Assembly: GCA_948524275.1 (NCBI GenBank)
Contig: CAOSLI010000001.1
Location: forward strand, 329,198 to 393,197
Origin: an uncultured Clostridia bacterium
GTDB taxonomy: Bacteria > Bacillota > Clostridia > TANB77 > CAG-508
Length of the DNA: 64,000 nucleotides
Direction of reading: 5' to 3'
A program made the translations under genes and the position numbers. Under the pieces are notes generated by a model. That model had not been told where the DNA came from. It saw only the letters and a list, made by a program, of their open reading frames with translations, and did not search any database. This document shows positions 1 to 64,000 of this stretch, piece by piece (position 1 is the first letter of the stretch; each line of letters starts with the position of its first letter).

Positions 1-1334
1 TTAAGTATGCGGCGGTAACAACGACTGATGGCGTAAAATACTTAAAAGGCGCTCCTGACATTATCATAAATGGATGCAATAGCTACATTGACAAGGACGG
101 TAACAAGAACGTTCTTACAGATGATGTCATGGCTAAGCTGAAAGAAACATGGAATGCACAAACTGAACGTGCAATGCGTGTCATTGCTATCGTGAAAGAA
201 TGTGAGGAAGAGAAGACCTTTGTCGCTTTTGTTTCTATCAGAGATGATGTCCGCAAGGATGTTCTGGGGTCTGTTAACAAGATGTTAAAGGCAGGAGTCA
301 AAGTCACAATGGTAACTGGCGACGTTCTTGCAACAGCAAGAGCCATAGCAATTGAGGCTGGACTGGTTGACAAACCAACAGATATTTGCATTACTCATGA
401 AGAGTTGGCGAAAATGTCTGACGAAGAGCTTATCAAGGCGCTTCCTAATTTAAAGGTTGTTGCCAGAGCGATTCCGTCCGACAAGGAAAGACTCGTTGAA
501 GTAAGTCGCTCGATTGGAGAAGTTGTCGGCATGACTGGTGACGGCGTAAACGATGCAGCGGCATTACACAAATCCGATGTAGGGTTTGCGATGGGAAGTG
601 GCACTGAGGTTGCAAAAGAGGCAGGCGATATCATCATCTTGAATGATAGCTTAACTTCTATTGCAGATGCAATTATGTACGGACGTACAATGAGCAAGTC
701 CGTTAAGAAGTTTATCATTTTCCAATTGACGGTAAATGTAAGTACAGTATTTACTGCTGTACTCGGTCCTATCCTTGGTTGGACTGAGGTGTTCACAATT
801 GTTCAGATTCTTTGGATCAACATGATTATGGACACTTTGGCAGCTATTGCGTTTGGACAGGAGCCGGCAAGAGAAAGCTACATGAGGGAAAAGCCTATTG
901 CTCGTACTGCGGATATTCTGAATGGATATCTGAAGAGCAGTATTTTGGTAGGTGGTGTATTTATTACCATCATCTGCTTAGGAATTCTGAAGAACCTTTG
1001 TGGCGTTCACAACTTGATTGGAAGCACGGATATGGATGTTATCAGAACTTTCATGTTTGCTACCTTTATCATGGCTATCATTTGGAACAGCCTTAATGCC
1101 AGAACTGAGAGTATGAAGCTGTTTGAACATATTGCAGAAAACCGTAATTTTATTTTGGTTATGTCTGCGGTAGCGATAATTCAGGTAATTATCATTCAGG
1201 TTGGCGGAAAGGTATTTGGAACCACTCCGTTAAGTATCGGAAATTGGCTTGCAGTTATTCTCATTGCCGTTATGATTATTCCTATTGATCTTATTCGTAA
1301 GGTCATTGTGAAGAAAATGGGAATGAAGGAATAA
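1..1334 (+). CDS. P-type cation-transporting ATPase, C-terminal portion (gene start upstream of window)
   Basis: Frame of ORF 129..1334 is open back to base 1; translation contains KGAPDII and MTGDGVNDAAAL (P-type ATPase hinge motif) followed by several C-terminal TM helices; stop at 1332-1334. Confidence 0.85.
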   Translation, partial: KYAAVTTTDGVKYLKGAPDIIINGCNSYIDKDGNKNVLTDDVMAKLKETWNAQTERAMRVIAIVKECEEEKTFVAFVSIRDDVRKDVLGSVNKMLKAGVKVTMVTGDVLATARAIAIEAGLVDKPTDICITHEELAKMSDEELIKALPNLKVVARAIPSDKERLVEVSRSIGEVVGMTGDGVNDAAALHKSDVGFAMGSGTEVAKEAGDIIILNDSLTSIADAIMYGRTMSKSVKKFIIFQLTVNVSTVFTAVLGPILGWTEVFTIVQILWINMIMDTLAAIAFGQEPARESYMREKPIARTADILNGYLKSSILVGGVFITIICLGILKNLCGVHNLIGSTDMDVIRTFMFATFIMAIIWNSLNARTESMKLFEHIAENRNFILVMSAVAIIQVIIIQVGGKVFGTTPLSIGNWLAVILIAVMIIPIDLIRKVIVKKMGMKE

Positions 1335-1370
1335 TTGTCTATTCAATTAAAAAACAATAAAACATAAAGA

Positions 1371-1414
1371 AATCCCAGTTGATGCAATTGCATCAGCTGG
1401 GATTTTTTCTTTTA
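1371..1414 (+). terminator. Rho-independent terminator after ATPase gene
   Basis: Perfect inverted repeat aatcccagttgatgcaa/ttgcatcagctgggatt followed by T6. Confidence 0.8.
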
Positions 1415-1521
1415 TACAGATTGATAAAGGCACCCAAAAAATTGATTGGATTTAATTGAAAAAAATGGATATTCTTGATATAATGTGTAAAATTAAATAT
1501 TGAGAAAGGAGAACTGTATAG

Positions 1522-2367
1522 ATGGATAAAAACAAATTAGAAACAATTTCAAATCTTTTTGAAGGAAAAGAAATAAGAAGTGTTTGGGATAGTGAAAAAG
1601 AAGATTATTATTTCAGTGTGGTTGATATTGTTGGTGCATTGACGGATAGTAAAGTACCTAAAAGATAAATGAAATCTCAAAAAGATGGAAAAAAATATAT
1701 AGCTGATACATTAGATACACAAGGAATATTAAGACTAATTGAATCAATACCAAGTCCAAAAGCAGAGCCTTTTAAGATGTGGTTAGCACAGATGGGAAAA
1801 GAAAGAATAGATGAAGATGCTTATTTAGAATATTGTGGATTTTTAAAGGAAGAGTATAATTCAAAAATGTCTAAAGAAGAAATTAAAAAACTAAGGTATC
1901 AAATAGCTGATAATTATTTAAAAACAGTAATTGATTATAAACAAGATGCAGAAAGGGTATTAAAGTATTTAAAACAAAAATCATTTACATTAGCTATTGC
2001 AAGTACCACAAACGACCATACTATAGAGATTTATAAGAAAGAAAATCAAAATATAATAAATAAAGCAAACATTGAAGATATATTTACATTAGTATATTCA
2101 AAAGGTGCAGTTAAAGAATTAAAGCTAAGTCCAGAAATACATTACAAAATATTGAAAGAATTAGATGTAAATAAAGAAGAGTGCTTGATAATAGAGGATT
2201 CACTGATTGGAGTAGAAGCTGCTAATAATGCAGGTATAGAAGTAGCAACAATATATGATAAGTATTCAGATTTTAATAGAGAAGAAATTAACAAATTATC
2301 ACAATATCAATTCAAAGATTATAACCAAATGTTAAGATATATGAAAGATGAACTGGAGGATAATTAA
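1522..2367 (+). pseudogene. Chimeric remnant: Bro-N (phage antirepressor-like) N-terminal domain interrupted by in-frame TAA, fused to C-terminal half of a HAD-family hydrolase
   Basis: ATG 1522 (frame 1) encodes FEGKEIRSVWDSEKEDYYFSVVDIVGALTDS then TAA at 1666-1668. The same frame continues at ATG 1669 with ILRLIESIPSPKAEPFKMWL (Bro-N consensus), then HAD motifs II-IV (LAIASTT; K..P; EDSLIGVEAANNAG) but no motif I DxDGT. Confidence 0.55.
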
Positions 2368-2765
2368 TGAAAGAAATTGATAAAATCGCACTACTATATG
2401 TAAAAGATGGACAAATATTAAGCACATTATCTAAAGGAAAAGATACGTATTATATACCAGGAGGCAAGAGAGAACTACATGAAACAGATCAGCAAACTTT
2501 AATTAGAGAGTGTAAAGAAGAATTAACTATTGATATTAAAGAAGATACTATAAAATATTATGGAACATTTAAAGCACAGGCACATGGAAAAGCAGAAGGA
2601 ATAATAGTTAAAATGACTTGCTATATGGCTGAATTTATAGGAGAAATAAAAGCAAATTCAGAAATTCAAGAAATAAGGTGGCTAAATTATAGCAATATAG
2701 ATATAATATCACCAGTAGATAAACTTATATTTAAAGATTTATATGAAAAGGGAATTTTAAAATAA
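2367..2765 (+). CDS. NUDIX hydrolase
   Basis: Nudix box GGKRELHETDQQTLIRECKEELTI (GX5EX7REUXEEXGU); start overlaps previous stop (ATGA). Confidence 0.8.
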   Translation: MKEIDKIALLYVKDGQILSTLSKGKDTYYIPGGKRELHETDQQTLIRECKEELTIDIKEDTIKYYGTFKAQAHGKAEGIIVKMTCYMAEFIGEIKANSEIQEIRWLNYSNIDIISPVDKLIFKDLYEKGILK

Positions 2766-2785
2766 GGTAGGACGGAGAAAATAAT

Positions 2786-3253
2786 ATGGAAATAGATGGT
2801 GACATGAAGTATTCTTTTAGAAATTGCACATTAGATGATTTTGACTTTTTATTTCAACTTAAAAAACAAAATTTTAAAAAGTATGTAGACAAGTTTTGGC
2901 AGTGGGATGATGAAGAGCAAAAGCAGAGATTGAGAAAAGATTTAGAAGAGCATTTACCTCATAAAAAAATTATTGTAGTGAACAATAAAATGATTGGAGT
3001 ATATGCAGTACATATAACAGAAGATGGTGATTTATATATAAATGAAATTAGCATTTTAAAGGAATATCAAAACAAGGGTATAGGAAGAAAAATTCTAGAA
3101 AAGCAATTAGAGGAAAATGATAAAAAGAAAATGAGAACTGTATTACAAGTATTTAAAGGAAATTCAGCAAAGAATTTATATGAAAAACTCGGATTTAAAG
3201 TATATGGTGAGACCGAATCACATTATCAAATGGAAAAAGTAATAAAGGAATAG
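2786..3253 (+). CDS. GNAT family N-acetyltransferase
   Basis: 155 aa; acetyl-CoA binding-like QNKGIGRKILEK motif, typical GNAT size. Confidence 0.65.
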   Translation: MEIDGDMKYSFRNCTLDDFDFLFQLKKQNFKKYVDKFWQWDDEEQKQRLRKDLEEHLPHKKIIVVNNKMIGVYAVHITEDGDLYINEISILKEYQNKGIGRKILEKQLEENDKKKMRTVLQVFKGNSAKNLYEKLGFKVYGETESHYQMEKVIKE

Positions 3254-3258
3254 AAGAT

Positions 3259-4071
3259 ATGACATATCATTTTTTATGTAATAAGTTAGTAAAAGAATAT
3301 GAAAATAGTAAAAGTATTGATAATACAATTAAAAAATATATAGAAAACAATTATGAAATTTTAAATGAAATCTATTTTAAACCAAAGAAAATAGATAATG
3401 ATAAAATTGAAGATATTGTAACATGCAATAAATATATAGAAATGATATTAAATACAATTACAAATTTAAAAGATATAAATTTGAATAATATGTTTGAAAA
3501 AATAGTAAGAGAGTTAGGAAACTTACTAGAATATAAAATTATTGATAGAGAGATATATGTTATTATTGGATTAAATACAACAACTATATACACGACAAAA
3601 TACCAAGATAAAGATATAACTGTTATATTACTAGAATCAACATTAGGAATAGAAGAAAATATTAAAATGCTACTTGCACATGAATATACGCATTGGGTTA
3701 GAGAAAAAGAAATTAAAGGTGATATATTTGAAAGTTGTGTTGGAGAAAGACTAATAACAGAGGGTATTGCGTGTAGTTTTTCAGAAGAAATAGTTCCTGA
3801 AAAACCAATAGATTATTATTGTATTGTACCAAATGAAACAGTAAAATGGGTTGAGGATAATATTTATTTGTTAGATAATATGCTAAAAAATCACTTAGAG
3901 AAAAAGGATATGATTTATGACCTATTTTACATGTTTGCAAAAACAACAATACCTAATATGCCAGTAAGAACAGGATATGTTTATGGGTATCTAAAAGTAA
4001 AAGAGTATATGAAAAATAATAATTTGAAAATAAAAGATATTGTTAAAATAGACTGGAGAATGATAATATGA
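3259..4071 (+). CDS. Hypothetical protein with HExxH motif (DUF2268-like putative zinc-dependent peptidase)
   Basis: 270 aa; LLAHEYTHWVRE (HExxH) with downstream E; overlaps next gene by 4 nt. Confidence 0.45.
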   Translation: MTYHFLCNKLVKEYENSKSIDNTIKKYIENNYEILNEIYFKPKKIDNDKIEDIVTCNKYIEMILNTITNLKDINLNNMFEKIVRELGNLLEYKIIDREIYVIIGLNTTTIYTTKYQDKDITVILLESTLGIEENIKMLLAHEYTHWVREKEIKGDIFESCVGERLITEGIACSFSEEIVPEKPIDYYCIVPNETVKWVEDNIYLLDNMLKNHLEKKDMIYDLFYMFAKTTIPNMPVRTGYVYGYLKVKEYMKNNNLKIKDIVKIDWRMII

Positions 4072-4748
4072 TAGATGAAATAAAGAAACAAGTAAATGAG
4101 TTGTTGATGAATGATAATTCAGGACATGGAATGGAACATATAAATAGAGTTTTAGAATTATCATTAAGATTTGCTAAAGTAGAAAATGCAAATAAAGATA
4201 TTGTTGCTTTAATTGCATTACTTCATGATGTAGATGATTACAAATTGTTTGGAATGGACTATGCAGAAAATTTGACAAATGCTAAGAAAATTATGAATAA
4301 TTGTAATATAGAGAAAAGTATGCAGGAACAAGTATGCTTAGCTCTTAAGAATATAGGATATAGTAAAAGGTTAAAAGGATGTTGCCCTACAACTATTGAG
4401 GGAAAAGTTGTATCTGATGCAGATATGTGCGATGCTTTAGGTGTTAATGGTATCTTAAGAGTATATACATATAGCATGAAAAATGGCAAACCATTCTTTG
4501 ATAAAAATATTTTTCCAATAGAGAATATATCTGCTGATAATTATACAAGAAAATGTGCAGATAGTAGTGTTTGTCATATATTTGAAAAGATTTTAAAACT
4601 GAAAGATTTAATGCTTACTGCTTCTGGTAAGGAAGAGGCAATGGATAGACATAAAATTGTTGTTGATATCTTATATCACTTATTTGCAGAAGAAAATGTA
4701 CCAGAGTGGACTGAATATTTAGATAATTACTTAAAAAGAAAATATTGA
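4068..4748 (+). CDS. HD domain phosphohydrolase
   Basis: MEHINRVLELS...LIALLHDVDDYKLF (H...HD motif). Confidence 0.7.
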   Translation: MIDEIKKQVNELLMNDNSGHGMEHINRVLELSLRFAKVENANKDIVALIALLHDVDDYKLFGMDYAENLTNAKKIMNNCNIEKSMQEQVCLALKNIGYSKRLKGCCPTTIEGKVVSDADMCDALGVNGILRVYTYSMKNGKPFFDKNIFPIENISADNYTRKCADSSVCHIFEKILKLKDLMLTASGKEEAMDRHKIVVDILYHLFAEENVPEWTEYLDNYLKRKY

Positions 4749-4860
4749 CAGTGAATATAAAATGTTATAAAATACAAACATAAGTTTATAATAATATATG
4801 CAATTTATAAGTAGAAATATATGTAGTAAGAACAAAATTTATAGAAAAGGAAGTGTTCTT

Positions 4861-5874
4861 ATGAATGAAAATGAATTAAACTTTAGTGAAATCGTTAAGA
4901 TGATTGAAACAAGAAGAAGTAATGCTTATAAAAAAGTGAATGAAGAATTAATATCTTTGTATTGGGACTTTGGAAAATACATAAGTGAGAAAGTAAATGA
5001 TGCTAACTGGGGTGAAAAAATTGTTGACAAGCTCGTTGAATTTATGAAAAGGGAATATCCTACAATGAAAGGATTTAACAGAGCAGGGATATACAGAATG
5101 AAGCAATTTTATGAAACATATAAGGATAGCGAAATTGTCGCTCCACTGGTGAGACAAATTAGTTGGTCACACAATGTTATGATTTTAGGAGCTACTAATA
5201 GTATTGAAGAAAAAGAATTTTATATAAGAATGTGTATAAAGAATAATTATTCAAAAAGAGAGTTAAATAGACAATTATCAAGTGGATATTTCTATAGATA
5301 TATGTTATCAGATGGAAAAGCGAATCAAAGCATAGCAAAAGTTACAGGAGAAGAAGACTATCCAAATACAAAATTATTAGATACATATAGTTTAGAATTT
5401 TTAGATTTACCCAGGAATTATTCAGAAAGAGATTTAAAAAAATCAATTATTTCTAATATGAAAGATTTTATATTAGAGATTGGAAAAGATTTTACTTTTG
5501 TTGGGGAAGAATATAGAATACAAGTTGGAAATCAAGATTTTTATATTGATTTATTATGTTACAATAGAACATTGAGCTGTCTAGTTGCATTTGAGTTAAA
5601 GATAGGTGAATTTCAGCCAGAATATATATCAAAAATGGATTTTTATTTAGAAGCATTAGATAGACAAGAAAAGAAAGAAAATGAAAATCCAAGTGTTGGA
5701 GTTATCTTATGTAGTGGAAAAAATGAACAGGTTGTTGAATATGCGATGAGCAGAAGTATGTCACCAACTATGGTATCACAATATTCTCTAAAATTGATTG
5801 ACAAAAAAATATTAGAAAATAAATTGAGAGAAATTGCAAATATAGTAGAAAATAATGAAGAAGAAAATGAATAA
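4861..5874 (+). CDS. YhcG/DUF1016-family PDDEXK nuclease
   Basis: N-terminal DUF1016-like region (ISLYWDFGKYISEKV) and C-terminal PD-(D/E)XK-like D...ELK (IDLLCYNRTLSCLVAFELKIGEF). Start chosen at ATG 4861, preceded by AAAGGAAG; the ORF track extends to 4798. Confidence 0.7.
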   Translation: MNENELNFSEIVKMIETRRSNAYKKVNEELISLYWDFGKYISEKVNDANWGEKIVDKLVEFMKREYPTMKGFNRAGIYRMKQFYETYKDSEIVAPLVRQISWSHNVMILGATNSIEEKEFYIRMCIKNNYSKRELNRQLSSGYFYRYMLSDGKANQSIAKVTGEEDYPNTKLLDTYSLEFLDLPRNYSERDLKKSIISNMKDFILEIGKDFTFVGEEYRIQVGNQDFYIDLLCYNRTLSCLVAFELKIGEFQPEYISKMDFYLEALDRQEKKENENPSVGVILCSGKNEQVVEYAMSRSMSPTMVSQYSLKLIDKKILENKLREIANIVENNEEENE

Positions 5875-5889
5875 AACAGAGGTAGAATT

Positions 5890-6282
5890 ATGGATAAAGA
5901 ATACAAAATAGAAGATGCAGAAAAGCATAGTAGTGACAAAGCATTTATGATGCAAGCGATAGATGATAAGGCATCGTGGGTATTAGCATATGCAGATGAA
6001 AAATTGTTAGCTGATAAAGAGTTGATATTAAATGCGGTAAAAGTAGATGGACAGGCATTATATTATGCAAGTAAGGAACTTAGAGATGATAAGGATGTAG
6101 TTTTAGAAGCGGTAAAGAATAAGTGGCTTATTGTGAAGTATGCAAGCAAGAGATTAAGAGCAGATAAAGATGTGGCAATAGCAGCAATTACAGCTAATAA
6201 AGATGCAGCAATTTATCTAACAGATGAGATACTTACAGACAAAGATGTAGATTTGATTTTAAATCCACCACAAGCTGAATAA
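5890..6282 (+). CDS. DUF4116 repeat protein
   Basis: Repeated LxAVKxxxxALxYAS..LRxDKDVxLxAV segments typical of DUF4116. Confidence 0.55.
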   Translation: MDKEYKIEDAEKHSSDKAFMMQAIDDKASWVLAYADEKLLADKELILNAVKVDGQALYYASKELRDDKDVVLEAVKNKWLIVKYASKRLRADKDVAIAAITANKDAAIYLTDEILTDKDVDLILNPPQAE

Positions 6283-6354
6283 TAAAAGAGATTTTAATTG
6301 AAAGATACAAGAAATGTTGCAAGATAATAGTTTAATGAATAGAGGAAAAATAAA

Positions 6355-6759
6355 ATGAAGTTTTATATTGGTTCAAGTTTTAAAAATTGTGGGGTAGTTA
6401 ATTATTTTACAAAAGTATTAACAGATAATGGATGGCAGAAAACTTACAATTGGGCAGAAAATATAAATAATAATGAGACTGTAGAAGATAAGATAGAGTA
6501 CTCTTTATTGGAGTTACAAGCTATTGCTGATTCTGATATTGTTATTGTATATTTACCAGCAGGAAAAGGAACTCATATTGAGTGGGGAATTGCATTAGCG
6601 TTAAATAAAAGAATTTATTTATGTGCTACTAATGAAGAAAATCTTCGATTTGAAAGTTCTGTTAATTTTTACGAATTACCACAAGTTAAGAAAATATTAG
6701 GTAATGATGCAGATGATATTATAAATCAGATAATAAAGAGTGAAAGAAATGAGGAGTAA
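6355..6759 (+). CDS. Nucleoside 2-deoxyribosyltransferase-like protein
   Basis: MKFYIGSSF N-terminus, SDIVIVYLPAGKGTHIEWGIALALNKRIY (catalytic E-containing block) fit NDT-like fold; weak. Confidence 0.4.
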   Translation: MKFYIGSSFKNCGVVNYFTKVLTDNGWQKTYNWAENINNNETVEDKIEYSLLELQAIADSDIVIVYLPAGKGTHIEWGIALALNKRIYLCATNEENLRFESSVNFYELPQVKKILGNDADDIINQIIKSERNEE

Positions 6760-6788
6760 TTGATGAAATCAAAAATAGGAGGTATTAT

Positions 6789-7133
6789 ATGAAAATAATA
6801 AAAAGCGAGAATGCTGTTAGAGGCAAAAATAGTGAAAAATGTAAAACACTTGAATATTCATTTGAAGACAAAGATATTGATTTAGGAGTTGAAATAATCA
6901 CTGGAAGATATCCAGAGAGTGGGTATTGTAAAAATCTTGTAAGTAAAGAATTAATATACGTACTTGAAGGAGATGGAACATTGTGCTTTGAAACTGAAAA
7001 TATACAATTTTCAGTAGGAGATGCTATTTTGATAGATAAAGATGAAAAGTATTATTATAATACTAATTACTGCAAAGTTTCTATGACATGCACTCCAGCA
7101 TGGACACAAGAACAACATATATTAGTGCAATAA
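6789..7133 (+). CDS. Cupin domain protein
   Basis: ELIYVLEGDGTLCFETENIQFSVGDAILIDKDEKY cupin barrel motifs. Confidence 0.55.
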   Translation: MKIIKSENAVRGKNSEKCKTLEYSFEDKDIDLGVEIITGRYPESGYCKNLVSKELIYVLEGDGTLCFETENIQFSVGDAILIDKDEKYYYNTNYCKVSMTCTPAWTQEQHILVQ

Positions 7134-7167
7134 AAGAATTTAATTATTTTTAAAGGAGGAAAAGGTT

Positions 7168-7425
7168 ATGGAAGAAAGAATAGTAAAACCTTTTACAATG
7201 TGGAGACATTTTAAAGGAACACATGCTATGGTAATTACAGTGGCAGAACATAGTGAAACAGGAGAGAAGATGGTTGTATATTACTGTATGGATAATGAAG
7301 GAAAGACAAATCATAAGGATGGTATTTATGCAAGACCATTACATATGTTCTTATCTGAGGTTGACCATGAAAAGTATCCAGATGTTAAACAAAAATATAG
7401 ATTTGAATTAGTAAAAGATCAATAG
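7168..7425 (+). CDS. DUF1653 domain protein
   Basis: MWRHFKGTHAMVITVAEHSETGEKMVVYY...GIYARPLHMF matches DUF1653 pattern. Confidence 0.6.
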   Translation: MEERIVKPFTMWRHFKGTHAMVITVAEHSETGEKMVVYYCMDNEGKTNHKDGIYARPLHMFLSEVDHEKYPDVKQKYRFELVKDQ

Positions 7426-7508
7426 AATAAGATTTATAGACAGATGATTTTGAATTATCTGTCTTTTATGTTATAATCATATTAACAAATTTTGAGAGGT
7501 GTTTAATA

Positions 7509-7580
7509 ATGAGTAAATATGAACCATTATGGAAGTATTTAAGAGATAATAAGAAAAAAAACTATAAATTAGTTTTATAA
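7509..7580 (+). CDS. Short 23-aa ORF (MSKYEPLWKYLRDNKKKNYKLVL), probable N-terminal remnant of a larger gene
   Basis: GAGAGG RBS 8 nt upstream of ATG; sequence resembles a conserved N-terminus but stops after 23 codons. Confidence 0.25.
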   Translation: MSKYEPLWKYLRDNKKKNYKLVL

Positions 7581-7599
7581 ATTTATAGGAGGTTTTAGC

Positions 7600-8034
7600 A
7601 TGAATAAAAATTATGTAGTAATAATGTTGTTTAATAAAAATTGTGATAAATTGTTATTAGTCAGGAGAAACAAGAGACCTTATAAAAATTGTTGGAATGG
7701 AATTGGTGGAAAAATTGAGGAAAATGAGACTCCTATTGAAGCTGCTAAAAGAGAATGTATGGAAGAAACCAATATTGCTATGCAAAATCCAAAACTTTTG
7801 GTAACATATATATATCCTGAAACAAATATAATGAATAGTAATACAAAATTAAATGTCATATATGATTTTGTTCAAGAAGTAGCAGTTAACGACAATGATG
7901 AAGGACATTATGAGTGGAGAAATGTTGAATTTGTTATGGATACTTACAATCAAGAAATTGCAGGACTGTCAAACTTAAATCAATTTGTTAAAGAAATTTT
8001 TGATTTAGAGAATATTAAAAAGTTTTATGAATAG
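7600..8034 (+). CDS. NUDIX hydrolase
   Basis: Nudix box GIGGKIEENETPIEAAKRECMEETNI. Confidence 0.8.
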   Translation: MNKNYVVIMLFNKNCDKLLLVRRNKRPYKNCWNGIGGKIEENETPIEAAKRECMEETNIAMQNPKLLVTYIYPETNIMNSNTKLNVIYDFVQEVAVNDNDEGHYEWRNVEFVMDTYNQEIAGLSNLNQFVKEIFDLENIKKFYE

Positions 8035-8109
8035 TAAAGATGATTTTTGAATAATTTTATTAAAATAAAATTAAGACAATACTTTTCAAGATAGTATTGT
8101 CTTTTAGTA

Positions 8110-9066
8110 TTACAAGTTAATAATCTTTTCTATAATTTCTATATCTTCTATTTTGTTAATTCCAAAACACTTCTTTCCTAAATCTTTTATAGAAGCTCCT
8201 AAATGATACATCTCTTTATTATCTATTATAATAAACCTATCATGAAATTTATTCGTTTTAGCAACTTTAAGAATAGGATATTCTTTATTGAATTTTTTAA
8301 CATCTAAATTTTCAATATTGGTTTTATCCGATGTTAAAATAACAACTTCCACATTGATGTTCTTTTTAGCTAACATTTTCAAAACACTGTCATCAACATA
8401 ATTGTCTATAATTAAAATCTTATTATTTGCTCTTTTTATAATATCTATGATTAAGCTATAAGCATCATATATTTGACCATCAAAAAATATTCTCTGTTTA
8501 ATATTTTCTTCTAATTGTAATTGATTAAAGACTTCATCAAATTTTTTATCATGTTCTAATAATTTGTATTCCATACTTGTTAATCTTTCAAAGACCTGTC
8601 CATTAATCATTAAAAATTTTCTCATTTCAACAAAAGCATCCATAATATTTATACTTACTTGAATAGCTATATCATTTTTTAATAGTCCTGATAACATAGC
8701 AATTCCTTGCTCTGTAAAAGCATAAGGTAGATATTTACGATGCTTACCTCTACCTATATTTTCGTTTAAGGTCGCAAATTGCGACCTTAAAGAATTATCA
8801 ATATTCTCTTGTATAGTATCTGGGTTTAAGGTGACATTTTGGCACCTTAAAGCTTCATATTCTTTATCTGTTAATTGAAAACAGAAATTTTTTGGAAATC
8901 TTTGTTTATTTCTATTCACAGTTTCATTTATTCTTTTAGTAGGATAATGATACAACATTGCAACATCACTATCTAACATAACTTGTTTTCCTCTTATAGT
9001 ATATATTAAATTTTTGATATCATCATTATTTAATTCATATTGAATTGTTAATTTATTTTCTTCCAT
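8110..9066 (-). CDS. ORF6N-domain (KilA-N-like, phage antirepressor-type) protein
   Basis: IYTIRGKQVMLDSDVAMLYHYPTKRINETVNRNKQRFPKNFCFQLT ... GRGKHRKYLPYAFTEQGIAMLSGLLKNDIAIQVSINIMDAFVEMR matches ORF6N consensus; contains an in-frame 20-aa tandem duplication. Confidence 0.75.
   Translation of the reverse strand: MEENKLTIQYELNNDDIKNLIYTIRGKQVMLDSDVAMLYHYPTKRINETVNRNKQRFPKNFCFQLTDKEYEALRCQNVTLNPDTIQENIDNSLRSQFATLNENIGRGKHRKYLPYAFTEQGIAMLSGLLKNDIAIQVSINIMDAFVEMRKFLMINGQVFERLTSMEYKLLEHDKKFDEVFNQLQLEENIKQRIFFDGQIYDAYSLIIDIIKRANNKILIIDNYVDDSVLKMLAKKNINVEVVILTSDKTNIENLDVKKFNKEYPILKVAKTNKFHDRFIIIDNKEMYHLGASIKDLGKKCFGINKIEDIEIIEKIINL
8761..8880. repeat. Two tandem about 60-bp units, each carrying a 27-bp palindrome, inside the ORF6N CDS
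   Basis: Palindromes TTTAAGGTCGCAAATTGCGACCTTAAA (8765-8791) and TTTAAGGTGACATTTTGGCACCTTAAA (8825-8851). On the minus strand they encode LRSQFATLN and LRCQNVTLN. Confidence 0.7.
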
Positions 9067-9203
9067 AAAATCACATCCTTATACTAAATTACAGATATTT
9101 TAGCATATTATGATTTATAATTATGTCGAAATTTGTCGAGAACAAAAATATTTTTTAAATAAAAAAACTTACGATGCTAATTGCATTTCGTAAGTTTTTA
9201 CGG

Positions 9204-9279
9204 TGGAGCCTATAACGGGAATCAAACCCGTGACCTCATCCTTACCAAGGATGCACTCTATCGACTGAGCTATATAGGC
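9204..9279 (-). tRNA. tRNA-Thr (anticodon GGU)
   Basis: Reverse complement folds as a cloverleaf: acceptor GCCTATA/TATAGGC, D-stem GCTC/GAGT, anticodon stem CATCC/GGATG with loop TTGGTAA, T-stem ACGGG/CCCGT, 3' CCA encoded. Confidence 0.9.
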
Positions 9280-9351
9280 ATATAAATTGACTTAACATAT
9301 TAGAATAAATTATATTATTATACTAAACAAATAAAATTGGCAATCTAAATT

Positions 9352-10005
9352 TTAAGTCAAGTTTTCAATATTCTTAGCAGTCTTTTTACGAATTCTCTGG
9401 ATAGCATTATCAACAGACTTAACACCAGAATTAAGGCTCTCAGCAATTTGAACATAGCTTTGACCCTCAATAAATCTATTTAAGACTTGTTTTTCAAAAG
9501 AACTTAGGTTTTCATCAATAGCCTTTTCAACACTCTTATAATATTCATTTTTAGTAATTGTATCTAAAGGATCTTCAACACTATTGCTAACATCAAGAAT
9601 ATCTAGCAAAGGAGTTTGCTCATCACCATCCTCATTTTCAAAAGAAGGAGTGTTTAGTGAAACATAAGAATTAAGAGGCAAATGTTTTTGTCTATTAGAA
9701 CCTTTAATAGCAGTTATGATTTGTCTTTCAATACACATATTAGCAAAGGTTTTGTAAGAATTATCTTTATCAGGATTAAAAGATTTAACTGATTTGAATA
9801 AACCAACTAGACCTTCTTGAATAATATCTTCTTTTTCAGCACCATTAATATAATACTTGCTAACTTTCATATTAACAGTTTCCTTGTATCTGCTAATCAA
9901 AGTATCTAGCGCAGTTTTATCTTCTGCATTAGCAAGTTTAACTAATTCTTCGTCATTCATTTTGTCATAATTTATTCCTTTAGAAAAGAAAACGTTGTGG
10001 TTCAT
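9352..10005 (-). CDS. sigH: RNA polymerase sigma factor SigH (sigma-H)
   Basis: DIIQEGLVGLFKSVKSFNPDKDNSYKTFANMCIERQIITAIKGSNRQKHLPLNSYVSLN and C-terminal SVDNAIQRIRKK match B. subtilis SigH closely. Confidence 0.85.
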   Translation of the reverse strand: MNHNVFFSKGINYDKMNDEELVKLANAEDKTALDTLISRYKETVNMKVSKYYINGAEKEDIIQEGLVGLFKSVKSFNPDKDNSYKTFANMCIERQIITAIKGSNRQKHLPLNSYVSLNTPSFENEDGDEQTPLLDILDVSNSVEDPLDTITKNEYYKSVEKAIDENLSSFEKQVLNRFIEGQSYVQIAESLNSGVKSVDNAIQRIRKKTAKNIENLT

Positions 10006-10161
10006 ATCTTAGTACATGCTCCTTAAGCTTATTTTCAAGTGTATTATATTTGTAAAAACCTAGATTGTCAATATTTTATTGCGATTTTGTTGAAAATATG
10101 ATATAGTTTAGCTATAAAAAGGAAATTATTTATAAGATGTTTTAAATGAAAGGAAAAGTAA

Positions 10162-11997
10162 ATGGCTTTTGATGGAATAACTTTAAAGAAGATAGTAAGT
10201 GAATTGCAAATATTAGAGGGAGCAAAGGTGAATTATATATATGAACCAGATGTGAGTACCATTGTAATAGGACTTTACAATGGTATTAAATATGCACTTA
10301 ATATAGATGTTTCTGCTAATAACTATAGAATAAACTTAACAACAAAAGCTAAAGCTAATCCACTTATACCACCAAATTTTTGTATGCTACTTAGAAAGTA
10401 TTTAGAAGGAAGTAAGATAACTAAAATTTATATGGAAGGTTTAGAGAGAATTTGCTATATAGATTTTGAATGCTTTAACGAAATTGGTGACAAAGTAGTA
10501 AGAACACTTGTAATAGAACTAATGGGCAAATACAGTAATGTGATATTAGTAAAAGATAATATGATAATAATTGATGCTTTAAAAAGGTTTGACGGTACTT
10601 ACAAAGAAAAGACTACCAAAGATAGTAACATACTAGATAGTAATGTGGTTTCAGATAAATCAAGAGACATTATGCCTGGAAGACATTATATTAAGCCAGA
10701 CTCAGAAAAGAGAGAATTTGAAGACATATCAGAAGAAGAGTTTATTACACTAATAAATGAGTCAGGTGAAAAAACGCTAGATACAGCAATTGTAAATCTT
10801 GTAAATGGAGTAAGTATGCAATTTGTAAAATCAGCATTAGAAGAAAATAAACTTTCAAATACAATAGCAAATTCTAGCATAAAGAGCTTATATAAATATA
10901 TAAATGAAGTGCTTGAAAATAATTGTCAAAATGCCATGATAAAAGATTACAAAAATGGCTATATAGTAAAATTAAAGACAGAACAAAAAGAAAATATAAT
11001 AGACGAACATGTACAAGAAAAAGAGGCTTCAAATATATATAATAATTTACAAGCAAATTTTGTGCTTGATGACTTTTATTTAAAAAAACAAGGCGAAGAA
11101 GAATACAAGAATTTTAGAAATAGTTTACTAAAAATATTAAGTAATACTTTAGATAAAATTGTAAGAAAATTAGACAACATAAATGAAAAGATAAAAGCAT
11201 GTGAAGATATGGAGCAAAATAAAATAGCAGGTGAATTATTACTTAGCAATATTTATAGATTTACAGAAAACTATGAAAAAGCAAAAGAGCCAGGTATAAT
11301 ATTAATTACAGAAGATACAGAGTATGTAGAACTCAAAAATTATTATGATGATAATAAACTATTAAAAATAAAAATTAATCCAAAACTTACAATATCAAAA
11401 AATGCTGATAAATATTTTAAAAAATATAATAAAGAAAAAAACACACTAGAAGTAACCAAAATCCAAAAAGAGCAAACACAAAAGGAATTAAATTATATAG
11501 AATCTTTGGTTTATGAGTTAGATAATTGCAAGACAATAGAAGAGATTGATGAAGTCTACAATGAAGTAACCGAAAATATACTGTTTACTGACTTAAAATT
11601 AAATAGAAAAGAAAAAAAGACAAATAAAAAAGATGTATCAATGCTAGATAATTATATGAAACTTAAAGTTGATGATTATGACGTATTTATTGGAAAAAAT
11701 AATAAGCAAAATGATTATTTGACATTAAAGGTAGCTAAGGACAATGATTACTGGTTTCATACGAAAGATATCCATGGAAGCCATTTAATATTAAAATGTA
11801 ACGGACAGATGCCAAAGGAAGAAACAATAATAAGATGCGCAGAGCTTGCAAGTTATTATAGTAAGGCAAAATTTTCATCAAATGTGCCAGTCGACTATAC
11901 TCTAGCTAAGTATGTAAAAAAGCCAAAAGGAACACCGCCAGGCTATGTAATATTTACAAATAATAAAACTGTGTATGTAAATCCAAGTAATGGATAA
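10162..11997 (+). CDS. rqcH: NFACT-family ribosome quality control protein RqcH (fibronectin-binding protein A-like)
   Basis: 611 aa; N-terminal MAFDGITLKKIVSELQ NFACT-N domain, coiled-coil middle, C-terminal NFACT-R (DYWFHTKDIHGSHLIL). Confidence 0.8.
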   Translation: MAFDGITLKKIVSELQILEGAKVNYIYEPDVSTIVIGLYNGIKYALNIDVSANNYRINLTTKAKANPLIPPNFCMLLRKYLEGSKITKIYMEGLERICYIDFECFNEIGDKVVRTLVIELMGKYSNVILVKDNMIIIDALKRFDGTYKEKTTKDSNILDSNVVSDKSRDIMPGRHYIKPDSEKREFEDISEEEFITLINESGEKTLDTAIVNLVNGVSMQFVKSALEENKLSNTIANSSIKSLYKYINEVLENNCQNAMIKDYKNGYIVKLKTEQKENIIDEHVQEKEASNIYNNLQANFVLDDFYLKKQGEEEYKNFRNSLLKILSNTLDKIVRKLDNINEKIKACEDMEQNKIAGELLLSNIYRFTENYEKAKEPGIILITEDTEYVELKNYYDDNKLLKIKINPKLTISKNADKYFKKYNKEKNTLEVTKIQKEQTQKELNYIESLVYELDNCKTIEEIDEVYNEVTENILFTDLKLNRKEKKTNKKDVSMLDNYMKLKVDDYDVFIGKNNKQNDYLTLKVAKDNDYWFHTKDIHGSHLILKCNGQMPKEETIIRCAELASYYSKAKFSSNVPVDYTLAKYVKKPKGTPPGYVIFTNNKTVYVNPSNG

Positions 11998-12047
11998 TGT
12001 ATAACTAGATAAGAGGTTAAATTATTTATTTTTTTACATTATATAAC

Positions 12048-12076
12048 TTGAAAATGCCTTGATAGTGTAGTACAAT
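12048..12076 (+). promoter_or_regulatory. Sigma-A-type promoter upstream of der
   Basis: TTGAAA - 17 nt - TACAAT. Confidence 0.5.
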
Positions 12077-12103
12077 ACATATTAGTGAAAAGGAGAGTGA
12101 GAG

Positions 12104-13435
12104 ATGTCAAAACCAACAGTAGCAATAATAGGAAAGCCAAATGTAGGTAAATCAACATTCTTCAATTATTTAGTTGGAGAAAGAAGAGCAATAGTTGAAG
12201 ATACCCCAGGAGTGACCAGAGATAGAATTTATGGTGAGACTAACTGGAGAGGCAAGAAGTTTACGATAATAGATACAGGTGGAATTGAAGAAAAATCCGA
12301 AGATGTTATAGCAAGCCAAATGAGAATGCAAGCAGAAATTGCAATCGAACTTGCAGATGTTATACTTTTTATTACTGACATACAAACTGGTGTAACAAGT
12401 GTGGATAAAGAGATTGCATTAATGCTTAAAAAAGCTAAAAAAGAAATCATCTTGGTATGTAATAAAGTTGATGATTACAAAAAATTTCAGAGTGATTTAT
12501 ATGAATTCTATAATCTAGGACTAGGAGAGCCACATGCTATTTCATCAGCAAATGCACAAGGAATAGGAGATGTACTAGATGCAGTATATGAACATCTTCC
12601 AAAGGATGATGAAGATGAAAATGATGAGGATAAAATAAAAGTTGCAGTAATAGGAAAACCTAACGTAGGAAAATCTTCACTTATAAATAAAATTTTAGGA
12701 GAAAATAGACTAATCGTAAGTAATATAGCAGGAACTACAAGAGACGCTATTGATTCGGAATTTGAAAATTCGCATGGAAAATATATTTTTATAGATACAG
12801 CAGGACTACGCAGACATAGTAAAGTAGATGAGAAGATTGAAAAGTATAGCGTACTAAGAACTAGCTTAGCAATAGAAAGAGCAGATGTATGTATTCTTAT
12901 GATAGATGCAAATGAAGGTGTAACTGAGCAAGATGCAAAAATTGCAGGTGAGGCTCATGAATCAGGAAAAGCTGTTATTATTGCAATAAATAAATGGGAC
13001 GAATATGAAAAGGAAAATGGTACACTAGAACAATATACAAAAGATGTATATAATAAATTATCTTATCTTTCATATGCACCAATAGTATTTATATCAGCAA
13101 AAACAGGACAAAGAGTAGATAAAATATTTGACATGATAAATGAAGTATCAAACAACAATGCAATGAGAATTCCAACATCAAATTTAAATGAACTTCTAGC
13201 GGAAGCAATAGCAATGGTACAACCACCAACAGATAAAGGAAGAAGACTTAAAATATATTATATGACTCAGGTAAGTACAAAACCACCAACATTTGCAGTA
13301 TTTGTAAACAGCAAAAAGTTATTTCATTTCTCATATCAAAGATATTTAGTAAATAAATTAAGGCAAGAATATGGTTTTAATGGAACACCAATTAGAATGC
13401 TTGCAAGAGAAAAGAAAGATGAAGATGATGAATAA
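12104..13435 (+). CDS. der: Ribosome biogenesis GTPase Der (EngA)
   Basis: Two tandem GTPase domains (GKPNVGKST and GKPNVGKSS P-loops) plus KH-like C-terminus. Confidence 0.9.
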   Translation: MSKPTVAIIGKPNVGKSTFFNYLVGERRAIVEDTPGVTRDRIYGETNWRGKKFTIIDTGGIEEKSEDVIASQMRMQAEIAIELADVILFITDIQTGVTSVDKEIALMLKKAKKEIILVCNKVDDYKKFQSDLYEFYNLGLGEPHAISSANAQGIGDVLDAVYEHLPKDDEDENDEDKIKVAVIGKPNVGKSSLINKILGENRLIVSNIAGTTRDAIDSEFENSHGKYIFIDTAGLRRHSKVDEKIEKYSVLRTSLAIERADVCILMIDANEGVTEQDAKIAGEAHESGKAVIIAINKWDEYEKENGTLEQYTKDVYNKLSYLSYAPIVFISAKTGQRVDKIFDMINEVSNNNAMRIPTSNLNELLAEAIAMVQPPTDKGRRLKIYYMTQVSTKPPTFAVFVNSKKLFHFSYQRYLVNKLRQEYGFNGTPIRMLAREKKDEDDE

Positions 13436-13461
13436 TATTAATTTATATGGAGGAAAATAAA

Positions 13462-14106
13462 ATGTTAAATTATATAGTAGTAGCGATATGCGCATATTTA
13501 ATAGGAAGTATAAGTTTTTCAGTAATATTTACAAAGAAGTTTGCAGGATTTGATGTAAGAGAAAAAGGAAGCGGAAATGCAGGAACAACAAACGTATTAA
13601 GAACAGCTGGAAAGACACCTGCAATATTAACTTTAGTGTGTGATATTTTAAAAGGAGTTTTTGCAATTTTATTAGCACTTTTAGTAGGTGAAATGGTAAA
13701 AGGTGATAGCGTAACAAGAGCAATACTTGTAGAAATTGCAGGTATATTTGTTATAATTGGTCATACATTTCCTGCATTCTTTAAATTTAAAGGTGGAAAA
13801 GGTGTTGCAACAGCTTTAGGTGTAATAATAATGATTAACTGGAGAATTGGATTAATCTGCTTAATATTTGCACTTATATTCATGGCAATATCAAGAATGG
13901 TTTCACTAGGATCAATTGCAGCAGGAGTACTTTTCCCAGTACTATGCATATTTAATAAAGCATACTACATAATAAGTAGTGATGACACCCATATGAGTTA
14001 TATTATATTTGCTATAATCTTAGGAGTAATTATAATATTTAATCATAGAAGTAATATAACAAGAATAGCTAATGGAACTGAAAATAAGATTAGCTTCAAA
14101 AAATAA
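13462..14106 (+). CDS. plsY: Glycerol-3-phosphate acyltransferase PlsY
   Basis: MLNYIVVAICAYLIGSISFSVIF...GSGNAGTTNVLR; start chosen at ATG 13462 after a GGAGG RBS (the ORF track starts at 13447). Confidence 0.85.
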   Translation: MLNYIVVAICAYLIGSISFSVIFTKKFAGFDVREKGSGNAGTTNVLRTAGKTPAILTLVCDILKGVFAILLALLVGEMVKGDSVTRAILVEIAGIFVIIGHTFPAFFKFKGGKGVATALGVIIMINWRIGLICLIFALIFMAISRMVSLGSIAAGVLFPVLCIFNKAYYIISSDDTHMSYIIFAIILGVIIIFNHRSNITRIANGTENKISFKK

Positions 14107-14131
14107 ATTTAATAGAAGAGGAGAAAAGCAA

Positions 14132-15127
14132 ATGAAGACAGTTGCAGTAATTGGAAGTGGAAGTTGGGGCGTAGCATTAGGACAGCACTTAGCGGAGCTA
14201 GGCAATAAAGTAAAGATATGGTCTTTTACTGAGGAAGAAAGAGACTTAATAAATAATGAACATAAATGCAAATTCATACCTGACTTAGTAATAAATGAAA
14301 ATGTGGTATGCTCTAATGATATAAAAGAAGTTGTAGAGGGTAGTGATTTTATAATAAATGTAACACCTTCAAAATTTACAAGAACGACATTTAGAACATT
14401 TAAGGATTATGTAGGAGACAAGCCTATTATTATATGCTCTAAGGGATTAGAAGAAGCAACATTAAAAACATTAGATGAAGTGTTTATTGACGAAATGCCT
14501 AATGTAAGAGTAGCAGCCTTGTCAGGTCCAAGCTATGCAACAGAGGTATGCAAACATATACCAACAGCAATGATACTAGCTTCAAAAGATGAAAGAATTC
14601 TAGAAGAAATACCACAAGTATTTTCTAATGAATATATGAGAATATATAAATCAACTGATATTATAGGGACAGAAGTAGGTGGTGCTATAAAAAATGTTAT
14701 AGCATTTTGCGCAGGTATTTGTGAAGAATTAGGCTTTGGAACAAATGCACAAGCAGCTTTAATTACAAGAGGATTAACAGAAATTGCAAGATTAGGCGTA
14801 AAAATGGGTGGAAACCTTGATACATTTTATGGATTATCAGGATTAGGTGATTTAATTCTTACATGTTCAAGCGATGAAAGCAGAAACAGAAGAGCAGGTA
14901 GACTTATAGGAAAAGGACTAAGTGTAGAAGAAGCAAAACAAGAGATAGGTATGACAATAGAAAGTGTTGACAATATTAAAACGGTAAAAGAATTAAAAGA
15001 AAAATATGATGTTGATATGCCAATTGTGGATGCAGCATATGATGTATTATTTAATAATTTATCAGCAGAAGATGCAGCAAAACAATTAATGACAAGAAGA
15101 TTAAAATTTGAATCAGAAGAAAAATAA
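14132..15127 (+). CDS. gpsA: NAD(P)H-dependent glycerol-3-phosphate dehydrogenase GpsA
   Basis: MKTVAVIGSGSWG Rossmann N-terminus; conserved der-plsY-gpsA order; RBS AGAGGAG before ATG 14132. Confidence 0.9.
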   Translation: MKTVAVIGSGSWGVALGQHLAELGNKVKIWSFTEEERDLINNEHKCKFIPDLVINENVVCSNDIKEVVEGSDFIINVTPSKFTRTTFRTFKDYVGDKPIIICSKGLEEATLKTLDEVFIDEMPNVRVAALSGPSYATEVCKHIPTAMILASKDERILEEIPQVFSNEYMRIYKSTDIIGTEVGGAIKNVIAFCAGICEELGFGTNAQAALITRGLTEIARLGVKMGGNLDTFYGLSGLGDLILTCSSDESRNRRAGRLIGKGLSVEEAKQEIGMTIESVDNIKTVKELKEKYDVDMPIVDAAYDVLFNNLSAEDAAKQLMTRRLKFESEEK

Positions 15128-15215
15128 AATTGAATAAATATGCAAATATTGCTAATAATATAGTAAAAAATAGTGCTTAGAATATAAAAGTATAAGCAGA
15201 AAAAACGAGGTTTTT

Positions 15216-16220
15216 ATGAAAAAAGAAACAGGAAAGTATTTGGCTATATTATTAGGAATTATTTGTTTAATTTTAGCAATAATCTTAATCTATGTAAAGG
15301 TTATGGCAGCAGATAATAAAGCAAGTGAAAAAGATCTAAATAATAAAATTGAAGAAGAGGTAAAATATCTTGACTCAAACCTTATAAGTTTAATGAACAA
15401 ATTGAATAATATTACAGTAATCAATTATAAGGTATATACAAGAGAAATAAATGATTCATCTTCTAATTCAGCAGAAAGCTCTGGAAAAGGGAATTCATCT
15501 TCATCAATGCAACAGGGAAACTCTAGTAGTGGAGAGTCTTCTGGACAATCGCAACAAGGAGGAGGTTCTTCTGGACAAGGAAGCTCTGGAGGTCAAGGTG
15601 GTTCTCAAAGTCAAAATGGTGAGGGGTCATCTTCAGGCAGTTCTAAACCGATAACTGTATCAGAGTTGATACCTAATACAATTTTGTCTAATAATAGTGA
15701 AACTGATTGGACTGAGCTTGCTTATTTATTAGAAAATATATATTCAACATGGCCAACAATTAGTTTAGATTTAAAAGAAAAAGGTATTGCTGTTGATATG
15801 ATAGATTCATTTTCATTATCAATGAATGGAGCGATACAATCTCTTAAAAATCAAGATAAGAACAATACCTTAATAAATTTATACAATATGTATATAAACT
15901 TACCTAAATATATAATTTCTATAACTAATGACGCAGGAAAGGTTAATTTATATAATACTAAAGCAAATATATTAAATGCATATGTACTAGCAACAACAAG
16001 TGATAAATGGAATGATATAACTAATAGCATAATAGAAGCTAAGAACAATTTTAATACAATTTTGACAAGTGAAAATAATGACAGAAGCGAAAAAAATAAT
16101 TTGCAAAAAACATATGTTATAATGGAAGATTTAGAAAGAGCAAGCAAACTTAATGATAAAGATATATTTTTAATTGGGTATAAAAATGTTATTGGTCAGT
16201 TTCAAACAATGAAAGAATAA
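15216..16220 (+). CDS. Membrane-anchored hypothetical protein with Ser/Gly/Gln-rich low-complexity linker
   Basis: N-terminal TM helix, about 70-aa S/G/Q-rich disordered segment (15470-15650), globular C-terminal domain; no recognisable family. Confidence 0.5.
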   Translation: MKKETGKYLAILLGIICLILAIILIYVKVMAADNKASEKDLNNKIEEEVKYLDSNLISLMNKLNNITVINYKVYTREINDSSSNSAESSGKGNSSSSMQQGNSSSGESSGQSQQGGGSSGQGSSGGQGGSQSQNGEGSSSGSSKPITVSELIPNTILSNNSETDWTELAYLLENIYSTWPTISLDLKEKGIAVDMIDSFSLSMNGAIQSLKNQDKNNTLINLYNMYINLPKYIISITNDAGKVNLYNTKANILNAYVLATTSDKWNDITNSIIEAKNNFNTILTSENNDRSEKNNLQKTYVIMEDLERASKLNDKDIFLIGYKNVIGQFQTMKE

Positions 16221-16281
16221 GAAAAAAAGGTTTATAGGTAAATCCTTTAAAAACCTAAATACATACAGGGAAAAAAGAAAA

Positions 16282-18441
16282 ATGAATATAGTACAAATAA
16301 TAGCAAATGAATTAAGCATAAGGGAAACACAAGTTTCAAAGACAATCGAACTTATTGATAGTGGTAATACAATTCCATTTATAGCAAGATACAGAAAAGA
16401 AGTTACTGGAAACCTAAGTGATGAGGTTTTAAGAAATTTAAATGATAGATTAACTTATCTTAGGAATTTAGAAAATAGAAAGGAAGAAGTTAAGACATCA
16501 ATAGAAAATCAAGGAAAACTTACAGATGAAATAGTAGCAGATTTAGAAAATGCAATGACTCTAGCAGAAGTAGAAGATATTTATAGACCATATAAGCAAA
16601 AGAAAAAGACAAGAGCAATCATAGCTAAACAAAGAGGATTAGAGCCTTTAGCCAACAATATTTTAGAGCAAAAGGATAGTACAGACATTGAGGAAGTAGC
16701 TAAAGAATTTATAAATGAAGAAGTACCAACTGCTGAAGATGCAATTCAAGGCGCAAAAGATATAATAAGCGAAATCATATCTGATGACCCTGATTTCAGA
16801 AAGAAAATTAAGAGTACATATTATAGAGAAGGAATAATTGAGACAACTGCATCTAAGCCTGATGAGAAGTCGGCTTATGAAATGTATTATAAATTTGAAG
16901 AAAGAATATCTTCAATACCAAGCCATAGAATTTTAGCAATAAATAGAGGAGAAAAAGAAGAATTTTTAAAAGTTAAGCTAAGAAAGCCTGATGATAAAAT
17001 TATAGAAATGATATGCAAAAAAATGATAATATCTTCAGGAAAAAGAGCAACACTAATACAAGAGGCAGCAGAAGATAGTTATTCAAGACTAATTGAGCCA
17101 TCAGTAGATAGAGAAATTCGTTCAGATTTAACTGAAAAGGCAGATAAACAAGCAATAATGGTATTTGGAAAAAATGCAAAACAACTTCTATTAGGAGCAC
17201 CACTTAAAGGTTTAACAGTACTAGGATTTGACCCAGCATACAGAACTGGATGTAAATTAGCAGTAATTGATGAAACCGGAAAAGTGCTAGACACTGGTGT
17301 TGTATATCCAACAGAGCCACAAAATGATATAGAGGGTGCAAAAAAAGAGCTAATTAGACTTATAACAAAAGATAAGATAAACATGATTGCAATTGGAAAT
17401 GGAACAGCATCAAGAGAATCTGAGATGTTTGTATCAGATACTATAAAAGAAGTTAAAGAAAAGCTTGGAATTGATGTATATTATGCAATTGTTAGTGAAG
17501 CGGGAGCATCAGTTTATTCTGCATCAAAGCTTGCAACAGAAGAATATCCAGATTTAAATGTATCAATAAGAGGAGCAATTTCAATAGCAAGAAGATTGCA
17601 AGATCCTTTAGCAGAATTCGTTAAAATTGATCCAAAAGCAATAGGAATCGGACAATACCAACATGATGTAGACCAAAAACAATTATCAGAAAGCTTATCA
17701 GGAGTTGTAGAAGACGCAGTAAATGAAGTTGGTGTAGATGTTAACACTGCAACTGCGCCACTACTTTCATATGTATCAGGAATAAACTCAGGAATAGCCA
17801 AAAACATTGTAAAATACAGAGATGAGCAAGGCAAATTTAAAGAAAGGAAAGAGCTTCTTAAAGTCCCTAAGCTAGGAAAAGTTGCATTTGAGCAATGCGC
17901 CGGATTTATTAGAATACCAAATGGTAAAAATCCACTAGAAATAACAGCAGTTCACCCTGAAAGTTATGAAGTCGCTGAAAAGCTTTTAGAAAACATAGGA
18001 AACAAAAAAGAAGATATATTAGACAAAGACAAATTAAAAGATATAAGAACTAAATTATTAGCGATAAATGTTGCTAAAACTGCCACAGAACTTGATATAG
18101 GAGAAATAACATTAAAAGATATAATAGCTGAACTTTGTAAACCAGGTCGTGACCCAAGAGAAGACATGCCAAAGCCAATTCTTCGTAGTGATGTATTAAA
18201 ATTTGAAGATTTAAAAGAAGAAATGGTACTAACAGGGACAGTTAGAAATATTACTGATTTTGGAGCATTTGTTGATGTTGGGGTAAAACATGATGGATTA
18301 GTACACATATCAGAAATGAGCGATAAATTCGTTAAAAAGCCATCTGATATTGTATCTATTGGAGATATTGTAAAGGTAAGAGTAATTGGAATCGATTTTG
18401 AAAAACAAAAAGTTAAGTTGTCAATGAAGGATATAAAATAA
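16282..18441 (+). CDS. tex: Transcription accessory protein Tex (S1 RNA-binding domain)
   Basis: 719 aa; YqgF/RuvC-like and HhH domains, C-terminal S1 domain (GTVRNITDFGAFVDVGVKHDGLVHISEMS). Confidence 0.9.
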   Translation: MNIVQIIANELSIRETQVSKTIELIDSGNTIPFIARYRKEVTGNLSDEVLRNLNDRLTYLRNLENRKEEVKTSIENQGKLTDEIVADLENAMTLAEVEDIYRPYKQKKKTRAIIAKQRGLEPLANNILEQKDSTDIEEVAKEFINEEVPTAEDAIQGAKDIISEIISDDPDFRKKIKSTYYREGIIETTASKPDEKSAYEMYYKFEERISSIPSHRILAINRGEKEEFLKVKLRKPDDKIIEMICKKMIISSGKRATLIQEAAEDSYSRLIEPSVDREIRSDLTEKADKQAIMVFGKNAKQLLLGAPLKGLTVLGFDPAYRTGCKLAVIDETGKVLDTGVVYPTEPQNDIEGAKKELIRLITKDKINMIAIGNGTASRESEMFVSDTIKEVKEKLGIDVYYAIVSEAGASVYSASKLATEEYPDLNVSIRGAISIARRLQDPLAEFVKIDPKAIGIGQYQHDVDQKQLSESLSGVVEDAVNEVGVDVNTATAPLLSYVSGINSGIAKNIVKYRDEQGKFKERKELLKVPKLGKVAFEQCAGFIRIPNGKNPLEITAVHPESYEVAEKLLENIGNKKEDILDKDKLKDIRTKLLAINVAKTATELDIGEITLKDIIAELCKPGRDPREDMPKPILRSDVLKFEDLKEEMVLTGTVRNITDFGAFVDVGVKHDGLVHISEMSDKFVKKPSDIVSIGDIVKVRVIGIDFEKQKVKLSMKDIK

Positions 18442-18532
18442 ATTACTTATTTTTGGAAAAATGCTTGACATATCAATTTTTGGGATATATAATAAATATA
18501 TCAACAGATTATTCATATATATGTAAACACTA

Positions 18533-18566
18533 AAAAAGACTAGGACTGCATTTCCTAGTCTTTTTT
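18533..18566. terminator. Bidirectional intrinsic terminator (tex on + strand; small peptide gene on - strand)
   Basis: A6-GACTAGGA-loop-CCTAGTC-T6. Confidence 0.8.
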
Positions 18567-18574
18567 CCGTATTG

Positions 18575-18643
18575 TTAGTTATCTTTATCATGTATAATTA
18601 CATATACTATGATAAGTGCTAACAACTTCAACAAACTGTTCAT
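18575..18643 (-). CDS. 22-aa hydrophobic peptide MNSLLKLLALIIVYVIIHDKDN (type I toxin-like small ORF)
   Basis: AGGAGG SD 12 nt upstream, ATG start. Single TM-like segment with a charged tail. A paralogous ORF is present at 44853..44927 with the same flanking architecture. Confidence 0.45.
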   Translation of the reverse strand: MNSLLKLLALIIVYVIIHDKDN

Positions 18644-18655
18644 TATATGTAAACG

Positions 18656-18719
18656 CCTCCTTTCTACCTTTTATGAAGAAAGGCTACCATATAATACCAT
18701 GATGTCGAATAAATGTCAA
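18656..18719 (-). promoter_or_regulatory. Sigma-A-like promoter and SD-sequestering 5' UTR stem for the small peptide ORF
   Basis: Minus-strand TTGACA (18714-18719) - 17 nt - TATTAT (18691-18696). The leader forms CCTTTCT/AGAAAGG stem overlapping the AGGAGG SD. Confidence 0.4.
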
Positions 18720-18770
18720 TAATTGACAAAAATAAATAATTTAATTTATAGAAAATAAAATTACGAAAAT

Positions 18771-18799
18771 TTGACAAAATAATAAAAAGATAGTAAAAT
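18771..18799 (+). promoter_or_regulatory. Promoter of rnpB
   Basis: TTGACA - 17 nt - TAAAAT, about 7 nt upstream of predicted P1 start. Confidence 0.5.
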
Positions 18800-18805
18800 A
18801 AAATT

Positions 18806-19168
18806 TAGTAAATCAAATGGTCGCGCTATTTCAATGCCGAAAGGCGAAAAGTGAGGAAAGTCCGGGCCCCATAGAGCAGGATGCTTGATAACGTCAAGTG
18901 AGGGTAACCTTAAGGAAAGTGCAACAGAAAATAACCGCCGTGAATGAAATTAATTTCAGGCACGGTAAGGGTGAAAAGGCGAGGTAAGAGCTCACCGTAG
19001 ATGTAGTGATACATCTAGCCGTGTAAACCCCATCTGGAGCAACACCGAGACTAGGAGAAATAAAGTGGCTGCTCGTCATCTCCTTAAATTGGTGGCAAAG
19101 AGTCATATAGCAATATATGTCCAAGATAAATGACCATTCTTCGACAGAACCCGGCTTACAGATTTACT
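18806..19168 (+). ncRNA. rnpB: RNase P RNA (bacterial type B)
   Basis: P1 pairing AGTAAATC(18806-18813)/GATTTACT(19161-19168); universally conserved GAGGAAAGTCCGGGC (P4 5' strand) at about 18854; 3' P4 strand ACAGAACCCGGCTTA; T-rich tail; about 363 nt. Confidence 0.8.
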
Positions 19169-19348
19169 ATTTTTTATTGATATCAGTATTTTAATATTAT
19201 GTAAAATGAATTATTTGGATAATAATCTATTACAAAAACAGAATAAGCAAGACTGAAAAGTCACATAATAAAATTAGTACAAATTAAAATGTACTAATTT
19301 TTCATGTGTATTTTTAATACAAAGTAAAATTATAAGGAGGGAATTAAA

Positions 19349-19513
19349 ATGGATGGAAATCAAAAAATAGGATGTAAAGTTTGCAGTTGCAAACATAATT
19401 GTGATGGAGAATTTTGTGATTTAGACAAAATATGTGTATGCCCAGTAGAAGGATGTCATTGCGAAGAACCAGAAGAATCAATGTGTTCAAGCTATGAAAA
19501 TGTAAACAAATAA
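19349..19513 (+). CDS. Small cysteine-rich protein (DUF1540-like)
   Basis: 54 aa MDGNQKIGCKVCSCKHNCDGEFCDLDKICVCPVEGCHCEE; 10 Cys; GGAGGG RBS; followed by terminator. Confidence 0.55.
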   Translation: MDGNQKIGCKVCSCKHNCDGEFCDLDKICVCPVEGCHCEEPEESMCSSYENVNK

Positions 19514-19520
19514 AATATTT

Positions 19521-19553
19521 AGGCTCTAACCCAAAAGGTTGGAGCTTTTTCCT
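19521..19553 (+). terminator. Intrinsic terminator
   Basis: GCTCTAACC-loop-GGTTGGAGC followed by T5. Confidence 0.6.
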
Positions 19554-19650
19554 GTAAAATTTATAATTAAAATAGTATCATGTTTGCGTTAATGATAAAA
19601 AGCAAAATTATTATATAGTAACTTTTTACGTAAGAATTAAAAAAAAGTTT

Positions 19651-19685
19651 GCAATATCCATTATAATATGGTAATATATAGTAAA
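19651..19685 (+). promoter_or_regulatory. Sigma-A-like promoter upstream of the Rpn-family gene
   Basis: TTGCAA - 17 nt - TAATAT. Confidence 0.35.
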
Positions 19686-19763
19686 TTATACATATTTATT
19701 TTAAATCAATAAGACAATTCTGTCTAAAAATCCCATAACAACGAACAATATAACAAAGGAGAT

Positions 19764-20603
19764 GGTAATATAGAGTTATTAAAATTAAAAAATGATTACA
19801 CATTTAAAAGAGTCTTTGGGTTTGCAGGCAATGAACAAATCACAAAAGGACTATTAAATGCAATATTAGAAGAAGATGTAACAGATGTAAACTTAGACTG
19901 TGATAAAATATTAGAAAGAGACATATATTCAGATAAACTAGGAGTATTAGACATCAGAGCAAAGATAAATGGGGAAATAGATGTAGATATAGAGATGCAG
20001 TTAGTAGACCAAGATAATATAGAAAAAAGAATATTGTATTATATAAGCAAAATGTATTCAAGAAATCTAAAAAAAGCACAAGACTATTCAAAGTTAAATA
20101 AATGTATAGGAATATTATTTATAGATTTTGAACTAAAAAAGCTAAAAGAAATACCAAAGTACATTACAAAATGGAATCTGAGAGAAGAAGACTATCGAAA
20201 AATCGTCTTGACAGATGTAATAGAAATATATATAATAGAGATGATCAAGGTAGAAGAGTACGCTAAGAATAGTAAAATAGATACATGGGTAAAATATATT
20301 ATGGGTTCGGAGGAAATCAATATGGAAATTGTAGATGAAGACATAAAGCAAGCACAAAAAGTATTAGAAGATATAAGCAAAGATGAACACGAACAATATT
20401 TAGCAGACTTAAGAGAAAAATACATAATGGATATGAATAACATTGAATCAACAGGAATTAGAAAAGGAATAGAACAAGGTATGGTACAGGGTGAAATAAA
20501 AAGCAAGAAGGAAATAGCAAAAAATCTAAAATTACAAGGAGTAGATATAGAAATTATTATAAATGCAACAGGATTAACAAAAGAAGAAATAGAAAAATTA
20601 TAA
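19764..20603 (+). CDS. Rpn-family recombination-promoting nuclease/putative transposase (YhgA-like, PD-(D/E)XK); no canonical start codon
   Basis: Frame-0 ORF open from 19728. It encodes GNIELLKLKNDYTFKRVFG...LGVLDIRAKINGEIDVDIEMQLVDQDNIEKRILYYISKMY, a good match to the family N-terminus, but the first in-frame ATG is at 19995. The only upstream ATG (19762, directly abutting AAGGAG) is in frame +1 and stops after 3 codons. Confidence 0.6.
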   Translation, partial: GNIELLKLKNDYTFKRVFGFAGNEQITKGLLNAILEEDVTDVNLDCDKILERDIYSDKLGVLDIRAKINGEIDVDIEMQLVDQDNIEKRILYYISKMYSRNLKKAQDYSKLNKCIGILFIDFELKKLKEIPKYITKWNLREEDYRKIVLTDVIEIYIIEMIKVEEYAKNSKIDTWVKYIMGSEEINMEIVDEDIKQAQKVLEDISKDEHEQYLADLREKYIMDMNNIESTGIRKGIEQGMVQGEIKSKKEIAKNLKLQGVDIEIIINATGLTKEEIEKL

Positions 20604-20728
20604 ATATAATCCAAGTAAAATAAATATGTATAAAAAATAAAGTTATTTAGAAAACAAACAGATCTAAATAACTTTATTCTTAATTTTTTCTTATTTCTTG
20701 TATAATAATCGAAAATATGGTATTATAG

Positions 20729-20790
20729 TTTCAACCAATAGGGACGTGCACTTTTGGTTGACCACAGGTACACGTCCCCATTGGTTGAAA
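20729..20790. repeat. GC-rich palindromic intergenic repeat, copy 1
   Basis: Inverted arms TTTCAACCAATAGGGACGTG / CACGTCCCCATTGGTTGAAA around TTTTGGTTGACCACAGGTACACG; shares GGGACG/CGTCCC and TTTTGGTYGACCA motifs with copies at 46598, 49546, 62153. Confidence 0.8.
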
Positions 20791-20804
20791 TCAGGAGGCG
20801 TAAA

Positions 20805-22035
20805 ATGAAGAGACCAGAATTATTAGCACCAGCAGGTTCTTTTGAAAAAGCAAAGGAAGCATTTTTATATGGAGCAGATGCAGTGTATTGCGGGACAGGT
20901 GAATTATCACTAAGAAGTAGAGCAGAAGTTGATAATGAGAGCTTAGCAAAAACAATTGAATATGCACATAGCAACCGGAAAAAAAGTATATACAACAATT
21001 AACATATATGCACAAGATAGCATGTATGATGATATAAAAAAACAAGTAGAAATGCTTGATAAATTAAAAGTTGATGCAGTAATTGTATCAGACGGCGGCA
21101 TTGTAGATATTATAAAGGAGATAGCACCTAATATTCCTATACATATTAGTACGCAAGCAAATACTTTAAGTGCACACACAGCAAGATTTTGGCAAAAGAA
21201 TGGTGCGTCAAGAGTAATTCTTTCTAGAGAAATGAATAAAGAGCAAATAAAAGACTTAATAAATAATATTCCACAAGAGTTAGAAACTGAAATTTTCATA
21301 CATGGAGCAATTTGTTGGGCTTATTCAGGAAGATGCTATTTAAGTGATTTTTTATCTTGCAGAAATGCGAACTTAGGAGATTGTGCACAAAGCTGTAGAT
21401 GGGCATATAACGTTTATATAGAAGAAAAAAATAATCCAGGAAATATTATGCCAGTTGAAGAAGATAGTAATGGAACATATATATTGTCATCAAAAGATTT
21501 ATGCCTAATTAAAAATATTCCAGATATCATAGAAATGGGCGTAACTAGCCTTAAAATAGAGGGAAGACTTAAATCAGAATATTATTTAGCAAGTGTTGTA
21601 AATGCATATAGAAATGCAATAGATGACTATATGAAATTACCCGAAAATTATGACTATACTAAATATTTGAAAGAATTAGAGAAAGTTAAAACTAGAGATA
21701 TAACGCAGTTCTTTTTTGAGGATAAGAATAATAAGGATTTCCAAGAATTCGAGGGAAAACAATATAACCCAGAGTATGAATATGGAGCACAAGTACTAGA
21801 ATATAGCGAAGATAAATCTATTGTAAAGATAGGAAATAAATTGAATATAGGCGACAAAATGGAAATAATAATTCCAAATAAAATAGAGCCAGTAGAATTT
21901 ATTATAGATAAGATGTGGGATACAGAGACGGATGAAGAAATAGAGACTATAAATCCGGGAAAAGTAGGACAGACTGTAAAGATGCACTTACCAATTAAAT
22001 GTGAAGAAGGCTGGATGATTAGAAGAAAAAAATAA
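20805..22035 (+). pseudogene. Peptidase U32 family protein (collagenase-like), disrupted by +1 frameshift
   Basis: N-terminus MKRPELLAPAGSFEKAKEAFLYGADAVYCG...EYAHSN (frame 0, ends TAA 21000-21002) continues in frame +1 from about 20977 as GKKVYTTINIYAQ...DAVIVSDGGIVD. The shift lies at AACCGGAAAAAAAGT (20973-20987, A7 run). RBS AGGAGG before ATG 20805. Confidence 0.7.
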
Positions 22036-22176
22036 ATTAAGGGGTCAGGCACTCTCAAAAAACAATCTGCATATAATTAAAATGTAGGTTGCAAAATGAG
22101 AGTGTCTTTGTAAATAGCATATATACTCAGATTATGTATATAAATTAAATACATGCAACTTAGGAAAGGACATTTT

Positions 22177-22875
22177 ATGTTAGGTATTTCTATTTCAGGT
22201 TTTTTAGCTTTTGTTGGCTCAGGATTATTTACTGTTGGTTACATAGCTAATAACAACCTATTTCCAGAAGCGTTAAGTGCAGAAGATGAAAGAAAATATA
22301 TAAAATTTATGGAAGAAGGAAACGAGGAAGCAAGAAATATTTTAATAGAACATAATTTAAGATTAGTGGCGCATGTAAGCAAAAAATATGCTAATTCAAA
22401 TGTGGATCAAGACGACCTAATATCAATAGGTTCAATAGGTCTAATTAAGGGAATAAATAGTTACAATTCAGAAAAGAATATAAAACTTTCTACATATATT
22501 TCTAAATGTATTGATAACGAAATTTTAATGCATTTAAGGTCATCAAAAAAACTAAATCAAGAGGTTTATTTAGAAGAGCCAATTGGAAAAGATAAAGATG
22601 ATAATACAATTACATTAAAAGATGTACTAGAAAATGAAGAAAAGCCAATAGAAGAAGAAATAGAACTTAAGTTTAGAATAAGTAAATTATATGAAAAAAT
22701 ACGAACAATTTTAAAGGGACGAGAAAGAAGAATCATTGAATTAAGATTTGGACTAAATGGAGAAGAACCAAAGACTCAAAATGAGATTGCAAAAGGCATG
22801 GGGATATCACGTTCATATGTTTCAAGAATAGAAACAAAAGCAATAGGAAAACTAGCAAAGGAATTGCAGGAGTAA
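22177..22875 (+). CDS. sigK: Sporulation sigma factor SigK (pro-sigma-K with N-terminal pro-sequence), uninterrupted
   Basis: MLGISISGFLAFVGSGLFTVGYIANNNLFPEALSAEDERKYIKFMEEGNEEARNILIEHNLRLVAHVSKKY aligns with B. subtilis pro-SigK. Region 4 is ISRSYVSRIETKA. No intervening (skin-like) element. Confidence 0.85.
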   Translation: MLGISISGFLAFVGSGLFTVGYIANNNLFPEALSAEDERKYIKFMEEGNEEARNILIEHNLRLVAHVSKKYANSNVDQDDLISIGSIGLIKGINSYNSEKNIKLSTYISKCIDNEILMHLRSSKKLNQEVYLEEPIGKDKDDNTITLKDVLENEEKPIEEEIELKFRISKLYEKIRTILKGRERRIIELRFGLNGEEPKTQNEIAKGMGISRSYVSRIETKAIGKLAKELQE

Positions 22876-22876
22876 T

Positions 22877-22904
22877 AAAAAGTCATTCATGTGAATGGCT
22901 TTTA
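22877..22904 (+). terminator. Intrinsic terminator after sigK
   Basis: AGTCATTCA-TG-TGAATGGCT followed by TTTT. Confidence 0.7.
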
Positions 22905-23079
22905 CTAACACTAAATGTTACACAAATGTAATAATAAAAGCATTGAATAAAATTTAGAATAAATATATAATTGTAAAGAATAAAAATATATGCCTACAAA
23001 GAGGATTTAAATTAAGGAATAATATATTATAAAAACAATGGAAAAACGTAATTTTAAAGTAACAAAGGAGGAAATAAAA

Positions 23080-25701
23080 ATGTCTTATGTATTTAACAAA
23101 ATTACAGTAAGACCACAATTACCAAAGAGAATAGCAAAATTAGCTGATGTATCAAATAATATGTGGTGGGCTTGGAATACCGAATTTTTAAGATTATTTA
23201 AACAAATGGATGGAGATTTGTGGGAAAAATGTGAAAAGAATCCTACTAAATTTCTAAAAAACATTTCACAAGATAAATTAGAAGAAGCTTGTAAAAATCA
23301 AGACTTCTTAAAGGAATACGATAAAATAGTAAAAGATTTTGAAGATTATATGAATGCAAAGTCTACTTGGTTTACTAAAAAATATCCTCAAAACCAAAAA
23401 GATTTAATTGTATATTTTTCAGCAGAATATGGTTTGGACGAAACAGTTGCAATTTATTCAGGAGGTCTTGGAATTTTATCAGGAGATCATTTAAAATCAG
23501 CAAGTGATATGGGTCTTCCGCTTGTAGGAATTGGACTTTTATATAGAAATGGATATTTCCATCAAGTAATAAATGGAAGTGGAATGCAAGAAGCAGTGTA
23601 CAAAGATATTGATATGGATGCAATGCCAATTAGTCCAGTAAGAGATGAAAAAGGAAATGACATAATCATCTCAATTAAATTACCTCTAAATACATTATAT
23701 TTAAAAGCTTGGAAGCTAAATGTTGGAAGAGTTAGTTTATATTTATTAGATTCTGATATAGATGAAAATATTGATGAATATAAAAATATAACCACAGCTC
23801 TTTATGGTGGCGACCAAGAAATGAGAATTAAGCAAGAGATAGTATTAGGCATGGGAGGAGTACTTTTATTAGATAAACTTGGGCTAAATCCTACTGTATA
23901 TCATATGAATGAAGGTCATTCTGCATTTTTAACTTTCCAACTAATAAGAAATATAATTAGAGATAAAGAAGTATCATTTGATATTGCAAGAGATATTGTA
24001 TCAAGTAAAACTGTATTTACAACACATACTCCTGTTCCAGCAGGAAACGATATTTTCCCAATTAGTTTAATGGAAAAATATTTCAATAAATTCTGGGATA
24101 AGTTTGGAATTACTAAAGAAGAATTTATGAGCTTAGGTATGAACCCTGCTAAAGAAAAAATAGATGAAGATGAAACAAAAGCAGAGCTAAAAGACGAGGA
24201 AGAAGGCTTTAACATGGGAATATTAGCTCTTAAAATTGCTGGTAAGAAAAATGGTGTAAGTAAATTACATGGTGCGGTATCAAGGGGATTATTTGCTGAG
24301 GTTTGGCCAAATATTCCAGAAAAAGAATCTCCTATTGGCTATGTAACCAATGGTGTACATACATGCACATGGGTTGCGCCAACTATGAAAGATTTATATA
24401 ATAAATATTTTAGACCTTATTGGCAAGATGATATACAAAATGATGATATATGGCAAGATATTTATAAAGTGCCAGATGAAGAACTTTGGAATGTACATCA
24501 GTCAAGAAAGGAAAAGCTATTAAAATTAGTAAAAGATTCTACAATTAGCAGACTTAGAAGATACAATTATTCATATGATGAGATAGACAAAATAGTAGGT
24601 GAATTGGATCCAAATGCTTTAACAATAGGATTTGCAAGAAGATTTGCAACATACAAAAGAGCAACACTTATATTTAGAGATTTAGAAAGAATAACAAAGA
24701 TATTTAATGAGAGAAATCAAAGAGTACAAATAATATTTGCAGGAAAAGCACATCCACAAGATAAAGAAGGACAAGGACTAATTAAATATATTCATGAGTT
24801 ATCATTAAAGCCACAATTTAAGGGTAAATTATTTATACTAGAAAATTATAATATAGGAATGTCAAGATACTTAGTATCAGGCGTTGATGTATGGTTAAAC
24901 AACCCAAGAAGACCATTAGAAGCATCAGGAACAAGTGGACAAAAGGCAGCTGTAAATGGTGTACTTAATTTCAGTGTGCTTGATGGTTGGTGGGCTGAGG
25001 GCTACAATCAAAAAAATGGTTGGGCAATTGGAACAGAAAAACAATACCAAAACTATGAAGACCAAGATGATGATGATGCTAAAAGTTTATATGATACATT
25101 AGAAAATAAGATAATTCCAATGTATTATAGAAAAAGCGAAAAAGGATATTCAACTGAATGGATAAAAATGATGAAAAATACTATTGCGTCAAATGCAGGT
25201 AGATTTAGTACAGCTAGAATGATTGCTGATTACATGGCACAGCTTTATATACCACTTTGTAATTTAAATAGAGATAATTACCAAGAGCTTGGAAATGTCA
25301 TAAAATTTAGTGAGTGGAAAAATGTAATTGAAAGAGAATGGCAAGATATTAAAATAGAACAAGCACCAGAAAACTATAACAATACAGCACTCGATGCTGG
25401 AAATACAATAAAGGTTAGTTGCTATGTTACACTTCCAAATGAACTAATCAATAACGATAATATAGATGTTCAAGTTTATTATGGAAGAATAGAAGGAAAT
25501 CAAATTGCAGGCGACTTACAAATTATATCAATGGAGAAAGATGTAGAAAAAGGCAAATCATCTAAACTAAAATGTAAATATACAGCAGATGTTGCATTAA
25601 AATCAGGTGGAGACTATGGTTACACATTTAGGGTTGTACCAAAATCTAAGATGATATTAGATTGGGCAAATCTTGATTTGATTAAGTGGATTGAGGAGTA
25701 A
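23080..25701 (+). CDS. glgP: Alpha-glucan phosphorylase (GlgP/maltodextrin phosphorylase family, GT35)
   Basis: About 873 aa; motifs DETVAIYSGGLGILSGDHLKSASD, NEGHSAF, and PLP-site-like region; start taken at ATG 23080 after AAAGGAGG. Confidence 0.85.
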   Translation: MSYVFNKITVRPQLPKRIAKLADVSNNMWWAWNTEFLRLFKQMDGDLWEKCEKNPTKFLKNISQDKLEEACKNQDFLKEYDKIVKDFEDYMNAKSTWFTKKYPQNQKDLIVYFSAEYGLDETVAIYSGGLGILSGDHLKSASDMGLPLVGIGLLYRNGYFHQVINGSGMQEAVYKDIDMDAMPISPVRDEKGNDIIISIKLPLNTLYLKAWKLNVGRVSLYLLDSDIDENIDEYKNITTALYGGDQEMRIKQEIVLGMGGVLLLDKLGLNPTVYHMNEGHSAFLTFQLIRNIIRDKEVSFDIARDIVSSKTVFTTHTPVPAGNDIFPISLMEKYFNKFWDKFGITKEEFMSLGMNPAKEKIDEDETKAELKDEEEGFNMGILALKIAGKKNGVSKLHGAVSRGLFAEVWPNIPEKESPIGYVTNGVHTCTWVAPTMKDLYNKYFRPYWQDDIQNDDIWQDIYKVPDEELWNVHQSRKEKLLKLVKDSTISRLRRYNYSYDEIDKIVGELDPNALTIGFARRFATYKRATLIFRDLERITKIFNERNQRVQIIFAGKAHPQDKEGQGLIKYIHELSLKPQFKGKLFILENYNIGMSRYLVSGVDVWLNNPRRPLEASGTSGQKAAVNGVLNFSVLDGWWAEGYNQKNGWAIGTEKQYQNYEDQDDDDAKSLYDTLENKIIPMYYRKSEKGYSTEWIKMMKNTIASNAGRFSTARMIADYMAQLYIPLCNLNRDNYQELGNVIKFSEWKNVIEREWQDIKIEQAPENYNNTALDAGNTIKVSCYVTLPNELINNDNIDVQVYYGRIEGNQIAGDLQIISMEKDVEKGKSSKLKCKYTADVALKSGGDYGYTFRVVPKSKMILDWANLDLIKWIEE

Positions 25702-25772
25702 AATATAGGACGGTTTAAAGGCTTTTTACCAAAAAAACGTCCTATATAGACATAAAATGCCAAGGAGAAATA

Positions 25773-28004
25773 ATGAATATAAACGACTTAAGAAAACTAT
25801 TAGAAAGTTCGAGTGATAGATTGTCAGTATTATTGGACATGAATACAATAATGCAATGCGAAAATCTTACTATAAAAGATTTTAAAGATATAGTAAGTGA
25901 ATTTTTAAGCGACGAGGAAAAATTTCAATTTTTAAAAGCTCCTGAGATGAAGAAATTAAATAGTACTACAAAAGCAAGTATAATCAGTCTTATATTAGAT
26001 GAAAATGTATGTTCACAAATAGTAAACGATGAAGAATTATTATCAAATTTGAGTAACAATCAAATTAAGGATATTGCGGAGAGAATAAATGATGATTTAA
26101 AAAAACAATTATTATATAATTCAGAATTCCTAAAAAAGTATGAATATGGAGATTACGATGTTAAATTACTGATATCAAGTTGTGATGAAAATACAATACA
26201 AGAAATACTTAAGGATAAAATACTTGTAACGGAGAAGCTAAAGTTTGAGACATTTCAAATTGCTACATTACTTCAAGAGATAGATAGTGATGAAGTAAAA
26301 TTAAATTTAGTAGAGTACTATGGAATAGAAGGAAGTTACGCAGTTGATGTTATAAATTCTTGCAGTACAGATACTAAATTAAAGATAATATTAGAAGATG
26401 AAAAATTTAGTACAGGGGATAAAAATAGAGTTATATTATCACTAGAACCTAAATCATTTTGCGAATTTATAATAAATAATAAAGATTTTTTAGAAAAAAT
26501 AAATACACATCCATATGAATTAACAAATAGATTGAGTTCTGAAGCACAAAAATATGTTGTACAACACATCGAAGAGCTTGGAGTTGATATAGATGAAAAA
26601 AGACGTATATTAGCAATTTTAAAAGATGAAGTGAAAAAAGATATTGATGTAAAGGACCTTCCAGAAGAATATAAAACAGCCTTAAGCATGGAAAGAGCAC
26701 AACCATACAGCCCATTTATTAAATTTGATTCAGATAGAAATTTAGAAGAGTATCGTGGATTAGATGATTTAATAAATATAAGACCAGAAGAACTAACTGT
26801 TGAGCAAAAGAAACGACTCTTGGAGTTATGTGATATCTGTCCTAATGCAAAGGTGTTTAATAGATTAGAAAAAGATAGTATTATAGGTTTTTTATCTACA
26901 GCAAAAGAATATAAAGAAGCGGAAAAATGGATAGACTCTGTAATTGATAGCTTAGATCCAGAATGGACTGACTTAGAAAAATTGGCTGCAATAGACAATG
27001 CTGTTGGTAAGAAGATTAGCTACGCTCCAGATTTTGACACAGAAGTATCAGATGGTGATGCTGTTAGAGCATTATGGAAGATAATTAGTACTGGGTATGG
27101 CGTATGCAATGGAATATCTAGAGTAGAAAAAGAAATTTTAGATAGAGTTGGAATAGAAAGCGAAGTTGTTTCTAGTGGCACACATGCATTTTTGAAAATC
27201 AAAGATATTGAAATTCCATCAGAGAATGGAGAAATGATAAGAGGAAACACAATAGTGGACCCAACTTGGAATTTGACAGAAAATAGATATGGAGCAAAAC
27301 CAAGCAACTTTTGTGTAAGCTATGAAGAAATTAGGAAAAATGACATAGATGATGAAGGTAAAGACCATGCTTGCCATTTAAATGATGAAAAATTGCAAGA
27401 TGCAACACTTAATTTAGATGAAGAAAACTTAAGAAGAACATATTATAGCATTGGGATGACAAATAGAGATGGGGAATTTCCAATAGTCTCTTTGATAAAT
27501 ATATCTGACAATATAGATGAGATATTTGCTAATAATCCTAAAGGAAATGTTTATGCACAATTACAATTTCTTGAAAAATATTATCCTGACTTTGCAGAAT
27601 GTCAGAACTCCACGATTGCAGTATTAAGCCAAATATTACTTAATCATCAAAATCTTAATTTTAACCAATGTGTTGTAAATAGGGTATATAATAGAGATGA
27701 TGAAGAAAAGAAACCAACATTTTATGCTTATATTGATTATCCTAATGAAATTGGTAAAAAGTTTTTTGTAGCAAATAAAGTAGAAGGAAGATTTGATGAA
27801 TATAGTCTAGAAGAATTTGAAAAGCAATTTGAATGTTACGAAATGGATTTAAAAAGAGGTAATGGAGTTAGACCATGGCAAAAAGAAAGTCGTGAAAATG
27901 AAAATATAGACTTATCTAGAAGTTCAGGAAAAGTTGTGGCAGCAGAGGAAAAAAGTATAAGCTCGAATGAGAATTCAGAACAATTAGATGAGGAGGGAAG
28001 ATAG
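25773..28004 (+). CDS. Large cytoplasmic protein with C-terminal transglutaminase-like cysteine protease domain
   Basis: 743 aa, no signal peptide; GYGVCNGISRV...SSGTHAFLKI...GNTIVDPTW consistent with a Cys-His-Asp transglutaminase core. Confidence 0.5.
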   Translation: MNINDLRKLLESSSDRLSVLLDMNTIMQCENLTIKDFKDIVSEFLSDEEKFQFLKAPEMKKLNSTTKASIISLILDENVCSQIVNDEELLSNLSNNQIKDIAERINDDLKKQLLYNSEFLKKYEYGDYDVKLLISSCDENTIQEILKDKILVTEKLKFETFQIATLLQEIDSDEVKLNLVEYYGIEGSYAVDVINSCSTDTKLKIILEDEKFSTGDKNRVILSLEPKSFCEFIINNKDFLEKINTHPYELTNRLSSEAQKYVVQHIEELGVDIDEKRRILAILKDEVKKDIDVKDLPEEYKTALSMERAQPYSPFIKFDSDRNLEEYRGLDDLINIRPEELTVEQKKRLLELCDICPNAKVFNRLEKDSIIGFLSTAKEYKEAEKWIDSVIDSLDPEWTDLEKLAAIDNAVGKKISYAPDFDTEVSDGDAVRALWKIISTGYGVCNGISRVEKEILDRVGIESEVVSSGTHAFLKIKDIEIPSENGEMIRGNTIVDPTWNLTENRYGAKPSNFCVSYEEIRKNDIDDEGKDHACHLNDEKLQDATLNLDEENLRRTYYSIGMTNRDGEFPIVSLINISDNIDEIFANNPKGNVYAQLQFLEKYYPDFAECQNSTIAVLSQILLNHQNLNFNQCVVNRVYNRDDEEKKPTFYAYIDYPNEIGKKFFVANKVEGRFDEYSLEEFEKQFECYEMDLKRGNGVRPWQKESRENENIDLSRSSGKVVAAEEKSISSNENSEQLDEEGR

Positions 28005-28006
28005 AA

Positions 28007-28243
28007 ATGAAAGTTATAGAAAAAATAACTATGTTTTTTAAAAATATCTTTAAAAAGCAAGCTAAAGTTAAAATGATAGAAGCTCCTCAAATTAAAATTG
28101 AAGAAGAAGGAAATGAAAAGATAAATAATGATTTTAGACAATCACTAAAGGTAAATGCGGAAGAAAAGAGAGAAAAACAGACAGTTAAAACTTTAATATG
28201 TGAAGGCGATGGACTTGGAATAAAGCCGAAAATGAGTTCTTAA
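28007..28243 (+). CDS. Hypothetical small protein (78 aa)
   Basis: ORF 3 nt after previous stop; K/E-rich, no recognised domain. Confidence 0.35.
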   Translation: MKVIEKITMFFKNIFKKQAKVKMIEAPQIKIEEEGNEKINNDFRQSLKVNAEEKREKQTVKTLICEGDGLGIKPKMSS

Positions 28244-28283
28244 TAATGTTACAGAATTGTAATATTAAATAAACGAAAAACCA

Positions 28284-28312
28284 TTGACCTTTTTAACATA
28301 AATATATATAAT
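28284..28312 (+). promoter_or_regulatory. Sigma-A-type promoter upstream of GLUG-repeat gene
   Basis: TTGACC - 17 nt - TATAAT; leader contains hairpin ATGCTATGG...CATAGCAT. Confidence 0.5.
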
Positions 28313-28370
28313 GCTATGGAAAATAATTACATAGCATTGGTAATGTGAAATAAAAACAAAGGAGTAAAAA

Positions 28371-31300
28371 ATGAGAAAAAATAGCAAAGAAAAAGGTATA
28401 ACGTTAATTGCGTTAGTTGTTACAATTATAATATTATTGATATTAGCTGCAATAGGCTTAAGAGGAATTGATACTTTAGTCTTCAAGGCAAAAGATGCAA
28501 CTAACAGATGGAAAGCTGCAGAAGAAGATGAAGTAAATGAGCTAGATAAAATAGCAAGTATAATTGATGGTAATCCAGAGGACCCAATGCCACAAACACC
28601 TGATATACCAGGGATACCAGATGTATCACCTGACATAGATGGATTGCCTGAAACAAAACCATATACATATTTTCCACCAGACTATATACCAATTTATACA
28701 GTTGAACAATATAAAGACATTGCATCTGAAAAGTCTAGTTATGTGATAAACGATTTATCAGGTACATATGTAGGAACATATACAATGGCGACAAATGCCA
28801 CATATGTATTTATGAATAATATAGACTTTGCAAGTGCAGGAAATGTACCAACAATAAAAAATTTTAACGGAACACTAGAGGGAAACGGATGTACAATAAG
28901 TAACATCTCAATAGATACTACTGGCTTAGAAAATGACTATACACGTATTGCTGGTGGAGACCCAAAATATCCAAGACCAGCAGGAATGTTTGAATGCGTA
29001 ACAGATGCAACAATAAGAAATTATGCAGTAGTAAATGCTAATATAAAATCTAAAGAGAGTGCAGCCGCAATCACTGCTCAATGTAATAATGCAACAATAA
29101 CAAATTGCTATGTAAAAGATTCTACTATAGATGGAATGAATTCTGCAGGAATTGTAGGTTATATAGGACCAAGAGGAGTAATAATAAGTAAATGTAAAAC
29201 CATTTCAACGAATATGCCTGGAACATCTGCAACAGCTGGAATTGCATCAACTTCATATGGAGACATAACGATAAATGATTGTAACGTAACAAAAAGTTCT
29301 ACAACTAATAGCATGAAACTAAATTCAGGAATTTTGTATTATACAGCAAATGATAAAACTACTACTATTAATAATTGTAATGTTCAAGATATTGAACTAA
29401 AAGATAATGATTCAGCTGGTATATTAGCTGTAGCAAATGGAAATGTCACAATTGATAAATGTAATACTAAAAAGTTATCTGGTTCAGGAGCATTATTATT
29501 AGGATATGTGGGAAATAATGGAGAAAGTGTATCTGTAACTAATTGTTCAAGCCAATCATCAGAGATGACAAAATCTGATGGAATGATACGTGAAATTTAC
29601 CTGAAAGGTAGTAGCTATGAAACTAGTGTAAATGTAGAAAATTGTTCAATGAAAGATATAAAGGCTACTGGAACCACATATAGTGCAAGTTTTGGATTGA
29701 TAGGCGAATGCCAAAATGTAAAAGATTTAAAAATATCAAAATGTTCTGCAGTGGGAATTGAGTTTACTAATGGAGATTCAGTTGCTGGAATATTGGGGCA
29801 TGTTTACTCAAACCTTAAAAATTTAGAAGTATCAGATTGTCATGTAGATAATATAAAAATTAATACTGCAAAAAATGCGGCAGGAATAGTAGCAGCATTT
29901 CAAGGAGAAAATATTACAGTTACAGAATGTAGCTCAAATAATCTTACAGTAGAATCGATACGTTCTATGACTGGTGGAATTGTTGCAATGTCAGAAAATA
30001 AACCACTTACTGTAAAGAATTGTACAGTTGCAAACTTTGATGCTAGCAAAGGTGAAGCTAGTGAATTACAAAAAGTGGGTGGTGCTATAGGCTTTTCGGG
30101 AACTGGAAACAATAATGCTGTAATAGAAAATGTAAAAGTATATAATAGTAAATTAGGCACTGGAGTTGGAATAGTTAATCAACTTGCTATTGGTGGAATA
30201 TGTGGTATGTCAACTGCAAAAGAAATAAATAATTGTTATGTAAAAGACGTTGAAATAAATGGAAAAAATTGTGAAGCAGTAGGTGGATTAATTGGAATTT
30301 CGCAGGTAGAAATGTCTATGACAAAATGTGCTGTTAATAATTGCAAAGTTGTATGTAACGAATCTGGAAAAGAATCAAAACAAGTGGGGGGAATTTTAGG
30401 ACAAGAATATACGAGAGCGACAATTAAAGATGCTATAGTAAATAACTTTAGCACTGAATTTGATACTACATCAGGTAAGTGTGAATTTATTGGTGGAGTA
30501 GTTGGTCTAGGAGGAGCATATGGCGGATCAATTACAATTGATAATGTAAATGTAAATCATTCAAAATTAAAAAGTGGTGGAAGAACTGGCGGTATGATAG
30601 GATATTCTCCTAATGCTAATGTTGCAAATAGTAAAGTTTATGAAACGTGGCTATATATGCATTGTAATGATAATAATATGAGAGCTGTTGGAGGAATTGT
30701 TGGATATGCAAGTACATCTAATATAGATAATGCAATTGTAGACCATGTAGGAATAGAAAGCCATGTACGTGTAGGTGGAATAGTAGGATTTGGAGATAAC
30801 ATAAATATAAGTAATAGTAAAGTTGATATGACAGGTATAAAAGTAACAGCTACAGCTAGATCTACATATGCAGGAGGAATTGCAGCATATGCACCATTTA
30901 ATTGTAAAATAGAATCTTGCAGTCTTTATGGAACAGAAATAAGATTAACAGGTGATGGACAAGAAGCATCTCTTGGAGGAATTGTAGGGCATGGAAATAA
31001 CTCATCAAATTCAAATTCACTTATTACAAAATGTAATTTAGATAGTTGTAAATTTGAAGGAACAAGTGGAGTCGGAGGAATAGCAGGAGTAGCAGTTCCA
31101 AACATAATAGATTGTCATACTAAAAACACTTACGTAGAAGGAACAATAGGTAATATTGGTGGTATATTAGGATATGGTGGTGCTACAAGCACAATAAATA
31201 GCACAACAGGAGAAGAAACAAAAAATCGTAAAGCTGTTAATATAACTAACTGTAGCATTGTAGATGGATTTTTAAGTGGACCAAACACTGGAAGTATAAT

Positions 31301-31388
31301 AGGAAAGAATTCACATATGGCTAGTACACCAGATGTTACAGAAGACGTTATAGAAGGATGTACATATCAATTTAAAGAAACTGAATAA
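28371..31388 (+). CDS. GLUG-motif repeat protein (1005 aa) with type IV pilin-like N-terminal segment
   Basis: N-terminus MRKNSKEKG-ITLIALVVTIIILLILAAIG resembles a class III (prepilin) signal but with Ala at +5 instead of Glu. There is a Pro-rich linker, then more than 15 GLUG-like repeats (AGIVGYIG, VGGAIGFSG, VGGLIGIS, VGGIVGYAS, LGGIVGHGN, VGGIAGVA ...). Confidence 0.7.
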   Translation: MRKNSKEKGITLIALVVTIIILLILAAIGLRGIDTLVFKAKDATNRWKAAEEDEVNELDKIASIIDGNPEDPMPQTPDIPGIPDVSPDIDGLPETKPYTYFPPDYIPIYTVEQYKDIASEKSSYVINDLSGTYVGTYTMATNATYVFMNNIDFASAGNVPTIKNFNGTLEGNGCTISNISIDTTGLENDYTRIAGGDPKYPRPAGMFECVTDATIRNYAVVNANIKSKESAAAITAQCNNATITNCYVKDSTIDGMNSAGIVGYIGPRGVIISKCKTISTNMPGTSATAGIASTSYGDITINDCNVTKSSTTNSMKLNSGILYYTANDKTTTINNCNVQDIELKDNDSAGILAVANGNVTIDKCNTKKLSGSGALLLGYVGNNGESVSVTNCSSQSSEMTKSDGMIREIYLKGSSYETSVNVENCSMKDIKATGTTYSASFGLIGECQNVKDLKISKCSAVGIEFTNGDSVAGILGHVYSNLKNLEVSDCHVDNIKINTAKNAAGIVAAFQGENITVTECSSNNLTVESIRSMTGGIVAMSENKPLTVKNCTVANFDASKGEASELQKVGGAIGFSGTGNNNAVIENVKVYNSKLGTGVGIVNQLAIGGICGMSTAKEINNCYVKDVEINGKNCEAVGGLIGISQVEMSMTKCAVNNCKVVCNESGKESKQVGGILGQEYTRATIKDAIVNNFSTEFDTTSGKCEFIGGVVGLGGAYGGSITIDNVNVNHSKLKSGGRTGGMIGYSPNANVANSKVYETWLYMHCNDNNMRAVGGIVGYASTSNIDNAIVDHVGIESHVRVGGIVGFGDNINISNSKVDMTGIKVTATARSTYAGGIAAYAPFNCKIESCSLYGTEIRLTGDGQEASLGGIVGHGNNSSNSNSLITKCNLDSCKFEGTSGVGGIAGVAVPNIIDCHTKNTYVEGTIGNIGGILGYGGATSTINSTTGEETKNRKAVNITNCSIVDGFLSGPNTGSIIGKNSHMASTPDVTEDVIEGCTYQFKETE

Positions 31389-31407
31389 GAAAATATAGGA
31401 TGTAAAA

Positions 31408-32982
31408 ATGAAGGAATATATAAAGCCAATAATTAATTTAACTCTAATATCTTCGCTTATATATATAATATGGAGAGTTATGATTTCCATCCCTTTAGAT
31501 AGGGGATGGAAATCCCTAATTTTCTCTATTATAATTGTAAGCTTAGAGATATTAGATTTTTTTGAATTCTGCATTTTCTATGTGAATTCATTAAAAGGTA
31601 CTAAAAGACATATAATAGACAAAAAAATAAAAGAATATCCTGATGTAGATGTAGTTGTCGTGACACTGAATGAAGACATCAAATTACTTGAAAGAACATT
31701 AAAGGCATGCAACGCTATTTCATATCCCAATAAAGAAAAATTACATATATATGTATCAGATGATGGAAAAAGAGAAGAAGTAAAGATATTAGCTGAAAGT
31801 CTAAATATAAACTATATAACTAGAGAAAATAACATAAATGCAAAGGCAGGAAATTATAACAATCTACTAAATACAATAAAATCACCATATATATTAACCC
31901 TAGATGCAGATATGGCACCTAAAGAAGGCATATTGCTAGATTTAATTCCGCATATAGCAAGGGATAAAGATGTAGGATTTGTTCAAACTCCTCAAGGATT
32001 TGAAAATGGTGATATATATCAATATAGATATGGAATAGATGGATATGTACCAAATGACCAATCATTTTTCTATCATACCTTACAACCATTAAAAAATAAC
32101 ATAAATGCTGTAGTATATTGCGGAACTAATGCAATAATACGAAGAGAAGCATTAGATAAAATAGGAGGATTTGCAGAAGGTGTATTAACTGAAGACATTG
32201 CAACAGGTATGTTAATTCAAAATGCAGGATATAAAGGAATATACATAGACAAGGTAGAAGCAGTAGGATATCAAGAAAACGATTTGAAAAGTTTTATTAA
32301 GCAAAGAACTAGATGGGCTAGAGGATGTATACAAACAAGTAAAAAGGTCAATCTATTAAAAATGAAAGGTCTAAATCTAAAGCAAAAATTAGAATACTTT
32401 TCTTGTTTTTCATATTGGCTGTTTGGAATAAAAAGACTAATATATCTAATAGCACCTTTATTATACAATGCATTTGATGTTATCTTAATAAATACTAGTA
32501 TGATAATATTTACAATAATGTGGCTGCCACAATACGTATTAAAAAGATTTGTTTTAGATAAGGTACTCAATAATGAAAGGTCATCTACTTGGAACAAAAT
32601 ATATGAAATAATATTAACACCAATTTTAAGTGTTCAAGTATTCCTAGAACTAATAGGTATTAGAAAGAAAAAATTTGAAGTATCAAGTAAGAAAAATAAG
32701 GGAAATAAAATTTCTAAAGAGCAAATTTTAATGACCTTGGGACATATATTCTTTATAATCATAAACCTCATTGCTTTAGGAATGAGTGTACTAAAGATGA
32801 ATAATACATTTTCAGATATATTCTCACTAATATGGAGTATGTCGAACTTAATGTATCTATTTATGGCTATTTTATTTGATTTATCAAACAAAAAGAACGA
32901 AGCAAAAGATTGCAGTGAAATATTTAAATATAATAAATGGACAATAATAAAAATGCTTTGGAAAGGGGATAAAAATAATTGA
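31408..32982 (+). CDS. Processive family-2 glycosyltransferase (cellulose synthase BcsA-like catalytic subunit; no PilZ domain seen)
   Basis: N-terminal TM helices; conserved D (YVSDDG), DxD (LTLDADM), TED (LTEDIATG), QxxRW (QRTRWARG); C-terminal TM bundle. Confidence 0.75.
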   Translation: MKEYIKPIINLTLISSLIYIIWRVMISIPLDRGWKSLIFSIIIVSLEILDFFEFCIFYVNSLKGTKRHIIDKKIKEYPDVDVVVVTLNEDIKLLERTLKACNAISYPNKEKLHIYVSDDGKREEVKILAESLNINYITRENNINAKAGNYNNLLNTIKSPYILTLDADMAPKEGILLDLIPHIARDKDVGFVQTPQGFENGDIYQYRYGIDGYVPNDQSFFYHTLQPLKNNINAVVYCGTNAIIRREALDKIGGFAEGVLTEDIATGMLIQNAGYKGIYIDKVEAVGYQENDLKSFIKQRTRWARGCIQTSKKVNLLKMKGLNLKQKLEYFSCFSYWLFGIKRLIYLIAPLLYNAFDVILINTSMIIFTIMWLPQYVLKRFVLDKVLNNERSSTWNKIYEIILTPILSVQVFLELIGIRKKKFEVSSKKNKGNKISKEQILMTLGHIFFIIINLIALGMSVLKMNNTFSDIFSLIWSMSNLMYLFMAILFDLSNKKNEAKDCSEIFKYNKWTIIKMLWKGDKNN

Positions 32983-33959
32983 AAAAATTATTAGTTTTGT
33001 TTTTACTCATCATTGCCATAACAGTATCGATTCCTATATTTTATAGAATAAACAACAATAGAGTTATATATAATGGATTTTTGAAAGTCGATGGTACTAA
33101 ATTAAAAAATAGATTTGGTCAGGAAATTCAGTTAAAAGGCGTAAGCTCACATGGTGTGCAATGGGAGTACACAGACATAATTACAAAGGAAAATCTAAAA
33201 TATCTAAGAGATGAATGGGATATGAATGTTTTTAGAATTGCTATGTATACTGAAGAAGGTGGATATATAAATGACAAGGAGACCAATAAACAAAAAGTAA
33301 TTAGCATAATAGACATCTGTATAGATTTAGATATATATGTTGTAGTAGATTGGCATAATCTTAAAGATGGAGATCCTAACAAAAATAAAGAGGCAGCAAG
33401 GGAATTTTTTGAATTTATATCAGAAAAATATAAAAATGTACCGAATGTTATTTATGAGATTTGTAATGAACCTAATGGAGTATTATGGACAGAACATATA
33501 AAGCCATATGCAAATGAAATTATAGAAATCATAAGAAAAAATACACCAAAGTCACTTATTATAGTGGGCACACCAGATTATTCTAAAGATATTGTATCTG
33601 TAGTGAATTCTAAATTAGAATATAATAATATTTTATATGCATTTCATTTTTATGCAAGTACACACACTGAAATATATAGACAATTTATAAAATACGCGTT
33701 AGAAAATGATGTACCAGTATTTGTTTCAGAATGGGGAACAGGAAATTATACAGGAGATGGTGGATTTGACTATGTAAATTCAGAAGAATGGATGAAATTT
33801 TTAGATGAAAATAATATAAGTTGGATAAATTGGTCATTTTCTTATAAAGATGAAAGCACAGCAATTGTAAAACCTGACATAAAAGATAATATTAATATCA
33901 TTGAAGAAAACTTAACTGACTCAGGAAAATACATTAAAAATAAAATGAAAAAACCTTGA
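32979..33959 (+). CDS. Glycoside hydrolase family 5 endoglucanase (cellulase-like), membrane/secreted
   Basis: N-terminal signal/TM; GVSSHGVQWE, IVDWHNL, catalytic NEP (ICNEPNG) and nucleophile SEWG motifs typical of GH5; 4-nt overlap with GT2. Confidence 0.75.
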   Translation: MKKLLVLFLLIIAITVSIPIFYRINNNRVIYNGFLKVDGTKLKNRFGQEIQLKGVSSHGVQWEYTDIITKENLKYLRDEWDMNVFRIAMYTEEGGYINDKETNKQKVISIIDICIDLDIYVVVDWHNLKDGDPNKNKEAAREFFEFISEKYKNVPNVIYEICNEPNGVLWTEHIKPYANEIIEIIRKNTPKSLIIVGTPDYSKDIVSVVNSKLEYNNILYAFHFYASTHTEIYRQFIKYALENDVPVFVSEWGTGNYTGDGGFDYVNSEEWMKFLDENNISWINWSFSYKDESTAIVKPDIKDNINIIEENLTDSGKYIKNKMKKP

Positions 33960-34075
33960 TTTTTACTTTGATATATGATAATATATATTGCGTAACCTTT
34001 TACTTAGTTTTAGACTAATCACACCACTAAGACCAAGTTTTAGGAATAATATCAAGCAGGAGGTGTAATAATACT

Positions 34076-34342
34076 ATGATGACAAAGGAAAGAAAAGAAG
34101 AAATCATCAAAACTTATAGAAGAGATGATAAGGACACTGGTTCACCAGAAGTTCAAGTAGCTCTTTTGACAGAAAGAATTAATGAGCTTACAGAACATTT
34201 AAAATCTAACCCAAATGATAATCACTCAAGAAGAGGATTATACAAAATGGTTGGTAGCAGAAGAAACTTACTTAATTACTTAGCTAAAAAAGATGTTCAA
34301 AGATACAGAGACATAGTAGCAAAATTAGGATTAAGAAAATAA
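34076..34342 (+). CDS. rpsO: 30S ribosomal protein S15
   Basis: 88 aa; [23 protein letters not shown]...[20 protein letters not shown]. Confidence 0.95.
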
Positions 34343-34352
34343 TTTTTTATTT

Positions 34353-34408
34353 AAAGCAACGCCTGTATTACATCGTAGTGCAGTCGTTGCTTTAAGTTTC
34401 TTTTAAGA
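34353..34408 (+). terminator. Terminator/attenuator hairpin downstream of rpsO
   Basis: AAAGCAACG ... CGTTGCTTT 9-bp stem with long loop, followed by T-rich tract. Confidence 0.5.
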
Positions 34409-34546
34409 AAAATGTAATTAATTAAGGATTAGTAGCTTGTATGATGTAAATACAAAGATATTTATATCATAGAGGTTACAGTCTATAATTGATTACAGAA
34501 AATCAATTTTAGAATCGCATGAGTTTATTGCGATGAAGGAGGAAAT

Positions 34547-36661
34547 ATGTTTAAAATTTATGAAACAGAATTAGCAGGAAGAAAACTTACAATAGAGACT
34601 GGAAAGTTTGCAAAACAAGCAAATGGAAGTGTTACAGTAAGATATGGTGATACAGTTGTAATGACAAATGTTACAGCTTCAAAAGAACCTAAAGATGGTG
34701 TTGACTTTTTTCCACTATCAGTAGATTATGAAGAAAAATTATACTCTGTAGGAAAGATACCAGGAAGTTTTAATAGAAGAGAAGGTAAGCCAGCAGATAA
34801 AGCAATTTTAGTATCAAGAGCAATTGATAGACCAATAAGACCATTATTTCCACATGATTTTAGAAATGATGTATGTGTTGTAAATACTGTTCTTTCAGTT
34901 GATGAAGATTGTAGCCCAGAAGTGTGTGCAAATATTGGTACATCAGCAGCACTTTCAATATCAGATATTCCTTGGGGTGGACCAACCTCTGCTATGCAAG
35001 TAGGATATATAGATAACAAAATAGTATTAAATCCTAGTGAAGAAGAAAGCAAAAAAAGTAGATTACATTTAACAGTTGCTGGAACTGAGGAAAAAATCAC
35101 AATGATTGAAGCAGGAGCTGACGAAATACCAAATGATATAATGCTTAATGCCATTAAAGAAGCACATGTAGAAATTAAGAAAATATGTAAATTTATATCA
35201 GAGATGAAGTCTGAAATAGGCAAGCCTAAGTTTGAATATAAATCTTTCTCAGTTGATCCAGATTTCTATAAAGCAGTTACAGAAAAATTTGAATCAGCTA
35301 TGAGTGATGCTGTTAGAAATACAGATAAAGAAATTAGAAATGATAATGTAGATAAAGTTGCAGAAGAAATTAAAAATCTAGCAATTGAGATGTATGGAGA
35401 AGATGCAGAAGAGGAGCACGCATTTGATATAGCCACAGCAGTCCATGACTTAGAAAAGCATTGCGTTAGAAATATGATTTTAACTGAAAGAAAACGTCCA
35501 GATGGAAGAGGAATAGATGAAATAAGACCACTTTATGGAGAAGTTGGACTTCTTCCAAGAGTACATGGTAGTGCACTTTTCTCAAGAGGACAAACTCAAG
35601 TTCTATCAATAGCAACACTTGGAACTAAAGCAGACGAGCAATTATTAGATGGATTAGACAGTGAGACATCAAAGAGATATATGCATCAATATAATTTCCC
35701 ATCATACAGTGTTGGAGAGGCAAGACCTTCAAGAGGACCTGGAAGAAGAGAAGTAGGACATGGAGCATTAGCCGAAAGAGCATTAGTTCCAGTAATTCCT
35801 ACTGAAGAAGAATTTCCTTATACAATAAGAGTTGTATCAGAAGTTCTTGAATCAAACGGTTCAACATCACAAGCAAGTATTTGTGGAAGCACATTAGCAT
35901 TAATGGATGCAGGTGTTCCTATAAAGAAACCAGTAGCAGGAATTTCAACAGGACTTATTACAAATCCAGATGACCCAGAAAACTATATTGTTCTTACTGA
36001 TATTCAAGATATAGAAGATTTCTTTGGAGACATGGACTTTAAAGTTGGTGGAACTAAAGACGGAATAACAGCTATCCAAGTAGATATAAAGATTGATGGA
36101 CTAACATATGATATAATTGAACAAGCTTTTGAGAGAACTGCAAAAGCAAGAGCATATATTATTGATGACATTATTTTAAAAGCTATTCCAGCTCCAAGAG
36201 AAGAATTGTCTAAGTATGCACCAAAGATAATTAACATAGTTATTCCACAAGAGAAGATTAAAGATGTAATTGGTTCAGGTGGAAAAACTATTAATAAAAT
36301 AATTGATGAAACTGGAGCGAAACTTGATATAGAAGAAGATGGACGAGTATTCATATATGCACAAGATATTGAAAATGCCAAGAAAGCATTAAAAATGGTA
36401 GAAGATATAACAAGAGACATAGAAGTCGGAAGTATTGTAGGTGGTGTTGTTACTAAAATAGCAGCATTTGGAGCATTTGTTAAAATAGGTATGAATAAAG
36501 AAGGACTTCTTCATATATCTAAAATTTCAAGCAAAAGAGTAGAAAAAGTAGAAGATGTATTAAGCGTAGGAGACGAAGTAACAGTAAAAGTTATAGATAT
36601 AGACGGTCAAGGAAAAATAGCACTTAGCATGAAAGATTTAGAAGTAGGAGAAAATAAATAA
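34547..36661 (+). CDS. pnp: Polyribonucleotide nucleotidyltransferase (PNPase)
   Basis: 704 aa; two RNase PH domains, KH and S1 domains (GSIVGGVVTKIAAFGAFVKIG). Confidence 0.95.
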   Translation: MFKIYETELAGRKLTIETGKFAKQANGSVTVRYGDTVVMTNVTASKEPKDGVDFFPLSVDYEEKLYSVGKIPGSFNRREGKPADKAILVSRAIDRPIRPLFPHDFRNDVCVVNTVLSVDEDCSPEVCANIGTSAALSISDIPWGGPTSAMQVGYIDNKIVLNPSEEESKKSRLHLTVAGTEEKITMIEAGADEIPNDIMLNAIKEAHVEIKKICKFISEMKSEIGKPKFEYKSFSVDPDFYKAVTEKFESAMSDAVRNTDKEIRNDNVDKVAEEIKNLAIEMYGEDAEEEHAFDIATAVHDLEKHCVRNMILTERKRPDGRGIDEIRPLYGEVGLLPRVHGSALFSRGQTQVLSIATLGTKADEQLLDGLDSETSKRYMHQYNFPSYSVGEARPSRGPGRREVGHGALAERALVPVIPTEEEFPYTIRVVSEVLESNGSTSQASICGSTLALMDAGVPIKKPVAGISTGLITNPDDPENYIVLTDIQDIEDFFGDMDFKVGGTKDGITAIQVDIKIDGLTYDIIEQAFERTAKARAYIIDDIILKAIPAPREELSKYAPKIINIVIPQEKIKDVIGSGGKTINKIIDETGAKLDIEEDGRVFIYAQDIENAKKALKMVEDITRDIEVGSIVGGVVTKIAAFGAFVKIGMNKEGLLHISKISSKRVEKVEDVLSVGDEVTVKVIDIDGQGKIALSMKDLEVGENK

Positions 36662-36662
36662 A

Positions 36663-37940
36663 ATGCAGTATTTATATATGGTGCAACAAGCATTAGTATG
36701 GATAATAACAATATATTGGATATATCAATTAATCATTAGTTTATGTTCATTTATTACATTAAAGGATAAGCCAAAAGTTACAGATAAAAAACACAAATTC
36801 GTGGCTATTGTGCCAGCTCACAATGAAGAAAATGTTGTGGGCAATCTTATAGCGAGCTTAAAAAACCAAGATTATCCAAAAGAATTGTATGATATCTATG
36901 TTATTGCAGATAATTGCACAGATGATACTGAGAAAGTTGCAAAAAATGCAGGAGCAAAGGTATTTAAAAGAATTGAAGAAGACAAAGCAAAGCAGACAAA
37001 AGGCTTTGCTCTTCAACTATTTTTAAATAAATTATTATCAAATCCCAAGATGGATTATGATGCTTTTTGTGTATTTGATGCGGATAATATAGTAGATGAA
37101 CATTTTATTTCTGCAATGAATGAACACCTTTGCCAAGGTGAGGATGTAGTTCAAGGATATAGGGATATAAAGAATCCAAGTGATAGTTGGATTTCAGCTG
37201 GATATGCGATTTTTTATTGGACAATGAATAGATTTTATCATCTAGCAAGATATAATGCAGGTTTATCACCACTTATAAATGGTACTGGTTTTATGGTAAA
37301 GTTAGATGCAATAAGAGATACTGGATGGGACACAAATACGTTAACTGAAGATATAGAATTTTCATTAAAACGAATCATTCAAGGACATAAATTAGGTTGG
37401 GCTACTGATGCAATTTGCTATGATGAGCAACCAATAAAATTTAAGCCATCGTGGTCTCAAAGATCTAGATGGACAATAGGACATCTTCAATGTATGCAAG
37501 AATACACAGCTGATTTAGCTAAATCTGCTGTCAAAAATAAGACACTTATGAATTTTGATGGACTGTTATATATTGTAGGAACAGCACCAATGTTTGTCAT
37601 AACAATTCTTCTATTAGTATCAAATGCAGTAATTTATCTTGGAAAGGAAATGACAACATCTGCATTTGTTATTAACATATTAAGATATATTATACCAACA
37701 TTTTTGCTTCCAATATTTACAGCAGTTATGATAATGATAATTGACAAAAAGCCTATAAAAAAGATGTGGAAAGGACTTTTAATGTATCCAGCTTTCTTAG
37801 GTTCATGGCTTTTAATTAACTTTAAGTGTTTATTTAAAAGAGATACAACATGGGAAAAAATTGAGCATAATCGTGATGTAAAGATTGATGAGGTACATGA
37901 AAAAGTAAAAACGAAGTCTAAAGAAAAAGCTATGAAATAA
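36663..37940 (+). CDS. Processive family-2 glycosyltransferase (IcaA/PgaC/cellulose-synthase-like), integral membrane
   Basis: Start ATG 2 nt after pnp stop; motifs DNCTDDT, FDADN, TEDIEFS (TED), QRSRWTIG (QxxRW); N-terminal and C-terminal TM helices. Confidence 0.7.
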   Translation: MQYLYMVQQALVWIITIYWIYQLIISLCSFITLKDKPKVTDKKHKFVAIVPAHNEENVVGNLIASLKNQDYPKELYDIYVIADNCTDDTEKVAKNAGAKVFKRIEEDKAKQTKGFALQLFLNKLLSNPKMDYDAFCVFDADNIVDEHFISAMNEHLCQGEDVVQGYRDIKNPSDSWISAGYAIFYWTMNRFYHLARYNAGLSPLINGTGFMVKLDAIRDTGWDTNTLTEDIEFSLKRIIQGHKLGWATDAICYDEQPIKFKPSWSQRSRWTIGHLQCMQEYTADLAKSAVKNKTLMNFDGLLYIVGTAPMFVITILLLVSNAVIYLGKEMTTSAFVINILRYIIPTFLLPIFTAVMIMIIDKKPIKKMWKGLLMYPAFLGSWLLINFKCLFKRDTTWEKIEHNRDVKIDEVHEKVKTKSKEKAMK

Positions 37941-37997
37941 AATATCTAAAATTACCTTAAACTTAAATAAAAGGTAGGATGTAAAAGGAGATTATTA

Positions 37998-39530
37998 ATG
38001 CAAAAGGAATGTAAGGCTATGATTAAAACTAAAAGCATAAGAAATATAAATTCTAAATATATATTTTTTTCAATCATTATTTTAGGTGCAATATTTAGCA
38101 TACTACAATGTTTTCATATAAATCTTTGGTTTGACGAAAGTTATTCTATAGCAATTGCAAATCATCCTTTTAATGAATTATGGACAATTGGTAGTCATGA
38201 TGTACACCCAGTACTTTATTACATAATCATAAAACTTATTTTAACGATAACAAATGGAAGTATAATTTGTGTAAGAATATTTTCAGCTGTTCCACTAATT
38301 ATAATGGGAATATTAGGATATACACATATTAGAAAAGACTTTGGAGAAAAAGCTGGAATGTTATTTACTCTTTTTTCGCTATTTTTTCCACCATGCATAG
38401 TTTATGCATCAGAAATAAGAATGTACACTTGGGCAATGTTATTTGCTACAATAATGGTTATATATGCTTATAGAATATTTAAAGGTAGTGGAAAAATAAA
38501 TAAAGATTGGATAATCTTTTCTATATTTAGTTTAGCTTGTGCATATACACATTATTATGCATTAGCAATTGCATTTGTTATAAATATAGCACTATTTATA
38601 TACTTCTTAAGAAAATCTATAAAAAATAGAAGCAAAAACGGAGGTTTTTACGTCGAAAATTTAAAAAGAGGTATTATATCAGCTGTTCTTCAAATTATAG
38701 GTTATATGCCTTGGCTTGTAGTTCTTATGGGGCAAGTATCCTCAACTGATAGCTTTTGGATTGGGGTGCCAGATTTTTTAGACATATTAGAATTTCAGTT
38801 TACAGGAAATCTTGGAGATTTATTACATATACCAGCATTTTTATCATGGCCATTTACAATAATATTTGTAATATATATAATCTATATGTTAAAAAAATAT
38901 TGGAAAAAAGAAGAGATTAAACCTGCTAAAATGTTATTATCATTATATGGAGCAGTAGTTGTTTTTATTGGAATAATATCAATTGTTAAGCTACCAATAC
39001 TATTTGCAAGATATTTTTTAACAATGACAGGAATGCTAATTTTAATGATTGTTATATTATTATCTGTTGATACAAATATAAGAAGAGTAATTGCAATATG
39101 TACTTTAACTGTAATAATGTCATTAGTTGCTAATATAAATGTAATTAATGATAATTATGACCAGAGTAATAGCAAGCCAATGGAATTTTTGACATCTGAC
39201 CTTCAAGAGGAAGATATATTTGTTACAGATAATGTAGGTAGTGGATTTGTACTAGTTACAGAGAAACAAATTCCGTATGATAGAGTTTACTTTTGGGACA
39301 GAAGTCATTGGAATGTACAAGAAGCATACAAAGCATATGGAAAAACAATTTGGGATATAAATGACTTAAAAGATTATAAAGGCAGGATATGGGTTATTGG
39401 TTCAGGTAATTTTGGCTTAGCTGAAGCAGTTAATACTGAATTAGAAGATACGACAATTTTAAAGCAAGAGTATTTTAAGACTAAATATAAGTCATATGAA
39501 TATGCTATGACACTAATTGAGAAGAATTAG
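37998..39530 (+). CDS. GT-C fold membrane glycosyltransferase (family 39/83, PMT/ArnT-like)
   Basis: About 12 predicted TM helices; first periplasmic loop carries WFDESYS (the DE motif of PMT/ArnT-type GT-C enzymes). Confidence 0.6.
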   Translation: MQKECKAMIKTKSIRNINSKYIFFSIIILGAIFSILQCFHINLWFDESYSIAIANHPFNELWTIGSHDVHPVLYYIIIKLILTITNGSIICVRIFSAVPLIIMGILGYTHIRKDFGEKAGMLFTLFSLFFPPCIVYASEIRMYTWAMLFATIMVIYAYRIFKGSGKINKDWIIFSIFSLACAYTHYYALAIAFVINIALFIYFLRKSIKNRSKNGGFYVENLKRGIISAVLQIIGYMPWLVVLMGQVSSTDSFWIGVPDFLDILEFQFTGNLGDLLHIPAFLSWPFTIIFVIYIIYMLKKYWKKEEIKPAKMLLSLYGAVVVFIGIISIVKLPILFARYFLTMTGMLILMIVILLSVDTNIRRVIAICTLTVIMSLVANINVINDNYDQSNSKPMEFLTSDLQEEDIFVTDNVGSGFVLVTEKQIPYDRVYFWDRSHWNVQEAYKAYGKTIWDINDLKDYKGRIWVIGSGNFGLAEAVNTELEDTTILKQEYFKTKYKSYEYAMTLIEKN

Positions 39531-39533
39531 GAG

Positions 39534-40415
39534 ATGAACATGATAATAGATAACATGATTTTAAATAAAGAAAATCAGATAAAAGATATGAAGGTTTATG
39601 CTTTTGTTGGACCTTCAGGAACAGGAAAGAGTTATAGAGCTCAGATGGTTGCTGGAGAATACAATATACAGTATATAATTGATGATGGAATATTAGTTAA
39701 AGATAATGAAATAGTTGCAGGAAGTTCTGCAAAAAAGGCACCGACTAAAATTGAAACTGTTAAAAGAGCTTTATTTATAAATGAAGAACAAAATAGAGAA
39801 ATGACTAAAGCAATTAGAAAATATAAGCCAGAGTCAATACTTATCTTAGGAACATCAGATAATATGGTAAATGAAATCGCTAAGAATTTAAAATTACCAG
39901 ACATAATAAAGATAGTATATATAACAGACGTTGCAACAGATGAAGAAATTGAAAATGCGAAAAGGATGAGAACTGTTGAGGGAAAACATGTTATACCAGT
40001 TCCAACCTTTGAGATAAAGAAGGATTTTTCAGGCTATCTTTTAGACCCACTTCAAATATTTAAAACAAAAGGACAGGGGAATAAGCCATATATTTCAGAA
40101 AAATCAATTATAAGACCAACTTTTAGCTATATTGGCAATTTTACAATATCCGATACTGTATTTAGACAAATCATAGAGTATTTAGCATCTAAGAACGACT
40201 CAATAACAGAAGTATTAAGAGTTAGGATAACAAAAGGAGAAGATGCTCCATTAATATACGTTGAAGTTGAGATTACTTATGGAATAAATATAATGTCAGA
40301 GCTTAAAGATTTTAAGGAAAAATGCATTAAAGAAATAGAAAGACTCACAGCAATGAATGTTAAAAATATTAGAATTATTGCTAAGAAAATTAAATTACCT
40401 AATATTAGTTTATAG
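39534..40415 (+). CDS. Fusion protein: HprK-like P-loop NTPase domain + Asp23/Gls24-family domain
   Basis: AFVGPSGTGKSYRAQMVAGEYNIQYIIDDGILV (Walker A then hydrophobic-DD, as in HprK/P C-domain). C-terminal about 110 aa TVFRQIIEYLASKNDSITEV...EVEITYGINIMSELKDFKEKCIKEIERLTAM resembles Asp23/DUF322. Confidence 0.4.
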   Translation: MNMIIDNMILNKENQIKDMKVYAFVGPSGTGKSYRAQMVAGEYNIQYIIDDGILVKDNEIVAGSSAKKAPTKIETVKRALFINEEQNREMTKAIRKYKPESILILGTSDNMVNEIAKNLKLPDIIKIVYITDVATDEEIENAKRMRTVEGKHVIPVPTFEIKKDFSGYLLDPLQIFKTKGQGNKPYISEKSIIRPTFSYIGNFTISDTVFRQIIEYLASKNDSITEVLRVRITKGEDAPLIYVEVEITYGINIMSELKDFKEKCIKEIERLTAMNVKNIRIIAKKIKLPNISL

Positions 40416-40478
40416 TTTGCGAGACAAGATTTTTCTGAATGCAGAATCCTGGATGCATATAGAACGGAGGAATAGAAC

Positions 40479-41792
40479 ATGTCATTTATTGTAGCAATAG
40501 ATGGACCAGCAGGAACTGGCAAAGGAACTGTTACATCAAATTTAGCAAAACGATTAAATTTAGTATATTTAGATACAGGTGCAATGTATAGAGCAGTCAC
40601 ATTAAAATTTATAAGGGAGAGTATAGAATTAGATAACCTAGAAGATTTATCACCAGAACAAAAGGAGAGAGTAACCAATTTACTAAAAAATATAAAGTTA
40701 GACATGAAAGATAAAAAGATATATTTAGACGGAGAAGATGTAAGCGAAGAAATAAGGCGTGATCCAGTAAACTCTTATGTTTCTCAAGTATCTCACATTG
40801 AAGAAGTTAGAAAATCTATGGTAGATTTACAAAGAAAGATATCAGAAGGAAAAAATGTAATCCTTGAGGGAAGGGATATTGGCACTAATGTATTTCCTAA
40901 TGCAAATGTAAAAATCTATTTAGATGCTTCTGTTGATGAAAGAGTTAAGAGAAGGCTAAAACAAAATGCAGAAAAGGGAATTAAATCGTCTGAAGAAGAA
41001 GTTAGAAAAAATATAGTATTTAGAGACAACAATGATAAAAATGCGAGCATAGCTCCATTAAGACAAGCAGAAGATGCAATATATGTTGATACATCAGACT
41101 TAAGCATAAATGAAGTTCAAAATAAACTTTATAAAATAGTTAAAAATGCAAAGAGGGATAGCAAGTGGATTGAAAAGGGATACATAATGACAAAAGAAAC
41201 TACTTGGAAGAAATTTGAGAGATGGTTTGTAAAAGGTGTTTTGGCTAGTACATATCACATTTGTTTAAGAGTTGAAAAGAAAGGAATGGATAATTTACCT
41301 AAAGATGAGGGATTTATAATTTGTGCTAATCATTTAAATTACTTAGATGCAGCAGGTATTGTTTTATTAAATAAAAGAAAAGTTAGATTTGTTGGAAAAG
41401 ACAATTTATATAGATTTCCTATACTATCTTGGCTTGGACACATGTTTGATATTATACCTATAAAAAGAGGTAAAAATGACATGGCATCAATTAAGATGTG
41501 TTTAAAAGCTCTTAAAAATAATGAGATTATAGGTATTTTCCCAGAGGGTACTAGAAAGGGATTAGAAAAGCAAGAAAAGATAAAGAATGGAGCAGTATTC
41601 TTAGCAGCAAAGGCAAATGCAAAAATTGTACCAGTTGGAATTAAGGGGAACTTTAAACTTTTTTCAAAAGTTAGATTTAACTATGGAAAACCAATTGATA
41701 TAAATAGTTATAAAAATAATGATGATCCAGATTGGCTAGATAAAGCAAGCGATGCTATAATGGATGAAATTGTAAGATTAACAGAAGAATAA
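40479..41792 (+). CDS. cmk: In-frame fusion of cytidylate kinase (Cmk) and 1-acyl-sn-glycerol-3-phosphate acyltransferase (PlsC)
   Basis: Residues 1 to about 222 are Cmk (IAIDGPAGTGKGT, LDTGAMYRAV, EGRDIGTNVFP). Residues 237-437 are a LPLAT acyltransferase (CANHLNYLD = HX4D, FPEGTRK). One continuous 437-codon ORF, with the internal Met 237 codon at 41187. Confidence 0.75.
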   Translation: MSFIVAIDGPAGTGKGTVTSNLAKRLNLVYLDTGAMYRAVTLKFIRESIELDNLEDLSPEQKERVTNLLKNIKLDMKDKKIYLDGEDVSEEIRRDPVNSYVSQVSHIEEVRKSMVDLQRKISEGKNVILEGRDIGTNVFPNANVKIYLDASVDERVKRRLKQNAEKGIKSSEEEVRKNIVFRDNNDKNASIAPLRQAEDAIYVDTSDLSINEVQNKLYKIVKNAKRDSKWIEKGYIMTKETTWKKFERWFVKGVLASTYHICLRVEKKGMDNLPKDEGFIICANHLNYLDAAGIVLLNKRKVRFVGKDNLYRFPILSWLGHMFDIIPIKRGKNDMASIKMCLKALKNNEIIGIFPEGTRKGLEKQEKIKNGAVFLAAKANAKIVPVGIKGNFKLFSKVRFNYGKPIDINSYKNNDDPDWLDKASDAIMDEIVRLTEE

Positions 41793-41922
41793 GAAAAATT
41801 ATGTTGACAAAATACATATAAATAATGTATAATATAAAAGTTAATTACTGGTATGGAAATTTATAGAAAGATAATATTATAAATTCTATTACCAAATAAC
41901 TAATTAAAAGGAATGATAGACA

Positions 41923-42792
41923 ATGAGTGAAGAAAATGTATCTTTTGAACAATTATTAAATGATTCAATGAAAGAAAGTAAAAAATTAGAAAAGATTACT
42001 GAAGGAACAGTAATAAATGTAAATGATAAAGGGGAAGTATTTGTTGACCTTAATTATAAGGCTGATGGAATAATACCTAAGTCAGAATATTCTTTTGATG
42101 TAAATGCAGACCCAAAGAAAGAGTTAAAAGCCGGAGACAAGATAACAGTCCAAGTTCTTAAACTTAACGATGGTGAAGGAAATGTACTTTTATCATATAA
42201 GAAGATAAGAAATGCTGAAAATAAAAAGAAACAAGAAGAAAATATGACGAAATTTTGGGAAAAAGCAGAAGTAGGAAATAAATATGAAGGTACTGTTTCA
42301 AGCATATGTTCATATGGGGCATTTATTGATATTGATGGTGTGCAAGGTCTTTTACATATCTCAGAGATTTCTTGGAATAGAGATGCGAAAGTAGGAGATA
42401 TTTTAAAAGAAGGTCAAAAAATCAATATTACAATTAAGGAACTTGATAAAGAAAATAAGAGGATGAAACTTTCATATGATGAAAAAGGAGAAGATCCTTG
42501 GAATACCTTAGAGGTTAAAGTAGGAGATATTGTGAAAGTTACTATAAAGAAAATGATGCCTTTTGGAGCATTTGCTGAGATCAAAGAAGGTATAGAAGGT
42601 TTAATACATATATCTCAAATTTCAACTGCAAGAATTACGAAACCAGAAGATGTTTTGTCTGTCGGAGAAGAAGTAAATGCTAAAATTATAGATATGGATA
42701 TAGAAAACAAAAAAATAGAATTATCAATTAGAGAATTAGAAGGAACTTCTGACGAATATAGTAGTCAAGATAATGATAAGATTGAACAATAA
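41923..42792 (+). CDS. S1 RNA-binding domain protein (short ribosomal protein S1 homologue, 3 S1 repeats)
   Basis: 289 aa; repeated G..V.G.V....FGAF(I/A).I..G(V/I).GL.HISE(I/Q)S S1 motifs. Confidence 0.7.
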   Translation: MSEENVSFEQLLNDSMKESKKLEKITEGTVINVNDKGEVFVDLNYKADGIIPKSEYSFDVNADPKKELKAGDKITVQVLKLNDGEGNVLLSYKKIRNAENKKKQEENMTKFWEKAEVGNKYEGTVSSICSYGAFIDIDGVQGLLHISEISWNRDAKVGDILKEGQKINITIKELDKENKRMKLSYDEKGEDPWNTLEVKVGDIVKVTIKKMMPFGAFAEIKEGIEGLIHISQISTARITKPEDVLSVGEEVNAKIIDMDIENKKIELSIRELEGTSDEYSSQDNDKIEQ

Positions 42793-42862
42793 TTTTATAA
42801 TATACAATATAGAGCTTTCTACCAAATAGAAAGCTCAAATCTAGTAGGGAAGGAAATATAAA

Positions 42863-44689
42863 ATGAACAACCAAAACATAAGAAATATAGCGATAATTGC
42901 GCACGTTGACCATGGAAAGACAACATTAGTTGATGCTCTTTTACATCAAAGTCACGTATTTAGAGAAAATGAACAAGTAGCAGAAAGAGTTATGGACTCT
43001 AATGACCTAGAAAGAGAAAGAGGAATAACAATACTTTCTAAAAATACATCAGTTATGTACAATGATGTAAAAATTAATATAGTAGATACTCCAGGACATG
43101 CTGATTTCGAAGGAGAAGTTGAAAGAGTATTAAAAACTGTTGATGGTGTTTTACTTGTTGTAGATGCGTTTGACGGACCAATGCCACAAACAAGAGAAGT
43201 TTTAAAAAAGGCCTTAGCGCTAGACTTACAACCAATAGTTGTAATAAATAAAATAGATAGACCAGGAGCAGCTCCACTTAAAGCAGTTGATAAGGTATTA
43301 GAATTATTCATAGACTTAGGGGCAAATGATGAACAACTTGATTTTCCAGTTATATATGCATCAGCCAAAAATGGTATTGCCAAAATGACTCTTGAAGAAG
43401 AAAGTGATAACATTACATGTATATTTGATACAATTATAAAGGAAATTGATCCACCAAAATGTGAAATAGATGGTACAATGCAACTTTTAGTATCTAATAT
43501 AAATTATGATGATTATTTAGGAAGAATTGCAGTTGGCAGAGTTGAAAGAGGAACAATAAAAGCTGGACAATCTGTAAGTATTTGTAAAGAAAATGGAAAG
43601 GTTATCCAAGGCAAACTTGCTAAATTATTTACTTATGAAGGTTTAAAAAGAGTTGAAGCAGAAGAAATTAAGGCAGGAGATATAGTTGCTGTATCAGGAA
43701 TACCTGATATCAATATTGGAGAGACAATATGTGATTTTGATCATCCAGAAAAGATAGAATTTGTTAATATTGATGAGCCAACAGTTTCTATGACATTTAG
43801 TGTAAATGATGGACCATTAGCAGGAAAAGAAGGTAAATTTGTTACATCAAGACATATTAGGGATAGACTATTTAAAGAACTTGAAAGAAATGTTTCACTA
43901 AGAGTAAAAGAAACAGACAAGGCTGAAAGTTTTGAAGTATGTGGACGTGGAGAACTTCATATATCTGTACTAATTGAAACAATGAGAAGAGAAGGTTTTG
44001 AACTTTTAGTATCTCGTCCAAAAGTTATATTTAAAGATATTGATGGTGTAAAATGTGAACCTATTGAAACACTTAGTGTTAATGTTCCAGATGATTCAGT
44101 TGGAAATGTTATTGAAAAACTTGGTAGAAGAAAAGCAGAAATGGTTAACATGGAACCAGCAGAACCAGGTCATACAAAAATAGAATTTACAATTCCAGCA
44201 AGAGGTTTAATTGGATATAGAACAGAATTCCTTACAGATACAAAAGGTGAAGGAAGAATGTCAAGCGTATTTAAAGATTATGAGCCATATAAAGGTGAAA
44301 TACAAGCAAGGACAAGGGGAGTATTAACGGCATTTGAACCAGGTACATCAATTACTTATGGATTATATAATGCACAATTAAGAGGAGAACTTTTAATTGG
44401 TGCAGGTGTAGAAGTATATGAGGGAATGATAGTTGGTATAAACTCAAGAAATGAAGATATATCAATAAATGTATGTAAAGAAAAACATTTAACAAATACT
44501 AGAGCCTCTGGTTCAGATGATGCACTTCGTTTAGTTCCACCACTTCAAATGTCATTAGAACAATCAATTGAATTTATAGCTGATGATGAACTTGTTGAAG
44601 TTACACCTACAAATATTAGATTAAGAAAGAAAATATTAGATACAAAAACAAGGGAAAGAGAAGCAAGAAGAGCACAATCTGCAGACTAG
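42863..44689 (+). CDS. typA: Translational GTPase TypA/BipA
   Basis: NIAIIAHVDHGKTTLVDALL, DTPGHADF, NKIDR; 608 aa with EF-G-like domain order. Confidence 0.9.
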   Translation: MNNQNIRNIAIIAHVDHGKTTLVDALLHQSHVFRENEQVAERVMDSNDLERERGITILSKNTSVMYNDVKINIVDTPGHADFEGEVERVLKTVDGVLLVVDAFDGPMPQTREVLKKALALDLQPIVVINKIDRPGAAPLKAVDKVLELFIDLGANDEQLDFPVIYASAKNGIAKMTLEEESDNITCIFDTIIKEIDPPKCEIDGTMQLLVSNINYDDYLGRIAVGRVERGTIKAGQSVSICKENGKVIQGKLAKLFTYEGLKRVEAEEIKAGDIVAVSGIPDINIGETICDFDHPEKIEFVNIDEPTVSMTFSVNDGPLAGKEGKFVTSRHIRDRLFKELERNVSLRVKETDKAESFEVCGRGELHISVLIETMRREGFELLVSRPKVIFKDIDGVKCEPIETLSVNVPDDSVGNVIEKLGRRKAEMVNMEPAEPGHTKIEFTIPARGLIGYRTEFLTDTKGEGRMSSVFKDYEPYKGEIQARTRGVLTAFEPGTSITYGLYNAQLRGELLIGAGVEVYEGMIVGINSRNEDISINVCKEKHLTNTRASGSDDALRLVPPLQMSLEQSIEFIADDELVEVTPTNIRLRKKILDTKTREREARRAQSAD

Positions 44690-44816
44690 TTTTTTATAGT
44701 CTATTATTACATCTGACAATTAGGTTAAAATTAAATGCATTATTTTGGAAAAAACTTGACAGTCAAAAAAAAAAATGTTATTCTATATATAGTTAATAAA
44801 TTTCAATGATGTAAAA

Positions 44817-44850
44817 AGACTAGGAAATGTCACTTCCTAGTCTTTCACCT
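44817..44850. terminator. Hairpin terminator shared by typA (+) and small peptide gene (-)
   Basis: A5-GACTAGGAA-loop-TTCCTAGTC; near-identical stem sequence to the terminator at 18533-18566. Confidence 0.65.
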
Positions 44851-44852
44851 TT

Positions 44853-44927
44853 TTACTCTTTATTTTTATTGTCATCTACAATTATGTATAATATGATAAG
44901 AGCAATCATTTGTATTATAAACTTCAA
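44853..44927 (-). CDS. 24-aa hydrophobic peptide (M)KFIIQMIALIILYIIVDDNKNKE, paralogue of the 18575..18643 ORF
   Basis: TTG start 8 nt after AGGAGG SD. The TM-like core ALII.Y.I is shared with the peptide at 18575..18643, with the same terminator-peptide-SD-stem-promoter layout. Confidence 0.45.
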   Translation of the reverse strand: MKFIIQMIALIILYIIVDDNKNKE

Positions 44928-44934
44928 TGATGTC

Positions 44935-44999
44935 ACCTCCTTTCTACCTTATAAAGTGAAAGGTTTTTATATAATATAACAAAAAATGACATATGTCAA
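44935..44999 (-). promoter_or_regulatory. Sigma-A-like promoter and SD-sequestering leader for second small peptide ORF
   Basis: Minus-strand TTGACA (44994-44999) - 17 nt - TATTAT (44971-44976); leader CCTTTCA...GGTAGAAAGGAGG with conserved GGTAGAAAGGAGG block identical to copy 1. Confidence 0.4.
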
Positions 45000-45038
45000 T
45001 ATTTGGATAAAATATATCATAAATAATGGAGAAAATAA

Positions 45039-45638
45039 ATGAATAAAATAGTAAACTCAAAAAAATTAGAAAAGATAAAAAGAAAAGCAATTGAAAATAG
45101 TGTACCAATAATAATGGATGACACATTAGAAGTGATGGAAGGATATATGAAGGATATTAAAGTAGATAAAATACTTGAGATAGGTACAGCTGTCGGATAT
45201 TCTGCACTTTGTTTTTCACAATTTTTAAATTATAACGGAAAGATTGACACTATTGAAAGAGATGAAGAAAGAATTAAAGAGGCTAAGGAAAACATTAAGA
45301 TATTGGACGAAACTTATACAATAAATATTTTGGAAGGAGATGCAACGCAAATTTTGCCAAAATTAAATGATAAATATGATATGATATTTATAGATGCTGC
45401 AAAAGGCAAATACCCATTTTTCTTAGAACAATCATTAAGATTATTATCCGATAAAGGAATAATTTTTGCAGATAATATCTTATTTAAAGGGTATGTTTTA
45501 AGCGATTATAACAAGCACAAACAAAGAACAGCAGTTAACCATTTAAGAGAATTTATCAAGTTATCAACAGAAAATCCAGAACTTGAAACTAAGATATTAG
45601 AAGTTGGAGATGGACTTGCAATTATAAAAAGAAAATGA
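45039..45638 (+). CDS. Class I SAM-dependent O-methyltransferase (family 3; TrmR/YrrM-like)
   Basis: ILEIGTAVGYSALCF (motif I), IFIDAAKGKY, 199 aa. Confidence 0.7.
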   Translation: MNKIVNSKKLEKIKRKAIENSVPIIMDDTLEVMEGYMKDIKVDKILEIGTAVGYSALCFSQFLNYNGKIDTIERDEERIKEAKENIKILDETYTINILEGDATQILPKLNDKYDMIFIDAAKGKYPFFLEQSLRLLSDKGIIFADNILFKGYVLSDYNKHKQRTAVNHLREFIKLSTENPELETKILEVGDGLAIIKRK

Positions 45639-45734
45639 TAAAATTGGATATGTAAAAAAGTAAACAAAGGAAGGAGAAAATGCATAGTAAAACTTATACA
45701 TTGATATTTAAGAAGTATTATGCAAACATAGAAA

Positions 45735-46589
45735 ATGAAAAGGAATAGAACAATTTTAACAATCATCACATTATTATTACTAATATTTATAGGGACTAAC
45801 AGTGTATATGCCACATCAAAAACTAAAGCAGAGATAAATGAAGAAAGGTCTAATAATTATCTAGAATCACTATCAGTAGAGGGATATGATATTACACCAG
45901 AATTTAATAAGTTTAACCAAACATATTATTTAACAATTCCATCGTCTGTTAAAGCTTTAAATGTTGTTGCTAAATGTGAAAGAGAAGAAGCTAAGTATAG
46001 AGTATCAGGAAATACTAATTTGGCAAATAATGAAAATACAATTAATGTAGTAGTAACTTCACAAAATAGACTAACAAGAACGTACAAAATTATGGTAACT
46101 AAAGAAATTGATAATGGACTTAAGTTAAATAGCCTGGATATTGAAGGGGTAAAATTGTTACACGAATTTACAGGCGACAATCATAACTATAAAGGAACTG
46201 CAACATTTAGCAAAGATGAGACTGAACTTAAAATCAATGCAGTGTCTAACATTCCAGAGGCAAGTATAGAAATATTAGGAAACAAAGTTGTACAGGGAAA
46301 TAATTTAATAACTATTATATTAAGAAATGGAAACAAGACTTCTGTATACCAGATAGACATAGACGTTACAGTAGAAAAAACAATAACTACTGAGATAAAA
46401 AATAATTCTTTTATAGAAAATGCAAAGAATAAGGTTGCTGAATTTATGAAAGATGAAAATAAATTAATGTCAGTACTTATAGCTGCAGCAGTTGTACTTT
46501 TACTATTAGTAATTATACTTATTACGAAAATTTCTAAAGGAAAAAGGGTAAATAAAAATAAGGAAAATCTTAAAAAAAGAGCAAAATAA
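45735..46589 (+). CDS. Surface protein with two cadherin-like beta-sandwich domains and C-terminal TM anchor
   Basis: Signal peptide; two repeats of L..L.VEG..L.P.F......Y...V.......V.A; C-terminal hydrophobic helix plus K-rich tail. Confidence 0.5.
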   Translation: MKRNRTILTIITLLLLIFIGTNSVYATSKTKAEINEERSNNYLESLSVEGYDITPEFNKFNQTYYLTIPSSVKALNVVAKCEREEAKYRVSGNTNLANNENTINVVVTSQNRLTRTYKIMVTKEIDNGLKLNSLDIEGVKLLHEFTGDNHNYKGTATFSKDETELKINAVSNIPEASIEILGNKVVQGNNLITIILRNGNKTSVYQIDIDVTVEKTITTEIKNNSFIENAKNKVAEFMKDENKLMSVLIAAAVVLLLLVIILITKISKGKRVNKNKENLKKRAK

Positions 46590-46597
46590 ATTTTTTA

Positions 46598-46662
46598 AAG
46601 CCAAGAAGGGACGGCCCTTTTTGGCCACAATTTCAACCATTGGGGACGGTCTTTCTTGGCCT
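46598..46662. repeat. GC-rich palindromic intergenic repeat, copy 2
   Basis: AAGCCAAGAAGGGACGGCCCTTTTTGGCCACAATTTCAACCATTGGGGACGGTCTTTCTTGGCC; outer arms GCCAAGAA/TTCTTGGC; contains TTTCAACCATTGGGGACGG like copy 1. Confidence 0.75.
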
Positions 46663-46689
46663 GAATTAATAAAATAGGAGGAGAAACAA

Positions 46690-47829
46690 ATGATTAAAAA
46701 AGTTGCAATATTAGCAAATGGTGGAGATGTAGCAGGACTTAATCCAGTTATAAGAGCAATAATGAGGACTGCACAAACTAATGGAATAGAATGCTATGGA
46801 TTTATAGATGGATATAAGGGTTTACTTGAAAATAATTTTATAAGATTAGATGGAAATAGGTTAGCTGATGGAATTCTGCCAAAAGGAGGTTCTATTATTG
46901 GTTCTTCAACCAATACTATTGTATTTAATTATAAGGTAACAAACCCAGATGGAACAGTAGAATATAAAGACCTATCTGATTTATGTGTAGAAAATGTAAA
47001 AAAGGATGAATTTGATTGTGTATTTACACTTGGTGGAGATAGTACACAAAAGTCTGCAAGAGACTTATATATTAAGGGTATAAATACAATAGGTGTTCCA
47101 AAAACAATAGATAATGATGTTGCTTGTACTGATATAACATTTGGGTATAATACTGCAGTATCAGTTGCGGCAGAAGCATTAGATAGACTTCATACAACAG
47201 CAGAAACTCATCACAGAATAATGTGTTTAGAGGTAATGGGAAGATATGCAGGCTGGATTGCTCTTGAGTCAGCAATAGCAGGTGGAGCAGATGCTGCATT
47301 AATTCCAGAGATTCCATATGATATAAACAAAGTAGCTGAAAGTATAAATAAAAGAATTGCAAGAGGAAAACAATTTAGTGTTGTGGTTGTATCAGAAGGT
47401 GCAGCACCAAAGGATGGTGAGGCGTCTACTTTCACATCTGATGTAGATAGTAAATCAGGTATATCAGTCAAATTTGCAGGTGCAGGTGATAAAGTTTCAA
47501 AAGAGCTTCAAAAATTAACTGGATTAGAATCGAGATGTACAACATTAGGATATATGCAAAGAGGTGGCACACCAACAGCATATGATAGAGTGCTTTCTAC
47601 TAAATATGGGGCTAAAGCAATGGAACTTGCAATGGAAGGAAAATTTGGAGTCTTAACTGTTATAAAAGATGGAAAATTAGATTATGTCTCACTAGAAGAT
47701 GTTGTAGGAAATAATAAGAAATTAGGAGAAGTACAAGGTGGTACAGAGGATAGTAATGTTAGATTAGTTACAATGGATCATGAACTTGTAAAAACGGCAA
47801 GAGATATAGGAATATGCTTAGGAGATTAG
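46690..47829 (+). CDS. pfkA: 6-phosphofructokinase (PFK-A family; PKTIDND variant)
   Basis: KVAILANGGDVAGLNPVIRAI, TLGGDST, PKTIDNDV, MGRYAG, GY.QRGG motifs. Confidence 0.8.
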   Translation: MIKKVAILANGGDVAGLNPVIRAIMRTAQTNGIECYGFIDGYKGLLENNFIRLDGNRLADGILPKGGSIIGSSTNTIVFNYKVTNPDGTVEYKDLSDLCVENVKKDEFDCVFTLGGDSTQKSARDLYIKGINTIGVPKTIDNDVACTDITFGYNTAVSVAAEALDRLHTTAETHHRIMCLEVMGRYAGWIALESAIAGGADAALIPEIPYDINKVAESINKRIARGKQFSVVVVSEGAAPKDGEASTFTSDVDSKSGISVKFAGAGDKVSKELQKLTGLESRCTTLGYMQRGGTPTAYDRVLSTKYGAKAMELAMEGKFGVLTVIKDGKLDYVSLEDVVGNNKKLGEVQGGTEDSNVRLVTMDHELVKTARDIGICLGD

Positions 47830-47842
47830 AGAGGAAAATATA

Positions 47843-49543
47843 ATGAATTTCAAACAAGTAATTGCAGAAAATATTTCAAAAATAACTGAATTAGATAAAG
47901 AAGAAATAGAAGGATTTATAGAAATTCCAAAAGACGATGGAAATGGAGACTTTGCATTTCCTTGTTTTAGGCTTGCAAAGACTCTAAAAAAAGCACCTAA
48001 TATAATTGCAGAAGAATTAAAAAATGCCATTGAAACTAATGATATAATGGAAAAAATAGAAGCATTAAATGGATACTTAAATTTCTACATTACTAAATCA
48101 GAGATAGTCAAAACAGCAGTAGAGAAGTTTGATGCAAAAAAAGAAACTTATGGTTCATCAGATATAGGAAATGGAAAGACAGTTTTGGTAGAATATTCAT
48201 CACCTAATATTGCAAAACCATTTCACATAGGACATTTAAAGACTACTATAATAGGGCATTCTTTATACAACATATATAAATTTTTGGGATTTGATACAAT
48301 AGGACTAAATCATTTAGGTGATTATGGAACTCAATTTGCTAAACTAATTGAAGCATATAAAAGATGGGGCGATGAATACAATATTGAAGAAAATCCAATA
48401 GAAAAAATGTCACAAATGTATATTAGAATAAATGCTCTTTGTGAAGAGGATGAAAGTGTACTTGAAGAATGTAGAGAAACATTTAAAAAGCTAGAAGATG
48501 GAGACGAGTATTGCACAAAAATATGGAATAAATTTAAAGAACTTAGCCTTGTAGAATTTAAGAAAATATATGATTTACTAGGGGTAGATTTTGATTCATA
48601 TAATGGTGAAGCATTTTATTCAGATAAGATGGATGAAGTTATAAGACTACTTGAAAAGTCAGGAAAACTCACAGAATCACAAGGTGCAAAAGTTGTTGAT
48701 CTTGCAGACAAAGGGATAAAAGCACCATGTATAATTCAAAAGGCAAATGGCTCATCAATCTATGCGACAAGAGATTTAGCAGCTATTCTTTATAGAACAA
48801 AAACATATGATTTTGATAAATGTTTATATGTTGTTGCTGAAGAACAAAATTTACATTTTAAGCAAATATTTGAAGTAGCTAAATATCTTGGAATAGATGA
48901 AAAATATACTAATGGATTAGAACATATAAGCTATGGAATGATAAGGCTTCCTGAAGGGAAAATGTCATCTCGTAAGGGAAATTTCATTAAAGTAGAAGAC
49001 TTACTTGAAGAATCAATATCAAAAGTAAAAGACATAATGAAAGATAGAGACATAGAAAATAAAGATGAAGTTGCAAAACAAGTTGGAATTGGTGCTGTTA
49101 TATTTGAAGATTTAGCAGAATCAAGAATAAAAAATCAAGTGTTTGATTTAAATGAAGCACTAAATTTTAATGGAGAAACTGGACCATATGTACAATATAT
49201 GACGGTCAGAACTAAGAGTGTACTTGAAAAAGCAGGATATATACCAAGTATATATGATATAAATTTTAAAAGTTTAACAGATGACTCAAGTATTAGATTA
49301 GTAAAGATAATTGATAATTTTGAAAAGATTATTATAGACGCTATGCACAAAAACGAGCCATCTATAATTGCTAGATATGTGATTGATTTAGCTGAAAGTT
49401 ATAGCACCTTTTATAATGAAAACAAAATACTTACAGATGTTAAGGAAGAACAAGACGCAAGGATTTATCTTACATATATGGCTAAAATCACACTAACAAA
49501 CGGACTACATCTACTTGGAATTGAAGTACCTGATAAGATGTAA
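47843..49543 (+). CDS. argS: Arginine--tRNA ligase
   Basis: 566 aa; class I HIGH-type PNIAKPFHIGHL, KMSSR(K) motif, C-terminal DALR anticodon-binding domain. Confidence 0.9.
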   Translation: MNFKQVIAENISKITELDKEEIEGFIEIPKDDGNGDFAFPCFRLAKTLKKAPNIIAEELKNAIETNDIMEKIEALNGYLNFYITKSEIVKTAVEKFDAKKETYGSSDIGNGKTVLVEYSSPNIAKPFHIGHLKTTIIGHSLYNIYKFLGFDTIGLNHLGDYGTQFAKLIEAYKRWGDEYNIEENPIEKMSQMYIRINALCEEDESVLEECRETFKKLEDGDEYCTKIWNKFKELSLVEFKKIYDLLGVDFDSYNGEAFYSDKMDEVIRLLEKSGKLTESQGAKVVDLADKGIKAPCIIQKANGSSIYATRDLAAILYRTKTYDFDKCLYVVAEEQNLHFKQIFEVAKYLGIDEKYTNGLEHISYGMIRLPEGKMSSRKGNFIKVEDLLEESISKVKDIMKDRDIENKDEVAKQVGIGAVIFEDLAESRIKNQVFDLNEALNFNGETGPYVQYMTVRTKSVLEKAGYIPSIYDINFKSLTDDSSIRLVKIIDNFEKIIIDAMHKNEPSIIARYVIDLAESYSTFYNENKILTDVKEEQDARIYLTYMAKITLTNGLHLLGIEVPDKM

Positions 49544-49545
49544 AA

Positions 49546-49617
49546 TCAACCAAGGGGACGGGCCTTTTGGTCGACCAAAAAGTACGTCCCTGTGGTCGAC
49601 CAGGGGGACACCCCTTT
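49546..49617. repeat. GC-rich palindromic intergenic repeat, copy 3
   Basis: TCAACCAAGGGGACGGGCCTTTTGGTCGACCAAAAAGTACGTCCCTGTGGTCGACCAGGGGGACACCCCTTT; about 90% identical to reverse complement of copy 4. Confidence 0.85.
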
Positions 49618-49643
49618 AAAAATAAAAAGGAAAGATTGCAAAT

Positions 49644-50108
49644 ATGAAAAAAGTTATGTTTATATCAAGTAATGGTGGACATTTAAATGAACTAATGCAG
49701 CTGAATTTTGAAGATTTTGATTATTCGATTGTTACTGAGAAAACCCAATCTGACAAAGATTTAAAAGATAAATATCAAGGTAAAGTTTACTACTTAGCTT
49801 ATGGAACGAGAAGGACACCAATAACATATTTCTTTATATTACTTTTTAACTTTTTCAAAAGTTTATACTTATTTATAAAGTTAAGACCAAATGTTGTTGT
49901 TACAACAGGAACCCATACAGCAGTTCCTATGTGCTATATTGCTAAACTTTTTAGGGCAAAAGTAATATGGATAGAGACTTTTGCAAATAGGACAAGCAAA
50001 ACATTAGCTGGAAGATTAGTTTATCCAATTGCTGACACTTTTGTAGTTCAATGGGAGGAAATGCTAAAGTTGTATCCAAAGGCTAAGTATTGGGGTTGGA
50101 TATATTAA
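49644..50108 (+). CDS. Alg14-like/Cps14F-like glycosyltransferase membrane subunit
   Basis: 154 aa; FISSNGGHLNELMQL, TTGTHTAVPMC, ETFANRTS, matching the PssD/Cps14F/Alg14 family. Confidence 0.65.
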   Translation: MKKVMFISSNGGHLNELMQLNFEDFDYSIVTEKTQSDKDLKDKYQGKVYYLAYGTRRTPITYFFILLFNFFKSLYLFIKLRPNVVVTTGTHTAVPMCYIAKLFRAKVIWIETFANRTSKTLAGRLVYPIADTFVVQWEEMLKLYPKAKYWGWIY

Positions 50109-50129
50109 TAAAAAAGGAGACGAAATAAA

Positions 50130-50594
50130 TTGATATTTGTAACACTTGGGACACAAGATAAACAATTTAAAAGGCTTCTAGATGCAGTTGATAAACTTGA
50201 GACTGATGAAAAGATTATAGCACAGATAGGTTCAACGGATTTTTCATCAGCTAAAATGGAAATATATAAATATATGACAATAGATGAATTTACAAAATAT
50301 ATGAATGAGGCAAGGGTTGTAATTACTCATGCGGGTGTTGGCACAATAATTATGGGGCTTAAACTTCATAAAAAGATGATTGTTGCTGCAAGAAGAAAAG
50401 AATTTAAAGAGCATGTAAACGACCATCAAATGCAGATATTAGAAAATTTTGCAGAAGAGGGGTACATACTACCACTCACGGAATTGGATGATTTAGCAGA
50501 GTTGATAGACAAAGATTTTTCACCCAAAGAATATACTTCTAATAGAGATGAATTTGTAAAAAAGTTAAATGATGAAATTGAGGGTATAAAATGA
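50130..50594 (+). CDS. Alg13-like/Cps14G-like glycosyltransferase catalytic subunit (GT28 C-terminal domain)
   Basis: TTG start after AAAGGAG; MIFVTLGTQDKQFKRLL ... VITHAGVGTIIMGL. Confidence 0.65.
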   Translation: MIFVTLGTQDKQFKRLLDAVDKLETDEKIIAQIGSTDFSSAKMEIYKYMTIDEFTKYMNEARVVITHAGVGTIIMGLKLHKKMIVAARRKEFKEHVNDHQMQILENFAEEGYILPLTELDDLAELIDKDFSPKEYTSNRDEFVKKLNDEIEGIK

Positions 50595-52027
50595 ACCAAA
50601 GAAACCAATTAGTAAAAAATACAATGATAATTGCAATTGGAAAACTTAGTACACAAATAATATCATATTTACTATTACCACTTTACACTTATAAATTGGC
50701 TCCAGCTGAGTTTGGAATATATGATTTTGTTTGTACTTTGTCATTGTTTTTGTGCCCTATAATTACTCTTCTTATGGAAGAATCGATGTTTAGATTTTTA
50801 ATAGATGCAACATCGAAAATGCAGGAAAGAAAAGTAATTAGCCAGACGATAATTTATATAATATTCGGCACGGCAATGTTTATACCGATAGCCTTTTTAG
50901 CTTTAAAATTTGGAGCTAAATATTCTCCAATGCTGATATTTGCTGTTATAAGTTTTGTAATATCAAACATAATGATAGGACTAAGTAACAGTTTAGCAAG
51001 AGGGTTGAGCAAACTAAAATTATACTCATTTTCTAATTTTATTTTAGGAATTGGAACAATCATATTAAATATAATATTTATTGTAGGATTAAATTCAGGA
51101 GCAGAGGGACTTTTATGGGCAAATACGATTGCAAATATTCTGACAGCTATAGTAATATTTGCTAAATTAAAATTATGGAGATATATTGGAAAATTTAATA
51201 AAGGTTTAATGAAAAAGATGGTTAGGTATTCAGTACCACTTGTTCCTAACAGCATTTCATGGAGCATTATCAATATGTCTGATAGAATATTTTTAACACA
51301 AATAATTGGCTCCGCAGCCAATGGAATATATGCAATGGCTAATAGATTTCCAAACATAATAAATGTAGTGTATGGATATTTTAACACAGCATGGAAAGAG
51401 TCAGCCGCAAGAATAATAAAAGACGAAAATAAGAATAAATATTATAATAGTATTTATCATGATACTAAAAGATTTTTATATGCTGTGACGATTTGCCTTA
51501 TAGCAGTTATGCCATTTATTTTCCCTATACTTATCAACAAATCGTATGATGAAGCATATATTTATATACCAATTGTTATGATAGCTACATATTATTCAAA
51601 TCTATCAAGCTATTTTGGAGGAATTTTCTCAGCTTATAAAGATACAAAAATAATGGGAACAACTACATTAGTTGCAGCTGCGATAAATTTAATTATAGAT
51701 TTAATATTAATAAAGCAATTTAAAATATATGCTGCATGTATATCTACTTTAGTTGCAGACTTAATTGTATATTTCTATAGAAGAAAAAAGCTGAAAAAAT
51801 ATATAAAATTAAAAGAACTTAAATGGCAAGGTCCTACAATTATTATGATAATTGTATGCTTATGCTATTATACAAAATATATAGAAGGAGTTCCGACTGC
51901 ATTGTATTGGATATTAAATGTAATTTCACTTGTAATTGCAGTTGGCTATAGTATTGCAAATAACTATAACATAGTAAAATCATTGATAAGTAAAACAAAG
52001 GGGATTTTCAAAAAGAGAGGAGAATAA
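50591..52027 (+). CDS. Polysaccharide biosynthesis/oligosaccharide flippase (Wzx-like MOP superfamily)
   Basis: 478 aa, 12-14 predicted TM helices; 4-nt overlap with upstream gene. Confidence 0.6.
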   Translation: MNQRNQLVKNTMIIAIGKLSTQIISYLLLPLYTYKLAPAEFGIYDFVCTLSLFLCPIITLLMEESMFRFLIDATSKMQERKVISQTIIYIIFGTAMFIPIAFLALKFGAKYSPMLIFAVISFVISNIMIGLSNSLARGLSKLKLYSFSNFILGIGTIILNIIFIVGLNSGAEGLLWANTIANILTAIVIFAKLKLWRYIGKFNKGLMKKMVRYSVPLVPNSISWSIINMSDRIFLTQIIGSAANGIYAMANRFPNIINVVYGYFNTAWKESAARIIKDENKNKYYNSIYHDTKRFLYAVTICLIAVMPFIFPILINKSYDEAYIYIPIVMIATYYSNLSSYFGGIFSAYKDTKIMGTTTLVAAAINLIIDLILIKQFKIYAACISTLVADLIVYFYRRKKLKKYIKLKELKWQGPTIIMIIVCLCYYTKYIEGVPTALYWILNVISLVIAVGYSIANNYNIVKSLISKTKGIFKKRGE

Positions 52028-52031
52028 CAAT

Positions 52032-53393
52032 ATGAAATATTTTGGAACAGATGGAATTAGAAGAATAGCAAATACAGAGCTTACACCAGAGCTAGTATAT
52101 AGAGTTGCTAAAGCAGGTGCTTATGTCTTAGCGAAGCATAGCAATCATGCGCCTACAATTCTTATAGGAAGGGATACTAGAATATCAGGAACGTTAATTG
52201 AAAGCGCTATGACAGCAGGATTTTTAAGCTATGGTGCAAATGTAAAATTAGTAGGGGTAATACCAACACCAGGTGTTGCATATTTGACAAAAAAATTAAA
52301 GGCAGATGCAAGTGTTGTAATATCAGCATCACATAATGCTTATGATTTTAATGGTGTAAAATATTTTAGCAACCTGGGAATGAAGATTCCAGATGAAGTT
52401 GAAGCAGAAATAGAGGAAGTACTTGATTCTGATAAACTAGGTGGGTTTGCAGCGCCAAGTAGTGAAATAGGAGTATCAGAGATTAGAGAAGATTTGTTAG
52501 ATGAATACTTATATTTTTTCAGAAAGAATTTCGAAGATACATTCGAAAAAATAAATAATGATAATTTTGTTGTTGCTATTGATACAGCCAATGGAGCAAC
52601 ATCAGTTATTGCAGATAAAGTATTTACAGCTCTCGGAATAAGACATTACATAATCAACAATACGCCAAATGGTGTTAATATAAATGCAAATTGTGGCTCT
52701 ACACATCTTGATATGTTAAAGAAATTTGTTGTAGCAAATCACTGCAATCTAGGGATCGCTTATGATGGTGATGGTGATAGATGTCTAGCAATAGATGAAA
52801 ATGGTAACTTAATAGATGGTGATATTATTATGGCCATAATTGCTAAATATTTAAAAGAACAGGGAAAACTTAAAAATAACACATTGGTCGCAACAGTAAT
52901 GAGTAATTTGGGACTAAGAAAATTTTGCCAAAACAATGATATAGAATTTAAAGCAACTAAAGTTGGAGATAGATATGTTTTAGAAGAAATGCTTAAAAGT
53001 GGTGACAATATAGGAGGAGAACAATCAGGACATATCATATTCTTAGATTATAATCCAACAGGAGATGGTATCTTAACATCACTAATGCTTCTAATGGTTG
53101 CTTTGGAGAAGAATCAAAGTATATCAGAACTTGCTAAGATAATAAAAATATACCCACAAGTTTTAATAAACGCAAAAGTTTCAAACGACAAAAAATACGA
53201 TTATGACAAAGACGAAGAAATAAAAAATGCTATCCAAAAACTAGAAGAAGAATTTTCTGGAAATGGTAGAGTTCTAATTAGAGCCTCTGGAACAGAACCA
53301 TTAGTTAGAGTTATGATAGAGGGGGAAGACCAGGAATATATTACAGCAAAGGCAAAAGAAGTGGCAGAATTAATTGAAAAGAACTGTAACTAG
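52032..53393 (+). CDS. glmM: Phosphoglucosamine mutase
   Basis: MKYFGTDGIRRIAN, active-site SASHNAYDFNGVKYF, GGEQSGHIIF. Confidence 0.85.
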   Translation: MKYFGTDGIRRIANTELTPELVYRVAKAGAYVLAKHSNHAPTILIGRDTRISGTLIESAMTAGFLSYGANVKLVGVIPTPGVAYLTKKLKADASVVISASHNAYDFNGVKYFSNLGMKIPDEVEAEIEEVLDSDKLGGFAAPSSEIGVSEIREDLLDEYLYFFRKNFEDTFEKINNDNFVVAIDTANGATSVIADKVFTALGIRHYIINNTPNGVNINANCGSTHLDMLKKFVVANHCNLGIAYDGDGDRCLAIDENGNLIDGDIIMAIIAKYLKEQGKLKNNTLVATVMSNLGLRKFCQNNDIEFKATKVGDRYVLEEMLKSGDNIGGEQSGHIIFLDYNPTGDGILTSLMLLMVALEKNQSISELAKIIKIYPQVLINAKVSNDKKYDYDKDEEIKNAIQKLEEEFSGNGRVLIRASGTEPLVRVMIEGEDQEYITAKAKEVAELIEKNCN

Positions 53394-53501
53394 ATTGGGA
53401 CCAAATGTAACAAAAATGTAATATAAACTTAACTAAAAATATATTGTATTATGTCAAAAAAAAGAGTATGATATATTTATCAAACAAAGGAGGAAATAAT
53501 T

Positions 53502-53885
53502 ATGCCAATTATTGATTTTACACAGCCATTATATTTAATAGCAGCTGTTACATTATTCTTATTATGTTTATATTTAGCAAGAAATAATAAGACAAATACT
53601 GTACCTTGTATAATGTTGTTTAGTTTTTTAACGATATTAGTAGGACACACAATAGAACTTGTAAATGGAGGAACTGTTTCAACTTTAGCAACATGCATTG
53701 TAGTTGATGAAGCATTTACATTTGTATCTTTCTTAACATTCCTTTGGTTAGATAGAATTCAAGTTGAAGAAAAGAAGAAAGCGTCTAAAGGAAAAAAGAA
53801 ATCTACCAAAAAGGACAAAAAAGAAAAATTAGATGATGTAGTTATCGAAGATGATGGTTTGGATATTTTATGGAAAAAAGTATAA
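53502..53885 (+). CDS. Small membrane protein with Lys-rich C-terminal tail
   Basis: 127 aa; three hydrophobic helices then KKKASKGKKKSTKKDKKEK. Confidence 0.4.
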   Translation: MPIIDFTQPLYLIAAVTLFLLCLYLARNNKTNTVPCIMLFSFLTILVGHTIELVNGGTVSTLATCIVVDEAFTFVSFLTFLWLDRIQVEEKKKASKGKKKSTKKDKKEKLDDVVIEDDGLDILWKKV

Positions 53886-54000
53886 TAAAGTAAACATAAA
53901 GTAGATTAACTATTTAAAGTAATAATAAAATGGAACTTGAATAATAATCTTCGAGTTCCATTTTTGAAATTTAAAATTAAAGAAAAAGGAGGAACTAAAT

Positions 54001-54927
54001 ATGTTAGTTACAACAAAAGAGATGTTTAAGAAATCAATAGAGGAGAAGTTTGCAATAGGTGCATTTAACATTAATAATATGGAATTTGTACAAGCAATAA
54101 TGGATGCAGCAGCTGAAGAAGATTCACCTGTAATTTTACAAACATCTGCAAGTGCACTTAAATATGCAAGAATACCATATCTGAAAAAAATGATAGAAGC
54201 AGGATTAGAAGAACATGATATTCCTGTGGCACTACATTTGGATCATGGACCAGATTTTGAAACATGTAAGATGTGTATAGATAATGGATATACATCAGTT
54301 ATGTTTGATGGTTCTAAATATGATTTTGAAGAAAATATTGCTTTAACAAAGAAAGTTGTAGATTATGCACATTCACATGGAGTTGTTGTTGAAGCAGAGC
54401 TTGGAAAATTAGCAGGAATTGAAGACGATGTTAATGTTGCAGAAGAAGATAGCATGTATACAGATCCAGAGCAAGCACTTGAGTTTGTACAGAAAACAGG
54501 ATGCGATTCATTAGCAATAGCAATAGGAACCAGCCATGGTGCTTATAAATTTAAAGGAGAAGCTAAACTTAGATTTGATATATTAGAAAAGATTAAATCA
54601 TTGATACCTAATGTACCAATTGTCTTGCATGGAGCTTCAACTGTAATTCCTGAATATGTAGAAATGTGTAATAAATATGGTGGTAGTATGCCAGGTGCAA
54701 AAGGCGTACCAGATGAAATGCTTCATGAAGCAAGCAAACGTGGTGTGTCAAAAATAAATGTAGATACTGACTTAAGATTAGCAATGACAGCAGGAATTCG
54801 CAAAATATTTGTAGAAAATCCAGAAGTATTTGATCCAAGAAAATATTTAGGACTTGGAAGAGACTATATTAAAGACACTGTAAGACATAAAATAAAAGAT
54901 GTATTTGAAAGCAATGGAAAAGCTTAA
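54001..54927 (+). CDS. fba: Class II fructose-1,6-bisphosphate aldolase
   Basis: AIGAFNINNMEFVQAIMDAA, LHLDHG, HGASTV motifs. Confidence 0.9.
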   Translation: MLVTTKEMFKKSIEEKFAIGAFNINNMEFVQAIMDAAAEEDSPVILQTSASALKYARIPYLKKMIEAGLEEHDIPVALHLDHGPDFETCKMCIDNGYTSVMFDGSKYDFEENIALTKKVVDYAHSHGVVVEAELGKLAGIEDDVNVAEEDSMYTDPEQALEFVQKTGCDSLAIAIGTSHGAYKFKGEAKLRFDILEKIKSLIPNVPIVLHGASTVIPEYVEMCNKYGGSMPGAKGVPDEMLHEASKRGVSKINVDTDLRLAMTAGIRKIFVENPEVFDPRKYLGLGRDYIKDTVRHKIKDVFESNGKA

Positions 54928-54963
54928 ATAAAATTCTATTAATATTATAAATTGTAGATATCT

Positions 54964-55010
54964 CAATGGATTTATGTAATTTACATAAATTTCATTGGGA
55001 TATTTTTTGT
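54964..55010 (+). terminator. Intrinsic terminator after fba
   Basis: CAATGGATTTATGTAA-TT-TACATAAATTTCATTG then GGATATTTTTTG. Confidence 0.7.
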
Positions 55011-55164
55011 GGCTTGTATAATAAAAGTTAAAATGTAAAAAATATAAATGTGACGAAAAAAGTAATATTCTGTCTTATATGAATATATTTTGTGTAGAAT
55101 AATAAATTCTATACAATAAAAATTAAATTTTTGTGCTAAGCAAAAATAGAAAGGAGCATAAGTG

Positions 55165-55641
55165 ATGAGAAAGACTATTTTTTTAACAATATTAACTATA
55201 TTATGTTTCGCTTTATTAAGTACTATTTCTTCTAATAGTCAAGCAACTGCAAGACAAGTTGGAAATGATATTGCTACAACAGCTGAAGACATGGGAGATG
55301 GAATGCGTCAAATGGGAAATGGAATCGTTAATGGTGTACAAAACGGAGCAGGAATGGTTAGAGATGGTGGAAATCATATAGTTAATGGTGTAGATACTGC
55401 AATAGATAGAACAGAGAACGGTGTAAGAACTGCAGGAGAAGATGCTAAAAATCAAACTCAAACAATGACAAATGGGAATAATCTATCTAATAATAATTGG
55501 CAATCAGCTACATTTTTAGGAATTAGCATGTCTATTTGGATGTGGATTATACTAATAATAGTTATAATTATAATAATAGTACTAATTTGCAAATATATGA
55601 AAGATCATGATGATAATAGACATGATAGAGACGATGACTAA
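55165..55641 (+). CDS. Repetitive small membrane-anchored protein (NG(I/V)VNGV repeats, His/Asp-rich tail)
   Basis: Signal peptide; repeats DGMRQMGNGIVNGVQNGAGMVRDGGNHIVNGVDTAIDRTENGVRTAG; C-terminal TM helix then HDDNRHDRDDD. Confidence 0.45.
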   Translation: MRKTIFLTILTILCFALLSTISSNSQATARQVGNDIATTAEDMGDGMRQMGNGIVNGVQNGAGMVRDGGNHIVNGVDTAIDRTENGVRTAGEDAKNQTQTMTNGNNLSNNNWQSATFLGISMSIWMWIILIIVIIIIIVLICKYMKDHDDNRHDRDDD

Positions 55642-55767
55642 GATTTATATAAAAATACCCTACTATAATAAATTTATAGTTAAAGGGTATTTCTTTTGCA
55701 AAAATTGTGTTATACTTATATATGGTTTTAATATAACTATTTGTAAGAAAGGAACAGCTATTAAAAT

Positions 55768-56226
55768 ATGAATAAAGATACTGTGATTGCCAAGAATCCA
55801 ACAGCATATCATAATTATGAGATAATAGATACGATAGAGGCTGGAATTGTACTTTATGGTACAGAGATAAAATCAATAAGAGCGGGAAAAGTAAATTTTA
55901 AAGATAGTTATGCAGTGATCGAAAAAAGCGGAGAAGTCTTTGTATATTCAATGCATATAAGTCCATATGACCATGGAAATATATATAACAAAGATCCAAT
56001 GAGACCGAAAAAATTATTGTTAAATAAATCTGAAATACATAAACTTGTTGGAATGACAACATTAAAGGGATATACATTAGTTCCAACTAAAATGTATTTT
56101 AAGGGTAATTTTATAAAATTGGAAATAGGCATTGGAAAAGGCAAAAAACTATTTGATAAAAGGGAAGATTTGAAAAAGAAAGAAGCAGATAGAAAAATTG
56201 AAAGGTATATGAAATCTAATAATTAA
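55768..56226 (+). CDS. smpB: SsrA-binding protein SmpB
   Basis: IAKNPTAYHNYEIIDTIEAGIVLYGTEIKSIRAGK..., 152 aa. Confidence 0.9.
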   Translation: MNKDTVIAKNPTAYHNYEIIDTIEAGIVLYGTEIKSIRAGKVNFKDSYAVIEKSGEVFVYSMHISPYDHGNIYNKDPMRPKKLLLNKSEIHKLVGMTTLKGYTLVPTKMYFKGNFIKLEIGIGKGKKLFDKREDLKKKEADRKIERYMKSNN

Positions 56227-56252
56227 AAAGGCACATATATGTGCCTTTTTGT
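56226..56252 (+). terminator. Intrinsic terminator after smpB (bidirectional)
   Basis: AAAAAGGCACATATATGTGCCTTTTT. Confidence 0.8.
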
Positions 56253-56265
56253 ATAAGTGATATAT

Positions 56266-56583
56266 TTAGCGTTTTAATCTGATTAAAATTGCTATAGCAA
56301 GTAGAATTATAACAAGTCCAATTGCAATTAATAAGATATCAAGTATAGTATTAATTCCAAAAGTAGAATTATGACTATCTTCAACATTTTCTATAGTTGA
56401 TGAGATAGAAGCTGACGTTATAGTAGTATTACTAGATGTTACGCTAGTCTGAGTAGAGTTTTCTATAGCATTAGCTTCTCTTGATAAATTCATGTTGATA
56501 CCTGCAGCAAATACACTATTTTGTATAGCTAATAAAACTACAAATAATATAGTAAAAACTAGACTTTTCTTTAAATTAAACAT
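56266..56583 (-). CDS. Small secreted/membrane-anchored Ser/Thr-rich protein
   Basis: Start taken at ATG 56583 (MFNLKKSLVFTILFVVLLAI signal peptide) 7 nt after AGGAGG. It has a T/S-rich middle and a C-terminal TM LDILLIAIGLVIILLAIAILIRLKR. The ORF track extends further upstream without an RBS. Confidence 0.45.
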   Translation of the reverse strand: MFNLKKSLVFTILFVVLLAIQNSVFAAGINMNLSREANAIENSTQTSVTSSNTTITSASISSTIENVEDSHNSTFGINTILDILLIAIGLVIILLAIAILIRLKR

Positions 56584-56732
56584 TTCTTTAGGCCTCCTAA
56601 ATTTATTCTTAAGTTTTATGTATTTATAATAATATACTTTGAAAAAAATGTCTAGTGTTTTTTTAATATTTTGTTGAAACAAAAATACCAAAAGATTATA
56701 ATAACATATATAAAATAAATTAGGAGTCAAAA

Positions 56733-57476
56733 ATGAAAGAAATTAAATTATTATATTTATATCCAGATATGCTTGAATTATATGGAGATTATGGTAATAT
56801 TCAGGTGCTTAAATATAGATGTGAAAAAAGGAACATTAACTTAATAGTAGATAAATATTCAATTGGAATGGATGCTCCAGATTTTAGAGAATATGATATA
56901 GTTTTTGCAGGTGGAGGAGCAGATAACGAGCAAAGTATATTAGCAGAAGACTTAATAAAATACAAAGACAATATTAAAAAAGCTGTGGAAAGCGGAACAT
57001 TTTTTCTACTTATATGTGGTGCATATCAGTTATTTGGAAAGTACTATAAAGGTGTAGAAGGGGATATCATACCAGGATTAGATATATTTGACTATTTTAC
57101 AGAAGCACAGCCAGATAGAAGAAAAAGATGTATTGGTAATATTATAACTGAGGTTAATGTAAATGGAGAAACAACAAAAGTAATAGGCTTTGAAAACCAT
57201 GGTGGACAAACCTTTAATATCACATCACCATTTGGAAAAGTATTATTAGGAAATGGAAATAAATTTGAGGATAGCGAAGAGGGTTTTTTCATAAAAAATG
57301 TCATTGCAACATATCTGCATGGACCACTCCTTTCAAAAAATCCTAAAATAGCTGATTATATAATTAAGTACTGTTTAGAGAGAAAGTATAATGAAGAAAT
57401 TGTGTTAGAAGAATTAGATGATACATTAGAAGAAAAGTGTAGAGAACAATTGTTAAAAGAATTTTTAAATAAATAA
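56733..57476 (+). CDS. CobB/CobQ-like glutamine amidotransferase (GatD-like, lipid II isoglutaminyl synthase subunit family)
   Basis: LYPDMLELYGDYGNIQVL, catalytic LICGAYQLFG (Cys nucleophile), YLHGPLL (His). Confidence 0.6.
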   Translation: MKEIKLLYLYPDMLELYGDYGNIQVLKYRCEKRNINLIVDKYSIGMDAPDFREYDIVFAGGGADNEQSILAEDLIKYKDNIKKAVESGTFFLLICGAYQLFGKYYKGVEGDIIPGLDIFDYFTEAQPDRRKRCIGNIITEVNVNGETTKVIGFENHGGQTFNITSPFGKVLLGNGNKFEDSEEGFFIKNVIATYLHGPLLSKNPKIADYIIKYCLERKYNEEIVLEELDDTLEEKCREQLLKEFLNK

Positions 57477-57554
57477 TTTTTCATCTTTACAACTATTAAT
57501 TATTATTATACAATATTGATATCAAAAAATATAAGATTTTAGGAGAAAATAAAT

Positions 57555-58109
57555 ATGAAAAAAACATCAATTATCATTATTTCAATAGTAGCATTTATAG
57601 CAATAGTAGCAGCCATCATTATAGCCACAACATCAAATGGAGAAGAACCAAAGGATTTAAAACTTCAAACAACTGAAGAAATGCAAGCAATGCTAGATAC
57701 AATTTATTCTAGTGAAAAGGTTGAACTACCATCATTAGAAACAGTAGTTGTGGATAAAACTGATTTAGAACAAGTTACTACTTTTACAGGACTAAAGTCA
57801 AATGAAAATGTAGAGGAATTAGTAGTATCTGTACCACTTATGAATGCTCAAGCATATTCTTTAGCAGTTGTTAAAGTAAATGATAAAGCAAATATCGAGC
57901 AAATGAAACAAGAGATGTTAGACAATATAGATATGAGAAGATGGATTTGCGTTTCAGCAGAGATGCTATATATTACAAACTATGAAAATATTATATTTTT
58001 GGTAATGTCTAGTGAAGAATGGGCAAGACCAATATATAATGAATTCAAAAGTTTTGTTGGAAATGACATAGGTAAAGAATTAGAAAAATCTGAAACAATA
58101 GAATTTTAG
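57555..58109 (+). CDS. DUF4358-like membrane-anchored protein
   Basis: N-terminal TM anchor, about 150-aa extracytoplasmic domain. Confidence 0.4.
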   Translation: MKKTSIIIISIVAFIAIVAAIIIATTSNGEEPKDLKLQTTEEMQAMLDTIYSSEKVELPSLETVVVDKTDLEQVTTFTGLKSNENVEELVVSVPLMNAQAYSLAVVKVNDKANIEQMKQEMLDNIDMRRWICVSAEMLYITNYENIIFLVMSSEEWARPIYNEFKSFVGNDIGKELEKSETIEF

Positions 58110-58185
58110 TAAAGATTAAATAGAAATGATTTGACAAAGCTTCCAATAAAAAGGAAGCTTTATTGCTAATCAGAAGGTAGGAAAA

Positions 58186-59577
58186 ATGTTATTTACAAGT
58201 ATTAGCTTTTTGTACTATTTCATGCCAATTGTTATTACTTTATATTTTATGGTACCAAAGAAAATGCAAAATATTATATTATTTATTGCTTCAATAGCTT
58301 TTTATTTTTATGGAGAACCAAGATATATTTTATTGATACTGACAGAAATATTTATAGCATACTTAGGTACAATCCTAATTGATAAATACAGGAAAAAAAT
58401 TCTATTATTTATAGTCATAGGAATACATATTGCACTATTATGCATTTTTAAATATACAGATTTTATCATATCAAATGTAAATAGTGTATTTAATACTAAC
58501 ATATCTCTTTTAAGAATAGCACTGCCAATTGGTATCTCATTTTATACATTTCAAATACTTAGCTACGTTATAGATGTGTACAAAGGAAAAGTAAAAGTGC
58601 AAAGGAATTTTTTGAAACTAGCCACATATGTATCGTTATTTCCACAGCTAATTGCAGGACCAATTGTACGATATGAAACGATTGAAGATGAGTTGGATAA
58701 TAGAAAACATAACTTCGAAAATTTTGGATATGGAGTAAGCAGATTTACAATAGGACTTGCAAAGAAGGTATTAATTGCTAACTTATTAGGTGAATTATGT
58801 AATCAATTTACAAATGAAGATGAAAAAAGTATAATATTTTATTGGATATTTGCTATAAGCTATATGTTACAAATTTATTATGATTTTTCAGCATATTCAG
58901 ATATGGCAATAGGTTTGGGAAGAATATTTGGATTTCACTTTTTGGAAAATTTTAATTATCCATATATATCAAAAAGTATTACAGAATTTTGGAGAAGATG
59001 GCATATCTCACTAAGTTCATGGTTTAAAGACTATGTATATATACCACTTGGAGGTAATCGAAAAGGAATTAAAAAACAAATCAGAAATATTTTAACTGTG
59101 TGGTTACTTACTGGAATATGGCATGGAGCAAGTTGGAACTTTGTAATATGGGGAATCATGTTTGGAGTTATTTTAATTATAGAGAAAGTTTTCTTAGGGA
59201 AATATATAGAAAAGTTATCTAATATTTTCAAAAGAGTATATGTATTGTTTATTGTTATGATTAGTTTTATCATCTTTAATGCATCTAACATGCATGATGC
59301 ATGGAAAAATATCATTGGTTTATTTGGAGCGAATGGAGAAAGTTTTATCAATACATATACGATATACTATTTAAGAAGTTATATGGTAATATTGATAGCT
59401 GCAATTATTGGAGCTACACCAATACCTAAAAATCTAATATTAAAATTAAGGAAAAGCAAAAAAATAAATAATGTGATTAATATTTTAGAGCCGATATGCA
59501 TTGTTATACTACTGTTGGTTGTTACAGCTTATTTAGTAGATAATTCATATAATCCATTTTTATATTTTAGATTTTAG
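58186..59577 (+). CDS. MBOAT family membrane O-acyltransferase (DltB/AlgI/PatA-like)
   Basis: Multi-TM; conserved WRRWHISLSSWFKDYVYIPLGGNRKG with catalytic His. Confidence 0.8.
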   Translation: MLFTSISFLYYFMPIVITLYFMVPKKMQNIILFIASIAFYFYGEPRYILLILTEIFIAYLGTILIDKYRKKILLFIVIGIHIALLCIFKYTDFIISNVNSVFNTNISLLRIALPIGISFYTFQILSYVIDVYKGKVKVQRNFLKLATYVSLFPQLIAGPIVRYETIEDELDNRKHNFENFGYGVSRFTIGLAKKVLIANLLGELCNQFTNEDEKSIIFYWIFAISYMLQIYYDFSAYSDMAIGLGRIFGFHFLENFNYPYISKSITEFWRRWHISLSSWFKDYVYIPLGGNRKGIKKQIRNILTVWLLTGIWHGASWNFVIWGIMFGVILIIEKVFLGKYIEKLSNIFKRVYVLFIVMISFIIFNASNMHDAWKNIIGLFGANGESFINTYTIYYLRSYMVILIAAIIGATPIPKNLILKLRKSKKINNVINILEPICIVILLLVVTAYLVDNSYNPFLYFRF

Positions 59578-59588
59578 GAGGTAGAAAG

Positions 59589-60677
59589 ATGAGTGATAGA
59601 ATAAAAAACATAGTAGTTACAATATCTTTTCTATTGGTTATCATATCTATATTTCTAATAAATCTAATAAAAGAAGATACACAAATATCATTGACTGAAA
59701 GAAGAAAATTAGAGCAGTTTCCTAAATTTTCTATAAAAACATTATTGGATGGTAGCTTATTTGAAAAATTTGAAAAGTATACAATGGATCAATTTCCAGC
59801 AAGAGAGGAATTTAGAACTTTAAAAGCAAATGTAGAAATGAGTTTGTTAAAAAAACAAGATAGTAATAATATTTATCAATATAATGGAAAATTAGTAGAA
59901 CAACTATATCCACTAAACGAAAAATCAGTGGTGAATTTGACGAACAAAATGAATGAGATAAAAGATAAGTATATAACAAATGAAAATAAAGTTTATTATA
60001 CAATTGTTCCAGATAAAAATTATTTTGTAAATAAAAATAACCTAAAACTGGATTATCAAAAACTGAAAGATATAATGAGTAATCGTTTAAAATGGGCACA
60101 GTATATTGAAATATTTGATTGTTTGGAATTATCTAACTATTACAATACAGATTCTCACTGGAAACAGGAAAGACTGCAAAAAGTTGTAGATAGAATTGCA
60201 AGTAAAATGAACTTAAAATTAGATGATAATTATGAAGAGAAGAAAATAACTGATTTTAAAGGTGTTTATGCAGGACAATTTCCAGTTAAAATTGAAAATG
60301 ATGAAATAAGAGTATTAACAAATAATACAATAGAAAGTTGTATAGTATATAACTACGAAACTAACAAAAAAACAAAAATATATGATATGGATAAAATAAA
60401 TGCGCCAGATAAATATGATATATTCTTATCAGGAGCTGCACCACTAATTTCAATTCAAAATCCGAATAACCATAATGATAAAGAACTAATTGTTTTTAGA
60501 GATTCATATGGAAGTAGCTTAGTACCGCTATTAGTAGAAGAATATAGTAAAATAACATTAATAGATACTAGATACATATCTACAAGAATACTGGCAGAAT
60601 ATATAGATTTTAATGATAAAGATATATTGTTTATGTATAGTACATCCATTATTAACAATAGTACTTCCCTAAAATAA
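59589..60677 (+). CDS. DHHW-family protein (MBOAT partner, SGNH-like acyltransferase/esterase)
   Basis: N-terminal TM anchor; YYNTDSHWKQE (DHHW-type motif, here DSHW). Confidence 0.6.
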   Translation: MSDRIKNIVVTISFLLVIISIFLINLIKEDTQISLTERRKLEQFPKFSIKTLLDGSLFEKFEKYTMDQFPAREEFRTLKANVEMSLLKKQDSNNIYQYNGKLVEQLYPLNEKSVVNLTNKMNEIKDKYITNENKVYYTIVPDKNYFVNKNNLKLDYQKLKDIMSNRLKWAQYIEIFDCLELSNYYNTDSHWKQERLQKVVDRIASKMNLKLDDNYEEKKITDFKGVYAGQFPVKIENDEIRVLTNNTIESCIVYNYETNKKTKIYDMDKINAPDKYDIFLSGAAPLISIQNPNNHNDKELIVFRDSYGSSLVPLLVEEYSKITLIDTRYISTRILAEYIDFNDKDILFMYSTSIINNSTSLK

Positions 60678-60763
60678 AAGAAACATTGCTTTGTGTATTG
60701 CCAAATCAAAAAATATAGAATATAATAAACCATGTATAAAAATTCAGTTAGGAGGATATAAAT

Positions 60764-62146
60764 ATGATAGATTCAATGGATACAATAGTTAATTTATGCA
60801 AGGCAAGAGGATATATATATCCTGGCTCAGAGATTTATGGAGGATTAGCTAACTCTTGGGACTATGGACCTTTAGGAGTAGAACTAAAAAATAATATAAA
60901 AAATGCTTGGAGAAAGAAATTTATCCAAGAACAAAAAGATATAGTAGGATTAGATGCAGCAATTATTATGAATCCAGAAACTTGGGTTGCAACAGGACAT
61001 GTTGCAGGTTTTTCAGACCCATTAATTGACTGCAAAGAGTGTAAAACAAGACATAGAGCAGATAAGCTAATTGAAGAGTGGGCTCATGAACATAATCAGG
61101 ATATAGTTGCAGATGGTTGGACAGATGAAGAATTAGTAAACTACATAAATGATAATAAAATTGCATGTCCAAACTGTGGAAAAAACAATTTTACTGGAAT
61201 TAGAAAATTTAATTTAATGTTTAAGACTTTCCAAGGTGTAACAGAAGATAGTACATCAACAGTTTATTTAAGACCAGAAACAGCTCAAGGTATATTTGTA
61301 GACTTTAAAAATGTGTTAAGAACAACAAGAAAAAAGATGCCTATGGGTATTGCACAGATAGGAAAAGCATTTAGAAATGAAATAACCCCTGGAAACTTTA
61401 CATTTAGAACTCGTGAATTTGAACAAATGGAACTTGAATTCTTCTGTAAGCCAGGAACTGATTTAGAATGGTTTAAATATTGGAAAGAATTTTGCAAGAA
61501 ATGGCTTCTTGATTTAGGTATTAAAGAAGAAAATATTAGATTAAGAGACCATTCAAAGGAAGAATTAGTATTTTATAGCAAAGCTACAACTGATATAGAA
61601 TTTGCATTTCCATTTGGATGGGGAGAACTTTGGGGAATTGCTGATAGAACAGATTATGATTTAACTAGACATTCAGAGCATTCAAAACAAGATTTAAGTT
61701 ATTTAGATTCAGATACAAACGAAAAATACATTCCTTATGTTATAGAACCATCATTAGGAGCAGATAGAGTAGCCTTGGCATTCCTTTGCAACAGCTATGA
61801 AGTAGAAGATTTAGGAGAAGGAGATTCAAGGGTTGTAATGCATTTGCATCCAGTAATAGCGCCATATAAAGTTGCAATTTTACCATTATCTAAAAAATTA
61901 AATGAAAAAGCAAATGAAGTTTTCGATAAGCTTTCTAAGAAATTTAGCTGTGATTATGATGAGGCAGGTTCTATTGGAAAAAGATATAGAAGAGAAGATG
62001 AAATTGGAACACCATATTGCGTTACTATTGATTTTGATACACTAGAAGATAATCAAGTAACTGTAAGGGATAGAGATACAATGGAACAAATTCGTATTCC
62101 AATTGACGAACTTGAAAATTATATAAGTGAAAAAATTAAATTTTAA
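60764..62146 (+). CDS. glyQS: Glycine--tRNA ligase (homodimeric class II form)
   Basis: 460 aa; motif 1 [42 protein letters not shown] (motif 2), GADR (motif 3). Confidence 0.9.
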
Positions 62147-62152
62147 TTTTGG

Positions 62153-62227
62153 CTAAGGGGTGTCCCCTTGGTCGACCAGAGGGACGTCCTTTTTGGTCGA
62201 CCAAAAGACCCGTCCCTCTGGTTGATG
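62153..62227. repeat. GC-rich palindromic intergenic repeat, copy 4 (inverted relative to copy 3)
   Basis: GCTAAGGGGTGTCCCCTTGGTCGACCAGAGGGACGTCCTTTTTGGTCGACCAAAAGACCCGTCCCTCTGGTTGATGAAAGG. Confidence 0.85.
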
Positions 62228-62243
62228 AAAGGAAAAAATAAAG

Positions 62244-63239
62244 TTGAGTGAAGATATTGGTATTGATTTAGGGACAACTACTGTAATTGCATATGTTAAG
62301 GGTAAAGGAATTGTATTAAGAGAACCTACAGTAGTGTCAATAGATAAAAACACAAAAGAGGCAATAAGCTATGGAAGAGAAGCGGAAAGAATGATTGGAA
62401 GGAATCCTTGCAATATTGATGTCGTAAGACCTTTAAAAGATGGAGTTATATCAAATTTTACTGTTACTATTAAAATGTTAAAACATTACTTAAAAAAAGC
62501 AATAGGAAAAAAATTATTAGCACCAAGAGTTATGATATGTGTTCCATCACAAGTAACTGAAGTAGAAAAGAGGTCAGTAGTAGATGCTGCTATTCAGGCT
62601 GGAGCAAAAAAGGTTTATCTAATAGAAGAACCAGTAGCTGCAGCAATCGGTGCTGGAATTGATATATCCAAGCCATCGGGAAACTTAGTTGTAGATATTG
62701 GTGGTGGCACAACTGATATAGCTGTTATATCTATTGGAGGTTCAGTTGTAAGCACATCAATCAAAATTGGAGGAAATAAATTTGATGAAGAGATTATAAA
62801 ATATATTAAGAAAAAGTACAAGGTTTTAATAGGTGAAAAGACTGCAGAAGAAATTAAAACTACAATTGGTTCAGCATATCCAATGGACGATGACAAAGAA
62901 ATGAATGTCAGAGGCAGAAACTTAAATAGTGGTCTTCCATCAGAAATAACAATAAACGATAAAGAAATACTAAATATAATACTTCCAGAAGCTCTTAAAA
63001 TTATAGAAGCTGTTAAATCAACAATTGAAAAAGCTCCACCAGAACTTATGGAAGATGTAAGCAGAAAAGGAATATACATGACAGGTGGAGGAAGCTTAAT
63101 ATATGGTATAGATAGACTATTGCAAGAAAGCATAGGCATAAATGTAATGATTGCACAAGATGCAGAGTCATCAGTAGCAATCGGAACTGGAAAAGCATTA
63201 GAAAACATAAAAATATTAGATGCAAAGGCTAGAAAATAA
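62244..63239 (+). CDS. mreB: Rod shape-determining protein MreB/Mbl family (actin-like)
   Basis: TTG start; IGIDLGTTTVIAYV, VDIGGGTTDIAVIS, GGGSLIYGIDRLL. Confidence 0.85.
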   Translation: MSEDIGIDLGTTTVIAYVKGKGIVLREPTVVSIDKNTKEAISYGREAERMIGRNPCNIDVVRPLKDGVISNFTVTIKMLKHYLKKAIGKKLLAPRVMICVPSQVTEVEKRSVVDAAIQAGAKKVYLIEEPVAAAIGAGIDISKPSGNLVVDIGGGTTDIAVISIGGSVVSTSIKIGGNKFDEEIIKYIKKKYKVLIGEKTAEEIKTTIGSAYPMDDDKEMNVRGRNLNSGLPSEITINDKEILNIILPEALKIIEAVKSTIEKAPPELMEDVSRKGIYMTGGGSLIYGIDRLLQESIGINVMIAQDAESSVAIGTGKALENIKILDAKARK

Positions 63240-63284
63240 AAAATAATGGATGTATAAATTGTTATAAAAAGAGGGGTAAATAAA

Positions 63285-64000
63285 ATGAATATAAATATAA
63301 AAATACCAAAACTTAAATTCAAAAAAATAAAAATGGACACAGTTGATGATTTAGACGATGTAAAGATTGATTATGAAAATCTAAAAAAAGAAGAAAGTAA
63401 AAAGACAAAAGTTGGACCATATCCTATCACAAATTATAAAACTGTTAAAGAATTCTTTTATAGATCTGTTAAATTATACCCAAAAGAAGACTGCATACTA
63501 GAAAAGCCAGACCATAAAGCTCCATACAAGACTGCTACATACGAAGAATTTGGAAGAGATGTAAATGCTTTAGGAACAGCTTTAGTAAAATTACTTAATC
63601 AAAAAGATAAAAGAGTTGTAATAATAGGCGAAACACAATATGGTTGGTATGTGTCTTATATGGCAATGCTTTGTCGGAGTTGGAATAGCTGTACCAATAG
63701 ACAAGGAACTTCCAACAAACGAAATTGAAAACTTAGTTAGGAGAAGCAAAGCAACAGCTATAATATATTCACCAAAAAAAGCAGAGGATATTAAAAAAAT
63801 AAGAGAAACAGTAAATGGAATAGAATATTTTATAGAAATGAAATCAGATAAACCATTAGAGGGAAGTGATGTAGGACTAAATTATCTAATAGAAAGTGGA
63901 AAGAAGATACTTGATTCTGGAGATACAAGTTTCGAAGAAATTGAAATTGATCCAGAGGAATTTAAATTATTGATATTTACATCAGGGACAACATCAAATG
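63285..64000 (+). pseudogene. AMP-dependent synthetase/long-chain acyl-CoA ligase with +1 frameshift; 3' end beyond window
   Basis: Frame 0 encodes ...VVIIGETQYGWYVSYMAML and then terminates at 63728. Frame +1 continues from about 63673 as VGVGIAVPIDKELPTNEIENLVRRSKATAIIYS...LLIFTSGTTSN (AMP-binding motif I) to the window end. The shift lies at ATGCTTTGTCGG (63666-63677, extra T). Confidence 0.65.

Follow-up and report, generated by a model that had tools for sequence, protein, structure and literature searches.

The par locus (par/Fst) of Enterococcus faecalis pAD1 combines convergent promoters, a bidirectional terminator with complementary stem-loops, oppositely transcribed direct repeats and a 5′ stem-loop that hides the SD (PMC7472228). 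The direct repeats sequester the toxin initiation site and the SD remains hidden until the antisense RNA binds, while a PXXXG(C) motif in the hydrophobic domain is essential for the toxicity of both Fst and Lpt (PMC7472228). In Fst/RNAII and in SprA1 the antisense RNA is located 3′, leaves the ORF free of overlap and contacts its partner outside the overlapping region (10.1101/2021.04.14.439843, the T1TAdb paper). Specifically, in the SprA1/SprA1as (PepA1) system of Staphylococcus aureus the antisense RNA sits at the 3′ end of the toxin gene, its non-overlapping 5′ domain pairs with the TIR and translation is repressed (10.1101/2021.04.14.439843). The Bacillus subtilis systems txpA/RatA, bsrG/SR4, bsrE/SR5 and bsrH are intergenic, consist of tail-to-tail RNAs and specify small hydrophobic peptides with a charged C-terminus (PMC2965217). 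Their RNAs overlap by ~100 nt at the 3′ ends and pair inside that overlap, and their peptides, which have ~30–59 residues and a TM segment of ~20 residues, are encoded in prophage regions. Ibs of Escherichia coli is a hydrophobic type I toxin of ~19 residues that is present in several chromosomal copies, each with a cognate antisense RNA, Sib; this RNA is antisense to the entire ibs ORF.

Here we analysed a 64-kb stretch of DNA from an uncultured Clostridia bacterium (the window) and found two copies of a module, each of which probably follows the par/Fst-RNAII plan as a type I toxin-antitoxin-like locus. Of the five RNA-level features of par/Fst, four are reproduced in the window loci. These are convergent promoters, a bidirectional intrinsic terminator that is common to both RNAs and gives complementary stem-loops, a direct repeat that gives a second complementarity over the toxin start and outside the overlap, and an SD-sequestering 5′ stem-loop. 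A short predicted antisense RNA that is clear of the ORF is a further likeness to par. The fifth par feature is a separate 5′ upstream helix. The fold of neither copy contains a second helix and the 5′ end is the foot of the SD hairpin; the single 5′ hairpin here appears to double as 5′ upstream helix and SD stem-loop. The window loci also differ from par in having one interrupted repeat of ~19–32 nt in place of the two repeats DRa and DRb, and in their hosts, which are uncultured Clostridia. As in Fst/RNAII and SprA1, the predicted antisense RNA is 3′-sided and off the ORF, and it is predicted to pair outside the overlap. The initial annotation had likened the module to Fst, TxpA and BsrG. 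The likeness to Fst holds for the RNA architecture but not for the peptide, and the TxpA/BsrG comparison is weaker because pairing in those systems falls within the 3′ overlap, whereas here it is predicted at the TIR via the repeat.

Organization of the two modules

The copy on the tex side (copy 1) spans positions 18447–18728, with the toxin-like gene on the minus strand. The toxin promoter (18719–18691, minus strand) reads TTGACA-17-TATTAT and has a TG extension, with a predicted start of the toxin mRNA near 18684, at the base of a 5′ hairpin. In the MFE fold this hairpin and the SD occupy 18683–18656 (minus strand), with CCTTTCT at 18683–18677 paired to AGAAAGG at 18665–18659. The first 3 nt of the SD, AGGAGG at 18661–18656 (minus strand), lie inside the stem and its last three bases, AGG, are unpaired, and the occlusion is thus partial. 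The peptide ORF (18643–18575, minus strand) consists of 22 codons plus a stop and encodes MNSLLKLLALIIVYVIIHDKDN. An intrinsic terminator with a 14-bp stem follows at 18532–18566; the scan called it on the plus strand and its minus-strand activity is read from symmetry, since a stem placed between A6 and T6 flanks can work on either strand. This terminator would be common to the toxin mRNA, the antitoxin RNA and tex. The promoter, SD-overlapping stem, 22-codon ORF and terminator given for the minus strand in the initial annotation are therefore all present where it had placed them. Its extent of ~190 bp proved too short, as the module is ~90 bp longer and also contains a convergent plus-strand promoter and an antisense arm.

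This second promoter, the putative antitoxin promoter, lies at 18465–18493 on the plus strand, 24 nt past the tex stop codon, and matches the consensus at 12 of 12 positions (TTGACA-17-TATAAT). The predicted antitoxin sRNA is ~73 nt long (18500–18572, plus strand; ends placed from promoter and terminator). It begins with an unstructured 5′ arm at 18500–18532, continues into the terminator hairpin and has its 3′ end short of the toxin stop codon. An exact direct repeat of 11 nt connects the arm with the toxin start (18644–18654 and 18518–18528), and the predicted target site on the toxin mRNA, 18627–18658 (minus strand), runs from the last SD bases over the start codon to codon 6.

The copy on the typA side (copy 2) spans 44745–45008, again with the toxin-like gene on the minus strand. 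Its toxin promoter (44999–44971, minus strand) is TTGACA-17-TATTAT and the toxin mRNA would begin near 44964. The 5′ hairpin and SD cover 44963–44936 (minus strand), where CCTTTC at 44963–44958 pairs with GAAAGG at 44944–44939, and the SD AGGAGG (44941–44936, minus strand) is partly inside this hairpin. The peptide ORF (44927–44853, minus strand) has a TTG start and 24 codons plus a stop, and encodes MKFIIQMIALIILYIIVDDNKNKE. The terminator hairpin at 44815–44845 would be common to both RNAs; its plus-strand T-run is interrupted (TCTTTCACCTTTTT), which counts against the proposed layout. Downstream of typA, the putative antitoxin promoter (44756–44784, plus strand) reads TTGACA-17-TATTCT with a TG extension, and the predicted antitoxin sRNA would extend over ~66 nt (44791–44856, plus strand; approximate ends). 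The direct repeat here is 17 nt with 94% identity, at 44917–44933 and 44796–44812; the former half, which spans the TTG start codon, is the predicted target site at the TIR (minus strand).

The two copies align with 80% column identity, without any difference in the toxin-side promoter hexamers, in the hairpin with its SD, in the core of the peptide or in the stem of the terminator. A second paralogous copy near typA, with the same architecture and a homologous peptide, had been proposed, and a profile of the whole module bears this out, finding exactly two matches in the 64-kb window with E values of 9e-39 and, for the weaker copy, 2e-34. The 15-mer AAGGTAGAAAGGAGG common to both copies occurs 2 times, against 0.21 expected. 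In both copies the plus-strand promoter faces the toxin gene from a position between the tex or typA stop codon and the terminator.

Both modules are chromosomal and lie beside core genes. Pfam identified the flanking genes as Tex for copy 1 and TypA/BipA for copy 2, with an O-methyltransferase also adjoining the typA copy, and Rfam placed rnpB (RNase P RNA) at 18805–19174, near copy 1. A blastn search found no match to the module in plasmid or phage collections. Contigs with a neighbouring DUF1540-like protein are 100% identical to the window across the module and were uninformative for comparison. At the Rfam gathering threshold the only matches in the window are rnpB and one tRNA. No curated antitoxin RNA family of Rfam 15 matched at the gathering threshold or at E values up to 10. 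The best sub-threshold Rfam match, to the Bacillus sRNA ncr1015, an RNA without known function, occurs in copy 1 only (31.9 bits against a threshold of 60) and was judged a chance similarity of promoter and terminator.

Related modules and locus-specific complementarity

We scanned one genome per species (185,579 species) with the pattern CCTTTCN{5,10}AGGTAGAAAGGAGG. The scan yielded 97 stretches. Of these, 95 belong to MAGs of uncultured Clostridia that were sampled from animals and humans (~79 assemblies, counted by accession prefix). The remaining two matches, on a Cloacimonadota contig and a cyanobacterial contig, are without the module and were set aside as chance. An in-frame ORF of the same family is present in 83 modules (69 of 22 codons, 11 of 23 and 3 of 24). 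The toxin −10 ends 7–8 nt before CCTTTC in 79 of these 83, and a convergent promoter stands 74–92 nt past the toxin stop in ~80, with a 17-nt spacing, at least 10 of 12 consensus matches and nearly always the form TTGACA-17-TAnnnT. This predicted antitoxin promoter fits the consensus a little better than the toxin promoter does (mean 11.1 versus 10.6 matches of 12, Wilcoxon p 8e-4). MFE folds pair the AAAGG of the SD-containing AAAGGAGG in 74 of 79 modules, a partial occlusion of the SD, and the free positions on the 5′ side of the hairpin are mostly CC, facing the fixed GG. The hairpin and SD bases are fixed by the search pattern itself, and that they are conserved therefore carries no independent weight. 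The terminator stems show compensatory variants among related loci. The module is found at differing places: tex lies within 8 kb in just 2 of the 97 related loci, so the position is not conserved between species, and genomes carry one to several copies, at times in tandem.

At other loci the leader, the convergent promoter and a TIR-complementary arm also serve unrelated peptides. A second peptide class, M[TS]S[YF]DLIW..., of 26–33 residues, was seen at five MAG loci and on three IMG/VR viral contigs, with a partial fourth.

The two RNAs of a locus would come from opposite strands and the direct repeat places one half at the start codon and the other just past the terminator; hence the sRNA arm is complementary to the TIR of the toxin mRNA. 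For copy 1 the predicted duplex has an energy of −28.9 kcal/mol and covers nt 27–58 of the toxin mRNA (SD 24–29, AUG 42), and for copy 2 it has −20.5 kcal/mol and covers nt 31–49 (UUG 38). When the partners of the two window copies are swapped the values are only −15.3 and −9.0 kcal/mol, and each copy thus favours its own partner. The overlap between the toxin mRNA and the sRNA is confined to the terminator region, ~35–45 nt, and the complementarity at the TIR comes in addition to it.

The same preference holds across the related loci. Within a locus, arm and TIR pair with a median energy of −25.7 kcal/mol, compared to −10.6 kcal/mol for 5838 cross-locus pairs, and for 95% of the own pairs the energy is lower than the 5th percentile of the cross-locus values (Mann-Whitney p ~1e-50). 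The duplex spans −4 to +11 around the start codon in 79 of 79 loci analysed, and −7 to +20 in ~85%. Exact direct repeats have a median length of 11 nt within a locus, against a median of 7 nt and a 95th percentile of 9 nt between loci. The repeat sequence varies from locus to locus, yet it is matched within each one. This co-variation of arm and TIR is the strongest single argument that an antisense RNA exists and would act at the start site. The initial annotation had held that no antitoxin RNA could be annotated. That statement no longer stands: dedicated convergent promoters are present at 18465–18493 and 44756–44784, such a promoter is kept in ~80 of the 83 modules, and one can predict an antisense RNA gene, complete with promoter and terminator, the arm of which is complementary to the toxin TIR. 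It had instead suggested the convergent tex or typA transcript as antisense partner. There is no terminator between the tex or typA stop codon and the common terminator, and read-through would therefore carry the same antisense sequence; this part of the idea stands, but it becomes secondary because the locus has a dedicated predicted sRNA gene.

The co-variation also bears on the proposal that the module could be an intergenic repeat associated with terminators, or else what is left of a miniature mobile element, with an incidental ORF and a direct repeat that is the scar of a duplication. Such an origin would agree with the strong bidirectional terminator that is always present at the 3′ end of a neighbour gene, with the flanking direct repeats and with the variable genomic positions. 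The repeat, unlike a decaying scar, is matched per locus at a fixed place over the start codon, two near-consensus promoters stand at fixed distances, and the ORF is in frame, of fixed length and clear in its codon-position pattern (see below). Own-locus repeat matching, duplex energies and codon pattern already contradict this proposal, and we regard it as extremely improbable. A transposon target-site duplication as the source of the direct repeat was rejected, given that the repeat is matched within each of ~80 diverged loci. We predict with high confidence an antisense-repressed, par-type small-peptide locus.

The peptide family

The family has the consensus MKxLLKLLKLxxIYLIVKxLxx. Among 66 unique 22-codon ORFs the entropy by codon position is 1.08, 0.45 and 1.32 bits, and all 66 have the stop at codon 23. 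Synonymous codon differences amount to 31% in frame compared to 20% and 5% in the other frames. The fixed length, the codon-position entropy and the synonymous fraction indicate that the ORF is under protein-level selection. In-frame conservation in related genomes had been named beforehand as the test that could overturn the type I toxin-like reading; the ORF is kept, with a coding substitution pattern, over 83 modules, and this supports that reading of the module.

Neither window peptide has a relevant match in Pfam or NCBIfam scans, a Pfam scan of 76 family members was likewise devoid of relevant matches, and neither window peptide occurs in a collection of 15 billion proteins by exact look-up. 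A profile search of PDB sequences returned a chance match only (E 8), a full-text search of a literature collection with the peptide motifs found no paper, and profile and database searches detected no similarity to any known type I toxin. Relation to Fst was assessed in several ways. The Fst_toxin family (PF13955) matched 0 of 76 distinct family members at E values up to 10, whereas the positive controls in the same test, with sequences checked against PDB 2KV5 and 4B19, gave 9e-5 for Fst and 3e-5 for PepA1. An hhalign comparison with Fst returned a probability of 1.9% and aligned only the N-terminal MKDL. The PXXXG(C) motif is found in 0 of 83 peptides, and no Pro lies past position 3 in any of them. 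The Fst-like sequences that Fozo et al. reported from Clostridiales, such as Clostridium bolteae, are members of the Ldr/Fst family, which has conserved small residues and a Trp; this conserved Trp is absent here, Trp occurring in 6 of 83 peptides at no fixed position. The peptides resemble Fst in starting with Lys and Asp/Asn and in ending in a charged tail, and they differ from it in length (22–24 residues versus 33). They also differ from PepA1, which is an Fst_toxin family member with a 19-residue non-polar run; the peptides here are neither. No sequence similarity to them is expected from Ibs, whose system is Gram-negative. Since the locus is Fst-like in its RNA architecture and its peptide has no Fst or database match, we file it as a new family with par-type regulation. 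That it would represent a new family of type I toxin-antitoxin-like loci, and not an Fst homolog, is well supported. The predicted peptide family has no annotation, and the only hosts found for it were uncultured Clostridia of the gut.

Uninterrupted stretches of residues that are neither charged nor strongly polar reach a length of 8 in 52 of the 83 peptides and of 11 in the window copies (core range 8–13), and by the same measure 15 in Fst and 19 in PepA1. A non-polar run of 8–11 residues is short for a membrane-spanning helix. The single TM-like helix of the initial annotation was a generous description, given the run of 11 here and of 8 in most relatives. The tail comprises 4–7 charged or polar residues. 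The helical hydrophobic moment is 0.55–0.62, compared to 0.40 for Fst and 0.22 for PepA1, and in the majority consensus MKDLLKLLKLYLIYLIVKHLSD the residues Lys2, Lys6 and Lys9 are on one helical face.

A one-sided lysine arrangement, a hydrophobic moment above those of Fst and PepA1 and a length of 22 residues are also what a secreted amphipathic peptide might have, either bacteriocin-like or phenol-soluble-modulin-like, that acts on other cells and whose production is timed by the antisense RNA. The peptides have neither a leader nor a processing motif, genes for transport, immunity or modification adjoin neither copy (the neighbours being tex, rnpB, typA and the methyltransferase), and the regulation follows the layout of type I toxin-antitoxin loci; a secreted peptide is in our view very unlikely.

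The peptide might alternatively be no toxin at all but have a physiological role as a small protein of the membrane or as a regulator, for instance one that modulates a membrane complex or takes part in a stress response, with its level tuned by the sRNA. The very short peptide with its hydrophobic run of 8–13 residues would suit such a function, as would the core chromosomal settings without plasmid or phage matches, and the strong conservation of peptide length and sequence fits a specific interaction. Double repression, by an SD hairpin and by a TIR-blocking sRNA with the stronger promoter, is on the other hand typical of harmful products. Unrelated peptides on the same chassis fit interchangeable toxic cargo better than one housekeeping partner, and the copies are multiple, at times tandem, and at differing sites between genomes. 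We therefore consider a non-toxic role unlikely, and assign the peptide as a putative toxin with moderate confidence.

Proposed mechanism and implications

Sequence and comparison together establish, at the level of prediction, two promoters, a hairpin, an ORF under protein-level selection, a common terminator and a locus-specific, co-varying complementarity. The following scheme for a type I toxin-antitoxin-like locus of par type goes further, in that we infer that both RNAs are transcribed, where they end, in which order they pair, how stable they are relative to each other and that the peptide is toxic. The sigma-A promoter would drive a toxin mRNA of ~150 nt, the first nucleotides of which would fold into the hairpin, shielding the 5′ end and hiding part of the SD. 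This mRNA would be translated into a hydrophobic peptide of 22–24 residues with Lys/Asp caps. From the opposite strand, the stronger convergent promoter would direct synthesis of an sRNA of ~70 nt, with its 3′ end set by the same bidirectional terminator. First contact would likely occur at the terminator hairpins, where both RNAs are fully complementary, and the free 5′ arm of the sRNA would then pair with the toxin mRNA from just past the SD, over the start codon and into codons 6–8. Pairing of arm and TIR would block the ribosome and give a translationally silent complex, with the peptide unmade while the sRNA is replenished. Were sRNA synthesis to stop or the sRNA to decay, the peptide would be translated and would act on the membrane.

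The conserved core LxxIYLIVK, with 8–11 non-polar residues flanked by lysines, suggests that the peptide may be a surface-active or oligomerising amphipathic helix, or may hit a specific target. We offer tentatively a joint reading, which we consider less likely than not: a non-classical peptide family that forms no membrane-spanning pore, combined with a leader, terminator and antisense arm that serve as a portable repression cassette. Such a cassette may have acquired no fewer than two or three unrelated peptides within this clade of uncultured gut bacteria, including the phage-borne class M[TS]S[YF]DLIW.... If this is true, what evolves and spreads would be the regulatory RNA chassis rather than the toxin.

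The working principle, of par type, is already known; the family is new and belongs to an uncultured clade. To our knowledge, no such toxin-antitoxin system has been annotated in this Clostridia clade, and the peptides are shorter than the length limit of gene callers. For annotation, the modules account for two strong 'orphan' promoters and for bidirectional terminators beside tex, rnpB and typA. The ~80 natural variants with co-varying RNA-RNA complementarity form a specificity series for cognate versus non-cognate discrimination by par-type sRNAs. If toxic, peptides of 22 residues would be among the shortest type I toxins and would offer a minimal model without the motif essential in Fst. 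The present analysis adds a computationally complete type I toxin-antitoxin-like family, with a predicted toxin mRNA, sRNA, pairing site and terminator defined for each locus, to the uncultured, low-GC Clostridia of the gut, a large clade sampled from human, mouse, rabbit, goat and other animal hosts.

Surroundings of the predicted antitoxin promoters and of copy 1

In both copies of the toxin-like module, TTTTGGAAAAA lies directly 5' of the −35 element of the predicted plus-strand antitoxin sRNA, at 18450–18464 (+) in copy 1 and 44741–44755 (+) in copy 2, and at the other loci A/T-rich tracts occupy the position directly upstream of this element. These A/T-rich tracts could serve as an UP element. 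In copy 1 only, the region from the antitoxin promoter through the terminator (18463–18569 (+)) resembles the Bacillus sRNA ncr1015 in Rfam, below the gathering score (31.9 bits versus 60; E 0.006). No function is known for ncr1015, and we took this to be a chance match.

The toxin promoter of copy 1 stands back-to-back with that of the class A RNase P RNA (18805–19174 (+), 280 bits), which has its own promoter, TTGACA-17-TAAAAT, at 18771–18799 (+). Farther along, the peptidase U32 gene (20754–22035 (+)) appears to be broken up into ORFs that overlap but lie in different frames (20754–21002 and 20956–22035), and is called likewise in the identical contigs L001 and L002; the split may reflect a frameshift, a pseudogene or recoding. 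Upstream of tex, positions 15216–16220 (+) encode a 334-residue protein with a hydrophobic segment at its N-terminus and a long low-complexity stretch rich in Ser, Gly and Gln; it gave no Pfam match.

Possible origin and pairing of the predicted antitoxin RNAs

A 56-codon ORF lacking an SD, located 3' of the copy 1 terminator (18421–18591 (−)), includes MNNLLIYLLYI, which resembles the toxin N-terminus because of the direct repeat. This echo hints that the antitoxin arm was derived from a duplicated toxin-gene 5' end. The complement of the copy 2 SD region (44930–44941, ATGTCACCTCCT) recurs in the loop and 3' stem of that copy's terminator (44827–44838, ATGTCACTTCCT), and thus the sRNA terminator hairpin could also pair with the toxin-mRNA SD. 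This complementarity is absent from copy 1.

Other peptides behind the common leader

The leader of the main family of 22–24-residue hydrophobic peptides, CCTTTC..AGGTAGAAAGGAGG, also precedes an unrelated M[TS]S[YF]DLIW... class of 26–33 residues with a polar or acidic tail. This class was found at five MAG loci (L006, L017, L047, L053 and L095) and is the one present on the IMG/VR viral contigs (L100, L101 and L103; L102 is partial). Its loci carry a consensus convergent promoter, an antisense arm complementary to the start codon, with a predicted duplex energy of −22 to −32 kcal/mol, and two hairpins 3' of the ORF. The CCTTTC leader, convergent promoter and antisense arm, as in the main family, are predicted to control these peptides. 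L016 and L069 each encode one further singleton peptide, MQNFKNFIILLLELCILKLILRILKELDK and MYEELVKRIKTYFALFNYKFNK, respectively, with the leader and antisense design of the main family. Their use of this common design suggests that leader and antisense arm form a portable repression cassette whose cargo would be exchangeable.

Follow-up and report, generated by a model that had tools for sequence, protein, structure and literature searches.

Four short GC-rich palindromic sequences lie between genes in a 64,000-nt stretch of AT-rich DNA (hereafter the window) from an uncultured Clostridia bacterium, and the question raised by this locus is what kind of element they represent. The original prediction was of a dispersed REP/MITE-like family that might also act as a terminator or attenuator. 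The reading that we favour, with a probability of roughly 0.78, is that the copies are lineage-specific, non-coding, non-autonomous mosaic palindromic repeats which match the REP/BIME (REPIN) type.

Four copies in the window

When the sequences were re-read, all four palindromic copies were found at the coordinates first claimed for them, and each sits in a gap between genes as had been described (Table 1). Their contrast with the surrounding AT-rich DNA holds, although the GC content of the window is 29.4% and not the ~27% first given. The only intergenic sequences that reach at least 52% GC over a 50-nt window are the four copies and the RNase P RNA and tRNA-Thr genes. The GGGACG/CGTCCC arms and the TTGGTYGACCA motif are found in the window copies as first described, and ACCA-N1-3-GGGACR occurs nine times in the window, always within the four copies, where 0.06 occurrences are expected from shuffles. 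A profile built from 21 units and run with filters off detected no further unit in the window at E ≤ 10, and the full count for the window is therefore four. As proposed, all four copies fold into hairpins, and their stability is far above that of shuffles for RNA (z −3.0 to −9.7) as well as for ssDNA (z −2.9 to −6.2).

Table 1. Repeat copies, their units and the compared sites, in window coordinates.
Feature	Position	Strand	Context
Copy 1	20729..20790	.	gap between truncated Rpn/PDDEXK_2 gene and U32 peptidase gene
Copy 1, type-1a unit	20731-20761	+	
Copy 1, type-1a unit	20758-20788	-	
Copy 2	46597..46664	+	gap between cadherin-like and PFK genes
Copy 2, type-1b unit	46599-46628		
Copy 2, type-1b unit	46633-46661		
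Copy 3	49545..49616	+	gap between argS and Alg14-like gene
Copy 3, type-1b unit	49546-49575	+	
Copy 3, inverted type-1b unit	49570-49599	-	
Copy 3, type-2b cap	49596-49616		
Copy 4	62155..62226	-	gap between glyQS and mreB
Copy 4, unit	62196-62225	-	
Copy 4, unit	62172-62201	+	
Copy 4, cap	62155-62175	-	
Empty site PFK|argS	47830..47842	.	13-nt gap; sister species has ~105-nt family member
Empty site plsY|gpsA	14107..14131	.	sister species carries 73-nt insertion
Putative remnant ATTGGGACC	53394..53402	+	after phosphoglucomutase gene; sister site is a full 80-nt element

Unit structure and arrangement

The copies are mosaics of GC-rich units of ~30 nt with the form TCAACCA-N1-3-GGGGACG-(GGCC or YGYAC)-TTTTGG-TTGA, in which CCA and GGGACG, forming the head, are invariant among the 21 aligned units and TTTTGG forms the tail. 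A single unit is able to fold on itself, but units are also joined head-to-head or tail-to-tail via TGGTCGACCA junctions, and inverted units with a common TGGTYGACCA junction form a hairpin of 54-76 nt. Shorter cap units (GGGACACCCC, GGGACAGGYT) are present at one end of elements.

Copy 3, which starts 2 nt past the argS stop codon, is composed of a type-1b unit, a second such unit in inverted orientation and a type-2b cap (GGGGGACACCCC), and copy 4 has the same architecture on the minus strand. The units of both were matched by the profile, and copy 4 was also scored with the structured model. These two copies had been described as about 90% alike in opposite orientations, which agrees with the 92% complementarity seen over 72 nt. 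Short-read contigs terminate inside copy 3 (L002, L003, L051 and L052) or begin inside copy 4 (L044), and such assembly breaks within copies, also seen for L046, point to their multi-copy nature.

The palindromic design with a GTCGAC centre, as first put forward, does not extend to copy 2, which lies between the stop codon of the cadherin-like gene and the PFK ribosome-binding site; here the two type-1b units (profile scores 20.6 and 24.4 bits) are in direct rather than inverted order and GTCGAC is absent. The outer arms, GCCAAGAA and TTCTTGGC, base-pair.

The guanidine-II (mini-ykkC) riboswitch family, RF01068, aligns end to end with copy 2 and is the only Rfam resemblance of matching architecture. 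Copy 2 would then consist of two tandem ACGR-loop hairpins which dimerise on guanidine and control downstream translation. It does present tandem ACGG-loop hairpins ahead of a start codon, as hairpin 1 (AAGAAGGG-ACGG-CCCUUUUU) closes its ACGG loop with a perfect 8-bp stem, another ACGG loop follows 18 nt downstream, and 28 nt separate the copy from the PFK start. However, the alignment scores 15.7 bits, below half the gathering score of 32 (E 0.13-0.28 on a 71-151-nt target), the second stem is weak and closes with G-U pairs and one non-pair, and GGGACGG is the head of the family unit, found inside long stems in the other copies. Genes downstream of the guanidine-II class are known to encode a guanidine exporter or carboxylase; the gene context of copy 2 is wrong in this respect, the downstream gene encoding phosphofructokinase, and the corresponding site in a sister species has no element. 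A riboswitch at copy 2 is accordingly considered highly improbable.

Copy 1 and constraint on the hairpins

Copy 1 is an inverted doublet (profile scores of the units 29.6 and 24.1 bits; 85 bits with the structured model) whose 58-nt hairpin lies 15 nt ahead of the start codon of the U32 peptidase gene, with an extended −10-like TGGTATTAT just upstream. Its RNA fold has an energy of −37.8 kcal/mol (z −7.2). Copy 1 had been tied to the frameshift in the U32 gene, but the lesion, an extra A in an A7 run (20979-20985), is ~190 nt downstream and unconnected. The frameshift itself is a real, population-wide lesion, separate from the repeat family.

In the sister species of the window species, whose ArgRS is 86-87% identical, the ortholog of copy 1 (L055 9927-9984) is identical at 53 of 58 positions (91%) versus 63.3% at fourfold sites (p ~1e-6), a level of conservation comparable to that of the RNase P RNA (341/372). 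Of the five differences, two together turn an A-T pair into T-A in a compensatory swap, two switch between U-A and U-G wobble, and the fifth is in a mismatch, so that no pair is broken. Across eight doublets, counted with both strands of each element in an alignment that was itself fitted to the model, pairing extends to 93% of cells and 12 of 24 pairs have changed on both sides, which was equalled by none of 500 shuffles. The orthologous copies of one singlet match at only 21/29 positions, with invariant bases lost. Doublets at old shared sites are under pairing constraint and single units decay, in parallel with REPINs, whose doublets show stronger conservation than singlets (PMC3116915). 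A function for the host, or gene conversion, might account for the high conservation of copies 1 and 4, with no relation to mobility.

A host-encoded family of hairpins, acting in cis as structured RNAs or as protein-binding sites and spread by usefulness and not by mobility, would be in keeping with the strong conservation of the copy 1 and copy 4 sites, where changes preserve structure, with the invariant GGGACG, and with a location in the 5' leader or between the cistrons of transcribed operons. It is nonetheless distinctly unlikely, as the neighbouring genes are functionally unrelated (U32 peptidase, PFK, argS, Alg14-like, glyQS, mreB, plsY, der and PGM), elements run with or against transcription (compare copies 3 and 4, and the caps, which lie on either side), most sites differ between the sister species, and no Rfam family corresponds.

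The perfect 10-16-bp palindromes (TTTTGGTCGACCAAAA) are typical of sites for dimeric proteins, and together with the short invariant motif they could point to sites that work at the DNA level, either chromosome-organising (gyrase/IHF-type) or as an uptake signal, the hairpin potential being a by-product. E. coli BIMEs bind gyrase and IHF. Here, however, copies 1 and 2 and most of the sister elements have an imperfect junction palindrome or none, the family is present at ~1 per 7-16 kb and strictly avoids coding sequence, unlike uptake sequences, and the compensatory changes indicate intrastrand pairing, all of which makes this reading very unlikely.

Gain, loss and copying between sister species

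It had been considered that only these four copies might exist, without conservation in relatives. The sister species does carry the family, with eight elements in ~55 kb, some at sites common to the window and most not, and further copies lie just outside the window (L046 and L042), although the total is only ~15 elements in ~128 kb of both species. The elements occupy AT-rich spacers, from a stop codon to the next ribosome-binding site, in either orientation.

Two sites are filled in both species (glyQS|mreB and the one before U32), the two sites of copies 2 and 3 are filled in the window but not in the sister, and five are filled in the sister only (PFK|argS, GT28|Polysacc_synt, plsY|gpsA, behind PGM and ahead of der). 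The sister gap at the copy 2 site is 13 nt, and site comparison detected no element at the copy 3 site. At plsY|gpsA, the sister insertion is a precise TCAACC...GGTTGA of 73 nt directly after the TAA stop, with no target duplication. The sister elements L055 4642-4714 and L040 9899-9974 are near-identical, and their boundaries are exactly TCAACC and GGTTGA. Side-by-side comparison of window positions 53364-53512 with L040 15601-15826 gave the 9-nt remnant behind the PGM gene, which is tentative because it falls below the profile threshold. Elements have been gained, copied and lost between genes in the two sister species.

The copy 4 site is filled in the sister (L053 2700-2781), where the ends are 34/36 identical and the middle unit is missing. 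As this site is common to both species and the copy 3 site is not, copy 3 appears to be a recent copy, apparently made after the species split as an inverted copy of copy 4. The copies of the window species are identical in all sampled strains, and thus no ongoing mobility was observed.

Classical MITEs, which are deletion derivatives of DDE-type IS and move by cut-and-paste via terminal inverted repeats with target-site duplications, would share with these elements the size (55-110 bp), the palindromic TCAACCA/TGGTTGA ends, the intergenic location and the presence/absence between species, and a possible 6-nt AAAATA duplication surrounds the copy 2 block. We think this origin unlikely. The AAAATA match is weak evidence in DNA of 29% GC, whereas the cleanest filled/empty pair, plsY|gpsA, has no duplication and neither has PFK|argS. 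The block shared by copies 3 and 4 ends in a cap unit and not in a matching inverted repeat, the units vary in number and order in a mosaic that is unlike a MITE, and no parent IS with the ends of the family was seen.

Probable transcription of the copies

While the sister elements and their gain and loss bear out a dispersed repeat family, the terminator or attenuator role suggested alongside it is not supported. Rho-independent termination after genes would suit GC-rich hairpins directly behind stop codons, and in copy 3 a small cap hairpin is followed by TTTAAAAAT. However, a sense-strand U-tract follows none of the four copies, a consensus scan calls no copy on the sense strand and finds terminator-like sites no more often than in shuffles, and copy 1 is upstream of its gene, not downstream. 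Within the 13-100-nt gaps no separate promoter is obvious for the genes downstream, and termination would therefore silence essential genes such as mreB. This role is extremely doubtful.

Given the co-oriented flanking genes and the absence of terminator tails, the window copies are probably transcribed within operons. In these transcripts the stable hairpins may act as processing or exonuclease barriers, and copy 1 may act as a 5'-end hairpin. The role in RNA stability that was also put forward at first is hypothetical.

Relatives and a mobilising enzyme

The family had been said to resemble no named element, and indeed no Rfam family reached its gathering score and no counterpart was present in the literature searched. 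No member was found in Rfam, viral contigs, GTDB genomes or JGI metagenomes, and the profile search matched units in the window species and its sister only, with none in ~84 kb from five other loci, a set made up of ~77 kb from more distant relatives (L048, L049, L056, L057 and L041) and of L047, which is a contig of the window species itself and not a relative. Neither the window nor any compared locus of the two species showed a transposase gene of the Y1/HUH or another suitable type. REP-associated (class 2) Y1 transposases have been described mainly from Proteobacteria, Cyanobacteria and Bacteroidetes, and Clostridia are noted solely for the IS200-type class (PMC6006769). Copying of the repeats would proceed via a hairpin of single-stranded DNA, at whose foot the strand would be cleaved and religated by an enzyme that would be encoded elsewhere in the genome and would most likely be an HUH/Y1 (RAYT- or IS200-type) transposase.

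Comparison with known systems

The RUP, BOX, Correia and bcr1 MITEs of Firmicutes and Neisseria are non-coding, intergenic elements of ~60-150 bp which are co-transcribed, form stable hairpins and vary in presence between related genomes, BOX being modular. The family described here is similar in size class, intergenic location, hairpin folding, variable presence and BOX-like modularity, but has no consistent target duplication and no identified parent IS, and its unit is much shorter, reiterated in both orientations and GC-rich on an AT-rich background.

The REP/BIME/REPIN elements of E. coli and Pseudomonas (PMC3116915, PMC6006769) are closest, being short imperfect palindromes that are strictly extragenic and lack target-site duplications, with several sub-types per genome. 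They share the mosaics of alternating orientation with small accessory motifs, and the inverted doublets that form long hairpins with compensatory changes and outlast singlets. The present sequence, however, is unrelated and lacks the GT[AG]G head by which classical REPs are typically recognised, neighbouring units share 4 nt at TCGA-centred junctions instead of being separated by linkers, no RAYT gene was found near the copies, and the host is a Clostridia lineage of 29% GC, where REP-associated Y1 transposases are not highlighted (PMC6006769). The mobile GC clusters of yeast mitochondria (PMC4478555) are also short GC-rich palindromes in AT-rich intergenic DNA that are rapidly gained and lost between close relatives, but they are eukaryotic and organellar, with another sequence and mechanism, and serve as an analogy only. 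The family is new while its kind is familiar, and it does not represent a new kind of system.

Occurrence and folding of the copies

The four copies lie in the sequence where the original prediction had placed them, and all four gaps are flanked by plus-strand genes on either side. The window has a GC content of 29.4%, and the copies are the sole 50-nt stretches at 52-60% GC besides coding segments, the RNase P RNA gene and the tRNA-Thr gene. The head motif ACCA-N1-3-GGGACR occurs nine times in the window against 0.06 expected, and 9/9 occurrences are inside the copies. When a profile built from 21 units was run over the window with filters off, it matched eight full units and two cap units (a shorter form of the unit), all in copies 1-4, and four is therefore the full count for the window. 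RNA folding of the copies gave -26.6 to -47 kcal/mol (z -3.0 to -9.7 against shuffled controls), and folding as ssDNA was also much better than that of shuffled controls.

Table. Features of the window and of related contigs (L numbers; positions count within the window unless a contig is named)
Feature	Position	Description
Copy 1	20729-20790	Gap between the truncated Rpn/PDDEXK_2 gene and U32 peptidase
Copy 2	46597-46664	Gap between a cadherin-like protein and phosphofructokinase (PFK)
Copy 3	49545-49616	Gap between argS and an Alg14-like glycosyltransferase
Copy 4	62155-62226	Gap between glyQS and mreB
tRNA-Thr gene	9204-9279	
RNase P RNA gene	18805-19174	Class A, 280 bits
Cysteine-rich ORF	19349-19513; sister species L055 9585-9749	54 aa, MDGNQKIGCKVCSCKHNCDGEFCDLDKICVCP...
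Rpn/PD-(D/E)XK 'putative transposase' gene	19995-20603	N-terminally truncated, profile positions 73-225 of 229
U32 peptidase gene	20805-22035	Split at A7 run 20979-20985
AMP-binding (DltA-like) gene	63285-63728 onward; L042 10001-11855; sister species L053 3867-5717	Split in the window species
AATGTAAC-N-AAAATGTAA motif	53404-53421; L042 ~11905-11935; L053 ~5790-5815; L040 ~15715-15745	Direct-repeat motif
P-type cation ATPase, C-terminal part	1-1334	37% GC vs 29% elsewhere
~8-kb block	25773-33959	Between the glycogen phosphorylase gene and rpsO
IS200-like Y1 transposase gene	L048 18150-18910	165 aa, PF01797, GC-rich end hairpins

Unit anatomy and element architecture

Read all one way, the unit is ~30 nt long and runs TCAACCA, 1-3 variable bases, GGGGACG, a core, TTTTGG and TTGA; the variable core is of two kinds, GGCC-like or YGYAC, and CCA and GGGACG are invariant in 21/21 aligned units. 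It is an imperfect palindrome with self-complementary arms (TCAACCAA/TTGGTTGA). Neighbouring units alternate in orientation and share the palindromic junction TGGT(C/T)GACCA, where they overlap; this junction is the source of the SalI-like GTCGAC, and copies 1, 3 and 4 each therefore fold into one long hairpin. Three units of alternating orientation make up both copy 3 and copy 4, which are 92% complementary over 72 nt. Copy 2 is the exception, with two units in direct order joined only by their outer arms. Many elements carry a cap unit (GGGACACCCC, GGGACAGGYT or GGGACRGACT) at one end, which can be either, and a structured model detects eight inverted doublets.

A direct-repeat motif, AATGTAAC-N-AAAATGTAA, follows GGGACRGACT caps at two loci in both species. 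It is not enriched in the window (3 matches with at most three mismatches against 1.06 expected), and could represent either AT-rich sequence trailing the element or an operator that precedes the next promoter.

The suggestion that the copies act as terminators did not hold up; the sequences trailing them (AAATCAGG, TGAATTAA, TTTAAAAA and TGAAAGGA) are not U-tracts on the sense strand, and the + strand terminators predicted by the scan include no copy.

Distribution in the sister species and wider collections

A search with the ArgRS of the window returned one 100% match, one relative at 86% (87.5% in global alignment) and a large cloud at 72-76%. The 86% relative, assembly GCA_037193845.1, was used as the sister species, and ~55 kb of its DNA that is syntenic with the window (L040, L053 and L055) was examined and carries eight family elements. 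Two sites, upstream of U32 (c1, copy 1) and between glyQS and mreB (c4, copy 4), are common to both species, as is a degenerate element after the AMP-binding gene, for which the window-species site is just past the window end (L042 11861). Five sister sites have no element in the window: between PFK and argS, between GT28 and Polysacc_synt, after phosphoglucomutase (only ATTGGGACC remains there in the window), between plsY and gpsA, and upstream of der. In the sister, the site of copy 2 is a 13-nt gap and that of copy 3 an unrelated 47-nt spacer.

No family member was found in 21 kb of syntenic DNA from a group of relatives with 85% U32 identity (L056/57), nor in 21 kb from a group with 75% ArgRS identity (L048/49), so that only the two species have the family as far as is visible. 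A 79%-identical U32 homolog carries the label 'Clostridia bacterium', and a spoIIIA sporulation operon seen in a relative agrees with that placement.

Scans with the pattern GGGACG-N3-6-TTTTGGTYGACCA gave 20 matches in the GTDB representative genomes and 16 in JGI metagenomes, and two patterns gave a single match in IMG/VR, inside a coding sequence. None of these is a family member, so the source species and the family are absent from the three collections at the exact-pattern level. The GTDB and JGI matches are due to chance in unrelated, mostly GC-rich taxa, with the exception of an unrelated hairpin repeat in a Planctomycetaceae MAG. This MAG, Cd354_bin63, was matched three times (L011 5300-5500, L018 and L021), and its repeat consists of small CGTCCC-NNN-GGGACG hairpins with TACCAAYAT flanks, partly in tandem (period 51). 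Only the GGGACG hexamer is common to this repeat and the Clostridia family, and the repeat looks like an independent REP-like family.

Copying and insertion

Copy 3, which is absent in the sister, is a near-copy in opposite orientation of copy 4, which is at a shared site, and the match ends abruptly at ATCAACCA and, on the opposite side, at CACCCCTT. The simplest reading is that copy 3 was made by copying after the species split. Within the sister, two elements (L055 4642-4714 and L040 9899-9974) are almost identical copies bounded exactly by TCAACC and GGTTGA. Filled and empty alleles between plsY and gpsA differ by precisely the 73-nt TCAACC...GGTTGA block, directly after the TAA stop, and no target duplication was found at this pair. 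As judged from these sequence comparisons, dispersed mosaic palindromes are gained, lost and copied in stop-codon-to-RBS spacers in either orientation, and their boundaries are precise at the hairpin foot and lack target duplication; a possible AAAATA duplication is seen at copy 2 only.

Short-read contigs of the window species end inside copy 3 (L002, L003, L051 and L052) and copy 4 (L044), and another (L046) ends inside a family copy 6.4 kb upstream of the window, which is the expected behaviour of multi-copy or strongly palindromic sequence.

Constraint on the hairpins

Between the window species and the sister, six flanking genes agree at 563/889 fourfold-degenerate sites (63.3%), and intergenic DNA is mostly unalignable. 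The orthologous doublets upstream of U32 are identical at 53/58 positions (p ~1e-6 vs fourfold sites), a conservation comparable to that of the RNase P RNA (341/372 identical with the sister, 92%), and the blocks common to both species between glyQS and mreB at 34/36. Two of the five differing positions in the U32-upstream doublet make up a compensatory exchange of A-T for T-A, a further two switch between U-A and U-G, and the last is in a mismatch; no pair is broken.

Whole-doublet MAFFT alignments are not structural, and the pairing counts were therefore made on doublets of equal length and on an alignment fitted to the model. On the structured model, 93% of cells in the eight doublets are paired and 12/24 pairs have changes on both sides, counts which are small, include both strands of each element and come from an alignment fitted to the model. 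No shuffle or slid register of this alignment approached the observed pairing. The singlet after the AMP-binding gene, a lone unit, is 21/29 identical between the species and has lost invariant bases in both. On the evidence of these alignments, pairing is preserved in the old doublets. Counts of G-T vs A-C mismatches are symmetric on the two strands, so these counts do not separate selection at the RNA level from that at the DNA level.

Other candidate identities

The original prediction could name no element that the family resembles, and this is borne out by Rfam, in which no family reached threshold for any copy or sister element. Permissive mode returned only hairpin-like noise (miRNA precursors and plastid UTRs) and a sub-threshold match of copy 2 to the guanidine-II riboswitch (RF01068; 15.7 bits against a gathering score of 32), with no match to this model in the other copies or the sister elements. 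The aptamer consists of two hairpins with ACGR loops closed by G-C pairs; in copy 2, hairpin 1 is perfect, and hairpin 2 is closed by mostly G-U pairs and one non-pair. The riboswitch was rejected, as the downstream gene encodes PFK and not guanidine export or detoxification and the sister has no element at this site; the likeness is regarded as a coincidence arising from the GGGACGG head motif. An integron attC site was rejected, as the arms do not resemble its core consensus (RYYYAAC/GTTRRRY) by eye and the flanking genes are housekeeping genes. A CRISPR array was likewise rejected, regular spacing with unique spacers being absent.

Neighbouring genes and islands

A single surplus A in an A7 run splits the U32 peptidase gene, and ...NRKKVYTTIN returns once one A is taken out. 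Four other independent assemblies (one NCBI MAG, one ENA and two Logan) have the same 65-aa N-terminal fragment among their gene calls, which makes the lesion a true feature of the population and not a sequencing error; the sister gene is intact (409 aa). The AMP-binding gene is split into ORFs of 147 and 433 aa, the 147-aa product appearing in four assemblies, whereas the sister has one uninterrupted ORF of 616 aa. The split gene is apparently a second pseudogene or a recoding site.

The ~8-kb block next to rpsO is absent in the sister (L055 15981-16187). It encodes proteins of 743 and 1005 aa without a Pfam match, a GT2 glycosyltransferase and a GH5 cellulase, and is probably a lineage-specific surface or polysaccharide island. 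Upstream of the ATPase fragment at the left end of the window, L046 1-6112 carries an ATP-dependent DNA ligase gene and two TerD genes, and two family units are present at its far left end (1-45 and 119-166); this region and the ATPase fragment may together form a horizontally acquired island bordered by repeats. Between the RNase P RNA gene, class A in a lineage labelled Clostridia, and the Rpn fragment is the 54-aa cysteine-rich ORF, which is conserved in the sister and called in several assemblies, with no Pfam match on record.

Mobilising enzyme and proposed mechanism

By analogy with REP/RAYT and IS200/IS605 systems, copying would proceed through a single-stranded DNA hairpin and rely on an enzyme of HUH/Y1 type whose gene lies elsewhere. 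The elements would be transcribed within operons, where the hairpins could serve as processing or exonuclease barriers, and that of copy 1, which closely follows an extended -10-like TGGTATTAT, would be close to the 5' end of the U32 leader. A further-reaching reading, to which we give a chance of about one in five, is that these are self-propagating REPIN-type replicators in Clostridia, moved by an undescribed domesticated Y1/HUH enzyme or by another nuclease class, with the multi-copy Rpn/PD-(D/E)XK genes as one candidate, and that old doublets such as c1 and c4 have been co-opted as RNA hairpins setting the stability of the flanking mRNA.

REP systems have a cognate RAYT (TnpA-REP) gene, present once and with repeats on its flanks. 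No PF01797 or other suitable transposase gene was found in the ~128 kb of the two species (window and fetched loci), and a survey places REP-associated Y1 enzymes mainly outside Clostridia, a group it highlights for IS200-type enzymes (PMC6006769); the enzyme is therefore the weakest link. The only Y1_Tnp seen belongs to an IS200-like insertion in the 75%-identity relative, which is without the family. This insertion is located between a 124-aa ORF and ldh, is absent from another strain (L049), and has ends unrelated to the repeat family.

The Rpn fragment is 125 nt upstream of copy 1, and among plasmid sequences it is most like Clostridium Rpn genes (~35% identity). Two short-read contigs (L060 and L061) end inside it, which suggests several genomic copies of the gene. 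The sister lacks the fragment at this locus and still has the doublet upstream of U32, so the fragment is not needed for the presence of that element.

Implications and comparison with known systems

This documents a REP/BIME-like family in uncultured, very AT-rich Clostridia, a group poorly catalogued for such elements; a comparison of the two sister species reveals its gain, loss, copying and decay alike. The family explains the fragmentation of short-read assemblies at particular intergenic sites, and its elements are usable as strain and species markers. The GGGACG unit is a concrete bait for the mobilising enzyme, which would be of wider interest if it is not a RAYT. Copy 2, mimicking the guanidine-II aptamer by motif accident, is a caution for riboswitch hunting via GC-rich intergenic regions.

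MITEs have terminal inverted repeats; the doublets here end in TCAACCA/TGGTTGA, and the block common to copies 3 and 4 ends on one side in a cap unit. The fixed-length target-site duplication of MITEs is lacking between PFK and argS as it is between plsY and gpsA, and no parent insertion sequence with the ends of the family was found within the ~128 kb read. The GT[AG]G tetranucleotide of REPs is not found at the 5' hairpin foot, where the head is TCAACCA..GGGACG, but certain REP classes also lack it (PMC6006769). REPs are strictly extragenic and present in many copies, and every one of the ~15 elements seen in the ~128 kb of the two species is intergenic. The ~30-nt unit fits the short (about 20-40 nt) imperfect palindrome of REPs, inverted units form hairpin doublets and mosaics, copy 2 with its direct order being an exception, and compensatory changes are seen together with better conservation of doublets than of singlets, in small numbers. 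That doublets are kept and singlets decay parallels REPINs, in which doublets are the more highly conserved (PMC3116915), and the mosaic of alternating units and inverted doublets is the anatomy of BIMEs and REP doublets (REPINs) (PMC3116915, PMC6006769). This is a real REP/BIME-like repeat family, uncatalogued until now and of a kind that is itself already known.

Follow-up and report, generated by a model that had tools for sequence, protein, structure and literature searches.

A candidate three-gene operon for making and organising a cell-surface beta-glucan in an uncultured gut Clostridium

Introduction

A general rule has been described for glucan-producing systems, in which a core synthase is accompanied by a non-homologous partner with a single transmembrane (TM) segment and by a glucanase, as in BcsA/B/Z, CcsA/B/Z and CslA/GlxA/CslZ (10.1101/2023.11.20.567928). 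One such partner, GlxA, consists of an N-terminal TM segment and an outside domain, a topology that recurs in the GLUG protein described below (10.1101/2023.11.20.567928). RiGT2 makes a mixed-linkage glucan and loses its activity when the PilZ domain is removed, and the linkage made by Gram-positive BcsA-like enzymes is not readable from sequence (PMC10374906). Additionally, proteins of the type IV pilin kind carry a class III signal, defined as a hydrophilic leader that has Gly as its last residue and precedes a run of 21 hydrophobic residues (PMC8179133).

Here we analyse a 64-kb stretch of DNA (the window) from an uncultured gut Clostridium. Positions 28.3-34.0 kb hold a unit of three genes, not four, all on the forward strand, encoding a GLUG-motif protein, a GT2 synthase and a GH5 glucanase. 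We favour the reading, with a probability of roughly 0.55, that they form an operon making and organising a cell-surface beta-glucan. Because nine different genome neighbourhoods carry this trio, it probably represents an undescribed way of building a cell surface layer from sugar plus protein.

Results

The locus and its neighbours

The features discussed are as follows.

25773..28004, + strand: 743-aa cytoplasmic protein, not in the module; present only in the same-species contigs L001-L003
28007..28243, + strand: 78-aa ORF, not in the module; called as a gene in L001-L003 and found there only
28284..28312, + strand: promoter-like site TTGACC-17-TATAAT, matching 11/12 consensus positions, within the 127-nt intergenic stretch ahead of the GLUG gene
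28371..31388, + strand: 1005-aa surface protein (the GLUG protein; AF2 model, motif counts, Foldseek)
28371..28460, + strand: prepilin-type (class III) signal, leader MRKNSKEKG (residues 1-9), then 21 hydrophobic residues ITLIALVVTIIILLILAAIGL
31408..32982, + strand: PilZ-less BcsA-like processive GT2 beta-glucan synthase, 524 aa (homology, motifs, TM prediction)
31472..31524, + strand: strong RNA hairpin whose 14 perfect base pairs can be extended to 23, then a T-rich tract
32979..33959, + strand: GH5 endoglucanase, 326 aa, with an N-terminal signal anchor (Pfam Cellulase, motifs, PDB relatives)

All four ORFs of the original prediction are present exactly at 25773-28004, 28371-31388, 31408-32982 and 32979-33959, and the first of them drops out of the module, being found in same-species contigs only. 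Its label as transglutaminase-like did not hold either, as the Transglut_core match stays under its threshold (E 0.026, with 15.3 bits where 23 are needed). A possible transglutaminase-like core with a Cys445/His471/Asp496 pattern is visible behind an alpha-helical repeat N-terminal region. The search for PDB relatives of this protein returned none, and its single-sequence AF2 model is unusable over residues 302-743, where pLDDT is <50. Elsewhere in the window, at 58186-60677 and about 24 kb from the operon, lies an MBOAT and DHHW pair of the CcsH/CcsI type.

The remaining three genes are tightly packed. Only 19 nt separate the GLUG gene stop codon from the GT2 start, and the GT2 and GH5 genes share the predicted 4 nt, seen as TTGA, with the TTG start of GH5 overlapping the GT2 stop codon. 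The sequence reads a ribosome-binding site, AAAGGAG, 5 nt before the GLUG gene ATG at 28371. The promoter-like site is the top-scoring one in 25500-34600, though it is a consensus match only and the regional match total is not above chance. The hairpin, which lies in the GT2 ORF within 120 nt of its start, was flagged as terminator-like (dG -28.7 kcal/mol, z -5.2, >5 sd below the gene-wide mean). It was not found in the nine other GT2 genes compared, and is species-specific.

Conservation of the trio bears out the predicted module. Among homologues of the GLUG protein with 27-36% identity, GLUG protein, GT2 and GH5 stay together in 9/9 independent contexts examined (the window plus L004, L006, L008/9, L014 and L041-L044), in three gene orders and with unrelated flanking genes. 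These observations bear on the possibility that the GLUG protein is one of many variable adhesins in a surface-protein island, placed beside the GT2-GH5 pair by chance and without functional coupling. Leader-bearing paralogues do stand in arrays (four consecutive genes in L045, three in L004, four in L008), the L045 array lies upstream of Fic-rpsO-pnp at the same chromosomal site as the window, and GT2-GH5 pairs adjoin several different kinds of surface protein. Against this stand the unbroken adjacency despite such divergence, rearrangement and change of flanks, and the short GLUG-GT2 gap in the window. Additionally, an exhaustive search found only 164 relatives of the beta-helix protein in 1.84 billion representatives, and chance co-location every time is therefore unlikely. 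We regard this as the least probable of the readings weighed here.

The synthase and the glucanase

Judged by its sequence, the GT2 is a processive synthase of the beta-glucan type, as originally proposed. It matches positions 60-563 of 714 of TIGR03030 CelA (E 7.6e-102), residues 203-693 of E. coli BcsA (7lby; E 2.4e-68) and residues 78-510 of 4hg6, and has two N-terminal and four C-terminal predicted TM segments. The motifs DDG118, DAD166, TED261 and QRTRW299 and the gating loop FEVSSK423 are all in place. The alignment with BcsA spans every catalytic motif, the C-terminal TM helices and the gating loop, and ends before PilZ. An HMM check agreed with the predicted lack of this domain: the GT2 gave no PilZ Pfam match, and its sequence holds neither RxxxR nor DxSxxG. 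PilZ was likewise found in 0 of its best 120 relatives, all of 337-631 aa.

These short synthases form their own PilZ-less clade, apart from the PilZ-bearing forms from Bacillota. A GH5 gene always comes after them, in Clostridia, Bacilli and Saccharibacteria MAGs, and giant surface proteins often stand beside them. In the window, the GH5 protein was correctly called an endoglucanase (Pfam Cellulase 4.3e-60), with the catalytic Glu motifs NEP163 and VSEWG249 and an N-terminal TM segment at residues 4-22. Its best PDB relatives are Bacillus Cel5A/EglS-type enzymes (E ~1e-92), and its match to CcsZ (6UJE) reaches only 4.4e-13. Bacillus Cel5A and EglS, which are among these relatives, are endo-beta-1,4-glucanases.

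We infer the substrate and product linkage of the GT2 from its relatives, and a product other than cellulose has to be considered: a (1,3;1,4)-beta-glucan, another beta-glucan or a wall-associated glycan, with GH5 as the matching trimming enzyme and the architecture otherwise the same. Consistent with such a product, the product of the Gram-positive BcsA-like RiGT2 is a mixed-linkage glucan and linkage cannot be predicted from any sequence motif, the short clade is separate from the PilZ-bearing Bacillota forms, and the GT2 scores 341.6 bits against NCBIfam CelA, below the cutoff of 699.1. However, its closest solved-structure relatives are genuine cellulose synthases, and the best relatives of GH5 were deposited as endoglucanases or cellulases. 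We consider a non-cellulose product possible, if somewhat doubtful.

The beta-helix protein

The GLUG protein has a helix (residues 9-65), a Pro-rich disordered linker (66-99, with 9 Pro) and a beta-helix body. The structure prediction proposed at the outset gave a single long right-handed beta-helix spanning roughly residues 100-1005 (AF2; pLDDT 84.5, pTM 0.81), with low confidence in the N-terminal helix (10-residue block means of 36-62 over residues 1-70). The body comprises ~900 residues with 15 GG[IVLM]xG (GLUG-type) turns and 30 Cys. The predicted GLUG beta-solenoid therefore stands in this model and at the family level, where Pfam Glug is precomputed for seven homologues, but in this protein the Glug match itself is below threshold (E 0.013) and, like that to Peptidase_M26_N, weak.

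Foldseek returned weak, generic matches to polysaccharide lyases, phage tailspikes, an AlgE epimerase, the PfbA adhesin and IgA1-protease N-domains. Since PL6 alginate lyases, a fucoidan lyase, the AlgE6 epimerase and tailspike depolymerases are among them, the beta-helix could be a polymer-modifying or polymer-cutting enzyme (lyase, hydrolase or epimerase), in the manner of AlgG/AlgE or the tailspike depolymerases. Yet these matches (query-normalised TM-score <=0.20, E >=6e-4) share the solenoid fold only, and the operon already has a dedicated hydrolase in GH5. Across 18 family members the invariant residues are Cys, Gly and Phe only, with no invariant or nearly invariant Asp, Glu, His, Lys or Arg column, and thus no catalytic set is conserved. 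An enzymatic beta-helix is accordingly very unlikely. Going by fold class, we infer carbohydrate binding instead.

At its N-terminus, the protein carries the pilin-like segment that had been claimed, KG|ITLIAL with Ala at +5, which fits the published class III definition (PMC8179133). Pfam N_methyl is sub-threshold on it (18.1 bits, cutoff 21.2). A profile built from 11 N-termini of this kind hits at least 7,859 protein clusters, and the leader is the standard N-terminal module of a very large surface protein family, not special to the GLUG protein. One match is a 71-aa putative pilin in the complete type IV pilus operon of L010, between PilMN-like genes and PilD/PilB/PilT/PilC. The GLUG leader matches it at 17/21 positions, which favours a prepilin-type leader over an ordinary Sec signal. 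Because the same leader type occurs on a pilin in a type IV pilus operon, the GLUG leader is plausibly processed by PilD, judging from sequence.

This resemblance raises the alternative that the protein is a true modular minor pilin, cut by PilD after Gly9 and displaying its beta-helix terminally or laterally on a filament built by a type IV pilus machine encoded elsewhere. The link to GT2-GH5 would then mean that two factors for adhesion or biofilm share their regulation, or that the pilus binds self-made glucan, and not that the protein forms a membrane complex with the synthase. Only an alpha-1-like helix precedes the linker, as in short stand-alone leader proteins, and pilins of modular build, with bulky domains grafted on, are common (>1,200 proteins, 264 architectures; PMC8179133). 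The absence of PilD, other pilus genes and BcsB from the 64-kb window matches the original prediction; pilus machinery is also absent from every trio locus examined and, among the loci fetched, is found in L010 and L011 only. Several 'short pilins' are N-terminal pieces ahead of other surface-protein ORFs, and family member P0285 has a plain TM anchor in place of the leader. Glu at +5 is normally needed for pilin assembly. Its lack in the GLUG protein counts against normal filament packing, although the other putative pilins of the L010 cluster also lack it. On balance, a minor pilin appears unlikely.

The GLUG protein had also been suggested as a BcsB-like component. This is plausible by analogy with BcsB, CcsB and GlxA, but is weakened because the GLUG partner is missing from related PilZ-less GT2-GH5 pairs in Lachnospira, in further Clostridia MAGs and in Saccharibacteria. 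These pairs adjoin giant BspA-type LRR proteins instead, and in Saccharibacteria the LRR proteins end in a sortase-type sorting signal. Thus, the partner is not universally required for synthesis.

Proposed mechanism

Returning to the operon reading, homology to BcsA suggests that the GT2 would polymerise UDP-glucose into a beta-glucan, cellulose-type and possibly mixed-linkage, exported via its own membrane channel. As it has no PilZ, it would not be gated by c-di-GMP, and control would presumably be transcriptional. The membrane-anchored GH5, outside the membrane, may trim or release chains, a task attributed to BcsZ, CcsZ and CslZ. The GLUG protein would be the extracytoplasmic companion, kept in the membrane beside the synthase by its type IV prepilin-type helix, with the Pro-rich linker and the ~900-residue non-catalytic beta-helix pointing outwards. 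The beta-helix most likely binds and retains or organises glucan, serving as adhesin or scaffold. In addition, a prepilin peptidase may cleave the protein, which could then join a type IV filament.

Discussion

The trio is a variant of the known theme of synthase, single-pass partner and glucanase (Bcs, Ccs, CslA/GlxA/CslZ). With the Gram-negative BcsA-BcsB-BcsZ system it shares a synthase aligning over the catalytic domain, C-terminal TM helices and gating loop, and the logic of an extracytoplasmic single-pass partner plus an endoglucanase. It differs in lacking PilZ, BcsB and BcsC, and in the two predicted N-terminal TM segments of its GT2, where BcsA has four. Additionally, its partner is a beta-helix anchored at the N-terminus, whereas the TM anchor of BcsB is C-terminal. 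The claim of a synthase paired with a non-BcsZ hydrolase holds as far as GH5 replaces the GH8 of Bcs, but the arrangement itself was already published for the clostridial ccsZABHI locus (Scott et al. 2020, PMC7710045).

In that system, too, a Gram-positive BcsA-like synthase is combined with a signal-anchored GH5 glucanase, and CcsZ has the same topology as the GH5 described here (PMC7710045). However, CcsA has PilZ, CcsB, with its two TM helices, is CBM11-like and not a pilin-anchored beta-helix, and CcsZ belongs to GH5_25 (PMC7710045). Our enzyme, of Cel5A/EglS type in sequence, is not close to CcsZ. The MBOAT/DHHW pair of the window, moreover, lies outside the operon.

Streptomyces CslA-GlxA-CslZ likewise joins a Gram-positive cellulose synthase-like GT2 to a non-homologous partner whose large outside domain is attached to an N-terminal TM helix, and its adjoining glucanase helps the polymer reach the surface (10.1101/2023.11.20.567928; PMC9040799). 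In contrast to the trio, GlxA is a radical copper oxidase, CslA retains a partial PilZ (RxxxR motif) and responds to c-di-GMP, and CslZ and LpmP come from other enzyme families than our GH5. Cgs/RiGT2 of Romboutsia is a BcsA-like GT2 from Clostridia and indicates that such enzymes need neither make cellulose nor respond to c-di-GMP, but its PilZ is present and required for activity (PMC10374906).

The partner itself resembles two further groups. Like modular type IV pilins (S. sanguinis PilB/PilC; PMC8179133), it has a class III signal and alpha-1 helix, then a linker and a bulky functional module outside the cell; unlike them, it has neither Glu5 nor a globular pilin beta-sheet domain after alpha-1, and its gene sits in a polysaccharide synthase operon, not a pilus operon. 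With GLUG/M26-N-type proteins, such as the IgA1 protease N-domain (7uvl) and BACOVA_03286 (3n6z, the top-probability Foldseek match; probability 1.0, target-normalised TM-score 0.44), it shares a right-handed beta-helix with GGxxG turns. In contrast to these, its beta-helix is much longer and has no protease domain, bears a pilin-type anchor and is linked specifically to a GT2-GH5 pair.

A conserved three-gene module

The open reading frames named in the original prediction are present at exactly the coordinates that it gave, in a window of ~29% G+C with strong purine and GC skew. Three of them are central to what follows:

28371-31388 (+), beta-helix (GLUG) protein, a 1005-aa surface protein with a prepilin-type N-terminus
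31408-32982 (+), GT2, a 524-aa BcsA-like glucan synthase
32979-33959 (+), GH5, a 326-aa endoglucanase

A short GT2 gene and a GH5 gene adjoin a beta-helix gene in every context that we examined (9/9), in three arrangements and with flanking genes that are unrelated from context to context.

Arrangement of the three genes in the nine contexts (L numbers are other loci compared with the window)
GLUG>GT2>GH5: window, L004, L042
GT2>GH5>GLUG: L008/9, L014, L044
GH5<GT2< >GLUG (divergent): L006, L041, L043

As the linkage holds in all nine contexts even though their beta-helix proteins are only 27-36% identical, we take it as strong evidence that the association is under selection. The three genes constitute a real, conserved module.

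The original prediction had listed these three genes in one block with a transglutaminase-like gene and had raised the possibility of a module, a view that stands for the three genes but does not extend to the neighbouring 743-aa transglutaminase-like gene (25773-28004). Both this gene and a 78-aa open reading frame (28007-28243) occur solely in same-species contigs, and we exclude them from the module. The 743-aa protein matches Transglut_core (PF01841) below threshold (15.3 bits against 23, E 0.026) and had no relative that we could find in the PDB; its Cys445, His471 and Asp496 have a plausible triad spacing, in a region where the AF2 single-sequence model has pLDDT <50.

Housekeeping genes flank the module: those for a sporulation-type sigma factor and an alpha-glucan phosphorylase precede it, and rpsO and pnp follow it. 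A strong ribosome-binding site lies in the 127-nt gap 5' of the GLUG gene, as does the promoter-like site that ranks best in the region. Additionally, a very stable hairpin (dG -28.7 kcal/mol, z -5.2) lies at window positions 31472-31524, within the 5' 120 nt of the GT2 reading frame, with a T-rich tract on its 3' side; its folding energy is over 5 sd lower than the gene-wide mean. It may act as an attenuator or on RNA stability and so adjust how much GLUG protein is made relative to GT2; as a conserved regulatory element it is rejected, being missing from all nine other GT2 genes compared.

A synthase lacking PilZ

The synthase was proposed to carry the motifs of processive beta-glucan synthases and no recognizable PilZ domain, and both parts of that proposal are borne out. 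A Pfam scan of GT2 returned GT2 families and a Cellulose_synt stretch, and the catalytic D, DxD, TED and QxxRW motifs (DDG118, DAD166, TED261 and QRTRW299) align with those of BcsA and are invariant across three module GT2s. The gating loop reads FEVSSK423 against the FxVTxK pattern, Ser replacing Thr, and the predicted hydrophobic segments number two at the N-terminus and four at the C-terminus. In phmmer alignments to PDB sequences, residues 9-495 match E. coli BcsA (7lby) 203-693, through the C-terminal TM helices, and residues 17-430 match R. sphaeroides BcsA 78-510.

PilZ was not found in GT2 by Pfam, nor were its RxxxR or DxSxxG motifs, and the protein ends ~30 residues past the last TM segment. 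The NCBIfam model TIGR03030 (CelA) aligns over profile positions 60-563 of 714 with 341.6 bits, short of its cutoff of 699.1 because the PilZ part is missing; PRK11498 likewise scores 276.5 against a cutoff of 992. As for a c-di-GMP riboswitch taking over the role of PilZ, neither this nor any other Rfam family reached its gathering score within positions 25000-35000. No neighbouring protein scanned matched a BcsB family, as originally stated.

The absence of PilZ is shared by the closest relatives of this enzyme. None of the best 120 database relatives (337-631 aa, named in their sources just 'glycosyltransferase') has PilZ, and these are 44-55% identical to GT2, excepting the identical sequence and one at 93%. 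The identical sequence is found in the MAG GCA_948845805.1 and in gut-type metagenome assemblies, and also on a 532-kb contig. A quick NJ tree places the short forms in one clade and the long Bacillota forms, which have both PilZ motifs, in another. A literature search on PilZ-less synthases returned nothing relevant. Work on RiGT2 shows that BcsA-like Gram-positive enzymes can make mixed-linkage glucan, with a linkage that is not readable from sequence, and that RiGT2 activity depends on its PilZ domain (PMC10374906). Thus, a clade of naturally PilZ-less GT2s is of mechanistic interest. The identity of the module's polymer, presumably a glucan, we infer from the synthase sequence.

An endoglucanase that was probably recruited independently

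The predicted 4-nt overlap of the synthase and endoglucanase genes is there: a TTG start, preceded by the purine tract GGAAAGGGGA, overlaps the GT2 stop codon (TTGA). The assignment as a GH5 endoglucanase is equally secure, with a Cellulase (PF00150) domain at 4.3e-60 (204 bits, cutoff 23.5), the acid/base Glu in NEP163 and the nucleophile Glu in VSEWG249, behind an N-terminal hydrophobic anchor. Its nearest solved relatives are Bacillus Cel5A and EglS-type enzymes (E ~1e-92), which we take to be GH5_2. The match to 6UJE, which is CcsZ, a signal-anchored enzyme of family GH5_25 (PMC7710045), has an E value of 4.4e-13. Given the distance between these two scores, we suggest that the window's GH5 performs the function of CcsZ and BcsZ as an analogue, probably recruited independently, rather than as an orthologue.

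A single additional C (...AAT C GGN...) interrupts the GH5 gene in three of the triad loci, each time at the same codon:

L009:6255-6480 (and L008), GH5 split site, extra C
L006:2600-2860 (-), GH5 split site, extra C
L041:6990-7260 (-), GH5 split site, extra C

The split lies between a TM-anchor reading frame, called at 44-48 codons in L006 and L041, and a catalytic domain whose ~290 codons are open throughout. Read in the 0 frame, the site presents the codon CGG, which is used 0 times in ~4,400-5,000 codons in L006 and L008 and twice in 4,592 in L041. The window's own GH5 gene is in frame, and across the window CGG is used in none of 15,031 codons (all reading frames of at least 250 aa), with CGC and CGA nearly absent. 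From these sequences the split resembles programmed +1 frameshifting by the ribosome, at a codon that is hungry or unassigned, rather than gene decay; CGG may be unassigned in the window's lineage.

A beta-helix companion

The companion was predicted to be a GLUG-repeat beta-solenoid, and an AF2 model built from an 18-sequence alignment supports this with confidence (pLDDT 84.5, pTM 0.81). The model has a low-confidence helix at residues 9-65, a disordered Pro-rich linker at 66-99 and an uninterrupted beta-helix from there to the C-terminus. The protein adjoining the synthase has one N-terminal TM segment in addition to the beta-helix. The sequence contains 15 GG[IVLM]xG turns. Pfam N_methyl, Glug and Beta_helix all match under threshold, Glug (PF07581) at 16.3 bits against 20.5 (E 0.013), and a Glug match is precomputed in 7 homologues. 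Foldseek against the PDB gave weak, generic right-handed beta-helix matches only, including PL6 lyases, tailspikes, AlgE6, the PfbA adhesin, the IgA1-protease N-domain (7uvl) and BACOVA_03286 (3n6z).

The family is small: a word-indexed search found 19 relatives, and when the beta-helix part was compared exhaustively by phmmer with 1.84 billion representatives, 164 reached E<=1e-3 and 23 reached E<=1e-30. Besides the initiator Met, only Cys, Gly and Phe columns are invariant across the family, and no acidic or basic residue is conserved. This pattern points to a scaffold or to a binding function and away from catalysis, and it is from such features that we infer the function of the partner protein.

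A lineage-wide prepilin-type leader

The N-terminus reads MRKNSKEKG followed by ITLIALVVTIIILLILAAIGL, with 21 hydrophobic residues after the Gly and Ala at +5, in agreement with the predicted prepilin-like segment. Class III signals are defined by a hydrophilic leader up to Gly/Ala, ~21 hydrophobic residues and an alpha-1 helix of ~50 residues (PMC8179133), and the GLUG leader corresponds to the published definition except for Glu5. Ala at +5 is invariant in 11 of 11 aligned leaders, Glu at that position being absent. Pfam N_methyl (PF07963) scores 18.1 bits against a gathering score of 21.2 (E 0.0019), and a precomputed match to it exists on a few leader-sharing proteins. A literature search with the leader sequence gave no relevant match.

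Most full-length members of the beta-helix family carry the same leader, and a profile of the 11 leaders matches at least 7,859 clusters among the 8,000 candidate clusters scored, a saturated search. One match is P0128, a 71-aa putative pilin (KG then ITLVAL) that shares 17 of 21 hydrophobic-tract positions with the GLUG protein and lies in a complete type IV pilus cluster of another genome:

L010:5108-14250, PilM/N-like gene, two small genes, P0128, PilD (A24_N_bact), two putative pilins, PilB, PilT, PilC

The two further putative pilins begin KG then FTGID and KG then ITLVS, so that none of the three has Glu5, its place being taken by Ala, Asp or Ser. The putative major pilin of this locus is only 71 aa long, without a globular domain, and the genome carries sporulation (SpoVA) genes. 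Among short leader-only proteins (57-104 aa), a reading as stand-alone pilins is convincing only for P0128; three others sit before further surface-protein reading frames and may be split genes.

The window itself holds no pilus assembly genes, as had been noted: phmmer with PilD, PilB, PilT, PilC and PilMN of L010 found nothing outside L010 and L011, leaving the 64 kb with no detected prepilin peptidase or assembly machinery, and a regex scan found no other pilin-like leader there.

Paralogous surface-protein arrays in related genomes share the start KGITLIALV.TII.LLILAG and end in LRR_5, DUF285, Big_2 or unknown domains:

L045:2871-9539, leader-bearing array
L004:7567-8913 and 19925-21226, leader-bearing arrays
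L008:19003-21270, leader-bearing array
L044:7134-7409, leader-bearing array

In L045, four leader-bearing proteins stand in a row upstream of Fic-rpsO-pnp, which is the chromosomal site of the triad in the window, and a 68-aa leader reading frame is followed in frame and without a gap by one of 443 aa. As the leader occurs on many surface proteins and in such arrays, it appears to be a lineage-wide prepilin-type export and anchor module and not a peculiarity of the GLUG protein.

The GLUG protein would, judging by its leader, be a presumed PilD substrate. The boldest reading that we can offer takes the beta-helix protein for a modular pilin without Glu5, matured by PilD, which would form a physical link between type IV filaments and a glucan synthase independent of c-di-GMP. 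Its helix would dock in the six-TM synthase as the missing subunit, or else the filament would present a rod that binds glucan. On a wider scale, the leader would serve gut Clostridia generally to export and display surface proteins of a very large family, comparable to the use of class III signals for non-pilin proteins in archaea. We put the probability of this reading at roughly 15%.

The synthase-endoglucanase pair in other hosts

A GT2-alignment scan of one genome per species found a short GT2 followed directly by GH5 in Clostridia MAGs, a Bacilli MAG, a Lachnospira MAG and five Saccharibacteria MAGs. The Saccharibacteria GT2s (L021-L023, L038 and L039) are 40-42% identical to that of the window and, in the quick NJ tree, fall inside the clade of the Bacillota (Clostridia/Bacilli), which suggests horizontal transfer of the pair into Candidatus Saccharibacteria. 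No literature relevant to Saccharibacteria with a cellulose synthase and GH5 was found.

None of these pair loci has a GLUG partner. Instead they carry giant BspA-type LRR_5 surface proteins of 1,800-2,600 aa, and in L038 and L039 a ~1,800-aa LRR_5 protein lies immediately upstream of the pair on the same strand. The Saccharibacteria LRR_5 proteins have Sec signals and a C-terminal PKTxD/NPKTG, TM segment and Arg/Lys-rich tail that look like sortase sorting signals. Given these varied companions, what stays constant is GT2 plus GH5, accompanied by a large solenoid surface protein of one type or another. The original prediction had offered the GLUG protein as a BcsB-like or adhesin component; this variation weakens the first option, an obligatory BcsB-like catalytic subunit, and favours a glucan-associated scaffold or adhesin.

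Other glycan genes in the window

Directly 3' of pnp, within window positions 36663-39530, another membrane GT2 is encoded (425 aa; its best NCBIfam match is EpsU, and it is PgaC-like too), beside a 510-aa protein whose counterpart in the same-species contigs L001 and L002 has a weak PMT_2 annotation. This arrangement after pnp is kept in same-species contigs and probably represents another envelope glycan system. Further along, at 58186-60677, ~24 kb downstream of GT2, an MBOAT protein (463 aa, E 2.6e-33) and a DHHW protein (362 aa, E 2.3e-18) sit side by side, a pairing as in the CcsH/CcsI or PatA/PatB O-acetyltransferases. They could acetylate the module's glucan or another wall polymer; the other triad loci lack MBOAT/DHHW genes.

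Significance and relation to known systems

The observation behind the original prediction largely holds, and its interpretation holds in part. The module is new among cellulose-synthase-type exopolysaccharide systems, with a companion that bears an unusual pilin-type anchor. To our knowledge, Gram-positive systems of this type are barely characterised; Ccs is reportedly only a model so far, and CslA/GlxA is said to have been reconstituted only recently. The cassette represents a fourth, very compact solution, in which the synthase has lost its c-di-GMP switch, GH5 always follows and, in one lineage, the pair is locked to a rod-shaped surface protein with a pilus-type anchor.

The module's hosts are uncultured animal- and human-gut Clostridia, and the synthase-GH5 pair is also found in Saccharibacteria beside giant adhesins; thus, it may matter for aggregation, attachment to host or partner and the gut biofilm matrix. 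As a small, clonable three-gene cassette, it also offers a system for asking what the 'second partner' of bacterial cellulose synthases does, and whether Glu5-less prepilin-type leaders are processed and displayed.

The cassette fits a general scheme already in the literature (10.1101/2023.11.20.567928), in which a core synthase such as BcsA, CcsA or CslA works with a single-TM partner that is not homologous between systems (BcsB, CcsB or GlxA) and with a glucanase (BcsZ, CcsZ or CslZ). It differs from every known instance in having no PilZ, in a GH5 far nearer to Cel5A-type enzymes than to CcsZ and in a beta-helix partner with a prepilin-type anchor. With the BcsA type (TIGR03030), GT2 shares the catalytic motifs, the membrane channel after the GT domain and the gating loop, but it differs by the absence of PilZ and BcsB and by its sub-cutoff score. 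The leader is of the class III type common to type IV pilins, whereas Glu5 and an above-threshold N_methyl match are lacking in the GLUG protein. In the Ccs system, CcsA has PilZ and the window's GT2 does not; the protein adjoining the synthase is CcsB, a CBM11-like protein bracketed by two TM helices (PMC7710045), rather than a one-TM beta-helix; CcsZ and the window's GH5 share a signal-anchor topology but match only at E 4.4e-13; and CcsH/CcsI lie in the locus, whereas the window's MBOAT/DHHW pair lies ~24 kb downstream, outside the operon.
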